Shown here: one piece after another, positions 1 to 61,647 of the stretch | Position numbering within the stretch: the first letter of the stretch is position 1 | Layout of the letters: every line of letters starts with the position of its first letter | Assembly: GCA_026387175.1 (NCBI GenBank) | Contig: JAPLME010000005.1 | Coordinates: 1 to 61,647, forward strand | Length of the DNA stretch: 61,647 bases | Direction of reading: 5' to 3' | Source of the DNA: Candidatus Omnitrophota bacterium | GTDB lineage: Bacteria > Omnitrophota > Gorgyraeia > 2-01-FULL-45-10 | Notes under the pieces: generated by a model | Seen by the model: only the letters and a program-made list of their open reading frames with translations | What the model was told of the DNA's origin: nothing | Database searches by the model: none | Position numbers and translations under genes: made by a program

Positions 1-1794
1 AACTTCACGATATCTCGTCTCGCTATGACCGACCAGGGAAGCCCCGATCCCGATCTCTTTAAGATGGGGGAGGTTTGTCTGGTCCGTATAAGCGCCGATG
101 TTAAGGGAGAAGCCCTGGGCGAAGATATCGAATGGGGAGGTTACGGGATCTCGTAATAACATACTATTTTGATAATCCTTTTCACTGCCGCCTTTTAACG
201 GATCCATAAGATAAGCACTGTTCGGAGAATTAAAGGTGCCAGAAAAGAGCTCGTCAGTCACAGGCTTCGATTCGAATGAATTGCGGATAATCGCGCAAAC
301 ATATTCTGGCGCAGTTCTATTGTTATTAATGAAAATGCTTCCACTGAGAACGTCTAAAGCTTTTTTCAAGGACGATGATCGCCAGAAACGTGTTTCCTCG
401 TGCAATGTGTAAGACATGAGGTCTTTTTCATACAGAAATTCGGTAAATGTCAAAAGCGCATGCCATTTATTGGGATCCTCAGATTTAAGGCGCACGATTT
501 CCTGGAAAACTTTTCTTGCTACTTCCAGGGGCACCTGGATATCTTGCCCTTTCCACTGGTTTCTTAAAATGCACATTTCAGCCCCATTATTAGAGGAAGA
601 TGCACCAGCCGCGTAGTCGCGCGTTAAAAGGTTTTTGTCGAGATTGGCTTTAGTTAGATTCCTTAAACGAGGAAATTGCGTTAATAGCTTATCACCTAGT
701 TCCAAATAATCCTGCGCATATGCCTTGTCCAGGTCATTTACTATTTCTCCTTCCGGAGTTATTTCATACGGAAGTCCATATGCCACACCGATTTCATGAA
801 CTATTGTGTCTAGCGATATCGATATAATGGCGAGGATTTGACCAAAACAAATATCACTATGTGTGCCATCAAGTAAAATAGAGTCCCTTTCCAGCCGTTC
901 AAACTTAATCTTGTCCAAAAAGAAATATACGGCATTTTCACTTGTATGGCTTTTTACCGTTATAGGCTGACCATTTTCGTAGATAACCGGATAATCAACA
1001 CCCTGAGGCACTTTTATAAAAACAATATTTTTCCCATCAAAAGCTGTGGAAAGGCTTATGTTAAATATGCCCAGAAATTTTTCCAAATCATCTTGCAACA
1101 AGGGTAAAAAATTTTCGAAATACAACTTAGATTTTATTCTACTCGGGAATCTCTGGTCAAGATCGAGTTTTTCCGCGCGTCCTTTCATTTCGGCGAAATC
1201 ACCCGCTACTATACGCTCTCTTATAAATTTATCGATTACCCGTTCATTCTTTTCCACATATCTATTAACTGCTATGGTATCCTCCGGGTTTATTTCAGGC
1301 GTTCCATTTTTGAACTCGGCGGCGCTTTTATATTGCTCCTTTGTATATATATTTATAGGGACGCCGCCATCCTTGTCTTTCTGTAAAGGGAACGTAGCAT
1401 AATAGGTCCTTAAACCGTATTTATCCTTTAGCCTGACCATAACACAAGGCCCGGCATTTGTACGCTTTACCTCATGACAGAAGAATTGTATATCAGCCGG
1501 CTGAAATATAGTATTCTCTTTAAAATACCGCTTTCCCAGTGTTTTGAAAGCAGATATATCTATAATTTGTCTGTTACGAAATAATTGCATGAGCAGATTT
1601 TCAAGCGCAAGCTTTATTCTTCCCTCATCCTTAGGCTGTATTCCTACGATGTCACTTAATCCTGAAGGCGTAGCGAGCTTATCCGTATTAGGGCCGTGAT
1701 TTAATGTCTGACTGAATGCAAGGTCCGATGCTACGGCATTGAGCAGAAAGCATGCTGAGACTATCATCGATATTACTTTATTCACTCTTACCAT
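1..1794 (-). CDS. hypothetical secreted protein, truncated by the window edge (at least 598 aa); C-terminal end has a triosephosphate-isomerase-like signature
   Basis: Absent from the ORF track because no stop lies in the window. Manual reverse-complement translation from ATG (1794..1792, GGAGGA at 1798-1803) stays open to base 1. N-terminus MVRVNKVISMIVSACFLLNAVASDLAFSQ looks like a signal peptide. Last residues IGAYTDQTNLPHLKEIGIGASLVGHSETRY resemble the TIM block GAFTGE..LK.lG...iGHSERR. Confidence 0.6.
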   Translation of the reverse strand, partial: MVRVNKVISMIVSACFLLNAVASDLAFSQTLNHGPNTDKLATPSGLSDIVGIQPKDEGRIKLALENLLMQLFRNRQIIDISAFKTLGKRYFKENTIFQPADIQFFCHEVKRTNAGPCVMVRLKDKYGLRTYYATFPLQKDKDGGVPINIYTKEQYKSAAEFKNGTPEINPEDTIAVNRYVEKNERVIDKFIRERIVAGDFAEMKGRAEKLDLDQRFPSRIKSKLYFENFLPLLQDDLEKFLGIFNISLSTAFDGKNIVFIKVPQGVDYPVIYENGQPITVKSHTSENAVYFFLDKIKFERLERDSILLDGTHSDICFGQILAIISISLDTIVHEIGVAYGLPYEITPEGEIVNDLDKAYAQDYLELGDKLLTQFPRLRNLTKANLDKNLLTRDYAAGASSSNNGAEMCILRNQWKGQDIQVPLEVARKVFQEIVRLKSEDPNKWHALLTFTEFLYEKDLMSYTLHEETRFWRSSSLKKALDVLSGSIFINNNRTAPEYVCAIIRNSFESKPVTDELFSGTFNSPNSAYLMDPLKGGSEKDYQNSMLLRDPVTSPFDIFAQGFSLNIGAYTDQTNLPHLKEIGIGASLVGHSETRYREV

Positions 1795-1931
1795 ACATCC
1801 TCCGTTTTTATAGTGCTAAGAATTCAATGTGCTAACTGTTAAGACTGTAAACATTGTACTATATAAGGAAGGACTGTCAAGAGATATAAACTAGCTTTTT
1901 TATACATAACAGTATTTACCAGTAGAGTTTT

Positions 1932-1993
1932 GAAAAATAGGGACAGTCCCATTCAACGCTTAGTAAACACGTTGGGACAGTCCCTATTTTTTT
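1932..1993. repeat. 17-nt inverted repeat (AAAATAGGGACAGTCCC / GGGACAGTCCCTATTTT) with 23-nt spacer in a divergent intergenic region
   Basis: Arms 1934-1950 and 1974-1990 are complementary at 16 of 17 positions, and the right arm is followed by a T7 run. Each arm contains the mini-palindrome GGGAC-A-GTCCC. A third ACAGTCC lies at 1994-2000. Confidence 0.6.
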
Positions 1994-2030
1994 ACAGTCC
2001 TCATTTTCGGAGTAATTTTAAAAATAATAG

Positions 2031-2059
2031 TTGACAAAAGCAGCAGCTATGGTATAATC
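2031..2059 (+). promoter_or_regulatory. sigma70-type promoter for the Rrf2-cysK operon
   Basis: TTGACA (2031-2036), exactly 17-nt spacer, TATAAT (2054-2059). Both hexamers match consensus perfectly, 47 nt upstream of the GTG start at 2106. Confidence 0.6.
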
Positions 2060-2105
2060 ACTACTAAGTCAATCATATATATCGTCTTTAGAAAGGATCC
2101 CGACG

Positions 2106-2570
2106 GTGAAGATAACATACAAAGGTGATTACGCATTGAAGGCGCTATTCCAACTCGCCTTAAATTACGGCGATCCAGAGGAAGGCGTGCTGTCAATTAC
2201 CGAAATAGCGAAGCTGGGTGATATGCCGACAAATTTCCTCGAGCAGATACTCCTATCGCTAAGGCGCGGAGGATTCGTTAAATCCAGGCGCGGAGTTAAA
2301 GGCGGGTTTCTCTTGGCAAAAGACCCCAAAGATATAACTATCGGCGAGGTCATAAGGTTCTTTGAGGGCCCGATCGAGCCTATCGCATGTGTGGAGAAAG
2401 GCGCCTATACCAGATGTAAAGATATAAAGAGCTGTATATTCCGCGACCTCTGGAAGGAAGTGGGGGACGCTATATCGGTGGTGGTGGACACGGTAACGTT
2501 CGAAGAGCTCGTATTAAGGTATAAAAATAGAAGCCTGGGGGAACAGTCGGTTTATGAATATTCAATATAA
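2106..2570 (+). CDS. Rrf2-family transcriptional regulator (IscR/CymR-like) with three-Cys cluster motif
   Basis: N-terminal winged helix typical of Rrf2 ([10 protein letters not shown]...[43 protein letters not shown]). Also carries C-x8-C-x5-C ([16 protein letters not shown]). GTG start. Confidence 0.85.
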
Positions 2571-2581
2571 GAGGTGAAGCC

Positions 2582-3511
2582 ATGGCAAAAAAGATCGCTA
2601 AAGACATATCCGAGTTAATAGGGGATACTCCGATGGTCAGGTTAGGGCGCCTTGTCACTCCCGGCATGGCGGAGGTGCTGGTCAAGCTCGAGCAATTCAA
2701 CCCGGGCGGAAGCATAAAGGACAGGATATGCCTTTCAATGATAGAGGCCGCTGAAAAGAAGGGCTTATTGAAGAAGGGCTCGACTATAATCGAGCCGACG
2801 AGCGGCAACACCGGCATCGGGCTTGCTATGATCTCCGCGGCGAAGGGATACAGATGCGTGCTTACGATGCCCGAAACTATGAGCATCGAGCGCAGGCAGA
2901 TATTAAAAGCCTATGGAGCGGATATAGTCCTTACAGAAGGCGCTAAAGGCATGAGGGGTGCGGTGGAGAAGGCGGAGGAGCTGTCGAAGAAAGCGCCGAA
3001 TAGTTTCATGCCGCAGCAGTTCAAGAATCCGGCAAATCCGGAAGCGCACAGGAAGACCACAGCAAAAGAGATCCTTGAGGCCACAGGCGGCAACCTCGAC
3101 GCGTTTGTCGCCGGAGTCGGAACGGGCGGCACTCTGACAGGAGTAGGAGAAGTCCTGAAGAAGCATAATCCAAAGATAAAGATAATAGCGGTCGAACCCA
3201 AGAATAGCCCGGTCCTGTCGGGTGGAAAGCCGGGGGTGCACAAAATACAGGGCATAGGAGCGGGATTCGTGCCCGAAGTATTGAATATTAAAATTATAGA
3301 CGAAATAGTGCAAGTGGAAGATTACGATGCTTTCAATACATCGAGGGCGCTGGCAAGAGATGAGGGCATATTTGCCGGCGTTTCGAGCGGCGCGGCGTTA
3401 TGGGCGGCGCTTAAGGTCTCCCGCGAGCTGGGTAAAGGCAAGACAGTGGTAACGATATTGCCTGATACGGGAGAGAGATATCTTTCGATGGAAGACGGTT
3501 TTAAGGTCTAG
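2582..3511 (+). CDS. cysK: cysteine synthase A (O-acetylserine sulfhydrylase)
   Basis: PLP-lysine motif [17 protein letters not shown] loop, and full-length similarity to CysK/CysM-type enzymes. Confidence 0.9.
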
Positions 3512-3542
3512 CGCAGTATTTTAGAGAGGAGTGGTGTAAAAG

Positions 3543-4760
3543 ATGGCTAAGACGATAAAAGAGATCAACGAGAAAATAAAGCGCGGTGAGGTGGTGGTCG
3601 TGACCGCCGACGAGGTCATCGATCTCGTCGAGAAGAAGGGCCTTAAAGAGACGGCGCGTAAAGTCGATGTCGTGACGACAGGGACTTTCGGGCCGATGTG
3701 CTCATCGGGAGCGTATCTGAATATAGGCCACTCGAAACCGAAGATAAAACTAGGCGGCGGCCATGTCACATTGAATAACGTGCCCGCATATACGGGTTTC
3801 GCGGCGGTGGATATTTATATCGGCGCTACCGCTATGCCTGATGATGACCCGAGGAACAAAGTCTACCCGGGAGAATTCAAATACGGCGGCGGCCACGTTA
3901 TCGAGGAGCTGGTCGCGGGGAAAGACGTTATCCTGGAAGGCACGGCGTATGGCACCGACTGCTATCCGCGTAAGCATATCAAGACATACATTAATATCAA
4001 AGACATTAATGAGTCGGTCTTATTAAACCCCAGAAATTGTTATCAGAATTATAACTGCGCCGTTAACCTTTCATCTTCGAAGAATATCTATACCTATATG
4101 GGTATGCTCAAAGCGAATATAGGAAACGCGAACTATTGTTCGGCGGGACAGCTGTCGCCGCTATTAAAGGATCCGCACTATAAGACCATAGGGTTGGGGA
4201 CCAGGATATTTCTCGGTGGAGGCGTGGGCTACGTATACTGGCACGGCACGCAGCACAATCCCGGAGTAAAACGCAAGGAGAACGAAGTCCCTCAAGCGCC
4301 TGCCGGGACGCTTGCCGTGATGGGCGACCTGAAGCAGATGAGCGCGTCATGGCTGCGCGGCATATCGTTCCAGGGGTACGGCTCAAGCCTCAGCGTAGGC
4401 CTCGGGATCCCGATCCCCATCCTCGACGAGGAAATATTGAAATACGCCGCGGTAAAAGATGAGGATATATGGGCGCAGATAGTGGATTACAGCGAAGATT
4501 ATCCACAAGGCAGGGCGAGCTCGCTCGGAGAAGTGAATTATAAACAGCTTAAGAGCGGGAAGATCACCGTACAGGGCAAGGAGGTCCCGACCTCCTCGCT
4601 CTCAAGTTACGCCAAGGCTCTTGAGATAGCCGAGGAACTCAAGAAGTGGATCAGTGACAAGCAATTTTTCCTGACCGAGCCTGTCCAGACGCTTCCGGGT
4701 GCTTCGTCCGGATATGCGTTCAAAGGGCTGAAAGAACGGCCGGTAAAAGAAGAGGAGTAA
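3543..4760 (+). CDS. DUF39/COG1900 homocysteine biosynthesis protein (aspartate-semialdehyde sulfurtransferase-like)
   Basis: N-terminus KTIKEINEKIKRGEVVVVTADEV and the GTFGPM, GGGHV and NCYQNYN blocks are as I recall for COG1900/MA1821-type proteins. Sits directly after cysK. Confidence 0.7.
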   Translation: MAKTIKEINEKIKRGEVVVVTADEVIDLVEKKGLKETARKVDVVTTGTFGPMCSSGAYLNIGHSKPKIKLGGGHVTLNNVPAYTGFAAVDIYIGATAMPDDDPRNKVYPGEFKYGGGHVIEELVAGKDVILEGTAYGTDCYPRKHIKTYINIKDINESVLLNPRNCYQNYNCAVNLSSSKNIYTYMGMLKANIGNANYCSAGQLSPLLKDPHYKTIGLGTRIFLGGGVGYVYWHGTQHNPGVKRKENEVPQAPAGTLAVMGDLKQMSASWLRGISFQGYGSSLSVGLGIPIPILDEEILKYAAVKDEDIWAQIVDYSEDYPQGRASSLGEVNYKQLKSGKITVQGKEVPTSSLSSYAKALEIAEELKKWISDKQFFLTEPVQTLPGASSGYAFKGLKERPVKEEE

Positions 4761-4769
4761 TTTAAATAT

Positions 4770-5675
4770 ATGGAGCATTTCATACATATATTTCTTCATT
4801 ATCTGGCCGAGGTGCTTCCGGCGCTGGCTGTAGGATTTTTTATAAGCGGTATAGTGCACGAGCTTATTCCGGAAGACGCCGTCCTGAAATATTTAGGATC
4901 CGGAGGGATAATGCCCATCCTTGCCTCAACCCTGATTGGCACGCTTCTTCCCGTATGTTGCTGGGGTAGTTTGCCCATAGCGGTGAGTTTTTATAAGAAG
5001 GGCGCAAGGCTCGGGCCGGTATTGGCGTTCCTGGTCGCTACGCCTGCCACGTCCATCAGCGCGCTCTTTGTCTCATATAGTGTGCTGGGGCTCAAGTTCA
5101 CCGTATACATATTTTTTGCCGTGATAATAATGGGTGTATTGATGGGGCTCGTAGGCAATACGATCAGGCATGCTCCCCGGCGGGCGGCCGGACCAATAAA
5201 ATGTCCGCACTGCGAGATAGATCCGGCCCATGCGCACCTGCACAAGAAAAAGACTTTTGCTCAGAAGTTTATCTCAGCCCTTAAATATGCTTATATTGAA
5301 CTGCCAAAAGAGATCGGCGTGGAGCTTTTTATCGGAATAGTCCTGGCGGCGTTCGTCGCGACATTCATGCCTCTCGGTAGACTGATAAAGGAATTCTTAA
5401 GCGGATGGTTCGGCTACGTATTTGCCATAGTGTTTGGCATACTTATGTATATATGTTCTACGGCAACGGTTCCGCTGGTCGATAGCCTTATTCGGCAAGG
5501 CATGAACTCAGGCGCCGGTATGACGCTTTTACTCATAGGGCCCGTCACGAGCTATGGCACAATTCTCGTTCTGCGGAAAGAGTACGGGATGAAGGTCCTC
5601 TCCATATTCTTAGGGGTTTTAATAGTTACCTCGCTTTTACTCGGTGTTGGGTTCCAGGCCCTGAAAGGATTTTAG
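4770..5675 (+). CDS. polytopic membrane permease (COG0701/UPF0718-like), with CC motif and His-rich loop
   Basis: Multiple hydrophobic helices, LLPVCCWGSLP motif, and central loop CPHCEIDPAHAHLH. Confidence 0.6.
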   Translation: MEHFIHIFLHYLAEVLPALAVGFFISGIVHELIPEDAVLKYLGSGGIMPILASTLIGTLLPVCCWGSLPIAVSFYKKGARLGPVLAFLVATPATSISALFVSYSVLGLKFTVYIFFAVIIMGVLMGLVGNTIRHAPRRAAGPIKCPHCEIDPAHAHLHKKKTFAQKFISALKYAYIELPKEIGVELFIGIVLAAFVATFMPLGRLIKEFLSGWFGYVFAIVFGILMYICSTATVPLVDSLIRQGMNSGAGMTLLLIGPVTSYGTILVLRKEYGMKVLSIFLGVLIVTSLLLGVGFQALKGF

Positions 5676-5795
5676 TAACCGGCATCTGTTGCGGCTTAAC
5701 GATATAGTGGTATAATATCGTAATTATATATGGCCGATATCAGAGATATCGGCACTTAGCCTACAATATGGCTGAATAAACTAGGGAGGAAGAGC

Positions 5796-6026
5796 ATGAA
5801 GATAAAGAAGACTGTTATTGTATTTTTCATTTCCATCGTGGTTGCCGCGGCTGTTTTAGGTTTAACGGGCCGTGCCATACACGCGCAGAGTTCCGATTCA
5901 TCCGATTCCGTGGTGGCCGCGAAACTGGATAAGGTGCTCGTCAACCAGAAATCGATAATGGAAGACCTCGCCGCGATGAAGGAAGAGCTGAGGATAATAA
6001 AGGTAAGAATAACCCAGGCGCAATAA
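5796..6026 (+). CDS. small secreted hypothetical protein
   Basis: GGGAGGAAG RBS 5-6 nt upstream. Signal-like N-terminus MKIKKTVIVFFISIVVAAAVLGLTGRAIHA, then a short coiled-coil-like tail. Confidence 0.5.
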   Translation: MKIKKTVIVFFISIVVAAAVLGLTGRAIHAQSSDSSDSVVAAKLDKVLVNQKSIMEDLAAMKEELRIIKVRITQAQ

Positions 6027-6060
6027 AGCCCGTCTTCCGTAGAAAGCGGAGATAATAATT

Positions 6061-6780
6061 ATGGCCGGAGAACATGTGGCTTATATAGGAGCGTTTACGG
6101 CGGGATTCTTAACGTTCCTGTCGCCTTGCATCTTACCGCTCATACCGTCTTTCATAGCGTACATCGCGGGAGTATCATATAATGACCTTAAGGACGCCCA
6201 GAGAGATATCCGCGCGAAGACGATTTCGCACACTATTCTGTTTATAATCGGGTTCTCGGTCGTATTTGTATTGATGGGGCTCACCGCGACAGCCATCGGT
6301 AAGACACTCTTCGCGTATCAAAAGTATATACGTATAGGCGGCGGCGCCCTGATAACACTCTTCGGCCTTATGTTGACGGGCGTCCTGAAGATCGATTTTT
6401 TGGAAAAAAGCTTTCACCTGCAACTGCATGTCAAGAAGGCGACTTATTTGGGCTCTTTCCTGGTAGGGGTGACTTTCGCGGCGGCGTGGACGCCGTGCGC
6501 CGGAGCGCTGTTCGGCTCGATACTGGTCATAGCCGGAACTAAGGGTAATCTGGCGGAGGGGGTGAAGCTCCTTACGTTATATTCAATGGGAATAGGCGTC
6601 CCGTTTTTGATCACGGCAATAGCGATGCAGACATTTCTGGTATATTTTAACCGTTTCAAAAGCGCCATGGTATATATCAATAAGGCCGCGGGCGCTATCC
6701 TTGTGTTGGTGGGGGCGCTGATAATCACCGATTCGTTAAATGTGGTTACACAAAAGGTCGTGAATATTTTCGCGAAATAA
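6061..6780 (+). CDS. ccdA: cytochrome c biogenesis / thiol-disulfide transporter CcdA (DsbD transmembrane domain)
   Basis: FLSPCILPLIPSF and WTPCAG motifs; six predicted TM helices. Confidence 0.85.
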   Translation: MAGEHVAYIGAFTAGFLTFLSPCILPLIPSFIAYIAGVSYNDLKDAQRDIRAKTISHTILFIIGFSVVFVLMGLTATAIGKTLFAYQKYIRIGGGALITLFGLMLTGVLKIDFLEKSFHLQLHVKKATYLGSFLVGVTFAAAWTPCAGALFGSILVIAGTKGNLAEGVKLLTLYSMGIGVPFLITAIAMQTFLVYFNRFKSAMVYINKAAGAILVLVGALIITDSLNVVTQKVVNIFAK

Positions 6781-6796
6781 AATGAGGAGAGAGGTT

Positions 6797-7294
6797 ATGA
6801 GAAAGAATATATTTGCCAAAGCATTCATTCTGCTGGTGCCGGTATTTCTGTTATGCGCTTGCGCTAAGGGATATGGTGAAGCGCCCTCAGTCGCGCCCGA
6901 TATCAGTCTGCGTGATATGAACGGCAATACGGTGAAGCTGTCCGATTTTAAGGGAAAGGTGATAATACTCGACTTCTTCGCTACGTGGTGCCCTCCATGC
7001 AGACAGGAGATCCCCGATTTTATAGCGCTTCAAAAGCAACATGCCGAGCAAGGGTTTGTTATGATTGGTGTTTCGCTTACACCACAGGAAGATGTCAAAC
7101 CGTTTGCCGAAAAACTCGGAATGAATTACACTATCCTAATCGGAGATGATAAGGCAAATGCCGCATACGGCCCGATCAGATCGATCCCGACGACATTTAT
7201 TATTGATAAAAAATTTAATATAGTGAAAAAATATATAGGTTACAGGCCTAAAGATACGTTCGAGAACGATATCGGGGAGCTTTTGAGCAAGTAG
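6797..7294 (+). CDS. TlpA/ResA-like thiol:disulfide oxidoreductase lipoprotein
   Basis: WCPPC active site in a thioredoxin fold, and a lipobox-like FLLCAC. I prefer the second ATG (6797), which follows GGAGAGAGG, over the track start at 6782. Confidence 0.8.
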   Translation: MRKNIFAKAFILLVPVFLLCACAKGYGEAPSVAPDISLRDMNGNTVKLSDFKGKVIILDFFATWCPPCRQEIPDFIALQKQHAEQGFVMIGVSLTPQEDVKPFAEKLGMNYTILIGDDKANAAYGPIRSIPTTFIIDKKFNIVKKYIGYRPKDTFENDIGELLSK

Positions 7295-7315
7295 ACAAGT
7301 AGAAAGGAAAAGATC

Positions 7316-7537
7316 ATGAAAGAAAGAATAGAGAAAGCGCTGGCAAAGGTAAGGCGCGCGCTGCAGCAGGATGGCGGTGATATCGAACTTGTAGCGATCG
7401 AGGACGGTGTGGTCAAAGTCCGCCTGAAAGGCGCCTGCGCCGGATGTCCGATGAGCCAGATGACTCTCGCGAATTTCGTCGAGAGAGAACTGAAGGGCGC
7501 TGTCCCGGAGATCAAGAGAGTCGAGCCGGTGCTGTAG
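7316..7537 (+). CDS. NifU C-terminal-domain (Nfu-type) Fe-S carrier
   Basis: LQQDGGDIELV...VKVRLKGACAGCPMS with the CxxC motif. Confidence 0.8.
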   Translation: MKERIEKALAKVRRALQQDGGDIELVAIEDGVVKVRLKGACAGCPMSQMTLANFVERELKGAVPEIKRVEPVL

Positions 7538-7564
7538 AATAAAAGGATAAAAGGGCGGAATAAG

Positions 7565-8347
7565 ATGAAGATATTACGGCCGCTGGTGGTCCTGGATCTG
7601 GAGACGACCGGCACATGGGTCGAAAAAGACAGGATCGTCGAGATAGGGATGATAAAGATGATGCCCGACGGGACAAGGGCTGACTACATAAAACGCGTCA
7701 ATCCCGGCATGCCCATACCGCCGAATGTCGTACGGATCATCAATATCACGGACGATGACGTTAAGGACAAACCGCGTTTTAAGGATATCGCGAAAGAGGC
7801 GCTCTCCTTTATAGGGGATTCCGACCTCGCGGGCTTTAATATCCTGCGGTTTGACCTGCCTTTATTGGAACGCGAATTTTACGATGCCGGCTTAAGTTTT
7901 TACTGGCGCGACCGGAATATATTTGACGCCCAGAAGATATACCATATACATGAAAGGCGGGACCTGATGGCCGCCTATCTCCTCTATTGCGGCAAAGAAC
8001 TCGAAAACGCGCATTCAGCTCTAAACGATGCCGAGGCGGCTATGGATATACTGGATGCCGAGATAAAGAGATACGGCGCCGAAGAGAAAGGCATAGAGTC
8101 CTTAAGGGATTTCGACTATGAACGCGGAAGCGAATATTTCGATAGAGAGCGGAAGTTTTCCTGGTGGAACGGCGAGCTGTATCCTACGTTCGGTAAGCAT
8201 GGCAGGAAGAAACATATAAGGGATATCGCGAAAGAAGACCGGGAGTATTTAGAGTGGATACTCACCAAAGACTTTAGCGGTGATATCAAGGCCATGATAA
8301 AGGCCGCCCTTGACGGCCGTTTCCCGCAGGCCCCGAAAGGGACATAG
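7565..8347 (+). CDS. DEDDh 3'-5' exonuclease (DnaQ/epsilon-like) with C-terminal extension
   Basis: ExoI VVLDLETTG; ExoIII HSALNDAEA. Confidence 0.75.
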   Translation: MKILRPLVVLDLETTGTWVEKDRIVEIGMIKMMPDGTRADYIKRVNPGMPIPPNVVRIINITDDDVKDKPRFKDIAKEALSFIGDSDLAGFNILRFDLPLLEREFYDAGLSFYWRDRNIFDAQKIYHIHERRDLMAAYLLYCGKELENAHSALNDAEAAMDILDAEIKRYGAEEKGIESLRDFDYERGSEYFDRERKFSWWNGELYPTFGKHGRKKHIRDIAKEDREYLEWILTKDFSGDIKAMIKAALDGRFPQAPKGT

Positions 8348-8349
8348 AG

Positions 8350-8997
8350 ATGATAATTACCAGGCAGAAAGAGTTTAAAGAGATACTGAAATTTCTCGAA
8401 GGGCAGACGAGGATTTTTATCATCGGGTGCGGGGAATGCTCTACGACCTGCAAGACGGGTGGAGAAGACGATGTAAGGAAGATCAGGGAGGCGCTGGAGA
8501 AGGCAGGTAAGGTTGTTACCGGCTACTGCGTCCCCTCGGCGCCATGCGTTGCCGCGAAAGTCAAACTCGAGCTTGCCAAAAGCCGTAAGATGATAGAATC
8601 GTCGGATGCTATACTTGTCCTCGCCTGCGGGCTTGGCATCCAGTCCGTCAAAGATAATCTACGGACCGGCAAGCCCATTCACGTCGGATGCGATACCTTA
8701 TTCATGGGCCAGATCGATTCAAGCAATGCTTTCCTCGAGAGATGCGCTGCCTGCGGAGATTGCGTGCTCGAGCTCACGGGCCTTATATGTCCGGTGACGC
8801 GGTGCCCTAAAGGGCTATTAAACGGCCCATGCGGCGGGCAGGATAAAGGAAAGTGTGAAATTGACAAGGATAAAGATTGCGCCTGGATCCTTATATATAA
8901 CGAACTGAAAAAACAGGATAAGCTTCATCTGTTTAAGCAGGTCAGGCCCCCTAAGGACCATTCGAAATCTCTAAGGCCGCGCAGCCTTTCATTGTAA
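8350..8997 (+). CDS. methylenetetrahydrofolate reductase C-terminal-domain (MetV-like) Cys-rich protein
   Basis: CGECSTTC, CAACGDC and CPKGLLNGPCGG motifs; NGPCGG is what I recall from the MTHFR_C family. Confidence 0.55.
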   Translation: MIITRQKEFKEILKFLEGQTRIFIIGCGECSTTCKTGGEDDVRKIREALEKAGKVVTGYCVPSAPCVAAKVKLELAKSRKMIESSDAILVLACGLGIQSVKDNLRTGKPIHVGCDTLFMGQIDSSNAFLERCAACGDCVLELTGLICPVTRCPKGLLNGPCGGQDKGKCEIDKDKDCAWILIYNELKKQDKLHLFKQVRPPKDHSKSLRPRSLSL

Positions 8998-9011
8998 AAA
9001 AGAGATATTTT

Positions 9012-9458
9012 ATGAACGGGATATTTAAGATAGCGGCCGTTGTGATGATTTTGTCGTTTTCCGTGTGCCTTGCCGCTTCTACGGAGGAAGACTGGCAGCG
9101 CCTGACGGACGAGGCACTCGACCTTTATTACTATGGTAATTATAAAGAAGCCGTTGGTGTGGCCAGGGAAGCTCTTAAGACAGGCGAGGAGCTATTCGGG
9201 CCCGATGACCTTAAAGTGGCCGGATCGGTAGATAACCTCGCTACCTACATGGCCGCCGCGGGAAATACTAAGGAAGCTGACCGGCTCTATCAAAGGGCGT
9301 TATCGATACTCCGGGAGAAGCTTCCACCCAACGATCAATATCTGGCTATCTTTATGGATTATCTGGCTATATTTTATGATAAGATCGGTAAGAACGGATA
9401 CGCGAAAGAATTGCGTGAACGGGCGAAAGCAATAAGGCTTAAAAAATCCGCCGGATAG
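9012..9458 (+). CDS. secreted TPR-repeat protein
   Basis: Signal-like N-terminus plus TPR-like A/Y/L periodicity (YYYGNYKEAVGVAREAL..., AEADRLYQRALSI...). Confidence 0.6.
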   Translation: MNGIFKIAAVVMILSFSVCLAASTEEDWQRLTDEALDLYYYGNYKEAVGVAREALKTGEELFGPDDLKVAGSVDNLATYMAAAGNTKEADRLYQRALSILREKLPPNDQYLAIFMDYLAIFYDKIGKNGYAKELRERAKAIRLKKSAG

Positions 9459-9471
9459 ATGGAGGAATAAT

Positions 9472-10641
9472 ATGAAAAGAGTATATCTGGATAATAACGC
9501 TACTACCAGGATGCGTGAAGAGGTCCTGGAGGCGATGCTTCCGTTCTGCAAAGAGATCTACGGTAATGCCTCGAGCATCCACCAGTTCGGACGCGCGGCG
9601 CGCCTGGCGGTGGACAAGGCAAGAGGAGAGGTGGCAGTGCTTTTAGGCGCGTCGAGCCCGGAGGAGATCATATTTACCTCCGGCGGGACAGAATCGGATA
9701 ACTTTGCTATTAAGGGCGTCGCGCGCGCGTTACGTAATAAAGGCAATCATATAATAACGTCCTCGATCGAGCATAGCGCCGTGCTTAACGCTTCGAGAGC
9801 TTTAGAAAAAGACGGATGTAAAGTAACGTATTTACCTGTTGACGGACATGGGCTCGTCAATCCGGATGATGTAAAGAGAGCCATAACCGATAAGACGGTA
9901 CTCATCTCCATAATGTACGCCAATAATGAGGTCGGGACCATAGAACCGGTGAGCGAGATAGGCGCTATCGCGAAAGAGCGCGGGGTATATTTTCATACCG
10001 ACGCCGTCCAGGCTGTCAGCAAAGAGGCGTTCGAAGTGAAGAGTATGCCGGTCGACCTGCTCTCGATGTCGGCTCATAAGATCTACGGGCCAAAAGGCGT
10101 CGGAGCGATATATATAAGAAAAGGTACGAAGATAGAAGCTATAATGCACGGCGGCCACCATGAGATGAATAAGAGGGCGGGCACTGAGAATGTGCCCGGG
10201 ATCGTCGGACTTGGTAAGGCGGCGGAGCTTGCTAAAAAAGAGGTTCGAGAAGAGTCCGAAAGGCTGCGGGAGCTGAGAGATTATCTGTACAAAGGTATAA
10301 TAGCGCGGATACCGCATACAAGGCTTAACGGATATCCCGAAAAAAGATTGCCGAATACGGCGAATATCGGGTTTAAATATCTGGAGGGTGAATCGATAAT
10401 GTTAAACCTCGATATGGAGGGCGTAGCGGTCTCGACGGGCTCCGCATGCACATCAGGTACGCTCGAACCTTCCCATGTGCTGACCGCCATGGGCATCGAT
10501 CCGGCGGACGCGCAGGGGTCTATAAGATTTTCACTCGGCAGAGACAATACGAAAGAAGATATGGATTACGTTCTCGCGGTGCTGCCCCCGATCATACAGA
10601 GGCTGAGGGAGATGTCACCGCTATATGAGAAAGGAAAATGA
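9472..10641 (+). CDS. nifS: cysteine desulfurase (NifS/IscS class I)
   Basis: PLP-lysine SAHKIYGPKGVG and active-site loop GSACTSG. Confidence 0.9.
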   Translation: MKRVYLDNNATTRMREEVLEAMLPFCKEIYGNASSIHQFGRAARLAVDKARGEVAVLLGASSPEEIIFTSGGTESDNFAIKGVARALRNKGNHIITSSIEHSAVLNASRALEKDGCKVTYLPVDGHGLVNPDDVKRAITDKTVLISIMYANNEVGTIEPVSEIGAIAKERGVYFHTDAVQAVSKEAFEVKSMPVDLLSMSAHKIYGPKGVGAIYIRKGTKIEAIMHGGHHEMNKRAGTENVPGIVGLGKAAELAKKEVREESERLRELRDYLYKGIIARIPHTRLNGYPEKRLPNTANIGFKYLEGESIMLNLDMEGVAVSTGSACTSGTLEPSHVLTAMGIDPADAQGSIRFSLGRDNTKEDMDYVLAVLPPIIQRLREMSPLYEKGK

Positions 10642-10642
10642 T

Positions 10643-11068
10643 ATGGAAGGCCAATATTCGGAAAAAGTGATGGAACATTTCAGAAATCCCCGCAACGTGG
10701 GCGAGATAGCGGATGCCGACGGTATCGGCAATGTGGGAAATCCTGTTTGTGGAGACATAATGAGGCTTTATATAAAAGTCGACCCGATTAATGAAGTTAT
10801 CACCGATGCCAAGTTCAAGACATTCGGATGCGGCGCCGCGATAGCCACATCCAGCATGGTTACGGAACTTGTGAAAGGAAAGACCATCCAGGAGGCCCTT
10901 AAAGTATCGAACCATGCGGTAGCGGAGGCCCTGGGAGGGCTGCCGAAGATAAAGATGCATTGCTCCGTTCTGGCCGAGCAGGCGCTTACGGGGGCCATAA
11001 ACGATTATCTTAAGAAACATGGCAAGCCCATGATAGAGAAGAAATTTAAGAGCGAGCATGAAGCATAA
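10643..11068 (+). CDS. nifU: Fe-S cluster scaffold (NifU N-terminal/IscU type)
   Basis: Three scaffold cysteines (NPVCGD, FGCGAAIA, HCSVLA). Start moved to the ATG at 10643 behind AAGGAAA; the track start at 10625 overlaps nifS. Confidence 0.85.
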   Translation: MEGQYSEKVMEHFRNPRNVGEIADADGIGNVGNPVCGDIMRLYIKVDPINEVITDAKFKTFGCGAAIATSSMVTELVKGKTIQEALKVSNHAVAEALGGLPKIKMHCSVLAEQALTGAINDYLKKHGKPMIEKKFKSEHEA

Positions 11069-11606
11069 AATACGGCGCCATATTATAGAAAAACTAAAGT
11101 CTCATTCGGCACTTGAAAAATCGAAAAAAAGTGCTATAATAAAAGATAAGTTATTTAATGAGAAGGAGTTCAAAAAAGCAAAGCTGGTGATGTTTTACGT
11201 CTCGTTGAAGGATGAAGTGGATACACTTTCCATGATAGATGAGGCGGTAAAGATGGGAAAGAGAGTCTGCGTACCTGTGATACTGAAAGAAGAAAAACGC
11301 TTAATTGCAGGCGAAATTAAGGATAGGGAAAAAGATTTGGAAAGACAGCACTTTGGAATCTACCAACCGATCGTTGGACACGTCAGAGAGGTTCCTTTAG
11401 AAGATATAGATTTGGTCGTGGTGCCGGGCATAGCATTTGACAAAAATAATGTCAGGCTGGGCCGCGGGCACGGTTATTACGACCGATTTCTGTGCGGCCT
11501 TCCCAAAGAGACCAGGACCATAGGCATCGCCTTCGACTTTCAGGTCCTGGAGTACCTACCCAAAGACTCTCACGACGTTCCCGTCTGGAAAACAATCACA
11601 GCATAA
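11058..11606 (+). CDS. 5-formyltetrahydrofolate cyclo-ligase
   Basis: PGIAFD...RLGRGHGYYDRFL C-terminal signature. Confidence 0.8.
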   Translation: MKHKIRRHIIEKLKSHSALEKSKKSAIIKDKLFNEKEFKKAKLVMFYVSLKDEVDTLSMIDEAVKMGKRVCVPVILKEEKRLIAGEIKDREKDLERQHFGIYQPIVGHVREVPLEDIDLVVVPGIAFDKNNVRLGRGHGYYDRFLCGLPKETRTIGIAFDFQVLEYLPKDSHDVPVWKTITA

Positions 11607-11711
11607 CACCGTAAAAGAGCGGAAAGCGCGTTAAGGGTGTGAAAGAAATATTCATGCCCGGTATACGCGTCTTTGTGCCTTTGGCGGTTTCTACATAGGG
11701 AGGTAACAGCC

Positions 11712-13286
11712 ATGCAGCATCAAGAGGCAACTATAATCTACATAGGCCTTGCGGGAATCTCCGGGGCAGTCTTTTTCGGACTGGGCTATTTTATCCGCAA
11801 GTTTTACGCGAAGGGCAAAATTAAACACGCCGAGGACAGGGCGAAGAGAATGATGGAGGAGGCGAAGGCCGAGGCCGGCAAGTTAAAGCACGAGGCCGAG
11901 CTTCAGGCTAAGGACGTTCTTCTCAGGCTCAGGACGGAATTTGAGAAGGAGACCAAAGATCGCAGGCAGGAGCTGATCATATTAGAGAAGAGGCTCATCC
12001 AGAAAGAGGAGAACCTGGACCGCAAGGTCGACATACTCGATCGCAAGGATAAGGATAACGAAAGAAGGGAACATTCTTTAGTCGAAAAAGAGAAGCTGCT
12101 CGCCTCGAAAGATAAAGAGATGGAGAGGTTGCTGCAGGAAGAGAAAGAGAAGCTTCAGAACATATCGGGCATGACCAGGGAAGAGGCAAGGCAGCTGCTG
12201 CTGAAGAAGCTTGAAGATGATGTGAAGCAGGAGGCTGCCATATTCATAAAGAAGAGCGAGGAAGAGGCCAAGGAGAAAGCGGATAAGGAGGCCAGGAAGA
12301 TCATCGGGCTCGCCATACAGCGCTGTGCGGCGGATCATACGGTAGAGACGACGGTCAGTGTGGTGCATCTGCCAAGCGATGAGATGAAGGGCAGGATCAT
12401 AGGCCGCGAGGGGCGCAATATCCGCGCGCTTGAGATAGCGACCGGCATCGATGTCATCATAGACGATACGCCAGAGGCTGTTATATTATCCGGGTTCGAT
12501 CCGATAAAACGCGAGATAGCGAAACTTTCGCTCGAACGCCTTCTGCAGGACGGGCGCATTCATCCTGGCAGGATCGAAGAGATAGTCGAAAAGGTCAAGA
12601 AAGAGATGGAGAACACGATGCGCGAGGAGGGCGAGAAGGCGCTCTTCGACACAGGACTGCACGGCGTCCATCCGGAGATAATAAAACTGCTTGGCCGCCT
12701 TAAATACAGGACCAGCTATGGCCAGAATGTATTACAGCATTCCAAAGAGGTTGCGCATCTTATGGGCGTAATGGCGAGCGAATTGAAACTGGACTTCACG
12801 CTGGCGAAGCGGATCGGGTTATTGCACGATATAGGAAAAGCCATAAGCCATGAGGTCGAGGGCACACACTCAAAGCTCGGGGCTGATCTCGCGCGAAAGT
12901 ACGGAGAGTCGGAAAATATCTGCCATGCGATCGAGGCCCATCATCAGGATATCGAGCCAAAGACGCTTCTGGCGGTGCTTGTGCAGGCAGCCGACGCGAT
13001 AAGCGCGACGAGGCCGGGCGCCCGCAGGGAGACGCTGGAGACTTACGTCAAGAGGCTCGAGAAGCTGGAGGCGATCGCGGATTCGTTTAAGGGAGTCGCC
13101 AAGGCATATGCCATACAGGCCGGGCGCGAGATACGGGTAATGGTCCAGCCCGATAAGATAACGGATGCACAGGCGGCAGTCATGGCGCGCGATATCACTA
13201 AGAAGATCGAAGAGGGCCTCGAATACCCGGGGCAGATCAAGGTGACGGTGGTGCGCGAGACCCGGGCAGTCGAGTACGCGAAATAG
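11712..13286 (+). CDS. rny: ribonuclease Y
   Basis: N-terminal TM helix, K/E coiled coil, KH motif [17 protein letters not shown] motif LLHDIGK. The ATG at 11712 follows GGGAGG; the track start at 11673 is a TTG extension. Confidence 0.9.
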
Positions 13287-13296
13287 AGGAGACATA

Positions 13297-14082
13297 ATGA
13301 ATATACTTTTCATCGGCGATATAGTCGGCTCGCCCGGCAGGCGCGCCGTCGAGGAGCTGGTCCCAAAGATCAGGAAGCGTGAAAGCATAGATTTCGTAAT
13401 AGCGAACGGCGAGAATATGGCCGCCGGCAGCGGGGTGACGCCCGCCCTGGCCGATGAGTTATTCGGTTACGGTGTCGATGTCATAACCTCAGGCGATCAC
13501 ATCTGGAAACGAAAAGAGATGGTGGATGAGCTGGGATCCGATAAGAGGATCCTCCGTCCGGCGAATTATCCGGCGGGCGCGCCGGGGTTCGGTTACGGCG
13601 TTTTCGAGTCAGGCTCAGGCCCGGAGATCGGGGTTATTAACCTGGTCGGGCGCGTCTTTATGGCCGCCGTGGAATGCCCGTTCAGGACGGCTAAAGAGAT
13701 AATAGGCAAGATCAAAGACAGGGCCAGGATAATAATAATCGACATGCATGCCGAAGCGACCAGCGAGAAGATAGCCCTCGGCTACTATCTGGACGGTGAG
13801 GCGAGCGCGGTCCTGGGCACCCACACACATGTCCAGACGGCCGACGAGAAGATACTTTCAGGCGGGACCGCTTTCATTTCCGACGTGGGGATGACGGGGC
13901 CGTTCGATGGCGTCATAGGCCGCAAGAGAGAACAGATTATCAGGCGTTTCCTCACACAATTACCCACAAAGTTCGAGATGGCCGAGGGCGATATACAGCT
14001 CCACGGCGTTATTCTTGATATAGACGATAAGACCGGCAAGGCGAGTTCGATAAAGCGGGTTCAGGAAAAGCTAGCAACCTAA
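13297..14082 (+). CDS. ymdB: YmdB-family metallophosphoesterase (TIGR00282)
   Basis: MNILFIGDIVGSPGR N-terminus, GENMAAG and DMHAEATSEK motifs; conserved rny-ymdB pairing. Confidence 0.85.
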   Translation: MNILFIGDIVGSPGRRAVEELVPKIRKRESIDFVIANGENMAAGSGVTPALADELFGYGVDVITSGDHIWKRKEMVDELGSDKRILRPANYPAGAPGFGYGVFESGSGPEIGVINLVGRVFMAAVECPFRTAKEIIGKIKDRARIIIIDMHAEATSEKIALGYYLDGEASAVLGTHTHVQTADEKILSGGTAFISDVGMTGPFDGVIGRKREQIIRRFLTQLPTKFEMAEGDIQLHGVILDIDDKTGKASSIKRVQEKLAT

Positions 14083-14086
14083 CGCT

Positions 14087-14206
14087 GGGGCCATCCTGCA
14101 AGGGGACACCCCGCGGGATTCTGGCTTATAGGGTGTCCCCTTGCAGGATGGCCCCGTTAGCGGTGGATGGATGGCCCCGTTAGCGGTGGATGGCCCCGTT
14201 AGCGGT
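14087..14206. repeat. REP-family locus: perfect 25-nt inverted pair plus three tandem 19-nt edge duplications
   Basis: GGGGCCATCCTGCAAGGGGACACCC (14087-14111) and its exact reverse complement (14131-14155). Then GGATGGCCCCGTTAGCGGT at 14146-14164, 14169-14187 and 14188-14206. Confidence 0.9.
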
Positions 14207-14225
14207 GAAGAGACATTGGGACGAG

Positions 14226-15449
14226 ATGATGAACGAGACTAAAGAGAAGCAGATATACTCGGTAACGGAACTCACGAAATATATACGGCAGATAATCGAG
14301 AACTCTTTCCCGGCGGTCTGGGTCGAGGGCGAAATATCGAATTTTCTGCGGCATTCATCCGGCCATATGTACTTCAGTCTGAAGGATGCGGGCTCGGTAG
14401 TGCAGTGCGCGATGTTCAAGCGGTCGAATGAGAGGCTCAAATTTAATCTGAAAGACGGGATGAAGGTCATCTGCTTCGGAAAGATCAGCGTCTATGAGCC
14501 GCGCGGCAGTTATCAGTTGATAGTGGAGGAGATAGAGCCGAAGGGCATCGGCGCGCTGCAGCTGCAGTTCCAGCAGTTGAAGGATAAGCTTTATAAAGAA
14601 GGACTGTTCGACCAAGCGCATAAAGTACCCATCCCTCATCTGCCGACAAGGATCGGCATCGTCACAAGTCCCACAGGCGCCGCGATACGCGATATATTGA
14701 ATATAGCTTTGCGGAGATTCTCAAACGTCGAGATAATAATCTATCCTGTCAGGGTGCAGGGAGAGTCAGCTAAGGACGAGATCGCCGCGGCAATAATAGA
14801 TTTTAACAGACTAAATAACATCGATGTGATGATCGTGGGCCGGGGCGGCGGATCGCTGGAGGACCTCTGGGCCTTTAATGAAGAAGTTGTGGCGCGGGCC
14901 ATATACGATTCCGAGATCCCCGTGATAAGCGCCGTGGGCCATGAGATAGATTACACGATCGCGGATTTCGTAGCCGACCTGCGGGCGCCGACACCGTCGG
15001 CCGCGGCGGAACTCGTCATCCCGAAAAAAGAGGACCTCGTAAACAGCGTTAAAATTAATATAGAGAGGCTTGGAAACGCGCTTGCGAATATACTCGATAC
15101 GATGGCTCAAAAACTTGCCCGGCTTAAGGGAAGTTACGCGCTCACGCAGCCGCTTAAGATGGTCGAGCAATATGAGCAGATGATAGACGACCTGCGCAAG
15201 GATATGGCGATCCGCGTCAGCCATTTAGTAAAGCTGCGAGGGGAGAATTTCAATTTACTTGCGCAGAAACTGGAGGTCTTAAGCCCATTGGCCATATTAA
15301 ATCGCGGGTACAGCATATCATCGCGCCTCCCCGGAAGGAAGATCATAAAAAACGCGGGCGATGTCAATATAGGGGATAAGGTCGAAACCAGGCTGGGCAA
15401 AGGCACGTTTATAAGTAAAATCGAGGAGATAAACAGATATGGCAACTGA
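14226..15449 (+). CDS. xseA: exodeoxyribonuclease VII large subunit
   Basis: OB-fold N-terminus (YSVTELTKYIRQ..., HMYFSLKD), a catalytic core and a coiled-coil tail. Start placed at ATG 14226 because the track start at 14190 is made of repeat sequence. Confidence 0.85.
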   Translation: MMNETKEKQIYSVTELTKYIRQIIENSFPAVWVEGEISNFLRHSSGHMYFSLKDAGSVVQCAMFKRSNERLKFNLKDGMKVICFGKISVYEPRGSYQLIVEEIEPKGIGALQLQFQQLKDKLYKEGLFDQAHKVPIPHLPTRIGIVTSPTGAAIRDILNIALRRFSNVEIIIYPVRVQGESAKDEIAAAIIDFNRLNNIDVMIVGRGGGSLEDLWAFNEEVVARAIYDSEIPVISAVGHEIDYTIADFVADLRAPTPSAAAELVIPKKEDLVNSVKINIERLGNALANILDTMAQKLARLKGSYALTQPLKMVEQYEQMIDDLRKDMAIRVSHLVKLRGENFNLLAQKLEVLSPLAILNRGYSISSRLPGRKIIKNAGDVNIGDKVETRLGKGTFISKIEEINRYGN

Positions 15450-15741
15450 GATGAAATTTGAGGAGGCGTTAAAGAGGCTGGAAAGAATAGTGCAGGAGCT
15501 GGAGGACGGGGACCTTCCGCTCGACGAAGCTTGCGAGAAATACGAGGAAGGGATACGGTTGTCGAGGATCTGCGCTAAAAAATTAGAGACGGCTAAAAAG
15601 AAGGTCGAGATATTACTGAAAAATAAGGACGGTTCGGTAGAGCTTAAAGAGTTCGATGAACGCGAGGCCCAAGAAGAAAAATCGCAAGCCCCCGGCAAGA
15701 AGAAGAAATCGAAGTCAGGCTCGGAAGAAGAGCTTTTATAA
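15439..15741 (+). CDS. xseB: exodeoxyribonuclease VII small subunit with K/E-rich tail
   Basis: FEEALKRLERIVQELEDGDLPLDEA signature; overlaps the xseA stop. Confidence 0.85.
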   Translation: MATEMKFEEALKRLERIVQELEDGDLPLDEACEKYEEGIRLSRICAKKLETAKKKVEILLKNKDGSVELKEFDEREAQEEKSQAPGKKKKSKSGSEEELL

Positions 15742-15748
15742 AATTATA

Positions 15749-16594
15749 ATGATGAACCTCGAAACTTATCTGAAACAGTCAAAGAACCTGATCGATAAAG
15801 CGCTCGATAAATACCTGCCTTCCGCCAAATGCGAGCCCAGGATCATTCACAGGGCGATGAGATACAGTGTGTTCTCCGGCGGCAAGCGTATCCGGCCGAT
15901 AATCGTGCTGGAAGCGTGCAAGACATGCGCGCCCCGGGCCCGGAACCTCCGGCGGGACTGTTTAAACGAAGCGCTTGTGATCGGATGCGCCGTGGAGATG
16001 GCGCACACCTATTCGTTAATCCATGACGATCTGCCGTCGATGGACGACGATGACCGCAGGCGAGGGCTCCCGACAAGCCACAAAGTATTCGGCGAGGCAA
16101 ACGCGATACTTGCCGGTGACGCGCTCCTGACGCTGGCGTTCAATATTCTTTCGAAACATCTGAGTCCGGAGACGAGCGTCAAAGCCGTAAGAGAGCTGTC
16201 CGAGGCCATCGGCACTTCCGGCATGGTCGGCGGCCAGGTGATCGACATGGCCTATAAAGGAAAAACCGTAAGCGCCGCAGCGCGGAGGCGTATAAATAAA
16301 CTGAAGACCGCCAGGTTATTTGAGGCATCCGCCAGGCTGGGCGCCATAGCGGGCCGTGTACCGGATAAAAAAGTCAAAGCCATGGCTCTTTTCGGAGAGT
16401 TGGCAGGCACGGCATTCCAGATCGTAGACGACATCATGGACGACGAAGATTCTCTTAAATTGTCCGGTAAGCATGACGCCGCTTCCCGCGCGGCGGATGT
16501 CACGGGTAAGGCGAAGAACGCTTTGAAGATATTCGGTAATAATGCGGTCAGGCTTCAGGAGATAGCGGATTCTATGCTTAAGAGGCGGCTTTAA
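15749..16594 (+). CDS. ispA: (2E,6E)-farnesyl/geranylgeranyl diphosphate synthase
   Basis: FARM LIHDDLPSMDDDDRRRG and SARM QIVDDIMD. Start at ATG 15749; the track start at 15656 overlaps xseB in a K/R-rich alternative frame. Confidence 0.85.
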   Translation: MMNLETYLKQSKNLIDKALDKYLPSAKCEPRIIHRAMRYSVFSGGKRIRPIIVLEACKTCAPRARNLRRDCLNEALVIGCAVEMAHTYSLIHDDLPSMDDDDRRRGLPTSHKVFGEANAILAGDALLTLAFNILSKHLSPETSVKAVRELSEAIGTSGMVGGQVIDMAYKGKTVSAAARRRINKLKTARLFEASARLGAIAGRVPDKKVKAMALFGELAGTAFQIVDDIMDDEDSLKLSGKHDAASRAADVTGKAKNALKIFGNNAVRLQEIADSMLKRRL

Positions 16595-16595
16595 T

Positions 16596-18464
16596 ATGGG
16601 AAGATTGCTGGAAAACATAAAAGGGCCCGGTGACCTGCGTAAATTAAATCTCGCCGAGCTTATGTACCTCGCCAAGGAAATAAGAGCCGTTATTTTAGAG
16701 ACGGTCTCAAAGACCGGCGGACATCTTGCCTCGAGCCTGGGGGCGGTCGAACTTACGATAGCGGCGCACTACGTTTTCGATACGCCCAATGATAAGATCG
16801 TATGGGATGTCGGACACCAGACTTACGCGCACAAGCTTATCACCGGAAGATTTGATAAATTCTCAGGGTTGCGGCAGATGGGGGGCTTAAGCGGTTTTCC
16901 GAATAAAGACGAGAGCCCGGAGCATGATATATTTACCTGCGGCCATGCCTCCACGTCTATATCGACCGCGCTCGGCCTCGTAACGGCGCGTGATCTCGAG
17001 GGGTCTAGCAATAAGGTGATCGCCGTCATAGGAGACGCGTCGCTGGCAGGCGGCATGGCATTCGAGGCGCTTAATCACGTCGGGCACACTCAGAAGGATA
17101 TGATAGTCATTCTTAACGATAATGAGCGCTCGATCTCGCAAAGCGTGGGGGCGCTAAGTAAATATTTAAACAGGATCATAACGGCTCCCGCGTACAACAA
17201 GATAAGAATAGATGTCGAGAAGCTCCTTAAGCGCATACCTCGTTTCGGATTCAGGGCGTACCGCGCCGCCAGAAAGCTGGAAGAGGGCCTGAAGAACCTG
17301 CTCATCCCCGGCATGCTATTCGAAGAGATGGGGTTCAGGTATTTCGGTCCGATAGACGGCCATGATCTATCACTGCTCATCCGGACGCTGAAGAGCCTGA
17401 AAGACCTGAAGGAGCCATTACTGATACATCTGGTGACGAAGAAGGGCAAGGGCTATAAATTCGCCGAAGAGCGCCCCGCGTCTTTCCACGGCACAGGAGC
17501 GTTCGATATCGCGACCGGCGAGAAACTGGCGGTGAATGGCCCCGATACCTTCACCGACGCGTTCTCGGATAAAATATCGGAACTCGGCGGAAAAGATTTA
17601 AAAATAGTCGGCGTCACCGCCGCTATGTTAGACGGCACCGGTTTTAATAAGTATTCCCGGGACTATCCCGGCCGCTTCTTCGATGTGGGCATAGCGGAGG
17701 AGCACGCGGTGGGTTTTAGCGCAGGCCTTGCCCGCGGCGGGTTTAAACCGGTCGTCGCGGTATATTCTACATTTTTACAGAGGGGATACGACCAGATAAT
17801 ACACGACATCTGTCTGCAGGACCTGCCTGTCACCTTCTGTCTCGACAGGGCCGGGCTCGCAGGAGAGGACGGGCCGACACATCACGGCGTATTTGACATA
17901 GCCTATTTAAGGCATATACCGAACCTTACGTTCATGGCTCCGGCGACGCCGGCAGAACTGAAAGCCATGCTCGAGTTCGCGGTTTCCCTGGATGCGCCCG
18001 CGGCGATCCGCTATCCGAAGGGCGGCAGCCGTCTCGATAGGGCGCCGTCCCTTCCGATCGAGCGGGGAAGGGCGGAGATCCTGAAGGATGGCAGGGATAT
18101 CGTGATAATTTCAATAGGCGTCATGGCGGAGACCGCGCTTGAAATAGCGCAGATCCTCGCTAAAAACAAGATAAACGCGATGGTGATAAACAGCAGATTT
18201 ATCAAGCCGCTAGATGAGAGGCTATTAACAGACGTATTTAATAGAATAAAAAAAGCGGTCACCATAGAAGACGGCGTGCTTGACGGCGGATTCGGCTCCG
18301 CAGTGCTGGAATTCATAGAGCGCGATCATATAAACGGCGTTAAACTCAAAAGATTCGGCCTGCCGGACAAATTTATCGAACACGGCAAAAGAAGCGAGCT
18401 ATTTGCAAAGTATAACTTGACACCTGACGCTATTTGCGATGTAATTATAAAAGAGGTAATGTAG
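16596..18464 (+). CDS. dxs: 1-deoxy-D-xylulose-5-phosphate synthase
   Basis: GHQTYAHKLITGR, GDASLAGGMAFEALN and DGPTHHG motifs; conserved xseB-ispA-dxs order. Confidence 0.92.
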   Translation: MGRLLENIKGPGDLRKLNLAELMYLAKEIRAVILETVSKTGGHLASSLGAVELTIAAHYVFDTPNDKIVWDVGHQTYAHKLITGRFDKFSGLRQMGGLSGFPNKDESPEHDIFTCGHASTSISTALGLVTARDLEGSSNKVIAVIGDASLAGGMAFEALNHVGHTQKDMIVILNDNERSISQSVGALSKYLNRIITAPAYNKIRIDVEKLLKRIPRFGFRAYRAARKLEEGLKNLLIPGMLFEEMGFRYFGPIDGHDLSLLIRTLKSLKDLKEPLLIHLVTKKGKGYKFAEERPASFHGTGAFDIATGEKLAVNGPDTFTDAFSDKISELGGKDLKIVGVTAAMLDGTGFNKYSRDYPGRFFDVGIAEEHAVGFSAGLARGGFKPVVAVYSTFLQRGYDQIIHDICLQDLPVTFCLDRAGLAGEDGPTHHGVFDIAYLRHIPNLTFMAPATPAELKAMLEFAVSLDAPAAIRYPKGGSRLDRAPSLPIERGRAEILKDGRDIVIISIGVMAETALEIAQILAKNKINAMVINSRFIKPLDERLLTDVFNRIKKAVTIEDGVLDGGFGSAVLEFIERDHINGVKLKRFGLPDKFIEHGKRSELFAKYNLTPDAICDVIIKEVM

Positions 18465-18469
18465 ATTTT

Positions 18470-18670
18470 ATGGCCAAAATAAAGATAAATAGAGCGAAAT
18501 GCAAGGGGTGCTACCTCTGCGTGGTCAATTGCCCGAATAACCTGATAAAGATAGGGAAAGAGCTCAATATCAAAGGTGTGAAGGCGGTATATTTCTCCGG
18601 AGGTAAATGCACCGGATGCGGCATGTGCGCCGTCATCTGTCCGGATGGGGGCATAGAGGTTTATAAATAG
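18470..18670 (+). CDS. 2x[4Fe-4S] ferredoxin, delta subunit of 2-oxoacid:ferredoxin oxidoreductase
   Basis: CKGCYLCVVNCP and CTGCGMCAVICP motifs. ATG at 18470; the track start at 18434 is a TTG inside dxs. Confidence 0.8.
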   Translation: MAKIKINRAKCKGCYLCVVNCPNNLIKIGKELNIKGVKAVYFSGGKCTGCGMCAVICPDGGIEVYK

Positions 18671-18672
18671 AT

Positions 18673-19725
18673 ATGAGTAAAAATAAAGTGCTGATGTGCG
18701 GGAACGAAGCTTGCGGAGAGGGCGCGGTCATTGCCGGATGCAAATTCTATGCGGGATACCCCATAACGCCGCAAAATGAACTCATAAGTTATATGGCAAA
18801 ACGGCTGAACGAGACTGGCGGAGCGTTTGTTCAGGCGGAGAGCGAGCTTGCCGCGATAAGCATGGTATTCGGCGCAAGCGCCGCGGGAGAGCGGGCGATG
18901 ACGTCTTCGTCGAGCCCCGGGATCAGCCTGAAACAGGAAGGGATCTCGTATCTGGCGGCATGTGAGCTCCCATGCGTTATAGTGAATATGCAGAGAGGGG
19001 GGCCCGGTCTCGGCAATATCGCTCCGTCCCAAGGAGATTATTTTCAGTCGGTGAAAGGCGGCGGCCACGGAGATTATAAACTGATAGTGCTCGCGCCAAT
19101 GTCCGTCCAGGAGCTTCTGGACCTGACATTTCTTGCTTTCGATCTTGCTGATAAATACAGAAATCCTGCGCTTATACTTGGCGACGGCCTTTTAGGGCAA
19201 ATGATGGAGCCCCTTACCATACCATCGGATATGCAGCCGAAACATTATGATAAGCCGTGGGCGCTTACGGGATGCAGGGACAGGGCGCCCCGCATAATAA
19301 GATCTCTTTTACTTGGGGAAGGCGCCTTGGAAGAACATAACAGGCATATGCAGGAAAAATTCAGGACCATCAAGGAAACGGAAACGCGCAGCCAGAGCTT
19401 TCATACCAAAGATGCCGATATCATACTTGTCGCTTATGGCTCTGTGGCTAGGATAGCCAAGGCGGCGATGGAGGCCGCCCGCGCTAAAGGCTTAAAGGTG
19501 GGTTTGATAAGACCGATAACGCTTTGGCCGTTTCCGGATAAGACAATAGAAGACTCATGCGCGGCAACAAAGAAATTTCTTGTGGTAGAGATGAGCGCGG
19601 GCCAGATGGTCGAGGATGTGAGGCTTGCCGTTAACGGCAAGGCCAAAGTTGAATTTTACGGCAGGATGGGCGGCGGCATACCCTGCGAAGAAGAGATATT
19701 GGAGCGCGTAGAGGCGCTATTGTGA
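18673..19725 (+). CDS. 2-oxoacid:ferredoxin oxidoreductase alpha subunit
   Basis: Size and N-terminal GNEACGEGAVIAGCKFYAGYPITPQNE block typical of KorA/PorA/VorB. Confidence 0.85.
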   Translation: MSKNKVLMCGNEACGEGAVIAGCKFYAGYPITPQNELISYMAKRLNETGGAFVQAESELAAISMVFGASAAGERAMTSSSSPGISLKQEGISYLAACELPCVIVNMQRGGPGLGNIAPSQGDYFQSVKGGGHGDYKLIVLAPMSVQELLDLTFLAFDLADKYRNPALILGDGLLGQMMEPLTIPSDMQPKHYDKPWALTGCRDRAPRIIRSLLLGEGALEEHNRHMQEKFRTIKETETRSQSFHTKDADIILVAYGSVARIAKAAMEAARAKGLKVGLIRPITLWPFPDKTIEDSCAATKKFLVVEMSAGQMVEDVRLAVNGKAKVEFYGRMGGGIPCEEEILERVEALL

Positions 19726-19729
19726 GCTT

Positions 19730-28600: not shown

Positions 28601-29858
28601 GAGCAAGTTATCTATCGATCGTGAAATCTCGGCTTATCTAGCAGAGGCAATTTATGGTGCCCTGCCGGTGGAGGGCCTTATTGCATTAATAGGCGAGCTG
28701 GAATTCCGCTACCTTAATATAGAAGACATAAGTGTTAAAAATGCTATGCGCTTGCTGTTACAAGAGATTTGGGATTTGGCTTATCGGTTTGATCAAGGCG
28801 TTATAGATGAGGGCGGGCTGAGAAAAGAGTTGATTAATATATATAATGGGTACGAGTGTGTTGAGACACGCTTACCGTTACCAGTATTGACTGGTTTTGA
28901 GACAGAAGTCTTACCGAAACTTAGTCTGCAAAAGGTCGGGGAAAGCCTTGACGTTGCGCTTGGCACTATTTCGCCGACAACTCCGTCTCAGGCGGTAGCG
29001 ATTACAGCCATAGGCGAGGCAAGTCAGACCCAACCGTCAGTGCTTACCGATATCATTCCGCTTCTGGAAGCGCAAAAGATAGATCGCATAGCGCTTGTGA
29101 ATGAGATGAAACAAAAAGCTTCCGCGCCGGAAGCCATCCAGGCGATATTAATGGATCTGGAAAAATTAAAAGAGACAGGAAAGATCGACGAATATCAAAT
29201 GGGTGAATTGGAGATGGCGCTTCGGACGGCAATGCTGGTCAAGGGGCTTAGTGATATCGAAAAGAATGGGCACCTGAACATTGTGGTGCAGATTGCCGGA
29301 ATCGGCGAGTCGAGCAAGGCCAGAAGGCCCCTTCAGGATATTAAGAATAAACTCGAGAATTATCCATATAATCTTTATGCGCGATCGATTCTTGAGGAAG
29401 GAGTTGACAGCGAAGATGGGCTCAAAGCGTTAATTGACCGTATAATAGTTTCCTTAAAGGATCCAGCGAATAAAAATCCTCGCGCGCTCTTGCTATTACC
29501 GGAAGACCTTTATGAAGGATGTTTCGCTGACGCAGAAAATTACCTTAAAACAAAAGAAATCTATATCGATAGGCTTGACGCGCCGATAAAGATACAGAGG
29601 ATCAAACAGGAGGGCAGCCCTGACTTTATTACACAATTCGGGCTCGGTTTCGAGATCCTTGAATATGTGCGTAAGGGGGAAGGCGCCGAACCGAGTCAGG
29701 GACTCCTAAACCTCATTGCGGCTATGGTAGAAGGCGCCGCGGATCCCAGGGCCGTTCTGAATGAGCTTTTCAAAGGTATCCTCAAGATCCGTAAGATTGA
29801 CTGGAAAAACGTAACCGACCAGCGCAAGGCCTGGGAGGCTGTCGCTACAGCTCTGTAA
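25695..29858 (+). CDS. large membrane-anchored hypothetical protein (1387 aa) with ChaN/Tiki-like His motifs and an HExxH motif
   Basis: N-terminal TM KALICIVTLAAFLFNTVSY. VVIHIQDAHCNYAAQHQ and ILVTGGFHNENL resemble the two His blocks of the ChaN/TraB/Tiki superfamily. AIHEAKHQW (HEAKH, nt 28560-28574) fits HExxH. Confidence 0.6.
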   Translation: MITIGSNGSLKKKKPFKALICIVTLAAFLFNTVSYDAAWAVGTPSELSDNGSNKAGGQGFTKDINVTNFTLPKDLGSVTNSYAAANPDKVVIHIQDAHCNYAAQHQISKIIEYVNKEYGVVSVNLEGGAKGYDLSAFSGISDKSIKNKVADYFVKEGLVNGAEYFAINNPGKTNLWGVEDVKLYIDGLAVYRNSLVHKEEIDKYLKSLNHIISNLKAKIYSTELLDFDMKYGANKSNNMEFKEYLSYLLGAAKANGIDTKRLANIYLLDQVFAKEANIDFKKANKERDDLIDGLQKKLSKNAVEELIAKTVEFKQERIAQKSFYTYLTARAEKAGVDMAAFPELQKYIAYISIYGAMDEAKVMEEKEALEDTIKGVLCRNDKEKELSRLSKNLALLKNIFDISLAKDDYRYYLVNKDSFNVSRYAAFIDKEALLYKITALLDKDASSLDRYREDISQFYEYSIKRDEAFLKNMKYSANGYSKSIAILVTGGFHNENLAEMFRKEGIAYVSITPNFKNADGYECPYFKILSGKESDLVASLDEALGTMQIASPFNELGKLVDPEGAELDRILPAMIAYYDQNGAFAILTTAGNYLIIDKIDNKYHFSRPDTANGKKIVNEGMPIDTHKTEEILRMLSRVGVAVSKEEAPQAPTAAPTHEMIAENSVYVALCLLFTTVINAAAAKEDKHFDLLARSFGISETQARDAVNVLNSMEHTEILKAVVRDIVYNMRSPQANQPEFFFQNVLLPYIAIVSRGFLLSDQLEEELSVKFCEVFGTGRYNPLAEFVRSFRKSLQGSPLEVKYFNNLNAVLKTRGFRVEVMKDYSTGYKIAAKVTVDSGEVGSVLILSRFGVALLNNTKGASFINEKDVTITLDHINNDTKNIEKTLREGRAPISYLPTINGIFNKAGIWIKTAEGSRVLLTTSKANSILGDLYQKQFRGMVNKEIMAGIAHNIAIHEAKHQWEEVNPNMSKLSIDREISAYLAEAIYGALPVEGLIALIGELEFRYLNIEDISVKNAMRLLLQEIWDLAYRFDQGVIDEGGLRKELINIYNGYECVETRLPLPVLTGFETEVLPKLSLQKVGESLDVALGTISPTTPSQAVAITAIGEASQTQPSVLTDIIPLLEAQKIDRIALVNEMKQKASAPEAIQAILMDLEKLKETGKIDEYQMGELEMALRTAMLVKGLSDIEKNGHLNIVVQIAGIGESSKARRPLQDIKNKLENYPYNLYARSILEEGVDSEDGLKALIDRIIVSLKDPANKNPRALLLLPEDLYEGCFADAENYLKTKEIYIDRLDAPIKIQRIKQEGSPDFITQFGLGFEILEYVRKGEGAEPSQGLLNLIAAMVEGAADPRAVLNELFKGILKIRKIDWKNVTDQRKAWEAVATAL

Positions 29859-29871
29859 ACTACATGCACTA

Positions 29872-29927
29872 CCATGCACGGGGCCATCCCCATGCACGGG
29901 GCCATCCTGAAAAGGGACACCCTGTAG
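29872..29927. repeat. REP-family copy (forward orientation) with an 18-nt tandem edge duplication
   Basis: CCATGCACGGGGCCATCC twice (29872-29889, 29890-29907), running into the full repeat GGGGCCATCCTGAAAAGGGACACCCTGTAG (29898-29927). Confidence 0.9.
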
Positions 29928-30640
29928 CTACTCGGAAAAATATTTTAAAATAATTTGCAACAATTTAGCCTCTTTTAGCGTCTTTATATAGGGGGATATA
30001 AAGGCACGAAAGGAGGCATTTTTATGGCCAGACAGGGTAGATTGTTAGTGGATGGAGGCATATATCACATAACAAGCAGGGGGCATAATAGGTACAAGCT
30101 TTTTCATTCGTTAGATGATTACACGATTTATAAAAAATTGATAAAGGACTATAAAAAGAAATTCATTTTCGATGTATTTCATTATTGCCCCATGCCAAAT
30201 CATACACATATTTTATTACGGGTGAATAAAGGCGATGAATTACCTAGTATTATGCAGGGAATAAACCAATCTTATGCCAATCATTATAAGAAATGCTATA
30301 AACTTATAGGCAACCTATTCCAGGGGAGATATAAAAGTGTTTTTGTGGATAATGATGAATATTTGTTGGAATGCGGCAGATATATTGAAAGAAACCCTTT
30401 AAGGGCGGGTATAGTAACCGATCTATTGGACTATCATTTTTCTAGCTATAATTTCTATGCCAATGGTAGGAAAGATGACATAATCACTCCTAATCCTTGT
30501 TATCTTGAATTATCAAATGATCCGAAGGAGCGCATGAAATTATACAGAGAATACATTTTGAAAAAGCGGCCTTATGAGACCATAATAGATAAGGGATTGA
30601 AAATTTGAGATTACAGGGTGTCCCTTTTCAGGATGGCCCC
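29898..30640 (+). mobile_element. RAYT unit: Y1 (HUH) transposase gene bracketed by perfect 29-nt inverted REP copies
   Basis: 29898-29926 is the exact reverse complement of 30612-30640, and the only gene between them is the IS200-like Y1 transposase. Confidence 0.8.
30024..30608 (+). CDS. REP-associated tyrosine transposase (RAYT; IS200/IS605-like Y1 HUH transposase, COG1943)
   Basis: IYHITSRG, HUH motif PNHTHILL, catalytic-Tyr block LFQGRYKSV, then YIERNPLRAGIV...YHFSSY, as in RayT-type proteins. Confidence 0.85.
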   Translation: MARQGRLLVDGGIYHITSRGHNRYKLFHSLDDYTIYKKLIKDYKKKFIFDVFHYCPMPNHTHILLRVNKGDELPSIMQGINQSYANHYKKCYKLIGNLFQGRYKSVFVDNDEYLLECGRYIERNPLRAGIVTDLLDYHFSSYNFYANGRKDDIITPNPCYLELSNDPKERMKLYREYILKKRPYETIIDKGLKI

Positions 30641-30695
30641 CGAGATTTGGGGGTGTCCCTTTTCAGGATGGCCCCCGAGAGGGTGGCCCCCGAGA
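30612..30695. repeat. REP-family copies (reverse orientation): two full units in tandem plus a partial unit
   Basis: TACAGGGTGTCCCTTTTCAGGATGGCCCC (30612-30640), GGGTGTCCCTTTTCAGGATGGCCCCCGAGA (30651-30680), then GGGTGGCCCCCGAGA (30681-30695). Confidence 0.9.
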
Positions 30696-30705
30696 GGGGG
30701 AAGGG

Positions 30706-31053
30706 TTACTGGCCTATATCCATGCGGACCATCTGTGGATTGCCGGAACCGTCTATATAATATTCGATCGTTACGGGATCGCCTATATTTATATCTAATA
30801 TATCCACCATGTCGGTACCTTTATAAAAGTCCATTCCCTCCGGAACTTTGAAGGTTGTCACATTATAATGGATCAAATCCTCGCCCTGCCACTCGACCGC
30901 AAAGGTGGAATCAAATGTATCTACCGCTGTTATAGTCCCTTCCATTCTCCTTATTTGCCGGCCGACAGCGCTGTCATCGCAATATGACTCTCCGCAGGCC
31001 TGCATCATGATCGCAATAACGAAAATGCCCAGTAGCGTCTTAATAAAATTCAT
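30706..31053 (-). CDS. small lipoprotein, hypothetical
   Basis: MNFIKTLLGIFVIAIMMQAC signal plus lipobox-like cysteine. Convergent with the RAYT gene; the REP block lies between the two stops. Confidence 0.55.
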   Translation of the reverse strand: MNFIKTLLGIFVIAIMMQACGESYCDDSAVGRQIRRMEGTITAVDTFDSTFAVEWQGEDLIHYNVTTFKVPEGMDFYKGTDMVDILDINIGDPVTIEYYIDGSGNPQMVRMDIGQ

Positions 31054-31150
31054 AAATTATCCCTCTTTTTACATTAAGAGTATCACCTTTTCCGCAATAT
31101 GCAAGTTTCTTAGCGAAAAATTTGACAAACCCAAATATGTCAGGTATACT

Positions 31151-31196
31151 TTCCATGCTTACCATATTTACCCTATTTTCCATGCTTAGCATACTT
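31151..31196. promoter_or_regulatory. 19-nt direct repeat pair upstream of the MerR-like gene
   Basis: TTCCATGCTTACCATATTT (31151-31169) and TTCCATGCTTAGCATACTT (31178-31196), 27-nt period. The second unit contains the palindrome ATGCT-T-AGCAT. Confidence 0.4.
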
Positions 31197-31226
31197 AAAG
31201 TGTGTTTTAAATAATCAAAAGGAGAG

Positions 31227-31436
31227 ATGATGCCGCTGAAAAATACTAAAAATTACTACTTGGCTCAAACTGTAGCGGACAAATTCGGGATTTCCAAGAA
31301 GACGCTTCTGGGATGGGAGAAGGACGGCAAGATATCCAAGCCCCCCAAAGACTGGCGCGGCTGGAGGATGTATAGCAACGGCCATATGGATGAAATAAGG
31401 AAGGTAATCGAGGAAAAAAGGAAAAAATTAAGTTAG
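31227..31436 (+). CDS. small MerR-type HTH protein
   Basis: YYLAQTVADKFGISKKTLLGWEKDGKISKP...WRMY fits the MerR N-terminal HTH pattern. Confidence 0.6.
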   Translation: MMPLKNTKNYYLAQTVADKFGISKKTLLGWEKDGKISKPPKDWRGWRMYSNGHMDEIRKVIEEKRKKLS

Positions 31437-31437
31437 C

Positions 31438-32283
31438 ATGAGCTATTATAAAATATTGGGATTAGATAAAGAGCCGTTCTCGACCAGCCCTGACCCTAAA
31501 TTCTTCTACGAGTCGAAAGAACATAAATCCGTCCTTTACAGGCTCAGGGTCGCCATCGAGCTGAGGAGGGGTTTGAGCGTTGTCCTGGGCGACGTGGGCA
31601 CAGGCAAGACGACGCTTAGCCGCAGATTGTCCCAGTTGCTCGGACTGGACCCGACCCTCATCATGACGATGATACTTAACCCGGTCTACGAATCCGAATT
31701 ACAGTTCCTCCGCGATCTGGCCGAAAGATTCCATATTAAAGCCGCTTACGCAACGCCCGCCGCGGAACCGACGGTCCTGGACTATCTGAAGGCCATAGAA
31801 AAATTCCTTTTCGATAAGGGCGTCGAAGGCAACAAGACCATAGTTATCCTGATAGACGAATCACAGAAGCTTAACCTCTCCTGCCTCGAGGTATTGCGTT
31901 CGCTCTTGAACTATGAGACCAATGAATTCAAGATATTACAGGTTATCCTCATGGGCCAGATGGAGCTTTTGCCGCGCATAAGCGGCATTAAGAACCTGTG
32001 GGACAGGATCTCTCTTAAATACGTGATAAATCCGCTCGAGGAGAATGAGGTAAGGGAGATGATAGAGTTCAGGCTTAAAGAGGCCGGGTATGTGTCGAGA
32101 TATCCGTTATTCACCGATAATTCGATAAGGGCTATATTCAACTATACTCAAGGTTATCCGAGGAAGATCGCCATGCTCTGCCACGACGCGCTGGAGTATC
32201 TCGTCATGCATAAGAAGGAGATGATCGATAAAGAAGTCATCGAGGCCCTGATCCGTAACGATGTGCAACCGGTTGACGTGTAG
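31438..32283 (+). CDS. ExeA/MshM-like AAA ATPase (secretin-assembly type)
   Basis: Walker A GDVGTGKTTL, Walker B VILIDESQ, ~280 aa, immediately upstream of a secretin operon. Confidence 0.7.
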   Translation: MSYYKILGLDKEPFSTSPDPKFFYESKEHKSVLYRLRVAIELRRGLSVVLGDVGTGKTTLSRRLSQLLGLDPTLIMTMILNPVYESELQFLRDLAERFHIKAAYATPAAEPTVLDYLKAIEKFLFDKGVEGNKTIVILIDESQKLNLSCLEVLRSLLNYETNEFKILQVILMGQMELLPRISGIKNLWDRISLKYVINPLEENEVREMIEFRLKEAGYVSRYPLFTDNSIRAIFNYTQGYPRKIAMLCHDALEYLVMHKKEMIDKEVIEALIRNDVQPVDV

Positions 32284-32289
32284 AATATA

Positions 32290-32985
32290 ATGGCTGAAAA
32301 TATTTCTCCAGAGGAACGTCTCTTCAAAGTCATACAGCAGGGGAAAAATTCGGCACCCGAAGAGGGCAAGCCCGGCGGCAAAAAGTTCGGCGAATGGCTG
32401 CGCGGATTAAAGCGTTTTATATCGGCGGTAGGCGCCCCGCCATCAGGAGAGAAGAAGGGTTTTAACTGGAAGACAATAATTCCGGCGAATTTAAAATTAC
32501 CCGAATTAGAGCCCGGAGTTATTAATAAGGTGTTGGCCGCGGCGCTCATCATAGTCGCGATCCTTGTCATATACGCGTTGACGAGCAAGCGCCAGGATAC
32601 CACGATGATCACGGACGCTGTTTCAAAGATCCAGATCGCTTCGGTAGGAGGCAATGAGAAGATAGAGCCTCTTAAGAAAGCCGATTTTTATCTTGCGGAG
32701 ATCCGCAAGAGGGATATATTCCATCCTATTCCGAAGGAAGCGGTGACGGAAACGAAACAGGGCGCATCGGGCAAGTTAAAAAAAGCGGCCGAAAGCCTGA
32801 AGCTCCAGGGGATCTCGTGGGGTCCCGCGCCGAAAGCCATGATACTATGGCAGAACGATAAAGAGGGCAACATGTATTTCCTTACGAAGGGCCAGACGAT
32901 AGGCTCGACCGGCATTAAGATAAAGGAAATACGCAAGGATAAGGTAGTGATCGGTAATGACGAGGAAGAGATGGATCTCTTATGA
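32290..32985 (+). CDS. bitopic membrane protein with GspC/PilP-like C-terminal domain (putative secretin partner)
   Basis: Single central TM (VLAAALIIVAILVIYAL). C-terminal LKLQGISWGPAPKAMILWQNDKEGNMYFLTKGQTIGSTGIKIKEIRKDKVVI resembles the beta-sandwich HR/PilP pattern. Overlaps the secretin start. Confidence 0.4.
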   Translation: MAENISPEERLFKVIQQGKNSAPEEGKPGGKKFGEWLRGLKRFISAVGAPPSGEKKGFNWKTIIPANLKLPELEPGVINKVLAAALIIVAILVIYALTSKRQDTTMITDAVSKIQIASVGGNEKIEPLKKADFYLAEIRKRDIFHPIPKEAVTETKQGASGKLKKAAESLKLQGISWGPAPKAMILWQNDKEGNMYFLTKGQTIGSTGIKIKEIRKDKVVIGNDEEEMDLL

Positions 32986-34577
32986 GACAGAACGCGATAA
33001 TTAAGCTATGCGTTTTTGGCGCGATTGCCGCGGTTATCTTTATCTCCAGCGCCTATTCCGAGGCAGATGCCCCTATTGCGGGAATAGTGGCGCGTAAGGC
33101 CATATCCGATTATGATTTTCCCGGGCTAAAGAAGAAGATATCGCTCGATATAAGGGCGATGGACGTGACGCAGTTCCTGAAGTTCCTTGCCACCGACGGA
33201 AACCTGAACATAATAGCGAGTAAAGCCGTTACCGGCCCTATAAGCCTCCTGATAAATGACGTGACCATAGGCGACGCGCTCGAGATAGCTCTTTCGATGA
33301 ACGGCTTCGCTTATCAGATAAAGGGCAATATCATCACAATAATGACGACAGCCGAATTTAAGACAATGTTCGGAGTGGAATTCTACGACCAGCGCGAGAC
33401 GGCCGCGTATCAACTGAAATACGCTTCCCCTAAAAATGTGGCTACGATCCTCGGCAATATCAAGAGCGAAATCGGCAAGATAATCTATGACGACAGCACG
33501 GGAACGCTGATCCTTATAGACACTCCGGCGAAGATAAAAGAGATGGGCGATATTATCGCTAAACAGGAACTGCCCACAGTTTCGAGAGTCCTGCCCACAG
33601 TGACAAGGGTATATGAATTTAAATATGCGAAGGTGGACGTTGTTAAAGACGAGATCTCAAAAGCCCTTACCCCGGACGTGGGGACGATACGTTCCGATTT
33701 GAGGACCAATACCATAGTGATCTCGGACCTGCCGTACCAGCTGGAGAAGCTGGATGTCCTGATCAAGGCATTCGACAGGAAGACGAGGGAGGTCTTCATC
33801 GAGGCCAAGATCGTCGAGGTTACCCTGAGCGACAAGTTCCAATGGGGCATTGACTGGTCCAGGATAATACAGATGGCCGGAAGCCTCAGCGCGATAGCTA
33901 TCACTCCGCAGGTCTCGCTTCCTCTTAATCTGGCTGCCGGAGCAATAGGTAAGATGACCGTGGCTACGACTTCCACCAATAAGTTATCCATTATTCTTGA
34001 GACACTCGGCACGGTGGCCGAGACGAGGATACTTTCGAATCCGCACATAACCGTTGAGGAGGGGAAAGAGTCAAAGATAGAGGTCATAGAGAAACAGCCG
34101 TATGAAGAAGATACTACGACGACAGCCTCGGGAGGGACGACGACAGCCTCAAAGAGTTATCAATGGGTGAATATCGGCGTGACGCTGAGCGTTACGCCGC
34201 GTATAAACCCTGACGGCTTCATAAGTATGCTGATAAAACCGGAAGTGAGCTCCATATCGGCATGGTACGGTGGAGCGGCGCAGGCGGCAGGCGCTGTGCC
34301 TGTAGTTAAATCCGCCAATGCCCAGACGACGGTTACAATAAAAGACGGCGTCACGATAATAATTGCCGGCCTGGTGAAAGATAATAAGACTAAGACGGTG
34401 AATAAGATACCGTTTTTAGGCGATATACCGTGGGTGGGCCTTGCCTTTAAAAAGTCAACTGATGAGATAGTCCGGACGGAGACAGTAGTGTTTTTGACGC
34501 CGCGGATAGTGACGGGAGAGGATACGTTCCTCCTCGAAAAAGATATGCCAAAACCGTCCAGGGGCATCAGGAAGTAA
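32982..34577 (+). CDS. outer-membrane secretin (GspD/PilQ/MshL family)
   Basis: N-domains (ITIMTT..., LILIDTPAKIKEM), secretin core (RILSNPHITVEEGKESKIEV), and C-terminal IPFLGDIPWVGLAFK...TETVVFLTPRIV. Confidence 0.88.
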   Translation: MRQNAIIKLCVFGAIAAVIFISSAYSEADAPIAGIVARKAISDYDFPGLKKKISLDIRAMDVTQFLKFLATDGNLNIIASKAVTGPISLLINDVTIGDALEIALSMNGFAYQIKGNIITIMTTAEFKTMFGVEFYDQRETAAYQLKYASPKNVATILGNIKSEIGKIIYDDSTGTLILIDTPAKIKEMGDIIAKQELPTVSRVLPTVTRVYEFKYAKVDVVKDEISKALTPDVGTIRSDLRTNTIVISDLPYQLEKLDVLIKAFDRKTREVFIEAKIVEVTLSDKFQWGIDWSRIIQMAGSLSAIAITPQVSLPLNLAAGAIGKMTVATTSTNKLSIILETLGTVAETRILSNPHITVEEGKESKIEVIEKQPYEEDTTTTASGGTTTASKSYQWVNIGVTLSVTPRINPDGFISMLIKPEVSSISAWYGGAAQAAGAVPVVKSANAQTTVTIKDGVTIIIAGLVKDNKTKTVNKIPFLGDIPWVGLAFKKSTDEIVRTETVVFLTPRIVTGEDTFLLEKDMPKPSRGIRK

Positions 34578-34599
34578 GGAAAAAGAGCGGAGATGCGAA

Positions 34600-36225
34600 A
34601 TGAAAAATAAATTGACGATATTATCGATAGGCATATTTACGATATTGTGTGTCACGCGCTCCTATAGCACTGAGGCCATAGCCGAAACCAGTATGTCGGA
34701 TCTGCAGAATGCGGAGAAGGGCGTCCATCGTCTGGAGGGTAAACTGCAGAAGAGGGAGTATGATCTCAAGAAACGCGCGGAATATGAAAAGGTGCAGACG
34801 ACCGAGATGAAGAAGTGCGATGAGTTGAAGAGCGAAATATGGAAGCTTAAAGACAGCGCCAAGGCATTGGATGTAAAACTCGCGAAGCTCGCCTCCGATA
34901 AGAAAAAAGCCGAAGAGGAGCTAGTCGGGCAGACTAAAATATACGAAGCCAGAGAAAAGGGCATAAAGACGACCGAGGACGAAATAAGCGCCGAAGATAA
35001 GCAGTTTAAGCGTTTAGCCGAGGCGGGTGAGAAGGAGAGCAGCGAGCGGAAGACGAGGATAGATAAGCTTAAAGAGGGCTTAAAGTCGCCGGAGGATAAG
35101 ATAGAATCGCTCACAAACGAAAAGAATAAGATCGATGAAAATTTGAAGGCGAAGGACACTGAATATAAAGCCGAGACGGATAAATTGAAAGCGTTAAGGG
35201 CCAGGCTCGCGTCGGAGAAGAAAGAAGGCGCTTCTGTGAAGAAGGGCGCTTCCGCGAAAGAGGAGCCGCCTGTTAAGGATGAGTCAGAGGAAATAAAGAA
35301 GAAGATGGATGATCTGATGGTGGAGGCGCAGAAATTGGAATCCGCCAGACAAAAACTGTCGGACGAGCTCCTGACTGCCAATGAAGCAAAAAGATCGCAG
35401 GAAGAAGAGGTAAAAGCGCTGGAGAACGAGGATGTCTCAAAAGCGAAAGACCTTAAATCGCGGTCAGGGGACCTGGGGAAAAAGAAGAAAGCTACACAGG
35501 TAAAGGTGGAGAAGCTGAGGAAGAAAGCGATCTCGGCAAAATTTAAAGTGCAAGCAGACACCGCTGCTGTTAAAAAACTGGATGATGACATAAAACTTGC
35601 CACGCAGGAGAAGCACCGGATAGAGAAAGCTTTAAAGGAAAAGACGGATGAATTAAAGGTCAGGGTATCGGTGTTATTGGAGCATAACACCGAGGACAGT
35701 CTCGCGTATGAAAGCGATAAAGAGGCGCAAGCCAAGGCCGCGTCCAGAGGCGAGGAACTGAGCGCCAGGCTGGATAAGATATTCGAGGCCATGAAGGATG
35801 AGAATAACCGCCTGATGGTCGAGAATAAAGAGATGCAGGCCAGGCTGGGGCGCGCCGAAAATGCCGCGAGAGAGGCAAGGCGTAAAGCCGAAGCGGCCGC
35901 GAAAGCCCCGGAGGAGATGAAGGTAAAGTTGAACAAAGAGAGGCTGGATGCGCACTTTAACACCGCGGTCATGTATGAAAAGAACGGTTTATGGCACGAT
36001 GCGGAGAGGGAATACCTTAAATGCCTGCGCATAGATCCTAAGGACGCGGGAGTGCATTACAACCTGGGAATACTTTATGACGATAAGTTGAACATGAACA
36101 ATAAGGCGTTATATCATTATTATAAGTTCCTGTCTCTCCGCCCCATGGGAGAGACGGCCGAACGCGTGAGGGACTGGATAACCAAGATGGAGCTTGAAAA
36201 CCGTCTGGGAAAAGAGCTGAGGTAG
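34600..36225 (+). CDS. secreted K/E-rich coiled-coil protein with C-terminal TPR repeats (MshN-like position)
   Basis: Signal-like N-terminus, ~400 aa of heptad-like K/E/A sequence, then TPR-like AVMYEKNGLWHDAEREYLKCLRIDPKDAGVHYNLGILY. Confidence 0.6.
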   Translation: MKNKLTILSIGIFTILCVTRSYSTEAIAETSMSDLQNAEKGVHRLEGKLQKREYDLKKRAEYEKVQTTEMKKCDELKSEIWKLKDSAKALDVKLAKLASDKKKAEEELVGQTKIYEAREKGIKTTEDEISAEDKQFKRLAEAGEKESSERKTRIDKLKEGLKSPEDKIESLTNEKNKIDENLKAKDTEYKAETDKLKALRARLASEKKEGASVKKGASAKEEPPVKDESEEIKKKMDDLMVEAQKLESARQKLSDELLTANEAKRSQEEEVKALENEDVSKAKDLKSRSGDLGKKKKATQVKVEKLRKKAISAKFKVQADTAAVKKLDDDIKLATQEKHRIEKALKEKTDELKVRVSVLLEHNTEDSLAYESDKEAQAKAASRGEELSARLDKIFEAMKDENNRLMVENKEMQARLGRAENAAREARRKAEAAAKAPEEMKVKLNKERLDAHFNTAVMYEKNGLWHDAEREYLKCLRIDPKDAGVHYNLGILYDDKLNMNNKALYHYYKFLSLRPMGETAERVRDWITKMELENRLGKELR

Positions 36226-36226
36226 G

Positions 36227-37432
36227 ATGCGCGTAAATGTAGTGCTCATATTTATTCTGTCGGTGCTGATACCCACGGCTCTTCTGGCCTACTTCGGCCT
36301 GCAGGCCGTCAGGAGCGAAAAGTCGATAGTCGAAACGAACATACGCCGCGTCTATGAGTCTATGGCGGATGTAGTGGAAGATGAGATAAGGGCCGCCCTT
36401 TATGGGTTATCCGAGTCATCTCTAAGGAATAAATCTAAAATAGAGCCGCTCATGGTGGACCAGGCCGCGATGTTTAATTATCAGGTGAAGATATTCGACA
36501 CCGCCGGCAGGCCGCTCGGCGGGGATCCCTCCAGGGAACTCGGAGCTCCCGTTCTCAGAAAGAATATAAAAGGGATGCCCTACGTAATAGCGGTTTATGA
36601 AAAGTATCCCGCGGTCATAAAGGGCCTTGAAGAGAGGAAACACCGCCTCTCCTCATATATAGCGATAATTATATTTTCCGCGCTCTTTGTATTAGGCGGG
36701 AGCTTCTTCACTTTAAGCGTACTATCGAGAGAATGGCGCCTGACGGAGCTTAAGAGCGAATTCGTGTCGAGCCTGTCGCACGACCTGAGAAGGCCCCTCA
36801 CCTCGATACGCATGTTCTCGGAGATGCTGAAGAACGATAGCGTTCCCAGCGAAGAAAAAAAGCGGGAATATTATAATATCATTTCCGGTGAAAGCGAGCA
36901 GCTCACTAACCTGGCCAATAACATACTTGACTTTTCCCGTATCGAGCGCGGCCGTAAGAGATATGAATTTAAGGATGAGGATATAACGAAGATAGTCAAT
37001 TCGACAGTGGAGCGTTTTAAGTCCTATATGGTGCATGAGTCCTGCAATGTATTTTTGAATATTGATAAAGATATCCCTGTATTAAAGATAGACGCCGATT
37101 CGATATCCCAGGCGATCACGAATCTGCTGACAAACGCATTCAATTATTCACCGTTCGACAAGACGATAAAGATAAATGTAGCGAAGAAAGCCAATGAAGT
37201 GGCCATCGAGGTCATAGACAGCGGAGTGGGGATACCGCGGAAGGAACAGAAGAAGATCTTCCGCAGATTTTACCGTGTTAACCAGAAAGATATGAATGTG
37301 GAGGGCTCCGGGCTCGGCCTTACGCTCGTGAAATATGCCGCCGAAGCGCATCGCGGCAAGGTCACCGTGGAGAGCCGTGAGGGCCATGGGTCGAAGTTTT
37401 CGTTGCTGCTTCCGGTGAACGCGCATGTATAA
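36227..37432 (+). CDS. sensor histidine kinase (two TM, HisKA + HATPase_c)
   Basis: H-box SHDLRRPLTSI, N-box LLTNAFNYS, G-boxes DSGVGI and GSGLGLTLVK. Confidence 0.88.
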   Translation: MRVNVVLIFILSVLIPTALLAYFGLQAVRSEKSIVETNIRRVYESMADVVEDEIRAALYGLSESSLRNKSKIEPLMVDQAAMFNYQVKIFDTAGRPLGGDPSRELGAPVLRKNIKGMPYVIAVYEKYPAVIKGLEERKHRLSSYIAIIIFSALFVLGGSFFTLSVLSREWRLTELKSEFVSSLSHDLRRPLTSIRMFSEMLKNDSVPSEEKKREYYNIISGESEQLTNLANNILDFSRIERGRKRYEFKDEDITKIVNSTVERFKSYMVHESCNVFLNIDKDIPVLKIDADSISQAITNLLTNAFNYSPFDKTIKINVAKKANEVAIEVIDSGVGIPRKEQKKIFRRFYRVNQKDMNVEGSGLGLTLVKYAAEAHRGKVTVESREGHGSKFSLLLPVNAHV

Positions 37433-38099
37433 GATACTGATAGTAGAGGATGATAAAAATATAATGACGGGCCTCGTAGACAATCTCGAGCTCGAAGGCT
37501 ATAAGACGATCATTGCTCGCGACGGCAAGGAAGCGCTCAGACAGGCCAAAGAGAAGGGGCCGGACCTTATCCTATTGGACATCATGCTTCCGAGGCTGAA
37601 CGGGTTTGAAGTCTGCAAGGAATTGAAGCTGCAGGGTATAAGGGCGCCCATCATAATTTTAAGCGCCAGGGCGCAGGAGGCGGATAAGGTGCTGGGGCTC
37701 GAGCTCGGGGCGGACGATTACATCACCAAGCCGTTTTCACCTCGCGAGCTTGTCGTGAGGGTCAAGGCGGTATTGCGCAGGATGGAGAACGCCGGTAAAG
37801 AGGAAGACGTCTACGAATTCGACGGGATAAAGATAGACTTTAAAAAATATATGATCTATAAGGGCCAGGAGGAGATAAGCCTCACAGCCGCCGAACATAA
37901 GATATTGAAACTGCTTGTATCGAACCGCGGAGAGCCTGTATCGAGGCACACTATGCTTGCGCAAATATGGACCTCCGAAGAGGTTACGACGCGGACCGTC
38001 GATACCCATATATGGAGCCTGAGAGAGAAGATAGAGAAGAACCCCGGCGCGCCGGAGCATATCATCACGGTCCACCGGGTCGGGTATAAGTTCGTGTAG
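37425..38099 (+). CDS. OmpR/PhoB-family response regulator
   Basis: Receiver ILIVEDD...DLILLDIMLP...K, and winged-helix tail TRTVDTHIWSLREKI...ITVHRVGYKF. Confidence 0.9.
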   Translation: MYKILIVEDDKNIMTGLVDNLELEGYKTIIARDGKEALRQAKEKGPDLILLDIMLPRLNGFEVCKELKLQGIRAPIIILSARAQEADKVLGLELGADDYITKPFSPRELVVRVKAVLRRMENAGKEEDVYEFDGIKIDFKKYMIYKGQEEISLTAAEHKILKLLVSNRGEPVSRHTMLAQIWTSEEVTTRTVDTHIWSLREKIEKNPGAPEHIITVHRVGYKFV

Positions 38100-38105
38100 A
38101 AAAGC

Positions 38106-38147
38106 TTGACAACTTCTTGACAACTTATTGGCGTTATTCTGACAACA
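38106..38147 (+). promoter_or_regulatory. phased direct repeats TTGACAACTT x2 plus TGACAAC: candidate OmpR-family binding site
   Basis: TGACAAC starts at 38107, 38118 and 38140 (offsets 11 and 22 bp). The third overlaps a -35-like CTGACA, 19 nt upstream of TATACT (38164-38169). Confidence 0.45.
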
Positions 38148-38197
38148 CGTTTTACGATGTAGTGTATACTTAAGTGTAGGATTTGATAGAAATGTAG

Positions 38198-38221
38198 TAG
38201 GGGAGGTTTAAACCTCCCCTA
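38198..38221. repeat. perfect 24-nt palindrome TAGGGGAGGTTTAAACCTCCCCTA
   Basis: Exact self-complementarity, lying between the putative promoter and the DUF2341 gene start. Confidence 0.7.
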
Positions 38222-38258
38222 CATAGAAGTACCGGTCGTGCTATTACAGGACACTACA

Positions 38259-40835
38259 ATGGAAAAGATGAGACGTTTCCTGAGTATTGGAATTATACTT
38301 ATTATGGCGATGGCGGCCATATTTGTCAGCGCGCCTGCCGAAGCCGCCAAGATTGCCGAAGCCGCCGAGACTTCCGACGCTCAGAATAAAGCTATATTTA
38401 TCCGGCCGCTCATATGGCGCGCTGACTCAAGCGCAAGCTACTCATTTAAAGGCGCCGCATTAGAAAACGCGGATCTTGCGACCGATGGGTCAGTGAGGTC
38501 CTACGACACTTCCAACGGAACAGTCGAACTTCCCAATCCATATAAGACGGACGGCTCCGTAACCGGGCTATCGGCAAGCTGGTCATTTACGGGCAAAGTG
38601 ACCCTCGAGGTAAGTATCACAGGCAGCTCGAAAGATTATGTCGAGGTAATAAACGGCGTTCCGGTTACTTATAAAGAGCCGTACGCCGGCTCCGGGATAA
38701 AATGGCGGGCGACCCTCGCTCCAAATAGCACGCTTACCGATCTTAAGATAACCTATTCAGACCTTTCCGGTGTCGTGGGCAGTTTCGGAGAGAGCCTGCT
38801 TTCCGGATTCGGCGCGAGAAAATGGATCTATGTAAAAGGCTCCGCGGCCGGAACCCTTTTTAATTATCAGATGCCTATAAGAGTGGGCGAATCACAAAAA
38901 TCTGTCGGGACCTGCGACTTTAAATTAAGCGGAGGCATCCTGTCCGATTTTGCCGATATAAGGTTTACGGCGACCGATGGAGAGACCATATTGCCTCACT
39001 ACCTGGAAAGCGTTACCGGCAAAGCGCCTAACCGCACAGCCGTTTTCTGGGTCAATATACCCGAAATCCCTAAGAACGGCCTTCCTATATATATGTATTA
39101 CTCTAAGACAGGCGCTTCCGACCTGTCGAGCGGCGAGAAGGTCTTTGACTTCTTTGACGATTTCGGCGGCGCTCTCCTTAATGGCAAGAAATGGAAGACT
39201 GTGCTGTATGACAAGGCGGGCAGCGCCAGCGTCAAAGATTCCATCCTTTCACTTACAAGGGCGAAGATTACCTCCGCGGACTACAAATTCGCGAGCGGCC
39301 TTATAGAATATAAAGCCCGGGCATCAGCGAGCGGCTCTTCAGAAGGAATTATAAGGGCCACCTCGTCAGGTAATGATGACGTGATAGCTTATTCTTCAGT
39401 TTCCTCGAGCGCCTCAGCTCACAGTATCACCAAAGGTTCCGGCACAAAAGCGAATGACCCGAAGCCTATATCCCCGGATGCCTTCTACACTTACAAGATA
39501 TACTGCGATGATAACGGGGACATAGCTTTCCGGAGATACGGCGAAGACGGCTCGGGAACCGCGCAGGCCGAGACGGAATATTTGGCAGGATCGAGCGAGG
39601 CTTCACCGATAGGCCTGTCATCCTCGATAATCGGCGAAACGATGAGCTGTGACTGGATACGGACGCGCAAAGCCGCCAACCCACCTCCGCAGGTTGATAC
39701 GAGGACGGCTTCCATGGCCCCGGAGGCAACGAATCTGCCGGAATTTTACAATGTATCCATAGCGCCTGATGGAGGCCTCATCCCGAGCAGCGATAGTTCA
39801 GAAAGTTATTACATCTCACGGCTCATCAGCCCGGCTTTCGATGCCCGGATAATAAAGCCTTCCTGGGACGTCGATCTATCCGATGAGGAATCAGTTTCCA
39901 TCAGCATCGCCGTTAAAAATGGCGGGAAGTTTTATTCTGACTGGAAGAACGGCGCTGCCCGCTACGCCTCTAAGAAGGAATTTGATAAGGGCAGCCAATT
40001 AAGGTGGAAGGCGGAATTCGGAAGCGAGGGCATAGAGCTTAAAAAATTCAGCCTGGAATACAGGCCCGGCACCATCCGTGTGGTGATGCCAAAAGGCGGA
40101 GAGACTCTTACTTCGGGCGCCAGCTACAGCATATTCTGGGAAGCCGCCGGTTATGATCCGAAATACCCTCTGGAGATATCGTATTCAAAGGATGACAGCG
40201 AGGATTTCGAGGTGATCGCCGCAAAGGTGGACAATTCCGGTGACTATGCCTGGAATGTGCCGGCCGGAGTATCCGGTAAGGCGGTGATGAAGGTCGCGGA
40301 TTATAATGATAAGTCCATTTACGGCATATCAGAAGATTATTTCTCGATCGTGTCAGGAGTGACCGCAGAGACCAAGGTTCGGGCCGCGGAAGAGGTAGGG
40401 GTTATAGAGAGCGTGACGCCGGCGGAAGAGAAGCCGGCCGAAACTCCAAAGGCTGTAGAGAAGCCGCTTGCGGGTATGTACGATCTTCTTATTAAGGTAG
40501 GAGACAATCCGTCACCCGATGGGTATAAGGACGGCGATATAGTGATGGTAAAGCCGGCGGGATATTTATGGGGCGCCGAGGAGAGAGGAAAGTTTCTCAT
40601 CGTGCGTACCTATCTTACCCCCCAGAGAGCTTTAGAATTAATGCAGCCCGACGAGATGGTTACGCTTACGGGTAAGTCAAATCGCAAGGTCACTAAAACG
40701 CTGAATAAGAGAAAATACCGTTTTAACCTGCAGGACAAGATCACTCTGCAGGAGAGGGCAAAAGCGGCGCAGGGACACCTGACCGGTAATGCCCTGGAAG
40801 TAAAGGACATAGCGGCGGAGACCGAGAAGAAGTAA
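38259..40835 (+). CDS. secreted DUF2341 + LamG/concanavalin-like domain protein
   Basis: Signal MEKMRRFLSIGIILIMAMAAIFVSAPAEA. The block WIYVKGS...FNYQMPIRV...DFADIRFTATDGETILPHYLE...AVFWVNIPEIP...IYMYY is the DUF2341 pattern as I recall it, followed by FDFFDDFGG (LamG-like). ATG 38259 preferred over GTG 38238. Confidence 0.65.
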   Translation: MEKMRRFLSIGIILIMAMAAIFVSAPAEAAKIAEAAETSDAQNKAIFIRPLIWRADSSASYSFKGAALENADLATDGSVRSYDTSNGTVELPNPYKTDGSVTGLSASWSFTGKVTLEVSITGSSKDYVEVINGVPVTYKEPYAGSGIKWRATLAPNSTLTDLKITYSDLSGVVGSFGESLLSGFGARKWIYVKGSAAGTLFNYQMPIRVGESQKSVGTCDFKLSGGILSDFADIRFTATDGETILPHYLESVTGKAPNRTAVFWVNIPEIPKNGLPIYMYYSKTGASDLSSGEKVFDFFDDFGGALLNGKKWKTVLYDKAGSASVKDSILSLTRAKITSADYKFASGLIEYKARASASGSSEGIIRATSSGNDDVIAYSSVSSSASAHSITKGSGTKANDPKPISPDAFYTYKIYCDDNGDIAFRRYGEDGSGTAQAETEYLAGSSEASPIGLSSSIIGETMSCDWIRTRKAANPPPQVDTRTASMAPEATNLPEFYNVSIAPDGGLIPSSDSSESYYISRLISPAFDARIIKPSWDVDLSDEESVSISIAVKNGGKFYSDWKNGAARYASKKEFDKGSQLRWKAEFGSEGIELKKFSLEYRPGTIRVVMPKGGETLTSGASYSIFWEAAGYDPKYPLEISYSKDDSEDFEVIAAKVDNSGDYAWNVPAGVSGKAVMKVADYNDKSIYGISEDYFSIVSGVTAETKVRAAEEVGVIESVTPAEEKPAETPKAVEKPLAGMYDLLIKVGDNPSPDGYKDGDIVMVKPAGYLWGAEERGKFLIVRTYLTPQRALELMQPDEMVTLTGKSNRKVTKTLNKRKYRFNLQDKITLQERAKAAQGHLTGNALEVKDIAAETEKK

Positions 40836-40844
40836 GTGGGGCTT

Positions 40845-40931
40845 GAGATTGCAGGGTGTCCCTTTGCAGGATGGCCCCAAAGCGGGCCAAAGCGGATGAG
40901 ATTGCAGGGTGTCCCCTTGCAGGATGGCCCC
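40845..40931. repeat. REP-family copies (reverse orientation): two units, 53-nt period
   Basis: GAGATTGCAGGGTGTCCCTTTGCAGGATGGCCCC (40845-40878) and GAGATTGCAGGGTGTCCCCTTGCAGGATGGCCCC (40898-40931). The spacer holds a CCAAAGCGG duplication. Confidence 0.9.
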
Positions 40932-40964
40932 AGGAGCGGGTTGTTACAGAAGAAGGTGACGGAC

Positions 40965-42524
40965 ATGATTACTAGAAAATGGTTACTTACACTATTATTA
41001 TTAAGCATATTTGCTATGACATTATCTACTGAGGCCATGGCGAATAATATCACCGTCTCTAACGTCTCCTTATATAAAGCATCGGGACAGCCGAACGGCA
41101 CGATAGGCATAAAATTCGATCTTGCATGGGATAACTCTTTCAGCGCCGTAGATAATAACGGCAATGCCTTTTTCGATCGCGCCTGGATATTCGTGAAGTA
41201 CTTTGACGCCGCAAATGCCAGCACCGACACAGCTTGGAGCCATGCCACCTTAATTTCAGGCGGGACAGTAAGCAATTATAACGCCCAGAGTGGGACCGGA
41301 ATAAGCGCTGACCAAAAAGGCGCTTTCTGTAGGCCCGGGACCAACCAGATTGTGTACTGGGATTACACCACCGATGGAGTCTCTTCCTCGGCTTCTATCT
41401 CGGTCAAAGTTATGGCGATAGAGATGGTCTATGTGCCAACAGGCTCGTTCTATGTCGGTTCAGGCGGCACCGAAACAAACGCTTTCTATAACTATCCCAA
41501 CACCACCAGCCCTTATAAGATAACCTCTGAAGATTCGATTACTGTGGGCACAACCACCGGAAATCTCTATTACCCGAATTCAAATACTTATGGCGGCGAT
41601 CAGGCAGGCCCAGTACCCGTCGCTTTCCCCAAAGGTTATAACGGTTTCTACATGATGAAATACGAAGTTAACCAGGGCCAATACCGGGATTTCTTGAATA
41701 CGCTCAGCCGCGCCCAGCAAAACCAAAGGGCCGGAGACGGAACAACCCTGGCTTCGGGCACAACATCCGTAACCAATATATATGTTATGCCAAATACCAG
41801 TATTGCCGCTAATATCGCTTCCGCTTCTAATTATCGTAATGGAATACGATGTGACGCCACTATTCCCGCGACTACCCCAATAACGTTTTACTGTGATTAT
41901 AACAATAATGGTACGCCGAACGAAGCCACTGACGGCGAATGGATAGCCTGTAATTATGTAAGCTGGCCCGACTTATGCGCCTATGCCGATTGGGCAGGGC
42001 TTCGTCCCTTTACTGAGTTTGAATTTGAAAAAGCGTCCAGAGGACTAAATACTTCGATAGCCAATGAATGCACATGGGGCTCAACCGTTATTACTGCCGG
42101 CCCTACAGGCCCGACCAATCCCGGCGCTAATAATGAGACAGCCACTAACAATGCCAACTGTAGCTATAACGGTACTGTGTCCGGCCCTATGCGCGTAGGA
42201 TTCGCTGCGACCAGCTCTTCAAGCCGTTATGCCTCGGGCGGCTCCTATTACGGAATAATGGAGCTTTCCGGGAACTTATGGGAACGATCGGTCACCGTAG
42301 GTAATAGTACCGGCCGGTTATTTATTGGTAGCCACGGAGATGGTAATTTAAGCACAACTAATACCGACTGGCCGGGAGCTAACGCGACCGGCTCGGGCTA
42401 CCACGGCGGCTGTTGGAACAACGACAATTTCAACGCTGGTGTGTCGGCCCGTACCTACGCGGCGACCGCGAGTGCTGGTCGCACCCTCACTTTCGGCATC
42501 CGCTGTGCCAGGACGGCTCAGTAG
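40965..42524 (+). CDS. secreted FGE-sulfatase (SUMF1/C-type-lectin-fold) domain protein
   Basis: Signal MITRKWLLTLLLLSIFAMTLSTEAMA. YEVNQGQYRDFL, VSWPDLCAYADWAGLRPFTEFEFEKASRG, MELSGNLWERS, HGGCW and FGIRCA match the PF03781-type pattern. The track start at 40836 is made of repeat sequence. Confidence 0.75.
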   Translation: MITRKWLLTLLLLSIFAMTLSTEAMANNITVSNVSLYKASGQPNGTIGIKFDLAWDNSFSAVDNNGNAFFDRAWIFVKYFDAANASTDTAWSHATLISGGTVSNYNAQSGTGISADQKGAFCRPGTNQIVYWDYTTDGVSSSASISVKVMAIEMVYVPTGSFYVGSGGTETNAFYNYPNTTSPYKITSEDSITVGTTTGNLYYPNSNTYGGDQAGPVPVAFPKGYNGFYMMKYEVNQGQYRDFLNTLSRAQQNQRAGDGTTLASGTTSVTNIYVMPNTSIAANIASASNYRNGIRCDATIPATTPITFYCDYNNNGTPNEATDGEWIACNYVSWPDLCAYADWAGLRPFTEFEFEKASRGLNTSIANECTWGSTVITAGPTGPTNPGANNETATNNANCSYNGTVSGPMRVGFAATSSSSRYASGGSYYGIMELSGNLWERSVTVGNSTGRLFIGSHGDGNLSTTNTDWPGANATGSGYHGGCWNNDNFNAGVSARTYAATASAGRTLTFGIRCARTAQ

Positions 42525-42553
42525 TGACTGAGTGAGGTTGAGAAGTCAAGGGA

Positions 42554-42651
42554 CAGGGTTCAGGGTGCAGGGTACAGGAGAGTGAGATTGAGGAGTGAGG
42601 GAAGAGGGTGAAGATTTTTTCTGAACCCTGGGCCCTGCCCCCTGAACCCTG
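42554..42651 (+). promoter_or_regulatory. long imperfect inverted repeat in the leader of the giant gene
   Basis: CAGGGTTCAGGGTGCAGGGTACAGG (42554-42578) against CTGAACCCTGGGCCCTGCCCCCTGAACCCTG (42621-42651), about 20 of 25 complementary by eye. It ends 3 nt before the GAGGA RBS (42655-42659). Confidence 0.5.
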
Positions 42652-42666
42652 ATAGAGGATAAGACG

Positions 42667-45600
42667 ATGAAAACTATGACGGGTAAGACAATTCGGGTGA
42701 TCGTAGCTCTAACGATGGTGTTACAGCCGTTAATGAGCGAGAGCGCCTATGCCCAGTTCGCCGGTGGAAGCGGCGCCGGCTGGGGAACAGCCGTGACATC
42801 ATCCAGCACGACGTTAAGCTCCGTAACTGCCGACACTAACGTCAAGCTCATTCGCGCGAGCCAGACGGTCACCTATGTCCAGCGATTATCCGGTGGCAAT
42901 TCTCTTATCACTTTGAGCGCCGCTTTTCCCAATAATAACCTTAAAGTAGGGCAAAAGATAGTTGTAAACGTTACTACCAATACCAGCTTTAACGGCACCT
43001 TCACTATTACCTGGGTCGCTAGCGATTATTGCTCTTTCAAATATTATCAACCTCTGGGCACTGTAGCTTCAACAGCCGACACGGGCACAGTCGGCGGTCA
43101 CTACTCTTCGCTTATCGGCTGGGAAGCGGCCGGCGGCAACACAACCGCCGAGTGTTATAATGACTGGGCGAGCGGCCTATCCGAAAACCTGACCATTTCC
43201 GGCAATAGCGCAACATCTACGAGTTACATGAAGATTACTGTTCCTTTGAGTGAGCGAAATACCGGCTCGACCGGCACGGGCTTCAAGTTGGCGGGGACTC
43301 TTACGGTCGGGGATAGCTATGCGGCCATTGAAGACATTGAGGTAACCGGCGTCGCCACAGTGTCGTCCGGCATGACCCTTAACACCAATGGCAATATATT
43401 GTTCACCGGCGGCCTCACGATCGAAGGTACGGCAACGCTTAACGCCGGAAACTCGAATATGGTATTTAGCTCAGGAGACATCAGCCTCTTCGGAATGCTT
43501 AACGCCCAGGGTTCGATGATAACGTTTAACGGTTCCACAGTAGCGCTCAGTAACAGCGTATTTACTCCCGGCCAGGCGACGATAGCGTTTTCCGGAACAT
43601 CGAGCTGGACGCCGGGCACCGTAACATACAAAACCGTAGAATTCGGTTCAGGCACGACGACCATTACCGGGACAGCCACGGTCGCCAATAAAGTGGTTCT
43701 TGCCACCGGCTCCTCCGGCGCCGTTAACGGCGGCGCGATTACCTTAACGGGCGATTTAGTCTGCACATCCGGCACCGGCGGCACGACCGCGATCACGTTG
43801 AACAGCACCGCGCAGCCGCAGTCCATTTCCGGCGGAGGCGCCGCCACATTGCCCCAAACCATCAACATTAATAAGTCCGGCCAAACCACCACGGTTTCTG
43901 GCGCCATAGGCCTGCAGAATGTCAATATACAGGCTGGCACCGTCGAGTTCGCCGGCGGTTATAACTACACTATCGGCGCCGGCAAGACGATCGCCTTGAG
44001 CGACACTCCAAGCGCTATCCTTAAATTTACCGGCACCAGCGCGTCGAGAAAGGTTACGCTGAGGAGCTCATCGCCGGGGACCGCCTGGAACCTGACCAAT
44101 CCGGCCAGCGCGGTAGTCACGCCGGTTCTTACGGATGTGCAGGATTCTGTTGCCTCCAGAGCGTCGGTAGACGCTACCAACGCGGGCAATATTAATAGCA
44201 GCAGAAATACCAACTGGCTCTTTGACGCAGCCGGCATTGTTTACTGGACCAATGGCTCAGGCGACGGCAAATGGTCCACAGCCGCTAACTGGTCCACAGG
44301 AGCTGTGCCAATCTCGACTGATTCAGTTATTTTCAATAATACCTCAACCACAAACTGCGCAGTCGACCAGACAGTTACTATTGCCAATCTCACTCTTAGC
44401 GCAGGATACTCCCCCGGCACTGTAACCTTAAGCCCAACAGCAGGGCAGGATCTAACCGTTACTAATACTATTGCCTTAAATGCCAACGGTGGAAAACTTA
44501 CAGATAATGGCAGGAATGTGAATTTTGTAAATTCCACAATTGCTAACGATACACCCATTAACAATCTCTTTAGCACCGGAAACTGGAAACAGACAGCCAG
44601 TGGAACCATTTCCGGCCCTTCCGGCAATAGCATGTTTAACAGTCTTGAAATAGCCGCAGGAGTTATTTCAAACTTTAGCGCCGGCGGATGCTTTATTAAA
44701 AAAAGTCTTACACTCAGGAGCAATTCTTCAATAGTTGGTGCGGATATATTACTTTACGGCTCCGGCTTAATAAATGATTGTATTGTGATGGAGACAGGTT
44801 CAACAATTCCTTCTTCTTCAACGATTGAGATATATGCTGCAGGCGCCGATCTAACTCAAGGGGCTTTATCTATAGGTGGAAATCTAAGGTTAGATTACAT
44901 TAATAATCATTCTGTCGCCATGACCGGAGATTGGAATATCGGTGGAAATTTGGAAATCTTTGGGTATTCTCCTTCAGGCTCAACTGCCACATTAGACACC
45001 AATAGCCATAACCTTACGGTAGGCGGTTATCTACAAGTAGGAAACAGTAATCCTTCATATGCCAATGGCATGCTTGGCAAAATCCTGTTTAAGGGCGGCA
45101 CTCACACCATCAGCGGAAATATTTATGTTGGCGGTGGAAGCACGTCTTCAACTTGTAATACCCATGGTTACATTGACTTTGGCTCAAGCACAGTAAATGT
45201 GGTAGGAAATATTGACTTTAGGTGTGCCTCAGTTACTCCCGGAACCTCAACCGTAAACCTTACCGGCACAGGCACAACTAATATTTATTCAATAGTCGAT
45301 TATACCTATAAAGACGCTACCTTAGATAACCCGGTATTAAATACCGCACCGCTCTATAAATTAACCTCAAGCGTAGCTGGCAAGACCATTAGCTTCGAGG
45401 CAGGGAAGACCGTAACAATAGCCAACAACCTGAGCCTTGCCGGAACCGGGACGGGCGCTAATCTCCTGACCTTAAACTCCACCACAGCAGGCACTGCAGC
45501 TAACCTAAATGTTTCAGGCACAGCTACCGGCATGAACTACTTGAGCGTTAAAGACTCCAATGCTTCGAGCGGAAAAGGCATCATAGCCATTAACTCTACC

Positions 45601-48600
45601 AATGTCAGTAATAACACTAACTGGATATTCGGCATGACCGGTTTTAATTATTGGACAAATACTTCGGGCGACGGCTTATGGTCTACAGCCGCCAACTGGT
45701 CCACAGGAGTTGTGCCGATTTCAGTTGACAATGTTGTATTTAACACCGTCTCAAGTTCAAACTGCAGTTTCGATACAGGGGTGACTAATACGACAGTCGG
45801 CAGCCTCACTTTAGGCGCCGGCTATATAGGCACCCTGACCTTAGCTAAAAGTATTACAATTGGCGGATTGCTTGTTGTAACTCAAGGGACATTTGATGCC
45901 GCTACCTACAATGTAACTGCGGCGGGCCTTCTTTCCACAGGAGCCTTAGCCCGCACACTGAATTTAGGCACAGGAAGCACCTGGACCATCTCAGGTAACT
46001 GGGGCTCTTCTGGCGGCAATATTACGGTTAACCCCGGCACCTCCACCGTTACTCTTACAGGAGACGGCACGGTTAAGGCCTGCCCCAGCGTCACCACTTT
46101 CTATAACCTCTCAGCGGCTGCGTCAGGCAAAACTACTACTATCGCCAGGGATCCTTCTAAGAATATATGGGTAGCAGGGGGACAAAGCACCAATACCCTT
46201 GCTTATTCTTCCGACGGCATTACTTGGACAGGCTTGGGCAAAAGCATATTTTCATATTGGGGTAACGCCGTTGCATGGAATGGTACTTGTTGGGTAGCAG
46301 GGGGCTATAGCGGTGGGACCGGCACGACTCTTGCCTATTCTTCCGATGGTATTAATTGGACTGGTTTAGGCGCAAGTCTGCTTAATAACTGGTGCAATTC
46401 TATTACCTGGAACGGCACCCGCTTCGTAGCGACAGGCAACGGCGCCAACACTCTTGCCTACTCCTCTGATGGTATTAACTGGAACGCAGTATCTAACTCA
46501 TTAACTAACATATTTTCGACTCAAGGCATGTGCTCTGCCTGGAACGGCACACGCTTTGTAGCCGGAGGCGCCGGTACTAATACTTTGGCATACTCTTCCG
46601 ACGGCATTACCTGGACAGGCTTAGGCACAAGCATATTCTCAAGCTATGGCTGTCGCGGTGTTGCCTGGAACGGCACCCGTTTCGTAGCAGTAGGAGATGG
46701 GCCTGATACAATTGCCTACTCTTCTAACGGGATTACCTGGACTCCGGCGTCTAACTCAATAAGCATATTCTCAACCCGTGGCCGCGGTATTGCCTGGAAC
46801 GGTACTCGTTTCGTAGCAGTAGGAGAAGGCACCAACTCCATTGCCTACTCTTCCGACGGCATTACCTGGACAGGCTTAGGTATAAGCATAATTAATAGCT
46901 ATGGCCAGTCTGTTGCCTGGAACGGTACTCGTTGGGTGGCAGGAGGCAATGGCTCAGGCAACCCCGGCATTGCCTACTCTTCTGACGGTATTACTTGGAC
47001 TGCAGTAGCTGGCTCACAATCCATCGTGGAAATATTCTGTGGCATTGCTTTCAGTTCCGCCCCCAAACTCGTTCCGCCCATCCTGAGCGATGACATAAAG
47101 GTCTCAAATGCCCTCACATTAGGCGGCGGCACACTCACCCGTAATGGCACTGACGTGGTGGCCTTAACCTTAACGAGCGCCACTCCTACTGTAACATTAG
47201 GAGGCTCCACAATAAGTAATAACGCTATTATAAGGTATGCTCCTGTAGCCAGTACAGGCACTACTACTGTCACTATCCCAGGAGGAGCCTACTCAGGTGC
47301 CAGGGTAGAGGCCTATACCAAGCTTAATGGAAGCGTCACCCAGCCTCAAGGAGCTGTTACATATCAGTTGGGGGGGAGTATCACCTCATTAGCTAATCTA
47401 AACATCTACGCTGATGTAGGGCTACCTGCCACTACATTCAGCTTAGTAAACGGCGCTAATAACTATAACCTCACTTCTTCCAGCCTTACATTAGGTAAGG
47501 ATGAAGTAACTAACGGCTCTGTCACATTTAACTCAGGTTCAGGCACAGTAGCTCTTGCCTCACTCACAAACCTCGTGCCTTCCACTAATAATAGCGGTTT
47601 ACACACTCTTAACCTTAATACATCTACCTGGAACGTGGCAGGGGACTGGGATACATCAGGTAATAACATCATACTTAACCCAAATACCTCAACCGTTAAC
47701 CTCACAGATAACGGCACACTTAAGACTAACCCTTCTACCACAAGCTTCTATAACCTGTCCTGCGCGGCATCAGGGAAGACCACTACAGTCGCCAGAGATC
47801 CTTCTAAGAATATGTGGGTGGCAGTGGGCAACGGCACTAACTCCATCGCCTACTCTTCAGACGGTATTGCCTGGGTAGGTTTAGGCTCAAGCATATTCTC
47901 AACTTATGGCTATGGCGTTTGCTGGAATGGCTCTAAGTTCGTGGCTGTAGGACAAGGCGCCAATTCCCTTGCTTACTCCTCCGACGGGATTACCTGGACA
48001 GGTTTGGGTTCAAGCATATTCTCAGCCTATGGCCGTGGCGTCTGTTGGAATGGCTCTAAGTTCGTGGCTGTAGGCGGCGGTACTAACTCCTTTGCCTATT
48101 CCTCTGATGGTATTATCTGGACAGGTTTGGGTAATAGCATATTCGGGAGTTCTGGTTTTGGCGTTGCCTGGAGCGGTATCCGCTTCGTAGCAGTAGGTTA
48201 CGCTAACAACACCCTTGCCTACTCTTCTGATGGTATTACCTGGACAGGCTTAGGTACAGGCATATTCTCAACCCAGAGCTATGGCGTCTGTTGGAACGGC
48301 TCTAAGTTCGTGGCAGGAGGCTATGGCACCAACTCCCTTGCCTACTCTTCTGATGGTATTACCTGGACAGGCCAAGGCGATATCGCACTCAGCTACAAGG
48401 ACCACGGTTTCGCCTGGAACGGCTCTAAATTCGTAGTAGTAGGCATAGGCAACACCCAAATTGGCTATTCAAATGATAACGGAGCTAGCTGGATAGGCTC
48501 AGGCGGAGGCATATTCTCATCCTCCGGCGCCGCCGCCGCCTGGAACGGCACCCGCTTCATAACCGTAGGCAACGGCACTAACTCTATTGCATACTCAACT

Positions 48601-51600
48601 GATGGCGTTACCTGGACAGGCCTGGGCACAAGTATATTCTCAGGCGGTGGCCTTGGCGTCTGCTCCATTCCCGCACCCAAACTCACTCCGCCTGTCTTAA
48701 GCGATGACATCCCGGTCTTAAATACCCTCACCTTAGGCGGCGGTACACTCACTCGTAACGGCACCGACCAGGTGGCCCTGACATTACGCAAAGACAATAC
48801 TGGCACGCCTCTAATATTAGGCGGTTCCACGATCAGTAATAACGCTATTATCCGCTTTGCTCCCGTAGCTGACCCATCAGCCGCTAAGCATGTCACTATA
48901 CCCGGAGGTGACTACGGCACCGCTCAGATAGAAGCCTATGTCCAGACCAATAGCGGTGTCGCCCAGCCTCAAGGGCTTATCGATTATCAGTTAGGGGGGA
49001 GCATTACAGGGGCCAGCAGCTTAAATGTCTACGCTGACTCAAACCTATCCACTACCTTTGGCTTAAATATCTATGACCTCTATAGCGTTACTCCGGGATA
49101 CGTATATATAGGTAAAGACTGCGCCAGAGGCCCGGTTACCTTTAATTCAGGCACAGGCGCATTGACCCTGGCCGCTACACCCCTCTCAAGCATAGTAGCG
49201 GATAACGCGGGAAGCCACACGCTCAATATGAACTCTTCCACCTGGAATATCTCCGGCGACTGGCGTCCTGAAGGGCTAACCAGTGATACCTCCAGCTCAC
49301 TCAGTGTAGTCCCCGGCACATCCACTCTTAATATCACCGGCACAGGCACTACAAATATCTACGGTTCAAAGACCGCCACTCCTTCGACGCCGCTTTATAA
49401 CCTTTACACACCTACCGGCGGCTTAGCGAATAAGACCATTAAGGTCAACGCCGGAAGCACGCTCCAAATAGCAGGCACTTTGAAATTACAGGGGCAGAGT
49501 TCAGGCAGCCTTCTTTATTTCCAGAGCACTACTGCAGGTACACCAGCTAACCTTAACGTCACGGGCTCATCCGTTAACATGCAATATCTTAATGTTACAG
49601 ACTCCAATGCTTCAGGTGGTAAGCCTATCCTTGCCTATTCTTCCACTATTGACACTTATAGCTTAAACCATAACTGGGTCAGCGGCACTCTTGGCAATGT
49701 TTACTGGACCAACGCGTCGGGCGATGGTAAATGGTCCACAGCCGCCAACTGGTCCACAGGCGCTGTGCCGGTTTCGACAGACTCAGTCGTGTTTAACGCC
49801 GCCTCAGTCGCAAACTGCTCAGTTGATGCCGGAGTGACTTCCAGCATAGCCCTAGCTAACCTCACCCTTGACAACGGCTACGCAGGCACGGTTACCTTAA
49901 GCTCCACCTCAGGGGTAGATTTAACAGTCACCAATTCCATTGCTATAAACACTAATGGCGGAAAACTTAACGACAATGGCAGGACAGTAAACTTTAAAAA
50001 TGCTTCTATTGCCAATGAAGCTAACCGCCTGACTTCAAGCGGCAATTGGAAGATGACAGCCAGCGGAAATTTTGCAAGTGCTTACAATGTTCAATTCTAC
50101 AGCCTTGAACTGGCAAGCGGAGTTACTGCGACTTTAACAGATACAGTATGCTTGAGACGCCTTATTCTTGGGAATAATTCTACACTTACAGGCAACTATA
50201 CTTTAAGCATTGCTGGCGCTACAAGCAATAATTTCATTACTCAAGGTACGGGGGCAACCATTAATTCAACAATTGGAATATGGCTGTATGCGGATGTAAG
50301 CCAGGGTGCCCTGATCACAACTGGGCAGGTAATGATAGCAAATACCGTTAATCATACTTTAACGATGACGGATAACTGGAATATTGGGGGAAATCTACAG
50401 ATTAGTGGTCAGAACTACGCTGGCGCAGCCGCCACCCTTGATACCAACGGCCACAACCTCACCGTAGGTAGTTACTTACAATTGGGATATAACGGTTCTT
50501 CCGGTAATCAGTATCTAGGTAAGATTCTTTTTAGAACCGGCACACATAGTATTAACGGCAATATATATGTTGGAGGTTCAAACACCCACGGCTACATCAG
50601 CATGGGCTCATCGCCGTCCGGCGCGGGCGGCGCATATTATGGCGATTTCACCGCTACTAATGCCTTTGCCTGGGTTTCGGGTGCCGACCTTTCTCTATAT
50701 GTAGGCACAGACGGAGGCAATACCCCGTATTATATAGAATTCACTGACAATGCGGGCAAGAAGGCAAAAGGATATCTTGGGTCAGGAGGGACAGGGGAGG
50801 CGCTGGGGAGTGAAATATTAACAAATGGTACGGCATTAGTAGATTCAAATTCAGATGGACTTGCTGATAGTGTAGCTACGCTGTCCAATGGAGGCGGAAG
50901 CGGCACCTTTTCAATTGTTACGGGGAATGGCTTTCCAGGAAACGCCCAGAGAGAAAGTCAAACTTCTACAAGCGGAGGTTATGGTTTTCAAATACAGCCT
51001 ACATCAGTCCCGGGTAGGTTACTAAAAACTTCTTTCAAATATAGAGCGAGTAATAGCATTAACTGGGAATTTGCTGATGGTGGTTATTATCCGTCGAACC
51101 CTCCGGCAAATACCGGAAATGCAGTTGATTGGTTTTTGTACAGAACAGAAAAATCTTGGAGGTTTGGTTTTTATAATTACGGCACTAGCGGTAGTTGGTT
51201 TGAAATTGGTAATATGTCCGTTAAGCAAGCCGTCGAGCCTGCAGGCCCCTCCTCTGGCGGCCTGCATATCGTCTCCGCGAATGGCGGCGCCACGCGCGCC
51301 TGGACTAACATAGACTCAGGGTTCAATTATAACAATATCTCATCTTACAAGATTTACTCTTCAGCCGATAATTCTTTAGCTCCCAATGCCTCAGCCACTG
51401 TCAATCTGGCAGGAGACCTTGATCTGCGTTACTGTTCTTTTGCTCCCGCAGGAACCATCAATTTTACCGGCGCAGGCACAAGTAAACTTTATGGCATACT
51501 CGATTACGCCTACAAAGACACAAGCATGGATACCATCGTTTTAAACAAAATACCGCTCTATAACCTCACCTCCACCGCCGTCGGTAAAACCATACAGGTA

Positions 51601-54600
51601 GAGGCAGGCAAGACCTTGCAGGTTGCAGGCAATATGACACTTCAGGGCGTCTCAGGCAACTTCATTAATTTCCAGAGCACGACTGCGGGAACCGCAGGTA
51701 ATCTTACCATGCTGGGCAACGCTACCAGTATGCAATACCTGAATGTCAAAGACTCTAATGCCTCAAGCGGGAAAAGTGTCATAACTCTTGGCTCTACCAA
51801 TGCCGGTAATAATACCAATTGGATATTTGGTGTTGCCGGCAATAACTACTGGCTCAATGCCTCAGGTGATGGTAAGTGGTCCACAGCTGGTAACTGGTCC
51901 ACCGGCGCTGTTCCGATTTCAACCGACTCGGTTATCTTTAATACCGCCTCAGTCTCAAACTGCTCAGTTGACCAGGCGGCTACAGTTGCCAACTTCACCC
52001 TCGACACAGGATACACAGGCACAGTTACTTTAAGCGCAACTTCAGGGCAGAATCTAACTGTTTCAGGAACCATCACCCTTAACTCCGGCAAACTTATTGA
52101 CAATGGAAGGACTGTTAATTTCGTAAACTTCAACATTGCCAATATAGCAGGGCTCCTTACCTCAACCGGCACCTGGGTTGAGACAAATAGCGGAACGTGT
52201 TCAAATCCTGCTTCCTACAGTAATTATATGTCAGTTCTTCAGATTGCAGACAACAAGACTTGCACGTTTACAAGTGATTGCCGTGTTAGTAATCAATTCA
52301 TCCTTGGTTCTTCTTCCGCAATTATTGTAAATGGAGGCTTTTACATTAACCCATCAATGAATAATCCTATTGTGCAAGGAACAGGAGCAGCGATAACAGT
52401 GAATAATTTGCTTTTTGAGAATAGCGCTTTCACTCAGGGAGCTATGAATATAACAGGCGATATTAGCGTGAGGACCTCTATATCCCCCGTTATTATGACT
52501 GGCAATTGGAGCACAACAGGAAACCTGAATCTTAGCCCAACTACATTCGGAGACACTAACGGCACAACGGTTCTTGATACCAACGGTTATAACCTTACGG
52601 TAGGTGGGAATATAAAGCTGGGCTCTTCTAATGTATCCTATCCTGGAAAACTTTCAGGCAAAATCCTATTTAGAACCGGCACACACACTATATCCGGGAA
52701 AATCTACACTGATAATGCAAGCGGCACATCATACACCCACGGCTATATCAGCATGGGCTCATCGCCATCCGGCGCGGGCGGCGCATATTATGGCGATTTC
52801 ACCGCTACTAATGCCTTTGCCTGGGTTTCGGGTGCCGACCTTTCAGCATACGCAGGTACTGATTCAGGCAGCACGTCATACTACGTTATATTCACCGATA
52901 GCGCAGGCAAAACTGCTAAGGGTTATATCGCAGGAAGCGGAAGCGGAGAGACATACGGAAGTGAACTCATTTCTAATACAACATTTGAGTCTGGGATTAC
53001 AGGGTGGAGTGGTCAAGGGGCAAATATATCCTGGAATACCACTACTCCGATAACGGGAAGCGGTTCGCTTCAAACATCGAATACCGCTTATGGCGGTGGT
53101 GCGTGTCTTCCAGTTAACACAACTGTTGGTTCATTTTATCGCGCAACCGGCAGCGTCAGAAAGGATTCCGGAAGTACTCGTAATTTGCGCTTTGGTTTCG
53201 GGGGGCCAAGCCACAACTATTCACCGCAGCCTATTATAGTTCCTTCTGCGCCAGCCGGATATTCAGGAACTTTTACCACTTACGGAACCGTAATTACGAA
53301 CTACAACACCTTGATTATAGTGAATGATGAATCTATTGATACAGTTTGCGATTGGGACGATTTATCTTGTAAGCAGCTTACCGAACCTCAGCCTTCCTTC
53401 TCCGGCGGCCTGCATATTGTCTCAGCCAATAATGGCACAACCCGCAGCTGGGCATCCGTAGATTCCGGATTTGATTACAATAATATCTCATCCTATAAAA
53501 TTTATAACTCAACCACTAATACCTTAGCTCCTGATGCCTCAGCCACAATTAACCTGGCAGGAGACCTTGATCTGCGTTACTGTTCTTTTGCCCCTGCCGG
53601 CATTATCAATATCACCGGCACAGGCACAAGCAAGCTCTATGGCATACTTGATTATACCTATAAAGATACGAGTATTGACACTCCCGTTGTAAACAAGATA
53701 CCTTTATATAACTTCACCTCAACCGTTGCGGGGAAGACCTTACAGGTTGAAGCGGGCAAGACCCTGCAAATCGCGGGCAATATGACGCTTCAGGGTGCAT
53801 CAGGAAATCTTCTGAATTTTCAGAGCACCACTGCGGGAACTGCAGGTAACCTTACCGTACTAGGCGGCGCCACAAATATGCAATACTTAAGTGTCAAGGA
53901 CTCCAATGCCTCGAGCGGGAAAGCGGTTGTAGCTTATAACTCTACCAATGTTAGCAATAATACCAACTGGATATTTGGCGTCACAGGTAATAACTATTGG
54001 CTCAATACCTCTGGCGATGGGAAATGGTCGACCGCCGCTAATTGGTCCACAGGCAGTGTGCCGGCTTCAATCGACAGTGTCTATTTTAACGCCGCCTCAA
54101 CCTCAAACTGCAGTGTTGATTCGGGAGTGACCCAGACAATAACCATTGCCAATCTCACCCTTGACACCGGTTACACAGGCACAGTTACCTTGAGCGCAAC
54201 TTCCGGAGTGGATTTAATAGTTAATAATTCCGTTACTATCAATACCAACGGCGGGAAACTGGTTGATAATGGCAGGGCAGTGAATTTTAAGAATGTTTCA
54301 ATTCCAAATGAAGCAAACCGCCTTGTTTCCACCGGTAACTGGAAGATGACAGCCAGTGGGAGTCTTGCCAATCTTTACGGAGGGAATCCATTTAACAGCC
54401 TTGAGCTGGCAGCCGGAGTTAACGCAAGTCTTTCAAGCGGCGGCATGCATCTTACAAGATACCTTAATATGGGGAGTAATTCTACTTTTAGCAATGGTTC
54501 AATATGTATATTCTGCCCTACCGTAGATAATTTCCTCATTTATAGCGCAGGCGCGACGATTCCGGTTCTATGGATTTTCTTAGCTTCTAGTAGAAGCCAA

Positions 54601-57600
54601 GGATCTCTGCCGTCGGGTGGATGTGTAATTGTTTGCGGGCCGGATGGCGGCGGTAATTATACTTTAACTATGACCAGTGATTGGAGTATAGGCGGTTACC
54701 TTAAGATATATGGCGGCGGCGGACCTGGCTCAACTGTTACCTTAGATACTAATAGCCATAATCTTACTGTACCTGGTAATTTATGGTTGGGACAGAGTAA
54801 TTCTAGTTACCCCAACTATTATCTGGGTAAAATCCTGTTCAGAAACGGTACCCATACTATAAATGGCAAGATTTATTGTGATGGCCAATACACCCACGGC
54901 TACATAAACATGGGCTCATCGCCATACGGCGCGGGCGGGACATACCTGGGCGATTTTACCACCGGCACCGCCTTTGCCTGGCTCTTTGGAGCGGACCTAT
55001 CTACATACGCCGGCACTGACAGCGACAGCACGCCGTATTACATCATTTTAACCGACAGCGCAGGCAAGACCGCGAAGGGATATATCGCAGCAGGCGGGAC
55101 AGGAGAGGCGCTCGGAACTGAATTAATCACAGCCAGCGATGATAGGACATTTGCGTCTGATACCGGATATTGGTCTCATAGCCCCGGGGTGGTATCGATA
55201 GCGGATGGAGTTTGTCACTTTTCCAATTCTATGAATAATGGTATAAGCCACGCTCAGTTTGCGGTAATGACTAAGAACAAACTTTATAAGTCGCTATTAA
55301 CAATCTCTAATTATAGTCAAGGAGGAGCATATGCCGCTAGTTGGGCTGATGGCGCTGGCGTTTCACACACATTCCGGTCTAATGGAAATAAGAGTGGTTA
55401 TTACGTAGGGGGATCTTATTTTGGTTTTATAGCTGCCGTTTCCGGGGCAACCACATTAGACATTGATGATATTTCATTGAAACAAGTCACCGAGCCTGCC
55501 GCTTCTTCTTCCGGCGGACTGCATATAGTATCCGCCAGTAACGGCGCCACCCGTAACTGGGCGAATATAGACTCGGGGTTTGATCCCAATAACATCTTAT
55601 ACTACAAAATCTACAACTCCGCCACCAATGCCTTGGCTCCCGACGCCTCAGCCACTGTCAATCTTGGCGGAGACCTGGACCTGCGTTACTGCTCACTCGC
55701 CCCTGCGGGGACTATAAATTTCACCGGCGCGGGCGCAAACGTTCTCTATGGTATCCTTGACTATGCTTATAATGACGCATCTGATCTTACGACCACCCTA
55801 CCGTTCTATAACCTCACCTCAACCGTCGCAGGCAAGACCATACAGGTAGAAGCAGGCAAGACCTTAAAGGTCGCGGGCAATATGACGCTTCAGGGCGCCT
55901 CAGGCAACCTGCTTAATTTCCAGAGCACGACTGCGGGAACCGCAGGTAACCTTACCGTGTTAGGCGGCGCCACAAATATGCAATACTTAAGTGTCAAGGA
56001 CTCCAATGCCTCAAGCGGGAAAGGTGTCGCAACGCTTAGTTCTACCAATGTCAGCAATAACACCAACTGGATATTCGGCGTCGCCGGAAACAGCTATTGG
56101 ACCAATGCATCAGGCGATGGTAAATGGTCCACGGCCGCTAACTGGTCCACAGGCAGTGTACCTACTTCAACTAGCAATGTCTATTTTAACACCGCCTCAA
56201 CCTCAAACTGCAGTGTTGACTCAGGAGTGACCCAGACAATAACCATTGCCAATCTCACCCTTGACACCGGTTACACAGGCACAGTTACCTTGAGCGCAAC
56301 CTCAGGAGTAGATTTAACTGTTACCAACTCCGTCACCATCAACACTAACGGCGGAAAACTGGTTGATAACGGTAGGACGGTAAGCTTTACGAATGTCTCT
56401 ATTGTTTATGAAGATTACCGCTTGACTTCTACCGGCAACTGGAAGATGACGGCCAGCGGAAATGTAACCAATGCTCACTGGAGAAATATATTTAAAAGCC
56501 TTGAATTAGCAAGCGGAGTTACTGCGACTATGACATCAGGTATGCAGCTTGCGAGGCGTCTTATCCTTGGGAATAATTCTACGCTTAGCAGTAGCAGCGG
56601 CGGCTCAGTATGTTTATATCCCGACGTAGATAATTTCATTACTCAGGGTACAGGAGCAACCATCACTTCGTTTCTATGGATTCAAATACAATCTAATAAA
56701 TCACAGGGGACTCTGACTACAGCTGGGGATGTAAGTTTTTCTGAAACTGATAACTATACTTTAACTATGACCGGTAACTGGAATCTCGGTGGTTGTCTTT
56801 ATATACAGGGTAGGGCGTTATCTGGCTCAACTGCTACCTTAGATACCAATGGCTATAACCTTACTGTAAGCACTTATTTGAGGGTAGGAAATTCCGACGT
56901 TTCATCTCCCAATAGTTATCTCGGCAAAATTCTGTTTAAAAACGGCACCCACACGATTGGCGGGAAGATTTACAGCGGCGGCCAATACACCCATGGCTGG
57001 ATCAGCATGGGCGCAACCTCGTCAGGCGCAACTACACACAACTCATACCCCTACCTGGGCGACTTCAGCGCTACCGGAGCTTTTGCTTATCTTCCGGGAG
57101 TAGACCTTTCTCCCTATGTCGGTACCGACTCGGGCAGCACTCCTTACTATATAATCTTTACTGACAATGCGGGAAAAACGGCTAAGGGCTATCTGGCAGC
57201 AGGCGGCACAGGAGAGGCGTTGGGAAGTGATGCTGTAGTAAATGGAAATATGGAGTTGGATAGTAACTGGATCAATCAGTCAACTCCCACAACAAATGAA
57301 AGGAGCTCTACTTACAATCATACTTCCGGCGGCACATACAGCCGTCATGTCGTAGGAACCAGTAATAGCCAGGGTATCCAGGAAGTAATAGCTTCTGCCC
57401 TTACTATTGGAAAATTATATAATTACAATCTCTGGGTTTATCCGGTAACAGGTAATTATTTCGGGGGTTATTTATCAGGTAATAACGGTTGCTCTCTCAT
57501 TATGCCCTCCGCGGCATTAAATAGCTGGAATAATTTCTCTGTTTACGGAACCTGCACCAATACCACTTTGGCCCCGCTTATCTATACCGGAATTGCCGGC

Positions 57601-60600
57601 CCCTCTGAGTTTTATGTGGATGATGTTTCGGTCAAGCAGGTTACCGAGCCTAAACTTGCTTATGACGGCGGCGTACATATTGTCTCTTCTGCCAATGGCG
57701 CCACCCGCGCCTGGACATCCGTAGATTCCGGATTTAATTATAGTCGTATCTCATCCTATAAAATCTACAACTCCGGCACCAATGCCTTAGCTCCCAATTA
57801 TTCAGCCACTGTCAATCTGGGAGGCGACTTAGATTTGCGTTACTGCTCAATAAGTCCTGCAGTTGGTACGATTAACTTCACCGGCACGGGCACAACCACA
57901 AGCTCTCTCTATGCCGTCTCTAGCTATGCTTATATGGACATGGTCTTAGATAATCCTAATGTCTATTATACTATCCCGCTATATAATCTCACCGCGAATT
58001 ATGCGACTGCCGGGTATGGCAAGACCCTGAAGGTAGAGGCGGGCAAGACCTTAAGCATCGCAGGTAACATGACGCTTCAGGGCGCCTCAGGTAGCCTGAT
58101 GAATTTTCAGAGCACCACTGCAGGCACTGCCGGCAGTTTAAATGTGCTGGGAACCGCAACCAATATGCAATACCTGAACGTCAAAGACTCCGATGCATCG
58201 AGCGGCAAGAAAGTCGTTACCACCGGTTCATCCGACTCAGGCAACAACCTAAACTGGGTCTTCGGTACAGCAGGCACGGTTTATTGGACCAATGCTTCAG
58301 GCGACGGCCTCTGGTCTACAGCCGCTAACTGGTCCACCGGCGCGGTGCCTCAGGCGACCGACTCAGTTGTCTTTAATACCGCCTCAACCTCAAATTGCTC
58401 AGTAGACGCCGGAGTAACTTCCAGTATAACCCTGGCCAATCTCACCCTTGATACCGGCTACACAGGCACACTTACCTTAAGCGCAACCTCAGGGGTGGAT
58501 TTAACCGTTACCAATTCAGTTATCATTAACACTAACGGCGGAATGTTCAATGATAATGGAAGGACCGTAAATTTCAAAAATGTTTCCATCGCCTACGATG
58601 CCAGCCATCTTACCTCAACCGGAAACTGGAAAATGACAGCCGATGGTAATATTTCAAATTCTTATAATGCCGCTGGTGTTTACACTTCGTTTAAAAACCT
58701 TGAGCTGGCATCCGGAGTTAAGGCAAATTTAACATACTTTGTTAATACAAAAGGCCTTATTATGAGAAATAATTCTCAAGCCAATTCTACCGGCGGCTAT
58801 ACTTTATACTTTCCTTCGGTTACAAATAATGACTTCATTAGCCAGGAAACAGGAGCAACCATTTCGGTGCCGATTTCAATAGGCCCAATTTCTACTAGTT
58901 TGAGTCAAAAGGCCTTAACCACAAATGGGAATGTAAGCGTTATTTATTTTGCCGGCACCCTAACCATGACCGATAACTGGAGTATTTTGGGGAACTTGAC
59001 ATTTTATGGTTCATCCAACGCTAGCCCTGCCATCTTAGACACTAATGGCCATAACCTTAGTGTGGGCAGTTATTTGAAATTAGGATGGAACAGGAATTCT
59101 TCATATGCTAATGACTACCTTGGTAAAGTCCTGTTTGGGACCGGCACCCACACTATCGGCGGTAACATTTATGTTGATGGTGGAAGCTCGCCCTCAACTT
59201 GCTATACTCACGGCTACCTTGACTTTGGCTCTGCTACGGTAAATGTAGGCGGGGACCTCGATTTCAGATGTGCCTCAGTTACTCCCGGGACTTCAAACGT
59301 AATTCTTACCGGTGCTACTGCTGCCAATATTTATAGCATTGTAGATTATACATATAAAGACGCTACATTAGATAACCCGGTATTAAATACCGCACCGCTC
59401 TATAAATTAACCTCAAGCGTAGCTGGTAAGACCGTTAGCTTCGAGGCAGGGAAGACCGTAACAATAGCCAATAACCTGAGCCTTGCGGGAACCGGCACGG
59501 GTAGTAATCTCCTGACTTTAAACTCCACCACAGCAGGCACTGCCGCTAACCTAAATGTCGCAAGCGGCGCTACAGTTACCGGCATGAACTACTTAAGTGT
59601 CAAAGACTCCGATGCCTCCAGCGGAAAGGGTGTTGTGGCGAATAACTCCACAAATGTAAGCAATAACACCAATTGGTTCTTTGGCGCAGCCGGTAGTAAT
59701 TATTGGATCAATATTTCCGGTGATGGAAAATGGTCCACAGCCGCTAACTGGTCCACGGGCAGCGTGCCGACTACAGCCGATAATGTTATATTAAACTCTA
59801 TATCAACCACAAACTGCAGTTTCGATACAGGGGTGACTAATACCACAGTAGCAAGCCTCACTCTGGATACAGGCTACACTGGTACTCTGACATTAGCTAA
59901 GGGTATTACAGTCACCGGAGCACTTACAGTAACCCAAGGAACATTTGATGTCGCTACATTTAATGTAAGTGCAGCGAGCTTCACCTCCACAGGAATATTG
60001 GCCCGCACATTGAACTTAGGTACAGGAACATGGACTATCTCAGGTAACTGGGACTCTTCGGGAGGCAACATTACGGTTAACCCCGGCACCTCCACCGTTA
60101 CTCTTACAGGAGACGGCACAGTTAAGGCTTGTCCAAGTGTTACTACTTTTTATAATCTCTCAGCCGCCGCCTCAGGTAAGACTACTACCATTGCTCGCGA
60201 TCCTTCTAAGAATACGTGGGTAGGCATAGGTTATGGCACCAATGCCCTCGCCTACTCTTCCGATGGCATTAACTGGACCGGATTAGGTACAAGCATATTT
60301 TCAAATGGTGGTATGGCTGCCGCTTGGAACGGCACCCGTTTTGTGGCTGTAGGGCAAGGCCAAGCTACAACCTCCATCGCATATTCTTTTGATGGCATCA
60401 CCTGGAATGCAGTACCTAACTCGAGACAAATATTGGACTATGGCTGTGATGTCGCCTGGAACGGTACTCGTTGGGTAGCGGCAGGCGCAACAGGTAGCAG
60501 CATTAATGGATCTATTGCGTATTCTCCAGACGGCATTACCTGGACTGGTTTAGGGACAAACGTATTTCCAGATCGAGCTTGGGCAGTTTGCTGGAACGGC

Positions 60601-61647
60601 ACCCGTTTTGTAGCAGGAGGAAATGGTGCCAATACTCTTGCCTACTCTCCCGATGGCCTTACCTGGACAGGTTTGGGGTCAAGCATATTTTCAACTCTTT
60701 GCCGTAAAATTGCCTGGAACGGTTCCAGGTTTGTCGCTGTGGGGCAAGGTACCAACACCCTTGCCTACTCCTCCGATGGGACGACCTGGGTGGGCTTAGG
60801 CTCAAGCACATTCTCAGCATCGTGTTCTGGTATCGTCTGGAACGGCACTCGCTTTGTAGCCGTAGGCTTAGGTACCAACTCCATTGCCTACTCCTCCGAT
60901 GGCATTACCTGGACAGGCTTAGGCGCAAACATATTTATAAGCGGAGGTTATGGAGTTGCTTGGAACGGCACCCGTTTCATAGCAGGAGGCTACGGTACTA
61001 ATTCTATCGGGTACTCCTCCGATGGCATTACCTGGACAGGAATTACCGCTAAAACCATATTCTCAACAGATGGTTATGCCGGCGCCTCTTGCTCAGCCCC
61101 CAAGCTTGTCCCACCCATCCTGAGCGATGACATAATGATCTCACATGCCCTCACCTTAGGCGGCGGCACACTCACTCGTAACTCTACCGACGTGGTAGCC
61201 TTAACCTTAACTAGCGCCACTCCTGCAGTAACATTGGGAGGCTCCACAATAAGTAATAACGCTATTATAAGATATGCTCCCGTAGCTAGCACAGGTACTA
61301 CCACCATTACCATCCCCGGAGGCTCTTATTCAGGTGCTAAGATAGAAGCATACTCTAAGTTTAATAGCGGATTAGCCTCACCTCAATCTCAAGGAGCCCT
61401 CACATATCAGTTAGGGGGGAGCATCACCTCATTAGCCAATCTAAACATCTATGCTGATGTAGGCCTACCTGCCACCACATTCAGCTTAGTAAATGGCGGT
61501 AATAATTATAACCTCACCTCTTCATCTCTTACACTCGGTAAGGATGAGGTAACTAACGGCACTGTCACATTTAACTCAGGTTCCGGCACAGTAGCTCTAC
61601 CGTCTCTTACAAACCTCGTTCCTTCCACTAATAATAGCGGTTTACAC
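42667..61647 (+). CDS. giant secreted repeat protein, 3'-open (at least 6327 aa in the window)
   Basis: Frame 1 has no stop from ATG 42667 to the last base, 18981 nt = 6327 codons. I checked triplets by hand to ~49.75 kb. Beyond that, the ORF track lists no frame-1 ORF, which it would if a stop existed. Signal peptide MKTMTGKTIRVIVALTMVLQPLMSESAYA-Q. G/T/N/S-rich beta-helix-like sequence, Asp-box propellers, CBM-like domains. Confidence 0.9.
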   Translation, partial: MKTMTGKTIRVIVALTMVLQPLMSESAYAQFAGGSGAGWGTAVTSSSTTLSSVTADTNVKLIRASQTVTYVQRLSGGNSLITLSAAFPNNNLKVGQKIVVNVTTNTSFNGTFTITWVASDYCSFKYYQPLGTVASTADTGTVGGHYSSLIGWEAAGGNTTAECYNDWASGLSENLTISGNSATSTSYMKITVPLSERNTGSTGTGFKLAGTLTVGDSYAAIEDIEVTGVATVSSGMTLNTNGNILFTGGLTIEGTATLNAGNSNMVFSSGDISLFGMLNAQGSMITFNGSTVALSNSVFTPGQATIAFSGTSSWTPGTVTYKTVEFGSGTTTITGTATVANKVVLATGSSGAVNGGAITLTGDLVCTSGTGGTTAITLNSTAQPQSISGGGAATLPQTININKSGQTTTVSGAIGLQNVNIQAGTVEFAGGYNYTIGAGKTIALSDTPSAILKFTGTSASRKVTLRSSSPGTAWNLTNPASAVVTPVLTDVQDSVASRASVDATNAGNINSSRNTNWLFDAAGIVYWTNGSGDGKWSTAANWSTGAVPISTDSVIFNNTSTTNCAVDQTVTIANLTLSAGYSPGTVTLSPTAGQDLTVTNTIALNANGGKLTDNGRNVNFVNSTIANDTPINNLFSTGNWKQTASGTISGPSGNSMFNSLEIAAGVISNFSAGGCFIKKSLTLRSNSSIVGADILLYGSGLINDCIVMETGSTIPSSSTIEIYAAGADLTQGALSIGGNLRLDYINNHSVAMTGDWNIGGNLEIFGYSPSGSTATLDTNSHNLTVGGYLQVGNSNPSYANGMLGKILFKGGTHTISGNIYVGGGSTSSTCNTHGYIDFGSSTVNVVGNIDFRCASVTPGTSTVNLTGTGTTNIYSIVDYTYKDATLDNPVLNTAPLYKLTSSVAGKTISFEAGKTVTIANNLSLAGTGTGANLLTLNSTTAGTAANLNVSGTATGMNYLSVKDSNASSGKGIIAINSTNVSNNTNWIFGMTGFNYWTNTSGDGLWSTAANWSTGVVPISVDNVVFNTVSSSNCSFDTGVTNTTVGSLTLGAGYIGTLTLAKSITIGGLLVVTQGTFDAATYNVTAAGLLSTGALARTLNLGTGSTWTISGNWGSSGGNITVNPGTSTVTLTGDGTVKACPSVTTFYNLSAAASGKTTTIARDPSKNIWVAGGQSTNTLAYSSDGITWTGLGKSIFSYWGNAVAWNGTCWVAGGYSGGTGTTLAYSSDGINWTGLGASLLNNWCNSITWNGTRFVATGNGANTLAYSSDGINWNAVSNSLTNIFSTQGMCSAWNGTRFVAGGAGTNTLAYSSDGITWTGLGTSIFSSYGCRGVAWNGTRFVAVGDGPDTIAYSSNGITWTPASNSISIFSTRGRGIAWNGTRFVAVGEGTNSIAYSSDGITWTGLGISIINSYGQSVAWNGTRWVAGGNGSGNPGIAYSSDGITWTAVAGSQSIVEIFCGIAFSSAPKLVPPILSDDIKVSNALTLGGGTLTRNGTDVVALTLTSATPTVTLGGSTISNNAIIRYAPVASTGTTTVTIPGGAYSGARVEAYTKLNGSVTQPQGAVTYQLGGSITSLANLNIYADVGLPATTFSLVNGANNYNLTSSSLTLGKDEVTNGSVTFNSGSGTVALASLTNLVPSTNNSGLHTLNLNTSTWNVAGDWDTSGNNIILNPNTSTVNLTDNGTLKTNPSTTSFYNLSCAASGKTTTVARDPSKNMWVAVGNGTNSIAYSSDGIAWVGLGSSIFSTYGYGVCWNGSKFVAVGQGANSLAYSSDGITWTGLGSSIFSAYGRGVCWNGSKFVAVGGGTNSFAYSSDGIIWTGLGNSIFGSSGFGVAWSGIRFVAVGYANNTLAYSSDGITWTGLGTGIFSTQSYGVCWNGSKFVAGGYGTNSLAYSSDGITWTGQGDIALSYKDHGFAWNGSKFVVVGIGNTQIGYSNDNGASWIGSGGGIFSSSGAAAAWNGTRFITVGNGTNSIAYSTDGVTWTGLGTSIFSGGGLGVCSIPAPKLTPPVLSDDIPVLNTLTLGGGTLTRNGTDQVALTLRKDNTGTPLILGGSTISNNAIIRFAPVADPSAAKHVTIPGGDYGTAQIEAYVQTNSGVAQPQGLIDYQLGGSITGASSLNVYADSNLSTTFGLNIYDLYSVTPGYVYIGKDCARGPVTFNSGTGALTLAATPLSSIVADNAGSHTLNMNSSTWNISGDWRPEGLTSDTSSSLSVVPGTSTLNITGTGTTNIYGSKTATPSTPLYNLYTPTGGLANKTIKVNAGSTLQIAGTLKLQGQSSGSLLYFQSTTAGTPANLNVTGSSVNMQYLNVTDSNASGGKPILAYSSTIDTYSLNHNWVSGTLGNVYWTNASGDGKWSTAANWSTGAVPVSTDSVVFNAASVANCSVDAGVTSSIALANLTLDNGYAGTVTLSSTSGVDLTVTNSIAINTNGGKLNDNGRTVNFKNASIANEANRLTSSGNWKMTASGNFASAYNVQFYSLELASGVTATLTDTVCLRRLILGNNSTLTGNYTLSIAGATSNNFITQGTGATINSTIGIWLYADVSQGALITTGQVMIANTVNHTLTMTDNWNIGGNLQISGQNYAGAAATLDTNGHNLTVGSYLQLGYNGSSGNQYLGKILFRTGTHSINGNIYVGGSNTHGYISMGSSPSGAGGAYYGDFTATNAFAWVSGADLSLYVGTDGGNTPYYIEFTDNAGKKAKGYLGSGGTGEALGSEILTNGTALVDSNSDGLADSVATLSNGGGSGTFSIVTGNGFPGNAQRESQTSTSGGYGFQIQPTSVPGRLLKTSFKYRASNSINWEFADGGYYPSNPPANTGNAVDWFLYRTEKSWRFGFYNYGTSGSWFEIGNMSVKQAVEPAGPSSGGLHIVSANGGATRAWTNIDSGFNYNNISSYKIYSSADNSLAPNASATVNLAGDLDLRYCSFAPAGTINFTGAGTSKLYGILDYAYKDTSMDTIVLNKIPLYNLTSTAVGKTIQVEAGKTLQVAGNMTLQGVSGNFINFQSTTAGTAGNLTMLGNATSMQYLNVKDSNASSGKSVITLGSTNAGNNTNWIFGVAGNNYWLNASGDGKWSTAGNWSTGAVPISTDSVIFNTASVSNCSVDQAATVANFTLDTGYTGTVTLSATSGQNLTVSGTITLNSGKLIDNGRTVNFVNFNIANIAGLLTSTGTWVETNSGTCSNPASYSNYMSVLQIADNKTCTFTSDCRVSNQFILGSSSAIIVNGGFYINPSMNNPIVQGTGAAITVNNLLFENSAFTQGAMNITGDISVRTSISPVIMTGNWSTTGNLNLSPTTFGDTNGTTVLDTNGYNLTVGGNIKLGSSNVSYPGKLSGKILFRTGTHTISGKIYTDNASGTSYTHGYISMGSSPSGAGGAYYGDFTATNAFAWVSGADLSAYAGTDSGSTSYYVIFTDSAGKTAKGYIAGSGSGETYGSELISNTTFESGITGWSGQGANISWNTTTPITGSGSLQTSNTAYGGGACLPVNTTVGSFYRATGSVRKDSGSTRNLRFGFGGPSHNYSPQPIIVPSAPAGYSGTFTTYGTVITNYNTLIIVNDESIDTVCDWDDLSCKQLTEPQPSFSGGLHIVSANNGTTRSWASVDSGFDYNNISSYKIYNSTTNTLAPDASATINLAGDLDLRYCSFAPAGIINITGTGTSKLYGILDYTYKDTSIDTPVVNKIPLYNFTSTVAGKTLQVEAGKTLQIAGNMTLQGASGNLLNFQSTTAGTAGNLTVLGGATNMQYLSVKDSNASSGKAVVAYNSTNVSNNTNWIFGVTGNNYWLNTSGDGKWSTAANWSTGSVPASIDSVYFNAASTSNCSVDSGVTQTITIANLTLDTGYTGTVTLSATSGVDLIVNNSVTINTNGGKLVDNGRAVNFKNVSIPNEANRLVSTGNWKMTASGSLANLYGGNPFNSLELAAGVNASLSSGGMHLTRYLNMGSNSTFSNGSICIFCPTVDNFLIYSAGATIPVLWIFLASSRSQGSLPSGGCVIVCGPDGGGNYTLTMTSDWSIGGYLKIYGGGGPGSTVTLDTNSHNLTVPGNLWLGQSNSSYPNYYLGKILFRNGTHTINGKIYCDGQYTHGYINMGSSPYGAGGTYLGDFTTGTAFAWLFGADLSTYAGTDSDSTPYYIILTDSAGKTAKGYIAAGGTGEALGTELITASDDRTFASDTGYWSHSPGVVSIADGVCHFSNSMNNGISHAQFAVMTKNKLYKSLLTISNYSQGGAYAASWADGAGVSHTFRSNGNKSGYYVGGSYFGFIAAVSGATTLDIDDISLKQVTEPAASSSGGLHIVSASNGATRNWANIDSGFDPNNILYYKIYNSATNALAPDASATVNLGGDLDLRYCSLAPAGTINFTGAGANVLYGILDYAYNDASDLTTTLPFYNLTSTVAGKTIQVEAGKTLKVAGNMTLQGASGNLLNFQSTTAGTAGNLTVLGGATNMQYLSVKDSNASSGKGVATLSSTNVSNNTNWIFGVAGNSYWTNASGDGKWSTAANWSTGSVPTSTSNVYFNTASTSNCSVDSGVTQTITIANLTLDTGYTGTVTLSATSGVDLTVTNSVTINTNGGKLVDNGRTVSFTNVSIVYEDYRLTSTGNWKMTASGNVTNAHWRNIFKSLELASGVTATMTSGMQLARRLILGNNSTLSSSSGGSVCLYPDVDNFITQGTGATITSFLWIQIQSNKSQGTLTTAGDVSFSETDNYTLTMTGNWNLGGCLYIQGRALSGSTATLDTNGYNLTVSTYLRVGNSDVSSPNSYLGKILFKNGTHTIGGKIYSGGQYTHGWISMGATSSGATTHNSYPYLGDFSATGAFAYLPGVDLSPYVGTDSGSTPYYIIFTDNAGKTAKGYLAAGGTGEALGSDAVVNGNMELDSNWINQSTPTTNERSSTYNHTSGGTYSRHVVGTSNSQGIQEVIASALTIGKLYNYNLWVYPVTGNYFGGYLSGNNGCSLIMPSAALNSWNNFSVYGTCTNTTLAPLIYTGIAGPSEFYVDDVSVKQVTEPKLAYDGGVHIVSSANGATRAWTSVDSGFNYSRISSYKIYNSGTNALAPNYSATVNLGGDLDLRYCSISPAVGTINFTGTGTTTSSLYAVSSYAYMDMVLDNPNVYYTIPLYNLTANYATAGYGKTLKVEAGKTLSIAGNMTLQGASGSLMNFQSTTAGTAGSLNVLGTATNMQYLNVKDSDASSGKKVVTTGSSDSGNNLNWVFGTAGTVYWTNASGDGLWSTAANWSTGAVPQATDSVVFNTASTSNCSVDAGVTSSITLANLTLDTGYTGTLTLSATSGVDLTVTNSVIINTNGGMFNDNGRTVNFKNVSIAYDASHLTSTGNWKMTADGNISNSYNAAGVYTSFKNLELASGVKANLTYFVNTKGLIMRNNSQANSTGGYTLYFPSVTNNDFISQETGATISVPISIGPISTSLSQKALTTNGNVSVIYFAGTLTMTDNWSILGNLTFYGSSNASPAILDTNGHNLSVGSYLKLGWNRNSSYANDYLGKVLFGTGTHTIGGNIYVDGGSSPSTCYTHGYLDFGSATVNVGGDLDFRCASVTPGTSNVILTGATAANIYSIVDYTYKDATLDNPVLNTAPLYKLTSSVAGKTVSFEAGKTVTIANNLSLAGTGTGSNLLTLNSTTAGTAANLNVASGATVTGMNYLSVKDSDASSGKGVVANNSTNVSNNTNWFFGAAGSNYWINISGDGKWSTAANWSTGSVPTTADNVILNSISTTNCSFDTGVTNTTVASLTLDTGYTGTLTLAKGITVTGALTVTQGTFDVATFNVSAASFTSTGILARTLNLGTGTWTISGNWDSSGGNITVNPGTSTVTLTGDGTVKACPSVTTFYNLSAAASGKTTTIARDPSKNTWVGIGYGTNALAYSSDGINWTGLGTSIFSNGGMAAAWNGTRFVAVGQGQATTSIAYSFDGITWNAVPNSRQILDYGCDVAWNGTRWVAAGATGSSINGSIAYSPDGITWTGLGTNVFPDRAWAVCWNGTRFVAGGNGANTLAYSPDGLTWTGLGSSIFSTLCRKIAWNGSRFVAVGQGTNTLAYSSDGTTWVGLGSSTFSASCSGIVWNGTRFVAVGLGTNSIAYSSDGITWTGLGANIFISGGYGVAWNGTRFIAGGYGTNSIGYSSDGITWTGITAKTIFSTDGYAGASCSAPKLVPPILSDDIMISHALTLGGGTLTRNSTDVVALTLTSATPAVTLGGSTISNNAIIRYAPVASTGTTTITIPGGSYSGAKIEAYSKFNSGLASPQSQGALTYQLGGSITSLANLNIYADVGLPATTFSLVNGGNNYNLTSSSLTLGKDEVTNGTVTFNSGSGTVALPSLTNLVPSTNNSGLH
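44239..47603 (+). repeat. super-repeat, first occurrence of the segment seen again 14.04 kb downstream
   Basis: Colinear nucleotide similarity with 58279-61647; for example 45361-45420 versus 59401-59466 is nearly identical. Landmark W codons at 44245/58285 and 45652/59704. Confidence 0.85.
46141..47080 (+). repeat. seven-bladed Asp-box (BNR-like) beta-propeller, copy 1
   Basis: Seven ~42-aa units of the form LAYSSDGITWTGLG.SIFS..G..VAWNGTRFVAVG.GTN; SxDxGxTW is the Asp-box. Confidence 0.8.
47788..48693 (+). repeat. seven-bladed Asp-box beta-propeller, copy 2
   Basis: Seven units (AYSSDGI.WTGLG...CWNGSKFVAVG). The sixth blade is degenerate (GYSNDNGASWIGSG). Confidence 0.8.
49699..58278 (+). 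repeat. four tandem ~2.1-kb (~715-aa) modules inside the giant ORF
   Basis: Module heads (YW.N.SGDGKWSTA.NWSTG) have their W codons at 49705, 51850, 53998, 56098, and the next at 58285. Periods are 2145, 2148, 2100 and 2187 nt. Confidence 0.9.
58279..61647 (+). repeat. super-repeat, second occurrence (cut by the window end)
   Basis: See 44239-47603. The last bases AATAATAGCGGTTTACAC match 47586-47603, offset 14044. Confidence 0.85.
60190..61117 (+). repeat. seven-bladed Asp-box beta-propeller, copy 3 (paralogous to copy 1)
   Basis: Seven AYS.DG.TW units, followed by the same APKLVPPILSDD linker as copy 1. Confidence 0.8.

Follow-up and report, generated by a model that had tools for sequence, protein, structure and literature searches.

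Genes and features of the secretin locus

The secretin locus of this freshwater Omnitrophota bacterium comprises nine genes and an open-ended giant ORF, all on the + strand (Table 1). The window, by which we mean the whole 61,647-nt stretch of DNA that was analysed, ends inside this ORF, with the giant C-terminus and the region 3' of the giant gene lying outside it. The gene list, order, strand and minimal gaps given in an earlier, sequence-only reading of the same DNA were borne out by the ORFs and their domain matches. From the MerR-like gene through the regulator gene, the seven genes that we call the cassette are spaced by −8 to +22 nt, the kinase gene starting 1 nt past the stop of the TPR gene and overlapping the regulator gene by 8 nt, and a candidate sigma-70-like promoter is found 77 nt upstream of the MerR-like gene. 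The likely starts of the DUF2341 gene and of the gene for the FGE-fold protein (FGE-sulfatase Pfam domain) are ATG 38259 (858 aa) and ATG 40965 (~519 aa), leaving ~130–160 nt of intergenic space ahead of each of the three cargo genes. Logan contigs break at the palindrome in the DUF2341 leader, where word depth peaks at 196x, and a long hairpin occupies most of the 142-nt gap 5' of the giant gene. In the 42.6 kb that precede the giant ORF, no GspE, GspF or prepilin-type gene is present, in agreement with the previous view that neither a T2SS nor a T4P is complete here.

Table 1. Genes and non-coding elements of the secretin locus (window coordinates).
Feature	Position	Strand	Evidence
Sigma-70-like candidate promoter of the cassette operon, TTGACA-17-TATACT	31122–31150	+	Consensus match (11/12), nothing further
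Small MerR-type HTH protein, 69 aa, first cassette gene	31227–31436	+	PF13411, 29.2 bits, above cut-off
AAA_22 ATPase (GspA/ExeA/MshM type), cytoplasmic, ATPase domain alone	31438–32283	+	AAA_22 4.6e-18
Bitopic inner-membrane protein, GspC-like	32290–32985	+	T2SSC weak, 1e-3; TIGR01713 1.9e-4
Secretin, 531 aa: signal peptide, N0 (STN), 2x Secretin_N, Secretin	32982–34577	+	PF00263 4e-44
Signal-peptide coiled-coil/TPR protein	34600–36225	+	TPR_17 and other TPR matches
HisKA/HATPase_c sensor histidine kinase	36227–37432	+	Domain matches
OmpR/PhoB-family response regulator	37425–38099	+	REC 2.4e-30, Trans_reg_C 8.4e-23
Conserved promoter element: four 11-bp-phased TTGACAAC boxes and -10-like TATACT (38165–38170)	38105–38170	+	Alignment A4, 9 loci
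Perfect 26-nt palindrome, 5' leader of DUF2341 gene	38197–38222	+	Sequence
Secreted DUF2341 protein, first cargo gene	38238–40835	+	PF10102 2.1e-20
Secreted FGE-sulfatase-Pfam protein, C-type-lectin fold	40836–42524	+	PF03781 3.3e-13
Two 36-nt direct repeats, 97% identical, between DUF2341 and FGE-fold genes	40844–40932	+	Sequence
Long GC-rich imperfect hairpin, CAGGGT-type repeats	42536–42651	+	Sequence
Giant ORF, ATG 42667, at least 6327 codons, stop-free to window end	42667–61647	+	ORF scan

Cassette proteins and their counterparts in known systems

The identity and the order of the cassette genes are established by homology and synteny. The ATPase carries Walker A (GDVGTGKTT) and Walker B (IDESQ) motifs and matches TIGR03015 at 1.4e-49, under its cut-off. 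It is 36% identical over 252 aa (E 4e-38) to the N-domain of a putative Aeromonas caviae ExeA, an ORF taken as such by its expected size and neighbour, and 33% identical to the GspA of Ideonella, which is followed by a gene annotated gspB, while E. coli K-12 GspA gave a P-loop match only. In the bitopic protein, a conserved cytoplasmic motif at the N-terminus (SPEERLFxVIQ) is followed by a single TM segment (~aa 79–103) and a periplasmic GspC-HR/PilP-type domain (aa ~130–231), and the 53-sequence profile of this protein (A8) matches the GspC HR domain in PDB 3oss_C at E=4.6e-7 and PilP (3jc8) at 8.3e-5. The secretin falls under the cut-offs of both the PilQ and the GspD models, and against PDB it scores 119 bits with PilQ and 110 bits with GspD. 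Its C-terminal tail, FLLEKDMPKPSRGIRK, is conserved in relatives, and the window-type secretins form a clade distinct from the T2SS-operon secretins, with a FLLEKD...GIR tail as their signature where the T2SS-operon type has a TonB_C-like domain.

The TPR protein consists of a charged coiled coil of ~400 aa and a highly conserved C-terminal TPR domain of two to three repeats, which by PDB profile is a generic consensus TPR. Its C-terminal 145 aa are 43–79% identical among relatives, and the coiled coil is variable, giving full lengths from 347 to 1120 aa. The histidine kinase shows two TM segments enclosing a periplasmic loop of ~115 aa, followed by HisKA and HATPase_c, and its gene comes after the TPR gene in relatives too. 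For the response regulator, 67–92% identical in relatives, the top NCBIfam match was RpaB (224 bits, under cut-off).

The arrangement recalls the GspA/ExeA-GspB/ExeB-secretin module of the Aeromonas and Vibrio T2SS, in which the ATPase is likewise followed by a small bitopic protein, here also bearing a C-terminal domain of the secretin-binding type (HR/PilP family), and then by the secretin. Unlike ExeA, however, the window ATPase (281 aa) has neither a transmembrane segment nor a peptidoglycan-binding domain, the bitopic protein does not significantly resemble the putative ExeB of Aeromonas or the GspB proteins of Ideonella and E. coli, and in the window these genes lie in a single operon together with those for a TPR protein and a two-component system. 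Among the Vibrio genes for the MSHA type IV pilus (mshK-mshL-mshM-mshN), the one for the secretin MshL adjoins those for MshM, a short ATPase resembling ExeA, and for MshN, which is a TPR protein. The gene order is different there, the window has no MshE/G, pilins or MshI/J, and the secretin scored 164 bits with the MshL model (cut-off 250). The TPR gene does occupy the MshN position, as had been pointed out, but the likeness is one of position only, the TPR domain being generic.

Another counterpart is found within the phylum itself. The canonical Omnitrophota T2SS operon, of the order GspE-F-G-pseudopilins-J-K-PilMN-PilO-ATPase-GspC-secretin (E-F-G...M-A-C-D), ends in three genes of which the ATPase/GspC-like/secretin triad of the cassette is, judged by sequence comparison, a paralogous copy, with identities of 55% for the ATPase (as with that of the complete operon L103), ~24–28% for the bitopic protein and 36–39% for the secretin. 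In comparison with this operon, the cassette lacks the E, F, pseudopilin, L and M genes and adds the coiled-coil/TPR gene, the kinase/regulator pair and a box promoter (see below). Giant genes of Omnitrophota have been reported with T2SS-like loci nearby (bioRxiv 10.1101/2023.11.21.568195), and the association of secretion genes with a giant gene seen here agrees with that pattern, as the sequence-only reading had anticipated, although the published locus has rcpC/Tad-type genes which the window lacks. A term search of the two Omnitrophota giant-gene papers gave no mention of a two-component system, DUF2341 or DGR.

Conservation, promoter boxes and variable cargo

At least 17 lineages of Omnitrophota possess the seven-gene cassette, which is headed by the MerR-type gene in several relatives (e.g., L005, L011, L019, L020, L022, L024, L025, and L026). 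Its order was intact in 7/7 first-round MAG loci and also in further relatives, amid different chromosomal neighbourhoods. Distant versions, some of them without the kinase/regulator pair, appear in MAGs labelled Verrucomicrobiota, Kiritimatiellia, Lentisphaerae, Planctomycetota, and others. What follows the cassette is far less constant. Among the 17 window-clade loci with enough sequence to be counted, each from its own lineage, 16 have a secreted protein of more than 800 aa, either a DUF2341/LamG lectin-fold protein or a giant, adjoining the cassette, and a single lineage (L025) has the cassette and no adjacent cargo. The full order of cassette, DUF2341, FGE-fold and giant genes recurs in three other genomes or populations, which answers positively the question of synteny raised previously, and one 51-kb contig holds the entire layout, ending in a 4770-aa protein. 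Some lineages have instead multi-LamG proteins of 2000–3553 aa, and one (L019) a 4701-aa RCC1/WD40 protein. Distant lineages, too, have large lectin-fold proteins following the cassette (L085, L076, L088, L047, and L098). The downstream region of relatives also contains DGR cassettes and toxin-antitoxin-like and HEPN/AlbA inserts; on the upstream side, an IS200-like Y1 transposase gene recurs. The locus is best read as a regulated accessory secretin module tied to variable large cargo and not specific to the giant gene of the window; the proposal of an apparatus dedicated to the giant protein is not supported in that form, given that the cargo varies among relatives and L025 has none.

The four boxes of the conserved promoter element read, in order, cTTGACAACTT, cTTGACAACTT, aTTGGCGTTAT, and tCTGACAAC. 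The element occurs once in the window, and a regex scan located it 3' of the regulator gene in 14/17 window-clade loci, against a background of 3 matches per 2.25 Mb and 5 per 1.2 Mb (~1–4 per Mb). In L012 it immediately precedes the giant ORF and in L019, as a second copy, the 4701-aa gene; it also stands upstream of DUF2341 genes and of the 3553-aa LamG gene in L026, and the same scan did not detect it in L025. As far as the alignments and scans of relatives go, this newly described element directly precedes whichever large gene comes next, giants included. We consider it a candidate binding site of the cassette's own response regulator, an assignment based on its position and on the tendency of OmpR-family regulators to bind phased direct repeats. 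In its REC plus winged-helix regulator and its direct repeats, spaced at 11 bp and overlapping the -35 region, the locus resembles PhoB/OmpR/RpaB-type regulons, and the HLR1 site of RpaB is a TT(T/G)ACA-type direct repeat resembling the window boxes. The element differs from these in having four boxes and not two, and no family cut-off was reached by the regulator. A regulatory role of the locus towards the giant, also put forward before, gains support from the box promoter ahead of the cargo and, in two relatives, directly ahead of giants. In the window itself, the regex scan found no box in the gap before the giant gene, where the long hairpin stands instead, and co-regulation of a giant gene without a box of its own would depend on read-through from the DUF2341 promoter.

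All three cargo proteins have Sec signal peptides visible in the sequence. The DUF2341 gene follows the cassette in 10 window-clade loci and in L076 and L085. An AF2 model of its product (39-sequence alignment, pLDDT 85.7, pTM 0.78) predicts a beta-sandwich chain of ConA-like/L-type-lectin fold and Ig/FN3-like modules, for which Foldseek gave domain-level matches only (Emp46p lectin CRD, FN3, levanase beta-sandwich, and phage baseplate). The initial DUF2341/LamG label is thus half right, the DUF2341 domain matching and LamG having no Pfam match in this protein, and the lectin fold is recovered by the model. As for the "FGE-sulfatase" protein, it is a binding protein with a C-type-lectin fold. 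Its Pfam domain is the usual match for DGR variable proteins of the Treponema TvpA/Bordetella phage Mtd class, and the 3' end of its gene is homologous to DGR variable regions of orthologues, retroelement-diversified in three relatives. As in TvpA and Mtd targets, orthologues in L012 and L020 have VR/TR pairs with all mismatches at TR adenines and an adjoining RT gene, beside which a bAvd gene is found in L020. Within the 61.6-kb window only the VR-like scaffold is present, with no DGR template repeat or reverse transcriptase. The giant protein has, after its signal peptide, a conserved N-terminal region of ~260 aa and then T/G/S/N-rich all-beta sequence, the AF2 single-sequence model being unreliable. 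Homologues of its N-terminus come after FGE-fold or DUF2341 genes in L027 (52%), L012 (40%), L024 (32%), L035, L037, and L085. With lectin folds, diversified in relatives, and a fibre-like giant, the cargo looks like a prey- or host-binding toolkit of very large, putatively sugar-binding surface proteins.

Proposed cargo export and competing explanations

The reading that we prefer, to which we would give an even chance, is that of a conserved, self-regulated accessory secretin cassette with its cargo genes next to it and export taking place via the cassette secretin. The HR domain of the bitopic protein would hold the N0 domain of the secretin, and its cytoplasmic SPEERLF peptide would couple it to the ATPase, as ExeA-ExeB does for ExeD. 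The TPR domain may bind the conserved C-terminal tail of the secretin, the variable coiled coil acting as spacer or scaffold, and the regulator would bind the four TTGACAAC boxes just 3' of its own gene, activating the genes beyond. Sec-exported cargo would then exit the periplasm via the cassette secretin, the weakest step of the scheme, and we infer that the giant protein takes this route as well. For export, the canonical T2SS of the genome would most probably lend its pseudopilus and inner-membrane platform, and the paralogous GspC/secretin pair would confer cargo specificity; the paralogy of the triad to the end of complete operons makes it likely that these parts are encoded elsewhere and available. 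Alternative or orphan secretins, such as XqhA of Pseudomonas aeruginosa, are known to plug into an existing T2SS. As in that case, a second secretin can be found away from the main operon of a complete system (MAG STD1_87), but the cassette secretin is accompanied by its own GspC-like and GspA-like partners, by a TPR protein and by linked cargo genes, with a two-component system dedicated to the cassette, which is conserved as a whole across phyla.

Alternatively, the cassette could be the GspA-C-D end of the genome's only T2SS, placed apart from its E-M genes and serving general secretion, the large neighbours being ordinary substrates or merely co-regulated. The homology of the triad to the complete-operon end fits this arrangement, as do the GspG/GspH genes directly upstream of the cassette in L042 (secretin 56% identical) and the several Omnitrophota E-M operons without an adjoining A-C-D triad (L112, L114, L121, L122, L126, L128, and L175 among others), so that a stand-alone cassette could be the sole secretin in some genomes. 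We nevertheless find a single split system unlikely. STD1_87, a single MAG and possibly a mixed bin, contains both a complete operon with its own A-C-D (L143) and a cassette of the window type (L037); their contigs have similar coverage, the two secretins belong to different clades, and in this one testable genome the complete operon does not claim the cassette secretin. The separate clade and tail of window-type secretins, their linked TPR protein and two-component system, and the cargo link kept across lineages also argue against a split system.

It appears quite improbable that the secretin, GspC-like tether, AAA+ ATPase, and TPR protein form a stand-alone, pseudopilus-independent exit for huge Sec-exported proteins, close to the outer-membrane conduit first suggested. 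GspE/F/pilin genes are absent within ±10 kb in nearly all of the ~75 cassette loci, and the cassette has its own ATPase and a tight link to cargo and to a dedicated regulator. Against this, to our knowledge every characterised secretin pairs with an inner-membrane machine (T2SS, T4P, T3SS, phage pI/pXI), the cytoplasmic ATPase belongs to the GspA/ExeA type of assembly factor, which is no known translocation motor, and other Omnitrophota have this triad within complete T2SS operons. There is likewise little probability that the neighbourhood is regulatory only, with the two-component system controlling large genes of a variable island whose products reach the cell surface in some other way or remain within the envelope while the triad serves a pilus, DNA uptake or other substrates: the mobile-element-rich variability downstream, the cargo-free L025 and a giant C-terminus, where other secretion signals would sit, beyond the window would all suit it, but the genes for the kinase and the regulator are contiguous or overlapping with the secretin/TPR genes and accompany them in many of the distant lineages, and large lectin-fold proteins keep following the cassette there too.

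Layout of the cassette and its surroundings

The nine genes that the sequence-only reading had listed, and the giant ORF after them, are all present on the + strand in our ORF map and Pfam/NCBIfam scans. The genes from the HTH protein to the response regulator are separated by gaps of only -8 to +22 nt and were therefore taken as one operon, the seven-gene cassette. The later probable starts of the DUF2341 and FGE-fold ORFs leave 130–160 nt before each of the three cargo genes (DUF2341, FGE-fold, and giant). As also read from the sequence alone, the window holds no GspE, GspF, or pilin gene.

Features of the cassette and cargo region, in window coordinates
Feature	Position	Strand	Basis or remark
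MerR_1 HTH gene	31227-31436	+	ORF map, Pfam/NCBIfam
AAA_22 ATPase gene	31438-32283	+	ORF map, Pfam/NCBIfam
Bitopic protein gene, weak T2SSC match	32290-32985	+	ORF map, Pfam/NCBIfam
Secretin gene (STN, two Secretin_N, Secretin)	32982-34577	+	ORF map, Pfam/NCBIfam
Coiled-coil protein gene, TPR repeats at end	34600-36225	+	ORF map, Pfam/NCBIfam
HisKA/HATPase_c kinase gene	36227-37432	+	ORF map, Pfam/NCBIfam
OmpR-type regulator gene	37425-38099	+	ORF map, Pfam/NCBIfam
Conserved box element	38105-38170	+	3' of regulator gene; cTTGACAACTT cTTGACAACTT aTTGGCGTTAT tCTGACAAC, ~20 nt, TATACT
DUF2341 protein gene	38238-40835	+	longest ORF; probable start ATG 38259
FGE-sulfatase-fold protein gene	40836-42524	+	longest ORF; probable start ATG 40965, good ribosome-binding site
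Giant ORF	ATG 42667 to window end	+	6327 codons, no stop

Elsewhere the window carries housekeeping genes (RNase Y, XseAB, Dxs, 2-oxoacid:ferredoxin oxidoreductase, GluRS/GlnRS, cysteine and iron-sulfur genes), a small lipoprotein gene, an IS200-like Y1 transposase gene, four tRNA genes, and a gene for a 1387-aa protein. The tRNA cluster (Gln, Leu, Glu, Ser; 24089–25505) is followed by the 1387-aa ORF (25695–29858), which has no Pfam match and was seen again in identical contigs alone; L019, a relative with 85% identity, has Fic, Cache, and TPR genes instead at the same GlnRS/nucleotidyltransferase neighbourhood. The Y1 (REP-associated-type) transposase gene lies just 5' of the cassette (30024–30608, +), and one is also found upstream of it in L005, L020, L026, L038, L039, and L047. 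GC-rich hairpins and repeats of the CAGGGT type fill intergenic spaces (window 42536–42651, and also in L009), and together with the transposase they could form a REP/RAYT system. The closest relatives of the window are MAGs labelled Candidatus Omnitrophota, and its sequence was found in freshwater and lake metagenomes. Same-lake metatranscriptomes yielded just three or four Logan contigs, short and with partial matches, and so no usable expression signal.

Origin of the ATPase, bitopic protein, and secretin

The ATPase is 36% identical over 252 aa (E 4e-38) to the N-terminal domain of a 571-aa Aeromonas caviae ORF that carries no annotation, matches ExeA in size, and precedes a 227-aa ORF at the ExeB position; it is 33% identical to the GspA of Ideonella, whose adjoining gene is annotated gspB. 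These proteins served as references because those of E. coli K-12 are too divergent: its GspA, GspB, and GspC gave only a P-loop match with the window proteins, and no profile matches. In its N-terminal cytoplasmic AAA+ (AAA_22) domain, the ATPase is thus an ExeA homologue. Unlike ExeA, it has neither a transmembrane segment nor a periplasmic peptidoglycan-binding domain, its 281 aa being the ATPase domain alone, a short architecture that resembles the MshM or TIGR03015 type. It found no match in a PDB sequence search. Identity with the XrtA/PEP-CTERM-associated ATPase (TIGR03015) was rejected at a score of 168.9 bits (cut-off 324.5); none of the window's ORFs was seen to encode an exosortase, and the PEP-CTERM tag is missing from the two complete cargo proteins (DUF2341 and FGE-fold), which also rules out this reading.

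The bitopic protein consists of one TM segment and a C-terminal domain. The two best PDB matches of its 53-sequence profile (A8) were the GspC HR domain (3oss_C, E=4.6e-7) and PilP (8.3e-5), and the Pfam T2SSC match was at 1e-3. It is, as GspC, a bitopic inner-membrane protein with a periplasmic HR-type domain, predicted to bind the N0 domain of the secretin, and it holds the GspC position in complete T2SS operons. It stops with the HR-like domain at aa 231, lacking a GspC-type PDZ or coiled coil after it, and scores below the TIGR01713 cut-off (21 bits vs 101.6); hhalign of the profile against single putative ExeB and GspB sequences gave no significant match. Its cytoplasmic N-terminus (window 32290–32340) carries the motif SPEE[RK]L[FL]..I, near-invariant in both the cassette-type and the operon-type paralogues of A8. 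This conserved SPEERLF stretch suggests a docking peptide, possibly for the neighbouring AAA+ ATPase.

The third member of the triad belongs to the secretin superfamily (PF00263), with a signal peptide and STN (5.4e-8), two Secretin_N (2.8e-18), and Secretin (4e-44) domains. Its PDB matches were PilQ and GspD, and it stays below the cut-offs of GspD (TIGR02517, 215.7 bits vs 351), PilQ (TIGR02515, 221.4 vs 284), and MshL (163.8 vs 250); by sequence it is about equally similar to the PilQ and GspD classes. Searching the literature for 'orphan secretin' returned only papers on the animal hormone.

The secretin is accompanied in the window by no GspE, GspF, GspG, minor pseudopilin, or GspL/M gene of a complete T2SS, and T2SS core genes are also missing within ±10 kb of the cassettes of window-clade relatives, except GspG/H in L042. 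In two more distant Omnitrophota (L100 and L103) the same triad forms the final three genes of a full operon, which starts with GspE (with an MshEN domain), GspF, GspG, and three more pseudopilins including a GspJ-like one, and continues with a GspK-like protein, a PilM-PilN fusion, and a PilO/GspM-like protein before the ATPase, GspC-like protein, and secretin. A GspE-seeded search found 80 Omnitrophota loci, most of which, where there was enough sequence, show the whole E...M-A-C-D order. Since the same triad closes complete T2SS operons, that of the window is of T2SS descent. The sequence-only reading, in which a secretin-only conduit could be the dedicated export, display, and regulatory apparatus of the giant protein, is partly supported: its gene content stands, and the conduit is better seen as a triad of T2SS descent.

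The cassette may, in some genomes, be the separated end of a T2SS. Operons from E to M without an adjacent triad do exist (L112, L114, L121, L122, and others), and GspG/H lies just upstream of the window-type cassette of L042. In a neighbour-joining tree, however, the window-type secretins form a clade of their own, sister to the PVC-type and apart from the operon-type. The two forms also end differently, with a short conserved tail (FLLEKDxPKPxKGIR) in the window-type secretins and a TonB_C-like C-terminal domain in the operon-type ones (L103:9863–11893, L100, L116, L123, L131, and L151). Both forms are present in the MAG STD1_87, where L143 is a complete operon carrying its own triad and L037 a window-type cassette followed by cargo; their contigs are similarly covered (4.2x and 4.6x). 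This co-occurrence comes from one MAG, possibly a mixed bin. The possibility raised earlier, that a complete operon elsewhere claims this secretin, found no support in STD1_87, the one genome that allowed this check, where the operon has its own triad and needs no cassette secretin. The triad of the window is accordingly a paralogue of the operon triad, not its detached end.

The TPR domain of the next protein is strongly conserved but generic; the preceding coiled coil varies, so that the proteins of relatives span 347 to 1120 residues. Its PDB profile matches were designed consensus TPRs (up to 1e-56), with PilF at only 1.4e-3; the protein scored 27.5 bits with the Tgl model (cut-off 225), and its N-terminus has no canonical lipobox. 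A PilF/MshN-type pilotin appears unlikely, the similarity being that of generic TPRs only. A 456-aa antisense ORF within this gene (34662–36032, -), with an S/F/L-rich low-complexity translation, is not a gene but a by-product of the purine-rich K/E codons of the sense strand (AT skew 0.35). The HisKA and HATPase_c kinase and the REC and Trans_reg_C regulator encoded with it make an OmpR/PhoB-family two-component system, in which neither protein reached a specific equivalog cut-off.

Synteny, cargo genes, and the box element

The proposed synteny was borne out in seven MAG loci (secretin 67–85% identical), which, up to the ends of their contigs, keep the order ATPase, bitopic protein, secretin, TPR, kinase, and regulator. 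A protein index revealed the seven-gene cassette in further contexts, downstream of V-ATPase, chorismate-binding enzyme, ribosomal protein S2, or MnmE genes, and it therefore moves or persists as a unit. A profile search gave 80 cassette loci, some of them in MAGs labelled Verrucomicrobiota, Kiritimatiellia, Lentisphaerae/Victivallales, Planctomycetota, UBP3, Binatia, and Auribacterota, where the kinase/regulator pair is frequently present too (secretin 39–48%, ATPase 50–56% identical).

Among the 17 window-clade loci whose sequence continues for 3 kb or more past the cassette, 16 encode proteins of more than 800 residues next. DUF2341 proteins (850–910 aa) follow it in ten loci; other cargo is LamG_3-rich (open-ended ORFs of >2000 aa in L038, L039, and L047; 3553 aa in L026) or, in L019, an RCC1/WD40 protein of 4701 aa. 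The order cassette, DUF2341, FGE-fold, and giant was found in three other cases: Zod_Metabat.83 (giant N-terminus 52% identical), bin-627 (across two contigs; 40%), and a single 51-kb contig with a giant protein of 4770 aa. Homologues of DUF2341 and of the giant N-terminus also come after the cassette in a UBP3 MAG (L085) and in L076. The junction between cassette and cargo is interrupted in some relatives (L027:3045–4445; L021:14509–15217; the contig of P0135; L009:9703–12167) by inserts that include a 466-aa ORF between kinase and regulator, Polbeta/HepT, and HEPN/AlbA_2-type genes, and in L022 and L028 an Avd-like 23S_rRNA_IVP gene is found there. This junction is a hot spot where small mobile or defence-like genes accumulate.

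All three cargo proteins have Sec-type signal peptides, which fits a two-step export through the secretin. AlphaFold modelled the DUF2341 protein with confidence (pLDDT 85.7, pTM 0.78), and the model gave domain-level matches only with solved structures (L-type lectin CRD, FN3/Ig modules, levanase beta-sandwich, phage baseplate protein). As modelled, the protein strings together beta-sandwiches of the binding type, and no enzyme was recognisable in it. Naming it MshQ was rejected, with no support from NCBIfam or from tblastn of a plasmid collection; the sources call it only 'DUF2341 domain-containing protein'. For the giant protein, AF2 on residues 1–800 with no alignment was unreliable (pLDDT 45.7) and was kept out of the fold search, Pfam gave only spurious summed 'Amnionless' matches, and self-BLAST for repeats nothing useful. 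In L185 (CP070797.1, a 1.5-Mb Omnitrophota genome; 1–13003) the gene for a 7443-aa protein that combines DUF2341, FG-GAP, and many Laminin_G_3 domains is found immediately 5' of that for a 1000-aa orthologue of the DUF2341 protein in the window, and DUF2341/LamG modules can thus grow into giants.

The FGE-sulfatase Pfam match of the second cargo protein is at fold level only, and no sulfatase gene was seen in the window. Its orthologues in L012 and L020 have their 3' 133–137 nt repeated downstream with 88–89% identity and all mismatches at template adenines. In L012 these repeats (VR/TR) are at 98–230 and 889–1021 (133 nt), with an adjoining RVT_1 gene (1110–2177); in L020 they are at 19414–19550 and 20086–20222, with 17/17 mismatches at TR adenines and adjoining bAvd and RVT_1 genes. 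A third contig has the same gene order with bAvd and RVT_1. These diversity-generating retroelements (DGRs) of relatives are positioned between the FGE-fold and giant genes and look active. The protein appears to belong to the C-type-lectin-fold class targeted by DGRs, and a binding rather than enzymatic role is argued because its orthologues serve as DGR targets. The window copy aligns to the DGR repeats as a VR-like scaffold (42388–42524), with no template repeat and no reverse transcriptase gene within 61.6 kb. Before the FGE-fold gene there are two 36-nt direct repeats, 97% identical (40844–40879 and 40897–40932; spacing 53 nt).

The four boxes of the promoter element are phased at 11 bp, as are the sites bound by OmpR/PhoB-family regulators. 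The element is alignable in nine loci, where the flanking intergenic sequence is not, and a two-box regex detected it downstream of the cassette in 14 of the 17 window-clade loci. As background, the regex matched 3 times in 2.25 Mb and 5 times in 1.2 Mb of unrelated loci. L025, the sole lineage with housekeeping genes after the cassette, does not have the element. In most loci it precedes the DUF2341 gene, as does the single copy of the window, where the giant gene has only a long, GC-rich hairpin in front of it. It precedes the 3553-aa LamG gene in L026, stands immediately 5' of the giant ORF in L012, and occurs twice in L019, before small genes and before the 4701-aa gene. From its position, conservation, and the family of the regulator, the boxes are putative binding sites of the cassette regulator. 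The DUF2341 leader also contains a perfect 26-nt palindrome, GTAGGGGAGGTTTAAACCTCCCCTAC (38197–38222), unique in the window and apparently repeated in the metagenome, since short-read contigs of a public run break there (word depth ~196x).

A candidate route for the export of giant proteins

The description that suits the locus best is that of a T2SS outer-membrane module that is paralogous, cargo-linked, and self-regulated. The ATPase, bitopic protein, and secretin would contact one another, as suggested by the ExeAB-ExeD and GspC-GspD analogues. The TPR domain would bind the secretin tail, and the regulator would bind the box element. The two weakest steps are that the cargo would leave through the cassette secretin and that the canonical T2SS platform and pseudopilus would be used for it. 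Secretin channels (~6–7 nm) pass folded toxins, pili, and filamentous phage, and a fibre of the beta-solenoid type would fit. We consider it unlikely that the cassette is instead an unrecognised phylum-spanning secretin machine (GspA-like ATPase, GspC-like tether, secretin, and coiled-coil/TPR scaffold) linked to its cargo, exporting lectins or adhesins of several thousand residues without a pseudopilus, with its own two-component system co-activating machine and cargo, for example on contact with prey or host.

On how bacteria bring proteins with thousands, or even tens of thousands, of residues across two membranes, earlier work on Omnitrophota giant genes offered secretion-like genes nearby and no more. 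As a T2SS module, the locus is a concrete, compact, and widely conserved export candidate of seven genes and a defined promoter element, which makes testable the pairing of regulator and boxes and that of a GspC/secretin pair with each cargo, and predicts that the cargo set is a recognition kit of lectin type, to which retroelements add diversity in some lineages. That Omnitrophota and PVC-labelled MAGs share a paralogous GspA-C-D triad equipped with regulators of its own also bears on the evolution of T2SS specificity modules. We did not find the cassette, the box promoter, or the retroelement-diversified lectin described in the preprints on Omnitrophota giant genes, where a term search gave no mention of a two-component system, DUF2341, or DGR. 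These preprints place giant genes near T2SS/T4P/Tad-like genes (gspD, gspE, gspF, rcpC, and a Rotamase_2 isomerase), and in L026 a Rotamase_2 gene lies between the cassette and the 3553-aa gene.

What the first reader, a model, noticed from the sequence alone, without database searches (positions are those of the whole stretch)
44239..61647. A ~14.04-kb (~4680-aa) super-repeat organises the giant gene
Landmark codons recur at a constant offset: the head-motif W codons at 44245 and 58285 (14040 nt), and at 45652 and 59704 (14052 nt). The final 18 nt of the window equal 47586-47603 (offset 14044). One period consists of a short head module (~1.4 kb), a ~4-kb block containing two propellers, and four ~2.1-kb cassette modules. 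By eye, nucleotide identity between the two occurrences ranges from roughly 85% to near identity; 45361-45420 versus 59401-59466 is almost identical. A repeat unit of this size inside a single bacterial gene is exceptional. It implies recent unequal recombination or gene conversion.
Basis: seen in the sequence. Interest (0 to 1): 0.7.

Follow-up and report, generated by a model that had tools for sequence, protein, structure and literature searches.

The report
Old module-block duplication in giant gene
A giant, highly repetitive surface-protein gene of an uncultured Omnitrophota bacterium carries a second, diverged copy of one module block 14 kb downstream of the first. The contig ends before anyone can tell whether a full 14-kb period repeats, so this is a known kind of gene with a partly seen higher-order repeat.

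Summary
The landmarks are real. The head motifs lie at 44245, 45652, 49705, 51850, 53998, 56098, 58285 and 59704. The best self-match in the window is 44984-47604 against 59027-61647, with an in-frame offset of 14,043 nt. Three points change the picture.

1. Identity is about 76% (51-93% per 150 nt), not 85-100%.
2. Only 3.4 kb of a putative second period exists, because the window is a whole contig that ends inside the gene.
3. The first ~0.7 kb of the "second period" resembles the neighbouring cassettes more than the first copy. The copy-specific block is therefore the A-type tail plus propeller module B (at least 2.65 kb).

Synonymous divergence between the copies is about 0.95 and dN/dS about 0.2. 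The duplication is therefore old and both copies are kept by selection, not recent. Short gene-conversion patches do exist.

The gene belongs to an Omnitrophota bacterium. Its product has a signal peptide, no transmembrane helices and almost no Pfam matches. It is built of all-beta cores, CBM-like inserts and 7-bladed Asp-box propellers, and the gene lies downstream of a conserved secretin, two-component, DUF2341 and FGE-sulfatase cluster.

Repetitive giant genes in this phylum are already described. A 14-kb period is plausible but unproven.

The parts
42667..61647 (+). 5' part (6,327 codons) of a giant gene, cut by the end of the contig. The product has an N-terminal Sec-type signal peptide (MKTMTGKTIRVIVALTMVLQPLMSESAYA|Q) and no transmembrane helix, and 47% of its residues are T, G, S or N.
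   Evidence: the window is the whole contig (P0162 longest_contig 61647)
42667..44244 (+). N domain (526 aa), unique within the gene. It marks orthologues in three other Omnitrophota assemblies, all of them cut at contig ends.
44245..45651 (+). Module A: head motif, ~315-aa all-beta core and ~155-aa A-type tail, with no insert.
45652..47604 (+). Module B: head motif, then a 7-bladed Asp-box (SSDGITW) beta-propeller at about 46159-47061, then a ~180-aa beta-rich region. It has no tail.
47605..49704 (+). Module C: no head. It holds a second 7-bladed propeller unit (56% aa identity to B residues 102-651) and a tail. B and C together span one head-to-head interval of 4,053 nt.
49705..58284 (+). 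Four cassettes, D1 (49705), D2 (51850), D3 (53998) and D4 (56098). Each has a head, a core, a ~250-aa variable insert (CBM4/9-like by weak homology) and a tail. They are 50-57% aa identical pairwise, with dS 1.2-1.7.
58285..59703 (+). Module A2, a mosaic A-type module. Its head and front core resemble D1, D3 and D4 (79-85% aa). Its middle differs from all other modules. From about 59185 it is A-type (75-98% aa to A; tail 86%). It has no insert.
59704..61647 (+). Module B2: head and a 7-bladed propeller. It is 72-74% aa identical to B and its sister in the tree. It ends 3 residues before the B/C boundary, at the contig end.
44984..47604 (+). Copy 1 of the block that is specifically duplicated (A tail plus B).
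   Evidence: (76% over 2,663 columns)
59027..61647 (+). Copy 2 of the duplicated block, offset 14,037-14,052 nt and in frame. It runs off the contig, and its last 27 nt exactly match 47578-47604.
31438..42524 (+). Upstream gene cluster: ExeA-like AAA ATPase (31438-32283), secretin (32982-34577), TPR protein (34600-36225), histidine kinase (36227-37432), response regulator (37425-38099), DUF2341 protein (38238-40835) and FGE-sulfatase-fold protein (40836-42524). The run from TPR to FGE-sulfatase is syntenic with the giant gene in relatives.

Best explanation
The region is the 5' 19 kb of a giant gene in an Omnitrophota bacterium. The gene encodes a secreted, membrane-helix-free, modular surface protein that looks like an adhesin.

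Every module starts with a conserved Trp-rich head. It continues with an all-beta core that is probably a beta-solenoid and ends in a ~150-aa tail. The cassettes carry a variable CBM-like insert, and one composite module (B plus C) carries two 7-bladed Asp-box propellers.

The 14.04-kb offset reflects an old intragenic duplication made by unequal homologous recombination between paralogous modules. It placed a second A-type tail plus propeller module B after the fourth cassette, and it probably duplicated the whole intervening ~14 kb in tandem. On that reading a C-type unit and more cassettes should follow beyond the contig end.

Since then both copies have been kept in frame under purifying selection, with short gene-conversion patches and homogenisation of head regions among neighbouring modules.

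What is shown and what is inferred:
- Shown: the anatomy, the colinear paralogy, its age and the selection on it.
- Inferred: the tandem nature and the full extent of the duplication.
- Inferred: export with the help of the adjacent secretin cluster, and a role in binding glycans on a host or prey surface.
For: - The ORF is continuous and has a signal peptide.
- The taxon is Omnitrophota: DXS is 82-84% identical to named Omnitrophota MAG proteins.
- Module map.
- The best self-diagonal has offset 14,043 and 76% identity, and all offsets are multiples of 3.
- The A and A2 tails are sisters at 86% aa, and the B and B2 propellers are sisters at 74%. C and all the L010 units fall outside, so the duplication is specific to this lineage.
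- dS is 0.95 for A/A2 and B/B2 against 1.2-1.7 for the D pairs and B/C, with dN/dS about 0.2-0.26.
- A2 is a mosaic with a D-like 5' part and an A-like 3' part. A crossover between a D-type core and the A core would produce exactly this.
- Identical silent sites cluster into runs, and exact repeats reach 59-77 nt.
- The propeller fold is supported: pLDDT is 72-89 and Foldseek probability is 1.0, with GH74 and Ycf48 among the matches.
- The core model is all-beta with pLDDT 70-95.
- Stand-alone homologues of the insert give weak CBM_4_9 hits.
- The synteny with HK, RR, DUF2341 and FGE-sulfatase is conserved.
- Published work reports T2SS- or pilus-type genes next to Omnitrophota giant genes and proposes adhesion to prey (10.1101/2023.11.21.568195; 10.64898/2026.06.07.730766).
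Against: - Only 3.4 kb of the second copy is visible, and nothing shows that C and the cassettes recur.
- The relative L010 arranges the same modules as N-A-B-C-C-B-C-D/propeller, with periods of 1.6 and 5.5 kb. Blocks therefore do move or duplicate at other scales.
- A-type, insert-less modules also occur in another organism's protein (P0014). The mosaic A2 could therefore come from head homogenisation, not from a crossover junction.
- The beta-solenoid assignment of the core rests on non-significant fold matches (E>0.3). The insert and tail were modelled with low confidence.
- No experiment or expression data exist, and the link to the secretin rests on adjacency only.
Confidence: 0.5

Rival explanations
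1. Only a short block was copied. A segment of roughly 2.7-5.5 kb (A tail plus B, perhaps with C) was duplicated or converted into a position after D4. Homology in the core on the left and in the tail on the right guided the event. There is no complete second 14-kb period, and 14.04 kb is simply the distance between two dispersed paralogous blocks.
For: - Copy-specific similarity starts only at about 44.95/59.0 kb. The first 0.7 kb of A2 is D-like.
- The relative L010 shows a B-type module recurring 5.5 kb downstream without an A-type module before it. Module order therefore differs between lineages.
- P0014 has just two tandem A modules.
Against: - A dispersed, in-frame, in-register insertion needs two recombination junctions, whereas one unequal crossover gives a tandem unit with a single hybrid module, as seen.
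- The similarity shows no sign of ending at the contig end. The last 150-nt windows are 80-87% identical and the final 27 nt are identical.
Confidence: 0.33
2. Assembly artefact. The contig is a chimera, for instance a join of the cassette array to the A-B region of a related strain or of another paralogous gene. In that case the two copies do not lie in one gene.
For: - The window is a metagenomic contig that ends inside the repeat.
- All orthologues are truncated at contig ends, which shows that assemblers struggle with this gene.
- The contig ends in a 27-nt exact match to copy 1. About 2.5% of positions on this diagonal are preceded by at least 27 exact matches.
Against: - No exact repeat longer than 23 nt lies near the D4-to-A2 junction, and the longest anywhere is 77 nt.
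- The switch inside A2 from D-like to A-like passes through ~350 nt that resemble no other module (33-50% aa). A k-mer join would give an abrupt switch instead.
- The frame stays open across the junction.
- An orthologous copy from another strain would have an N domain before A, not a D tail.
Confidence: 0.07
3. One reading: a recent unequal recombination or gene-conversion event produced near-identical 14-kb periods that are still being homogenised.
For: - There are local high-identity patches. 45364-45513 is 93% identical and dS is 0.25 at 45310-45549.
- Exact runs of 59 and 50 nt lie on the diagonal.
- The silent-site run test gives p=0.036.
Against: - Overall dS is 0.95 and nucleotide identity is 71-76%.
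- Two stretches are saturated at silent sites: 44.6-44.95 kb and 46.15-46.5 kb.
- Copies that recombined recently would be more than 95% identical and would probably have collapsed in assembly.
Confidence: 0.05

Closest known systems
Giant repetitive extracellular proteins of Omnitrophota: 'tandem-repeat scaffold' class (Nielsen & Lui 2026, bioRxiv 10.64898/2026.06.07.730766) and giant genes next to T2SS-like loci (West-Roberts et al. 2023, bioRxiv 10.1101/2023.11.21.568195)
   Same: - Same phylum, with a very long ORF cut at a contig boundary.
- Built from repeated modules whose nucleotide repeats have decayed while the architecture persists.
- A signal peptide, secretion or pilus-type genes nearby, and carbohydrate-binding-like and beta-helix-like parts.
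- A proposed role in adhesion to host or prey.
   Different: - Almost Pfam-dark: the only hit is the 'Amnionless' head motif.
- No transmembrane helices, SecA-DEAD, HEAT, dockerin or TSP3 domains in the visible 6,327 aa. It is therefore neither the Archaeovorin type nor the Dockerin type.
- The nesting of 41-aa blades, 2.1-kb cassettes and a possible 14-kb unit is not described in those papers.
Titin and nebulin super-repeats (eukaryotic muscle proteins; e.g. PMC10665226)
   Same: This is a higher-order repeat. A fixed order of different modules recurs, and corresponding positions (A/A2, B/B2) are more alike than neighbouring modules.
   Different: - The protein is unrelated.
- Only about a quarter of a second period is seen here, and the number of periods is unknown.
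- There is no evidence of a partner structure whose spacing the period would match.
Large bacterial repeat adhesins (own knowledge: RTX adhesins of the LapA and MpIBP type, SiiE, Ebh; beta-helical autotransporter and TPS passengers)
   Same: - A secreted, T/G/S/N-rich, beta-rich modular fibre with ligand-binding domains inserted into it.
- The repeats evolve by unequal recombination and conversion.
   Different: - No BIg, RTX, FIVAR or autotransporter domains were detected.
- The repeat units are far larger (700 aa) and diverged, whereas those adhesins have short, near-identical tandem Ig-like repeats.
- The fold matches to beta-helix adhesins are not significant.
Asp-box (BNR-type) beta-propellers such as GH74 xyloglucanases and Ycf48
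   Same: A 7-fold SxDGxTW motif at 41-aa spacing, and a confident propeller model with Foldseek probability 1.0 to these structures.
   Different: - No Pfam BNR or GH74 hit and no PDB hit by sequence.
- No catalytic residues could be assessed.
- The propeller is embedded in a giant scaffold and is not a free enzyme.

Membership tests
Higher-order (super-)repeat in the titin/nebulin sense | Corresponding modules of different periods are more similar to each other than to neighbouring modules of the same period | tested here: met
   The A and A2 tails are 86% aa identical, against 50-63% to the D and C tails. The B and B2 propellers are 74%, against 58-59% to C. The head and front core of A2 do not meet this: they are closer to D1, D3 and D4.
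Higher-order (super-)repeat in the titin/nebulin sense | At least two complete periods with the same module order | not testable with these tools
   The contig ends 3.4 kb into the putative second period. No longer copy was found in any collection.
Omnitrophota Archaeovorin-type giant protein (West-Roberts 2023) | Many transmembrane regions, a SecA-DEAD-like domain and HEAT repeats | tested here: not met
   No transmembrane helix beyond the signal peptide in 6,327 aa. No such Pfam domains. The unseen 3' part is untested.
Omnitrophota Dockerin-type giant protein (West-Roberts 2023) | Dockerin/EF-hand and TSP3 repeats | tested here: not met
   No Pfam hits of these families at E up to 1.
Omnitrophota 'tandem-repeat scaffold' long proteins (Nielsen & Lui 2026, class 2) | A protein of at least 10,000 aa in which one domain type dominates by copy number | tested here: inconclusive
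   Eight head-delimited modules and 21 propeller blades are visible. The visible length is 6,327 aa and the total is unknown. The class is defined on Pfam copies, and this protein is almost Pfam-dark.
Asp-box/BNR beta-propeller | A repeated SxDxGxTW motif, one per blade, and a propeller fold | tested here: met
   Seven motifs each in B, C and B2 at ~41-aa spacing; one blade of C has a variant motif. In the model, residues 170-470 have pLDDT 72-89, with Foldseek E of 1e-8 to 1e-6 and probability 1.0 to propellers including GH74 and Ycf48.
Right-handed beta-helix / beta-solenoid surface proteins | Solenoid fold of the module core | tested here: inconclusive
   The core (residues 25-290 of D1) is modelled as short regular strands with pLDDT 70-95. 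The best Foldseek matches (RsaA, tapirin, MpAFP, EspP, Ag43, PL6 lyases, tailspikes) all have E>0.3.
CBM4/9-type carbohydrate-binding module (the cassette insert) | A match to PF02018, or a beta-sandwich fold with a binding cleft | tested here: inconclusive
   The inserts themselves give no Pfam hit. Stand-alone homologues of 250-270 aa give CBM_4_9 at 25.5 and 18.6 bits, just below the 25.9-bit cut-off. The insert was modelled at pLDDT below 50.

The most novel reading that the evidence does not exclude
The gene really is built from two or more complete ~4,680-residue periods (A, B, C, then four cassettes), kept in register by selection. That would be a titin-like super-repeat in a bacterial extracellular fibre, giving a gene of 30 kb or much more. 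Its long-range periodicity would present propellers and variable CBM-like inserts at fixed spacing to a host or prey surface.
Probability: 0.2. Interest if true: 0.6.

Novelty: new variant of a known kind. Interest (0 to 1): 0.4.

Why it matters
Giant genes of Omnitrophota are a recognised but poorly understood class, and most copies in public data are cut off by assembly breaks. This locus gives a clean, datable example of how such a gene grows. Whole multi-module blocks are duplicated by recombination between paralogous modules, then retained under purifying selection, with small conversion patches.

It also defines a module family that is almost Pfam-dark (head, all-beta core, optional CBM-like insert, tail, Asp-box propellers) and a conserved neighbourhood of HK, RR, DUF2341 and FGE-sulfatase.

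If the 14-kb unit proves to be a true period, it would be an unusual higher-order repeat for a bacterial protein. If not, this is one more repetitive adhesin-like giant. In either case the practical lesson is that short-read contigs cannot settle the architecture.

Tried and rejected
Attempts to recover the rest of the gene:
- An exact 44-nt pattern from the contig end had no match in genome contigs or metagenome contigs.
- A search with the A2 plus B2 protein found only 13 weak hits, the best at 56% identity.
- A search with the N domain found 3 orthologues, all truncated at contig ends.
- The exhaustive HMM search with the cassette profile found 2,858 relatives. None was longer than 7,400 aa, and the closest was a different, complete 3,475-aa protein.
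- Genome contigs held no useful relatives.
- Metagenome contigs gave one good relative, L010, but only 14 kb of its ORF is held.
- An exact-protein look-up of the FGE-sulfatase ORF from its GTG start failed. The response-regulator look-up found only short Logan contigs that end before the giant gene.

Domain and structure searches:
- NCBIfam gave nothing for the modules.
- PDB sequence searches with both module profiles gave nothing.
- BLASTP of the whole protein against itself returned only the identity HSP, so I compared modules pairwise instead.
- My first sub-segment dN/dS table used two out-of-frame segment starts. I discarded it in favour of a sliding window on the codon alignment.

Ideas considered and dropped:
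- The upstream 1,387-aa, DUF2341 and FGE proteins are related to the giant protein's modules. There were no BLASTP hits.
- The contig end marks a collapsed long exact repeat. This is unlikely, because the first copy was assembled straight through the same 27-mer.

Literature: searches for bacterial 'super-repeat' or 'higher-order repeat' adhesins found nothing relevant.
Full report
**What is there**

The window is a complete 61,647-nt metagenomic contig. The 100%-identical DXS protein P0162 is recorded on a longest contig of exactly that length. Housekeeping genes place it in Omnitrophota: DXS is 82-84% identical to proteins named Candidatus Omnitrophica or Omnitrophota, and all named hits belong to that phylum.

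From ATG 42667 one frame stays open to the last base (6,327 codons). The product starts with a Sec-type signal peptide and has no transmembrane helix. T, G, S and N make up 47% of its residues. Pfam finds only the N-terminal 'Amnionless' motif, which is the recurrent head. NCBIfam and PDB sequence searches find nothing.

**Module anatomy**

The head 'YWxNxSGDGxWSTAxNWSTGxVP' occurs eight times, at 44245, 45652, 49705, 51850, 53998, 56098, 58285 and 59704. Pairwise and multiple alignments give this map:

| Module | Start | Content |
|---|---|---|
| N | 42667 | Unique 526 aa |
| A | 44245 | Head, ~315-aa core, ~155-aa tail |
| B | 45652 | Head, seven 41-aa Asp-box blades (SSDGITW), beta-rich region, no tail |
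| C | 47605 | No head; second propeller unit (56% aa to B) plus a tail |
| D1-D4 | 49705, 51850, 53998, 56098 | Head, core, ~250-aa variable insert, tail; 50-57% aa identical pairwise |
| A2 | 58285 | A-type module (mosaic, see below) |
| B2 | 59704 | Head and propeller |

Structure evidence for the modules:
- An AlphaFold model of B gives pLDDT 72-89 for residues 170-470. Foldseek matches propellers at probability 1.0 (E 1e-8 to 1e-6), including the Asp-box propellers GH74 and Ycf48.
- The D1 model has a confident all-beta core (residues 25-290, pLDDT 70-95). It has only non-significant fold matches, although the list is dominated by beta-helix surface proteins and lyases.
- The insert is modelled poorly. 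Its many stand-alone 250-270-aa homologues give CBM_4_9 hits just below threshold.

**The 14-kb observation**

The strongest self-match in the window is 44984-47604 against 59027-61647, with 76% identity over 2,663 columns and offset 14,043. A protein-guided global alignment of 44200-47604 with 58240-61647 is colinear throughout. All offsets (14,037-14,055) are multiples of three.

The head spacings 1407, 4053, 2145, 2148, 2100 and 2187 sum to 14,040, and the next spacing is 1419.

Identity was overstated. It is 51-93% per 150-nt window, with a single window at 90% or more (45364-45513). The quoted 60-mer is 58/60 identical. Only 3.4 kb, or 24%, of a second period exists.

**What exactly is duplicated**

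Trees and similarity scans show that the A and A2 tails are sisters (86% aa). The B and B2 propellers are also sisters (74%), to the exclusion of C and of every unit in the relative L010.

A2 is a mosaic:
- Its first ~100 residues are 79-85% identical to D1, D3 and D4 but 60-68% to A.
- Residues 120-240 resemble nothing else (33-50%).
- From about residue 300 (nt ~59185) it is 75-98% identical to A and about 50% to the D cassettes.

The copy-specific block is therefore the A tail plus B, at least 2.65 kb and running off the contig. The head-motif coincidences at 44245 and 58285 are generic. Insert-less A-type modules with A-type tails also occur in another organism's complete 3,475-aa protein (P0014).

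**Age and selection**

| Pair | dS | dN/dS |
|---|---|---|
| A / A2 | 0.95 | 0.26 |
| B / B2 | 0.95 | 0.20 |
| D cassette pairs | 1.2-1.7 | 0.23-0.27 |
| B or B2 / C | 1.2-1.3 | 0.25-0.30 |

The 14-kb pair is the youngest large duplication in the gene but is far from recent, and both copies are under purifying selection.

Silent-site identity is clustered:
- dS drops to 0.25 at 45310-45549.
- The longest run of identical synonymous codons has p=0.036 for the 14-kb pair, and p=0.0002 and 0.0004 for D1/D2 and D3/D4.
- Those two cassette pairs share 77-nt exact repeats amid 64-66% nucleotide identity.

Short gene-conversion tracts are the simplest reading. So 'gene conversion' is partly right and 'recent duplication' is wrong.

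**Mechanism**

A single unequal crossover between a D-type core downstream of D4 and the A core would do two things. It would create one hybrid, insert-less module with a D-like 5' part and an A-like 3' part, which is what A2 looks like. It would also duplicate in tandem exactly the distance between the misaligned sites, which is 14.04 kb. This predicts C2 and further cassettes beyond the contig end, and a gene of about 30 kb or more.

I rate this the best explanation at 0.5. The main rival, at 0.33, is that only a short block (A tail plus B, perhaps C) was copied or converted into place. Two observations favour the rival:
- L010 (JGI Ga0315279_10000772) has an ORF of at least 4,722 aa. Its module order is N-A-B-C-C-B-C-D/propeller, it is 48-62% aa identical to the window modules, and it has its own periods of 1,578 and 5,505 nt.
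- Homogenisation of heads among neighbouring modules could equally explain the D-like front of A2.

An assembly chimera is unlikely, at 0.07, for three reasons:
- No exact repeat longer than 23 nt lies near the D4-to-A2 junction.
- The longest exact repeat anywhere is 77 nt.
- The D-like to A-like switch runs through ~350 nt unlike any other module, which is not the abrupt k-mer join a chimera would show.

**Context and function**

Directly upstream lie these genes:
- an ExeA-like AAA ATPase
- a secretin
- a TPR protein
- a histidine kinase and response regulator pair
- a DUF2341 protein
- an FGE-sulfatase-fold protein

The order TPR, HK, RR, DUF2341, FGE-sulfatase, giant gene recurs in GCA_016935115.1 and in an ENA contig (without the TPR gene there). 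FGE-sulfatase also precedes the giant ORF in L010.

Two preprints report that Omnitrophota giant genes are typically flanked by T2SS- or pilus-type genes. They also report that these genes contain CBM-like and beta-helix parts and are mostly built of old, diverged repeats, and they propose adhesion to and degradation of host or prey surfaces.

By anatomy this protein fits an exported adhesin-like fibre. By domain content it is neither the Archaeovorin type nor the Dockerin type.

**Novelty and verdict**

Repetitive giant genes in this phylum are known. New here are the Pfam-dark module family, the conserved neighbourhood, and a documented large block duplication with a possible 14-kb period. 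The two preprints do not discuss higher-order repeats.

Interest is 0.4.

All three orthologues of the N domain are cut at contig ends 550-800 aa into the gene. Only long reads can settle the architecture.

Noticed in passing
window 40836-42524; ENA ERZ1426822 contig: The FGE-sulfatase-fold gene just upstream of the giant gene is syntenic in relatives. In one relative a bAvd gene and a reverse transcriptase (RVT_1) sit between it and the giant gene. This is the canonical layout of a diversity-generating retroelement whose target would be the FGE-sulfatase/C-type-lectin-fold protein. The window has no bAvd or RT gene between FGE-sulfatase and the giant gene, and self-BLAST shows no template/variable repeat pair.
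   Followed up: partly
window 61621-61647 and 47578-47604: The contig ends in a 27-nt exact match to the first copy. Only about 2.5% of positions on this diagonal are preceded by at least 27 exact matches, so the contig end may be linked to the repeat. However, the first copy was assembled straight through the same 27-mer.
   Followed up: partly
P0282/L088 (GCA_016935115.1), P0283, P0284: All three database orthologues of the N domain are 'partial' proteins cut at contig ends only 550-800 aa into the gene, at or just after the first head module. This gene family is systematically fragmented in short-read MAGs.
   Followed up: yes
window 50617-50693 / 52768-52844 and 54124-54200 / 56224-56300: 77-nt exact repeats link neighbouring cassettes that are otherwise 64-66% identical. 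The silent-site run tests gave p=0.0002 and 0.0004, which indicates short gene-conversion tracts or a constraint at the nucleotide level.
   Followed up: yes
window 24089-25505: A tRNA cluster (Gln-CTG, Leu-GAG, Glu-CTC, Ser-GCT). A 104-nt direct repeat (24194-24297 and 25148-25251, 86% identical) lies just after tRNA-Gln and just after tRNA-Leu.
   Followed up: no
window 25695-32000: A stretch of lower GC (0.43-0.46, against about 0.50-0.55 in the flanks) downstream of the tRNA cluster. It carries a Pfam-less 1,387-aa ORF with an N-terminal hydrophobic segment (25695-29858) and an IS200-type Y1 transposase (30024-30608). It may be an inserted island.
   Followed up: no
P0014 (3,475 aa, complete): The closest complete relative has two almost identical tandem A-type modules, followed by long Ig-like arrays and a C-terminal coiled-coil-like region. 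This hints at what the missing 3' end of the window gene might look like.
   Followed up: partly
window 34600-36225 (minus-strand ORF 34662-36032): A 456-aa antisense ORF overlaps the TPR gene in a stretch with extreme AT skew (0.35) and GC skew (0.25). It is probably a by-product of the purine-rich, Lys/Glu-rich coding strand and not a gene.
   Followed up: no
L011-L087: More than 400 stretches in JGI metagenome contigs encode relatives of the Asp-box propeller unit alone (40-60% aa). The propeller is therefore a widespread module outside this gene family.
   Followed up: no

Follow-up and report, generated by a model that had tools for sequence, protein, structure and literature searches.

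Results

The 61,647-nt window (the whole stretch of DNA analysed) runs out within a giant ORF (Table 1), which occupies the sole long stop-free frame of its stretch in a window frame scan (42646–61647, plus strand, 19 kb unbroken). Its N-terminus, MKTMTGKTIRVIVALTMVLQPLMSESAYAQ, was judged by eye to be signal-peptide-like, and reading of the translation revealed no obvious hydrophobic stretch beyond this start. Neither multiple transmembrane regions nor a dockerin was seen in the visible 6.3 kaa, to which this feature scan applies, as the remainder past the window end could differ. The first ~5,200 residues (42646–58281) gave no match to SecA or any other family in Pfam. Upstream of the ORF are housekeeping genes, a secretin cluster and a two-component system, with the secretin gene 8 kb away. 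No phage genes were found among the scanned ORFs of the window, so the giant ORF does not sit in a phage structural gene setting. The bacterium that encodes it is probably a member of Omnitrophota, an assignment based on one marker gene, GlnRS, which has its best match (75% identity) in a Candidatus Omnitrophota MAG.

Four tandem modules (M1–M4) of 700–729 aa and two short modules (S1 and S2) were delineated in the ORF, each starting at the motif YW.N.SGDG.WST. In the AlphaFold2 model of M3, short beta strands that we interpret as a beta-helix make up residues ~28–300, the inserted unit follows at ~300–551 and the C-terminal part is of low confidence. Foldseek returned the phage CBA120 tailspike (5w6h) as the best match of this model, with matches to carbohydrate-binding modules (CBMs) falling on the head. 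The insertion site in M1–M4 is a single turn, with THGY(I)xMG before it and the DLDLRYCS rung after it. As claimed in the sequence-only reading that preceded this work, the short modules lack the whole insert: alignment and motif search show S1 and S2 running uninterrupted from THGYIDFG into SSTVNV..DFRCAS. The same reading had called the long modules near-identical, which they are not; whole modules share 57–61% protein identity and the middle of the scaffold only 28–46%. Three independent metagenomes contain giant ORFs built on this module grammar, and related giant ORFs (L124–L126) have the same THGY site with no insert. M1–M4 are best explained as copies of one beta-helix module that was duplicated in tandem long ago.

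Table 1. Coordinates of the giant ORF, its modules and inserted units, and the genes upstream.
Feature	Coordinates	Strand	Basis or remark
AAA_22 ATPase, near secretin	31438–32283		Pfam scan
Secretin gene (type II/III secretion family)	32982–34577	+	Pfam scan
TPR protein, near secretin	34600–36225		Pfam scan
Histidine kinase and response regulator, near secretin	36227–38099		Pfam scan
DUF2341 protein	38238–40835		Pfam scan
FGE-sulfatase-domain protein	40836–42524		Pfam scan
Giant ORF	42667–61647	+	Met at 42667; at least 6,327 aa, runs off window end
Short module S1, beta-helix scaffold without insert	44242–45648	+	Six-module alignment, motif search
Module M1 (715 aa)	49702–51846	+
116-nt tract nearly identical in M1 and M2	50578–50693 versus 52729–52844	+	2 mismatches; gene-conversion patch
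M1 inserted unit (269 aa)	50584–51390	+	V1 head ~50812–51240
Module M2 (716 aa)	51847–53994	+
M2 inserted unit (268 aa)	52735–53538	+	V2 head ~52963–53388
Module M3 (700 aa)	53995–56094	+	AlphaFold2 pLDDT 80.2, pTM 0.77
M3 inserted unit (252 aa)	54892–55647	+	V3 head ~55120–55497
Module M4 (729 aa)	56095–58281	+
M4 inserted unit (271 aa)	56989–57801	+	V4 head ~57229–57651
Short module S2, without insert	58282–59700	+	Alignment, motif search

The inserted unit of ~250 aa consists of an N-side frame of ~62 aa (YYGDF..AFAW..DLS.Y.GTD..TPYYI.FTD.AGK.AKGY...GTGE.LGSE), a head of 115–132 aa and a C-side frame of ~50 aa (S.KQVTEP...GG.HIVS..NG.TR.W...DSGF.YN.I..YKIY). Linkers common to all four modules border it upstream (SSPSGAGG.YYGDF) and downstream (YKIYNS.TN.LAP.AS). 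The conserved flanks of the heads, earlier taken for scaffold, are instead the frame of this unit, which is known from more than 1,000 other proteins: a profile of the four units retrieved 1,084 representatives (50% identity) at E ≤ 1e-3, 529 of them at E ≤ 1e-10. Among the relatives are many standalone proteins of 250–270 aa, one protein with at least six tandem units, a giant ORF (L124) with two units in tandem at a different position from that in the window and one member with a 38-aa stub where the head would be. Flank HMMs match all four window units full-length, a result that is circular because the HMMs were built from these units; independent support comes from outside units, with 130 frame-plus-head units in the best 150 outside matches (median head length of 125 aa). 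Searches of PHROGs, Pfam, NCBIfam and GenBank phages found nothing that matches the frame flanks, and by profile search the frame-plus-head unit is a large, previously unannotated family. The frame takes in the jelly roll's first and last strands and would act as an adaptor presenting the head; secondary structure, pTM and the 38-aa-stub member suggest that its N- and C-side parts pack as one adaptor domain.

The boundaries between frame and head are sharp, as the sequence-only reading had it. Protein identity drops from ~75% to ~12% over a segment of 115–132 aa at the same place in all four modules; in profiles of identity and dN/dS run across the edges, mean pairwise identity over the 30 columns preceding the cassette is 72–77%, against 6–18% inside and 63–81% after it, and dN, ~0.2 for the flanks, reaches at least 0.9–1.3 in the cassette. 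V1–V4 translate in frame at the positions first assigned to them, and all do end in the same strand (GNMSVKQAVEP, DDLSCKQLTEP, DDISLKQVTEP and DDVSVKQVTEP, respectively). The description of the heads as mutually unalignable by eye is fair, because BLASTP of cassette against cassette yields at best 25–29% identity and 25–31 bits (V2–V4 and V3–V4), with V1 weaker still. GC3 is lower in the heads but also in divergent scaffold parts and is therefore no evidence for head import.

The proposal of a homogenised scaffold did not hold. Flanks and scaffold have dS of 0.9–2.2 and dN/dS of 0.1–0.2, and only three short gene-conversion patches are visible between modules. Flank similarity is, on these rates, maintained by purifying selection on old duplicates; flank dS, close to saturation, marks every event as old and obscures the order in which they occurred. 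The nearly identical 116-nt tract is restricted to the M1/M2 pair and is the exception rather than the rule, given flank DNA identities of 58–83% elsewhere (modules, ~70%). The one-base difference once reported between 50611–50693 and 52771–52853 came from a pair misplaced by 9 nt (55 mismatches in 83 positions); the correct partner of the first segment is 52762–52844, with 1 mismatch, inside the tract.

The folds of the heads were compared with known structures. The AlphaFold2 model of the V4 unit (pLDDT 81.7, pTM 0.79) has CBMs as its top Foldseek matches in the PDB (8xmz, 2zex, 2y64 and 4xuo; the types matched are CBM16, CBM4-2, CBM22 and a porphyran-binding CBM), with E values of 1.5e-7 to 7e-6 and target-normalised TM scores of 0.65–0.76. 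The V3 head within the M3 model matches 8xmz, 4xup and 2zex (probability 1.00, TM 0.5–0.58). By hhalign, the heads match family clusters with 62–99% probability, and the clusters match one another with 94–98%; V2 scores 90.6% against head cluster 0 and 80.7% against cluster 1, and V1 gives a weak profile match of 62%. None of the four modules has a CBM match in Pfam at E ≤ 1, the gathering score of CBM_4_9 (PF02018) is not reached, and none of the four heads finds a match in a PDB sequence search at E ≤ 10. A V4-type relative, P0009, comes close to the CBM_4_9 cut-off of 25.9 with 25.5 bits; P0011 scores 18.6. The earlier designation of the heads as CBM-like jelly rolls is thus upheld by structure prediction for V4 and V3, which are modelled as CBM4/16/22-like, while profile–profile comparison suggests a CBM-like nature for V2 and V1.

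Every relative whose genomic context was examined is phage-linked, being found within or next to genes for the structural or tail proteins of uncultivated phages. For P0002, the matches are PHROG tail-protein families, P0162 sits among portal, capsid and tape-measure genes, P0045 is on a 51-kb contig bearing portal and capsid genes, and L092 has the gene order tape measure, phrog_8610, unit-bearing protein. IMG/VR contains 34 viral contigs with the frame-plus-head unit, and structural matches in BFVD are CenC-like CBMs of phage tail fibres. V1-type heads also exist without the frame, in P0166 (39% identity) and in P0167, which is on a crAss-like phage contig.

The heads and flanks of the window units have different nearest relatives. 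V4 is one of 47 units in head cluster 0, with 43% identity to P0006; V3 is one of 30 in head cluster 1, with 36% identity both to P0021 and to a head from viral contig L096; V1 reaches 39%. Sister heads, in partial alignments, share at most 29%. V2 is a singleton type with no same-type relative detected by head clustering and relative searches. In the flanks, the four window units are mutual nearest neighbours at 66–71%, with outsiders at 57–65%. Across the flanks, M4 has 31 sites shared only with a sister and 7 shared only with P0006, against 7 and 41, respectively, in the head (Fisher p = 2.7e-10); the same site-pattern test on five further trios gave p = 1e-8 to 1e-3. Among the best 150 matches in a library of 50%-identity representatives, a biased sample, flank similarity does not appear to predict head type across the family: a head cluster is shared in 26% of pairs with at least 80% flank identity and in 22% of pairs below 40%. 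Such alignments show heads and flanks to be of different, mosaic ancestry, which makes cassette an apt word, and the closer relation of V1, V3 and V4 to phage-linked proteins than to their sisters, together with the site patterns, points to head exchange within a conserved frame. The other half of the proposed cassette-style diversification, an active mechanism, left no sign. Silent copies of V1–V4 were absent from both strands of the window (blastn and tblastn), no reverse transcriptase, invertase or site-specific recombinase was present among the scanned window ORFs, and the sole mobile-element gene found was an IS200-type transposase 12 kb upstream. There is thus no sign of programmed switching in the window, and the exchange is best explained, at the level of sequence, as historical domain shuffling.

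Discussion

The locus is best accounted for by a joint explanation, to which we assign a probability of about two in three, in which old duplicates carry a phage-type unit with shuffled heads on a multi-head surface fibre. A beta-helix module would have been duplicated long ago into four tandem copies, with the ~250-aa frame-plus-head unit inserted at one turn of each. At least three heads (V1, V3 and V4) would then have been brought into the conserved frame by recombination, from a head pool that phage proteins also draw on, rather than having diverged in place.

Hyper-divergence in place, in which heads diverged after duplication under flanks held by purifying selection and no exchange occurred, is an improbable competitor. 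It can be framed as diversifying selection or as relaxed constraint on heads from one ancestral module. The age of the duplicates, the distant homology that the heads retain at profile level and the isolation of V2 all fit it. It is opposed by the greater similarity of V4, V3 and V1 to outside heads than to sister heads, and the site patterns reject a single history for flanks and head. Moreover, flanks and heads of same-type units diverge at similar rates (53% and 49% identity, respectively), from which divergence in place would predict sister heads ~60% identical, not ~20%. About equally improbable is that complete units were inserted four times independently at one permissive loop, for example, from different phages, or that intragenic gene conversion afterwards made their frames partly alike. 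Flanks from outside proteins come close to the similarity seen among sisters, the unit is mobile, as its tandem pair elsewhere in L124 illustrates, and gene-conversion patches between modules do exist; yet the insertion point and the linkers to either side of it are common to all four modules, every window flank is closest to those of its three sisters and, apart from the one 116-nt tract, the flanks lack DNA-level homogenisation.

Exchange within a conserved frame on old duplicates also fares far better than the two remaining accounts. Programmed variation by a diversity-generating retroelement, a shufflon or invertase, or conversion from silent cassettes is very unlikely, its appeal being a general resemblance to the variable ligand-binding domains of such systems. 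Unlike a retroelement target, the locus has no reverse transcriptase among the scanned ORFs and no second (template) head copy on either strand of the window; unlike pilE/pilS or a shufflon, it has no donor copies and no invertase or other site-specific recombinase there. The differences are also whole-domain, with indels, rather than adenine-directed substitutions in a short variable repeat. Least probable of all is that a metagenome assembler joined variants of a single module from different strains. The DNA probably comes from a metagenome and the giant gene is repetitive, but modules at ~70% DNA identity with dS of ~1–2 throughout exceed strain variation by a wide margin and pose little difficulty for assembly, the reading frame stays open over 19 kb and the module grammar recurs in the three independent metagenomes.

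Several known systems resemble parts of this arrangement. The predicted folds of V4 and V3 match solved CBM16, CBM4-2, CBM22, CBM61 and porphyran-binding CBM structures of the CBM4/CBM9/CBM16/CBM22 group, whose grammar the window heads share (N..FE....W opening the domain and ..Y.DD.S. on the final strand). Unlike classical CBMs, they are joined to no glycoside hydrolase and are set in a two-sided conserved frame. Giant RTX adhesins such as MpIBP carry several ligand-binding domains on a long repetitive stalk and thereby bind several targets. The giant ORF likewise has several domains of predicted ligand-binding type on one repetitive stalk, but no RTX or BIg repeats or type I secretion signal is visible in it, and it has one head per stalk module rather than a cluster at the tip.

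Another parallel is found in the evolved Dit, BppA, neck-passage and Tal proteins of siphophages, in which loop-inserted jelly-roll CBMs bind host saccharides; in lactococcal and other siphophages, these adhesion-device CBMs vary between related proteins (PMC6669499, PMC10688798). Similarly, relatives of the unit directly follow a tape measure and a Dit-like gene. In the window, however, the carrier is a bacterial giant secreted protein instead of a virion protein, and four different heads are on one polypeptide. In gp38 of the T4 superfamily, glycine-rich conserved motifs frame hypervariable segments and act as recombination landmarks that give rise to mosaic adhesins (PMC3157838). There too, the histories of the variable parts differ from that of the frame, although gp38 varies short loops in one small domain, whereas here a whole jelly-roll domain of ~120 aa is exchanged, and the two have no sequence or fold relationship.

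In the passages searched of two accounts of Omnitrophota giant proteins (bioRxiv 10.1101/2023.11.21.568195 and bioRxiv 10.64898/2026.06.07.730766), giant genes with CBM-like and beta-helix regions adjoin type II secretion genes (the former account), and adhesion to prey or hosts is proposed. The ORF described here, from a genome that is probably of this group, would fit that picture in its great length, beta-helix, CBM- or lectin-like repeats, old diverged internal repeats and nearby type II secretion- or pilus-type genes. It differs in that no SecA-like DEAD domain, dockerin or multiple transmembrane regions are seen in the visible 6.3 kaa, and the CBM35–dockerin ladder of West-Roberts et al. 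is another kind of repeat. The passages searched make no mention of four different heads set in a phage-type frame.

We infer that the giant protein is a surface fibre displaying several glycan- or receptor-binding heads, which may be exported by the secretin-type system encoded just upstream. Its four heads would differ in ligand specificity and would let the cell adhere to prey, hosts or substrates. The locus would then represent receptor-binding heads shuffled between frames over evolution, independently of an active switching system.

Modular architecture of the giant ORF

A single uninterrupted stop-free frame runs on the + strand from 42646 to the window end, which cuts the ORF. More than 6,300 aa of the giant protein are visible, beginning with a signal-peptide-like sequence at Met 42667. 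The motif YW.N.SGDG.WST opens every module, and three kinds of module were distinguished: short modules (S1 and S2), SxDxGxTW-rich modules and insert-bearing modules (M1-M4). When the six scaffold modules were aligned with MAFFT, M1-M4 showed ~250 extra residues between THGYISMG and SATVNLAGDLDLRYCS, while S1 and S2, proposed earlier to lack the insert, read straight through the site. The variable segments delimited in the sequence-only reading (V1-V4, here called heads) were all confirmed in frame, as was the last strand that it described as common to the four.

A sub-threshold match to the Pfam family 'Amnionless' (13-21 bits, cut-off 30.4) was seen in all six scaffold modules. It spans YW.N.SGDG.WST..NWSTG.VP, the first ~60 residues of each module (for example, 49702-49880), and probably reflects a short motif common at the starts of beta-helix proteins rather than homology. 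Two runs of SxDxGxTW Asp-box repeats are built of 41-43-aa units (123-129-nt period; ..AYSSDGITWTG.G......WNG.RFVAVG) and probably form beta-propellers; the only Pfam match of these modules was a weak one to DUF6242. On a larger scale, an S module and the modules following it recur with a period of about 14,040 nt. The two copies of this higher-order repeat share 77-91% DNA identity, well above the mutual similarity of M1-M4, which indicates a recent large internal duplication, and a second block of insert-bearing modules, predicted from this repeat, may lie beyond the window end.

Table. Positions of modules, heads, repeats and neighboring genes in the window.
Feature	Position	Strand	Remark
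ORF of 1,387 aa	25695-29858		
IS200/Y1-type transposase gene	30024-30608		
Gene cluster	31438-42524	+	directly upstream of giant ORF, same strand
S1	start 44242	+	short module
SxDxGxTW-rich modules	starts 45649, 59701	+	
Asp-box repeat runs	46100-48700, 60150-61050		
14,040-nt repeat copies	45036-47604, 59082-61647		
M1	start 49702	+	715 aa
M2	start 51847	+	716 aa
M3	start 53995	+	700 aa
M4	start 56095	+	729 aa
V1	50812-51240	+	head of M1
V2	52963-53388	+	head of M2
V3	55120-55497	+	head of M3
V4	57229-57651	+	head of M4
S2	start 58282	+	short module
Conversion patch, M1/M2	50581-50690		
Conversion patch, M3/M4			near alignment columns 31-60
Conversion patch, M2/M3			near alignment columns 731-750
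Low-GC3 mid-scaffold	50100-50470, 52270, 54430-54670, 56470-56830		poorly conserved

The insert belongs to a widespread frame-plus-head family

A word-indexed protein search with whole M2 matched three proteins. Among them was P0002, an outside relative in which an N-flank, a jelly roll and a C-flank follow one another as in the insert and the remainder of which matches PHROG tail-protein families. Exhaustive HMMER searching with a profile of the four inserts recovered 1,084 representative proteins at E<=1e-3 (529 at <=1e-10). Many are standalone proteins of 250-270 aa covered end to end by the profile, and one (P0004; 1,476 aa, Logan) is a tandem array of at least six frame-plus-head units that lacks beta-helix spacers. 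Because the insert family occurs in many other proteins, the conserved flanks belong to a mobile ~250-aa unit, of which they form the two sides, and not to the beta-helix scaffold. Flank identity is 57-65% between the window and unrelated proteins, compared to 66-71% among sister modules. In the 130 units extracted from the best 150 of the 1,084 matches, the flanks enclose a segment with a median of 125 aa. The head of one unit (P0056) has shrunk to a 38-aa stub, suggesting that frames need not carry a complete head.

Pfam searches of all modules gave no match to heads or frames, and the frame was likewise unmatched in NCBIfam and PHROGs searches of units and standalone relatives. PDB sequence searches with the unit profile, V1 and V2 gave no match at E<=10, and tblastn of GenBank phages with one standalone relative gave none. 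In the GTDB species genomes, no match came from the unit patterns or from a degenerate DNA pattern of the C-frame, and the module profile gave remote matches to the N-terminal motif only. The frame-plus-head family is widespread, undescribed and not peculiar to this giant gene.

Wherever genomic context was examined, the family is phage-linked. The gene for P0162 is flanked by head/connector genes and a tape-measure gene, and P0045 is encoded on a 51-kb contig carrying SU10-type portal and capsid genes. On another contig (L092), the tape-measure gene is followed by phrog_8610 and then the unit-bearing protein; phrog_8610 is also matched by the C terminus of P0002. The unit is encoded on 34 IMG/VR viral contigs.

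Frames and heads have separate histories

All-against-all BLAST sorted the 130 heads into 31 clusters. V4 falls in the largest (47 units) and is 43% identical to the head of the outside protein P0006; V3 falls in the second (30 units) and shares 36% identity with both P0021 and a head from a 110-kb viral contig (L096). V1 and V2 are singletons among the 130 heads. A separate search found V1-type heads in P0166 (39% identity) and P0167 (46% identity over two thirds of V1), both without the frame, and the frameless P0167 implies that V1-type heads circulate outside the frame family too. The P0167 gene (3199-3864 on L161, Logan SRR27686861_3306) lies beside crAss-type ring and muzzle genes. Sister heads reach identities of at most 25-29%, in partial alignments.

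In a three-way alignment, sites at which M4 agrees with only sister M3 or only outsider P0006 split 31:7 in flank columns and 7:41 within the head (Fisher p = 2.7e-10), and five further trios gave p = 1e-8 to 1e-3. These results show mosaic ancestry of V1, V3 and V4. Divergence of the heads in place, from one ancestral insert, cannot yield 70% identical flanks with ~20% identical heads, as flanks and heads of the same type diverge together: M4 and P0006, which share a head type, are 53% identical in the flanks and 49% in the head. Across the family, the head cluster is shared in 26% of pairs with >=80% flank identity versus 22% of pairs with <40%. Flank similarity is therefore no guide to head cluster, and head type has been reassorted relative to the frame family-wide.

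Readings in which the heads are switched by a diversity-generating retroelement (DGR), a shufflon or silent cassettes were rejected on the evidence of the window. No second copy of V1-V4 was found on either strand of the window, the window ORFs scanned contained no reverse transcriptase or invertase, and the differences between heads are whole-domain, with indels. Nothing in the window suggests an active diversification mechanism. The sole mobile-element gene among the scanned ORFs encodes the IS200/Y1-type transposase, located between the housekeeping genes and the secretin cluster; over 24-32 kb, GC declines from about 0.52 to about 0.44. An assembly artefact as the origin of the modules was also rejected. 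The low GC3 of the heads (0.31-0.43 versus a mean of 0.49) was considered as a sign of import and dropped as ambiguous, since divergent scaffold parts are equally low: GC3 is 0.23-0.40 in the poorly conserved mid-scaffold, compared to 0.5-0.75 in conserved module parts. This contrast could stem from codon selection or GC-biased conversion acting on the conserved parts.

M1-M4 are old duplicates

The modules had been described as near-identical and the scaffold as homogenised, neither of which was borne out. Overall protein identity among M1-M4 is 57-61%; in sliding windows it is 66-81% at the module N terminus, 28-46% in mid-scaffold, 69-77% directly before the variable segment, 6-18% within it and 63-86% beyond it. 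The pair cited as an example, 50611-50693 and 52771-52853, was offset by 9 nt. The true partner, 52762-52844, differs at 1 position, and the pair sits in a 116-nt tract with near-identity confined to M1 versus M2. Codon-aligned 20-codon windows mostly showed 55-85% DNA identity, and values of 93-100% were limited to three short patches, each between one module pair. Gene conversion among M1-M4 is restricted to occasional short tracts. Nei-Gojobori estimates for flanks and scaffold gave a dS of 0.6-2.4 (mostly 0.9-2.2) and a dN/dS of 0.1-0.2, identifying M1-M4 as old duplicates with similarity maintained by purifying selection; the dN of about 0.9-1.3 in the variable segments comes from an unreliable alignment. 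The core of the earlier proposal, sharp boundaries around different CBM-like cassettes at one position, holds.

Predicted fold of heads and modules

The M4 unit was modeled from an alignment of 25 same-type relatives (pLDDT 81.7, pTM 0.79). Foldseek against the PDB returned carbohydrate-binding modules as top matches (porphyran-binding 8xmz, CBM16 2zex, CBM4-2 2y64, CBM22 4xuo and CBM61; E 1e-7 to 1e-5, target-normalised TM-scores 0.65-0.76), and the BFVD search returned CenC-like CBMs from phage tail fibres and host-specificity proteins. In the model of the whole M3 module (pLDDT 80.2, pTM 0.77), residues ~28-300 form short strands that can be read as a beta-helix, followed by the unit at ~300-551 and a C-terminal part of low confidence. 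The best PDB match of this model was the beta-helix tailspike TSP4 of phage CBA120, with poor superposition, and its V3 head matched the same CBMs as the M4 unit (TM 0.5-0.58). The CBM-like character ascribed earlier to all the heads is thus carried by predicted structure for V3 and V4 and by profile comparison with hhalign for V1 and V2: V2 matched head clusters 0 and 1 with 90.6% and 80.7% probability, and V1 weakly matched cluster 2 (62%). In the M4 model, S.KQVTEP is the terminal jelly-roll strand and GE.LGSE(L/I).TNG the first, so the frame includes the base of the head. We infer that the frame serves as an adaptor domain.

Host gene context and related giant ORFs

The genes upstream comprise an anaerobe housekeeping set (cysK, nifS, RNase Y, xseA, dxs, VorB, gltX and glnS), and the best match of GlnRS among GTDB genomes is a Candidatus Omnitrophota MAG (75% identity). 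The organism occurs in the Logan samples SRR25046533, SRR20698638, ERR15302166 and ERR15302179. The 1,387-aa ORF gave no match in Pfam or NCBIfam. The cluster directly upstream of the giant ORF encodes an AAA_22 ATPase, an unannotated 231-aa ORF, a secretin, a TPR protein, a histidine kinase, an OmpR-type response regulator, an 865-aa DUF2341 protein and a 562-aa FGE-sulfatase-domain protein, and may be the export and regulation apparatus of the giant protein. Two preprints describe giant genes of Omnitrophota that have CBM-like and beta-helix regions and lie beside type II secretion genes, and propose prey adhesion as the role of their products (bioRxiv 10.1101/2023.11.21.568195; bioRxiv 10.64898/2026.06.07.730766).

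Three JGI metagenome contigs encode related giant ORFs (stop-free over 7,047, 4,215 and 6,005 aa) composed of S-type and SxDxGxTW modules, and the insert at the THGY site is absent from all three. One of them, on L124 (JGI Ga0315279_10000772), has the same Asp-box modules at about 60% identity and carries two tandem frame-plus-head units at residues ~4385-4808, with heads of two further types. Since these units lie outside the THGY loop, the unit changes position within the giant protein family.

Discussion

The insertion point and linkers are common to the four modules, which argues for a single insertion of a phage-type unit into a loop of a beta-helix module. The unit-bearing module would then have been duplicated to give four copies, and recombination within the conserved frame would have replaced the heads. 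The product would most likely be a secreted or surface fibre displaying four heads of different specificities for cell-surface glycans or other receptors; ligand binding, export route and lifestyle are inferred here. The full reading, in which a putative predatory or episymbiotic Omnitrophota bacterium adopted a receptor-binding plug-in unit, found otherwise in phage-linked proteins and with a frame open to interchangeable jelly-roll heads, and displays four different heads on the stalk of a giant surface fibre, drawn from a recombining pool shared with the phages of its environment, is tentative, and we give it roughly one chance in four.

Modular phage receptor-binding domains and giant proteins bearing arrays of lectin-like domains are already established, and the present finding extends this theme and overturns nothing. 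It defines a large domain family (>1,000 representative clusters) missing from Pfam, NCBIfam, PHROGs, PDB and GenBank phages, the frame and binding head of which have separable histories, and it connects the adhesive machinery of a giant bacterial protein with the hardware by which phages recognise hosts. If the full reading is true, bacterial predators or epibionts and the phages targeting the same cell surfaces would trade host-recognition modules, with the frame as a natural scaffold for changes of specificity. The frame could also be of practical use as a scaffold on which to exchange binding domains. If the heads bind different glycans, the protein would be a ready panel for the attachment targets of an uncultured nanobacterium.
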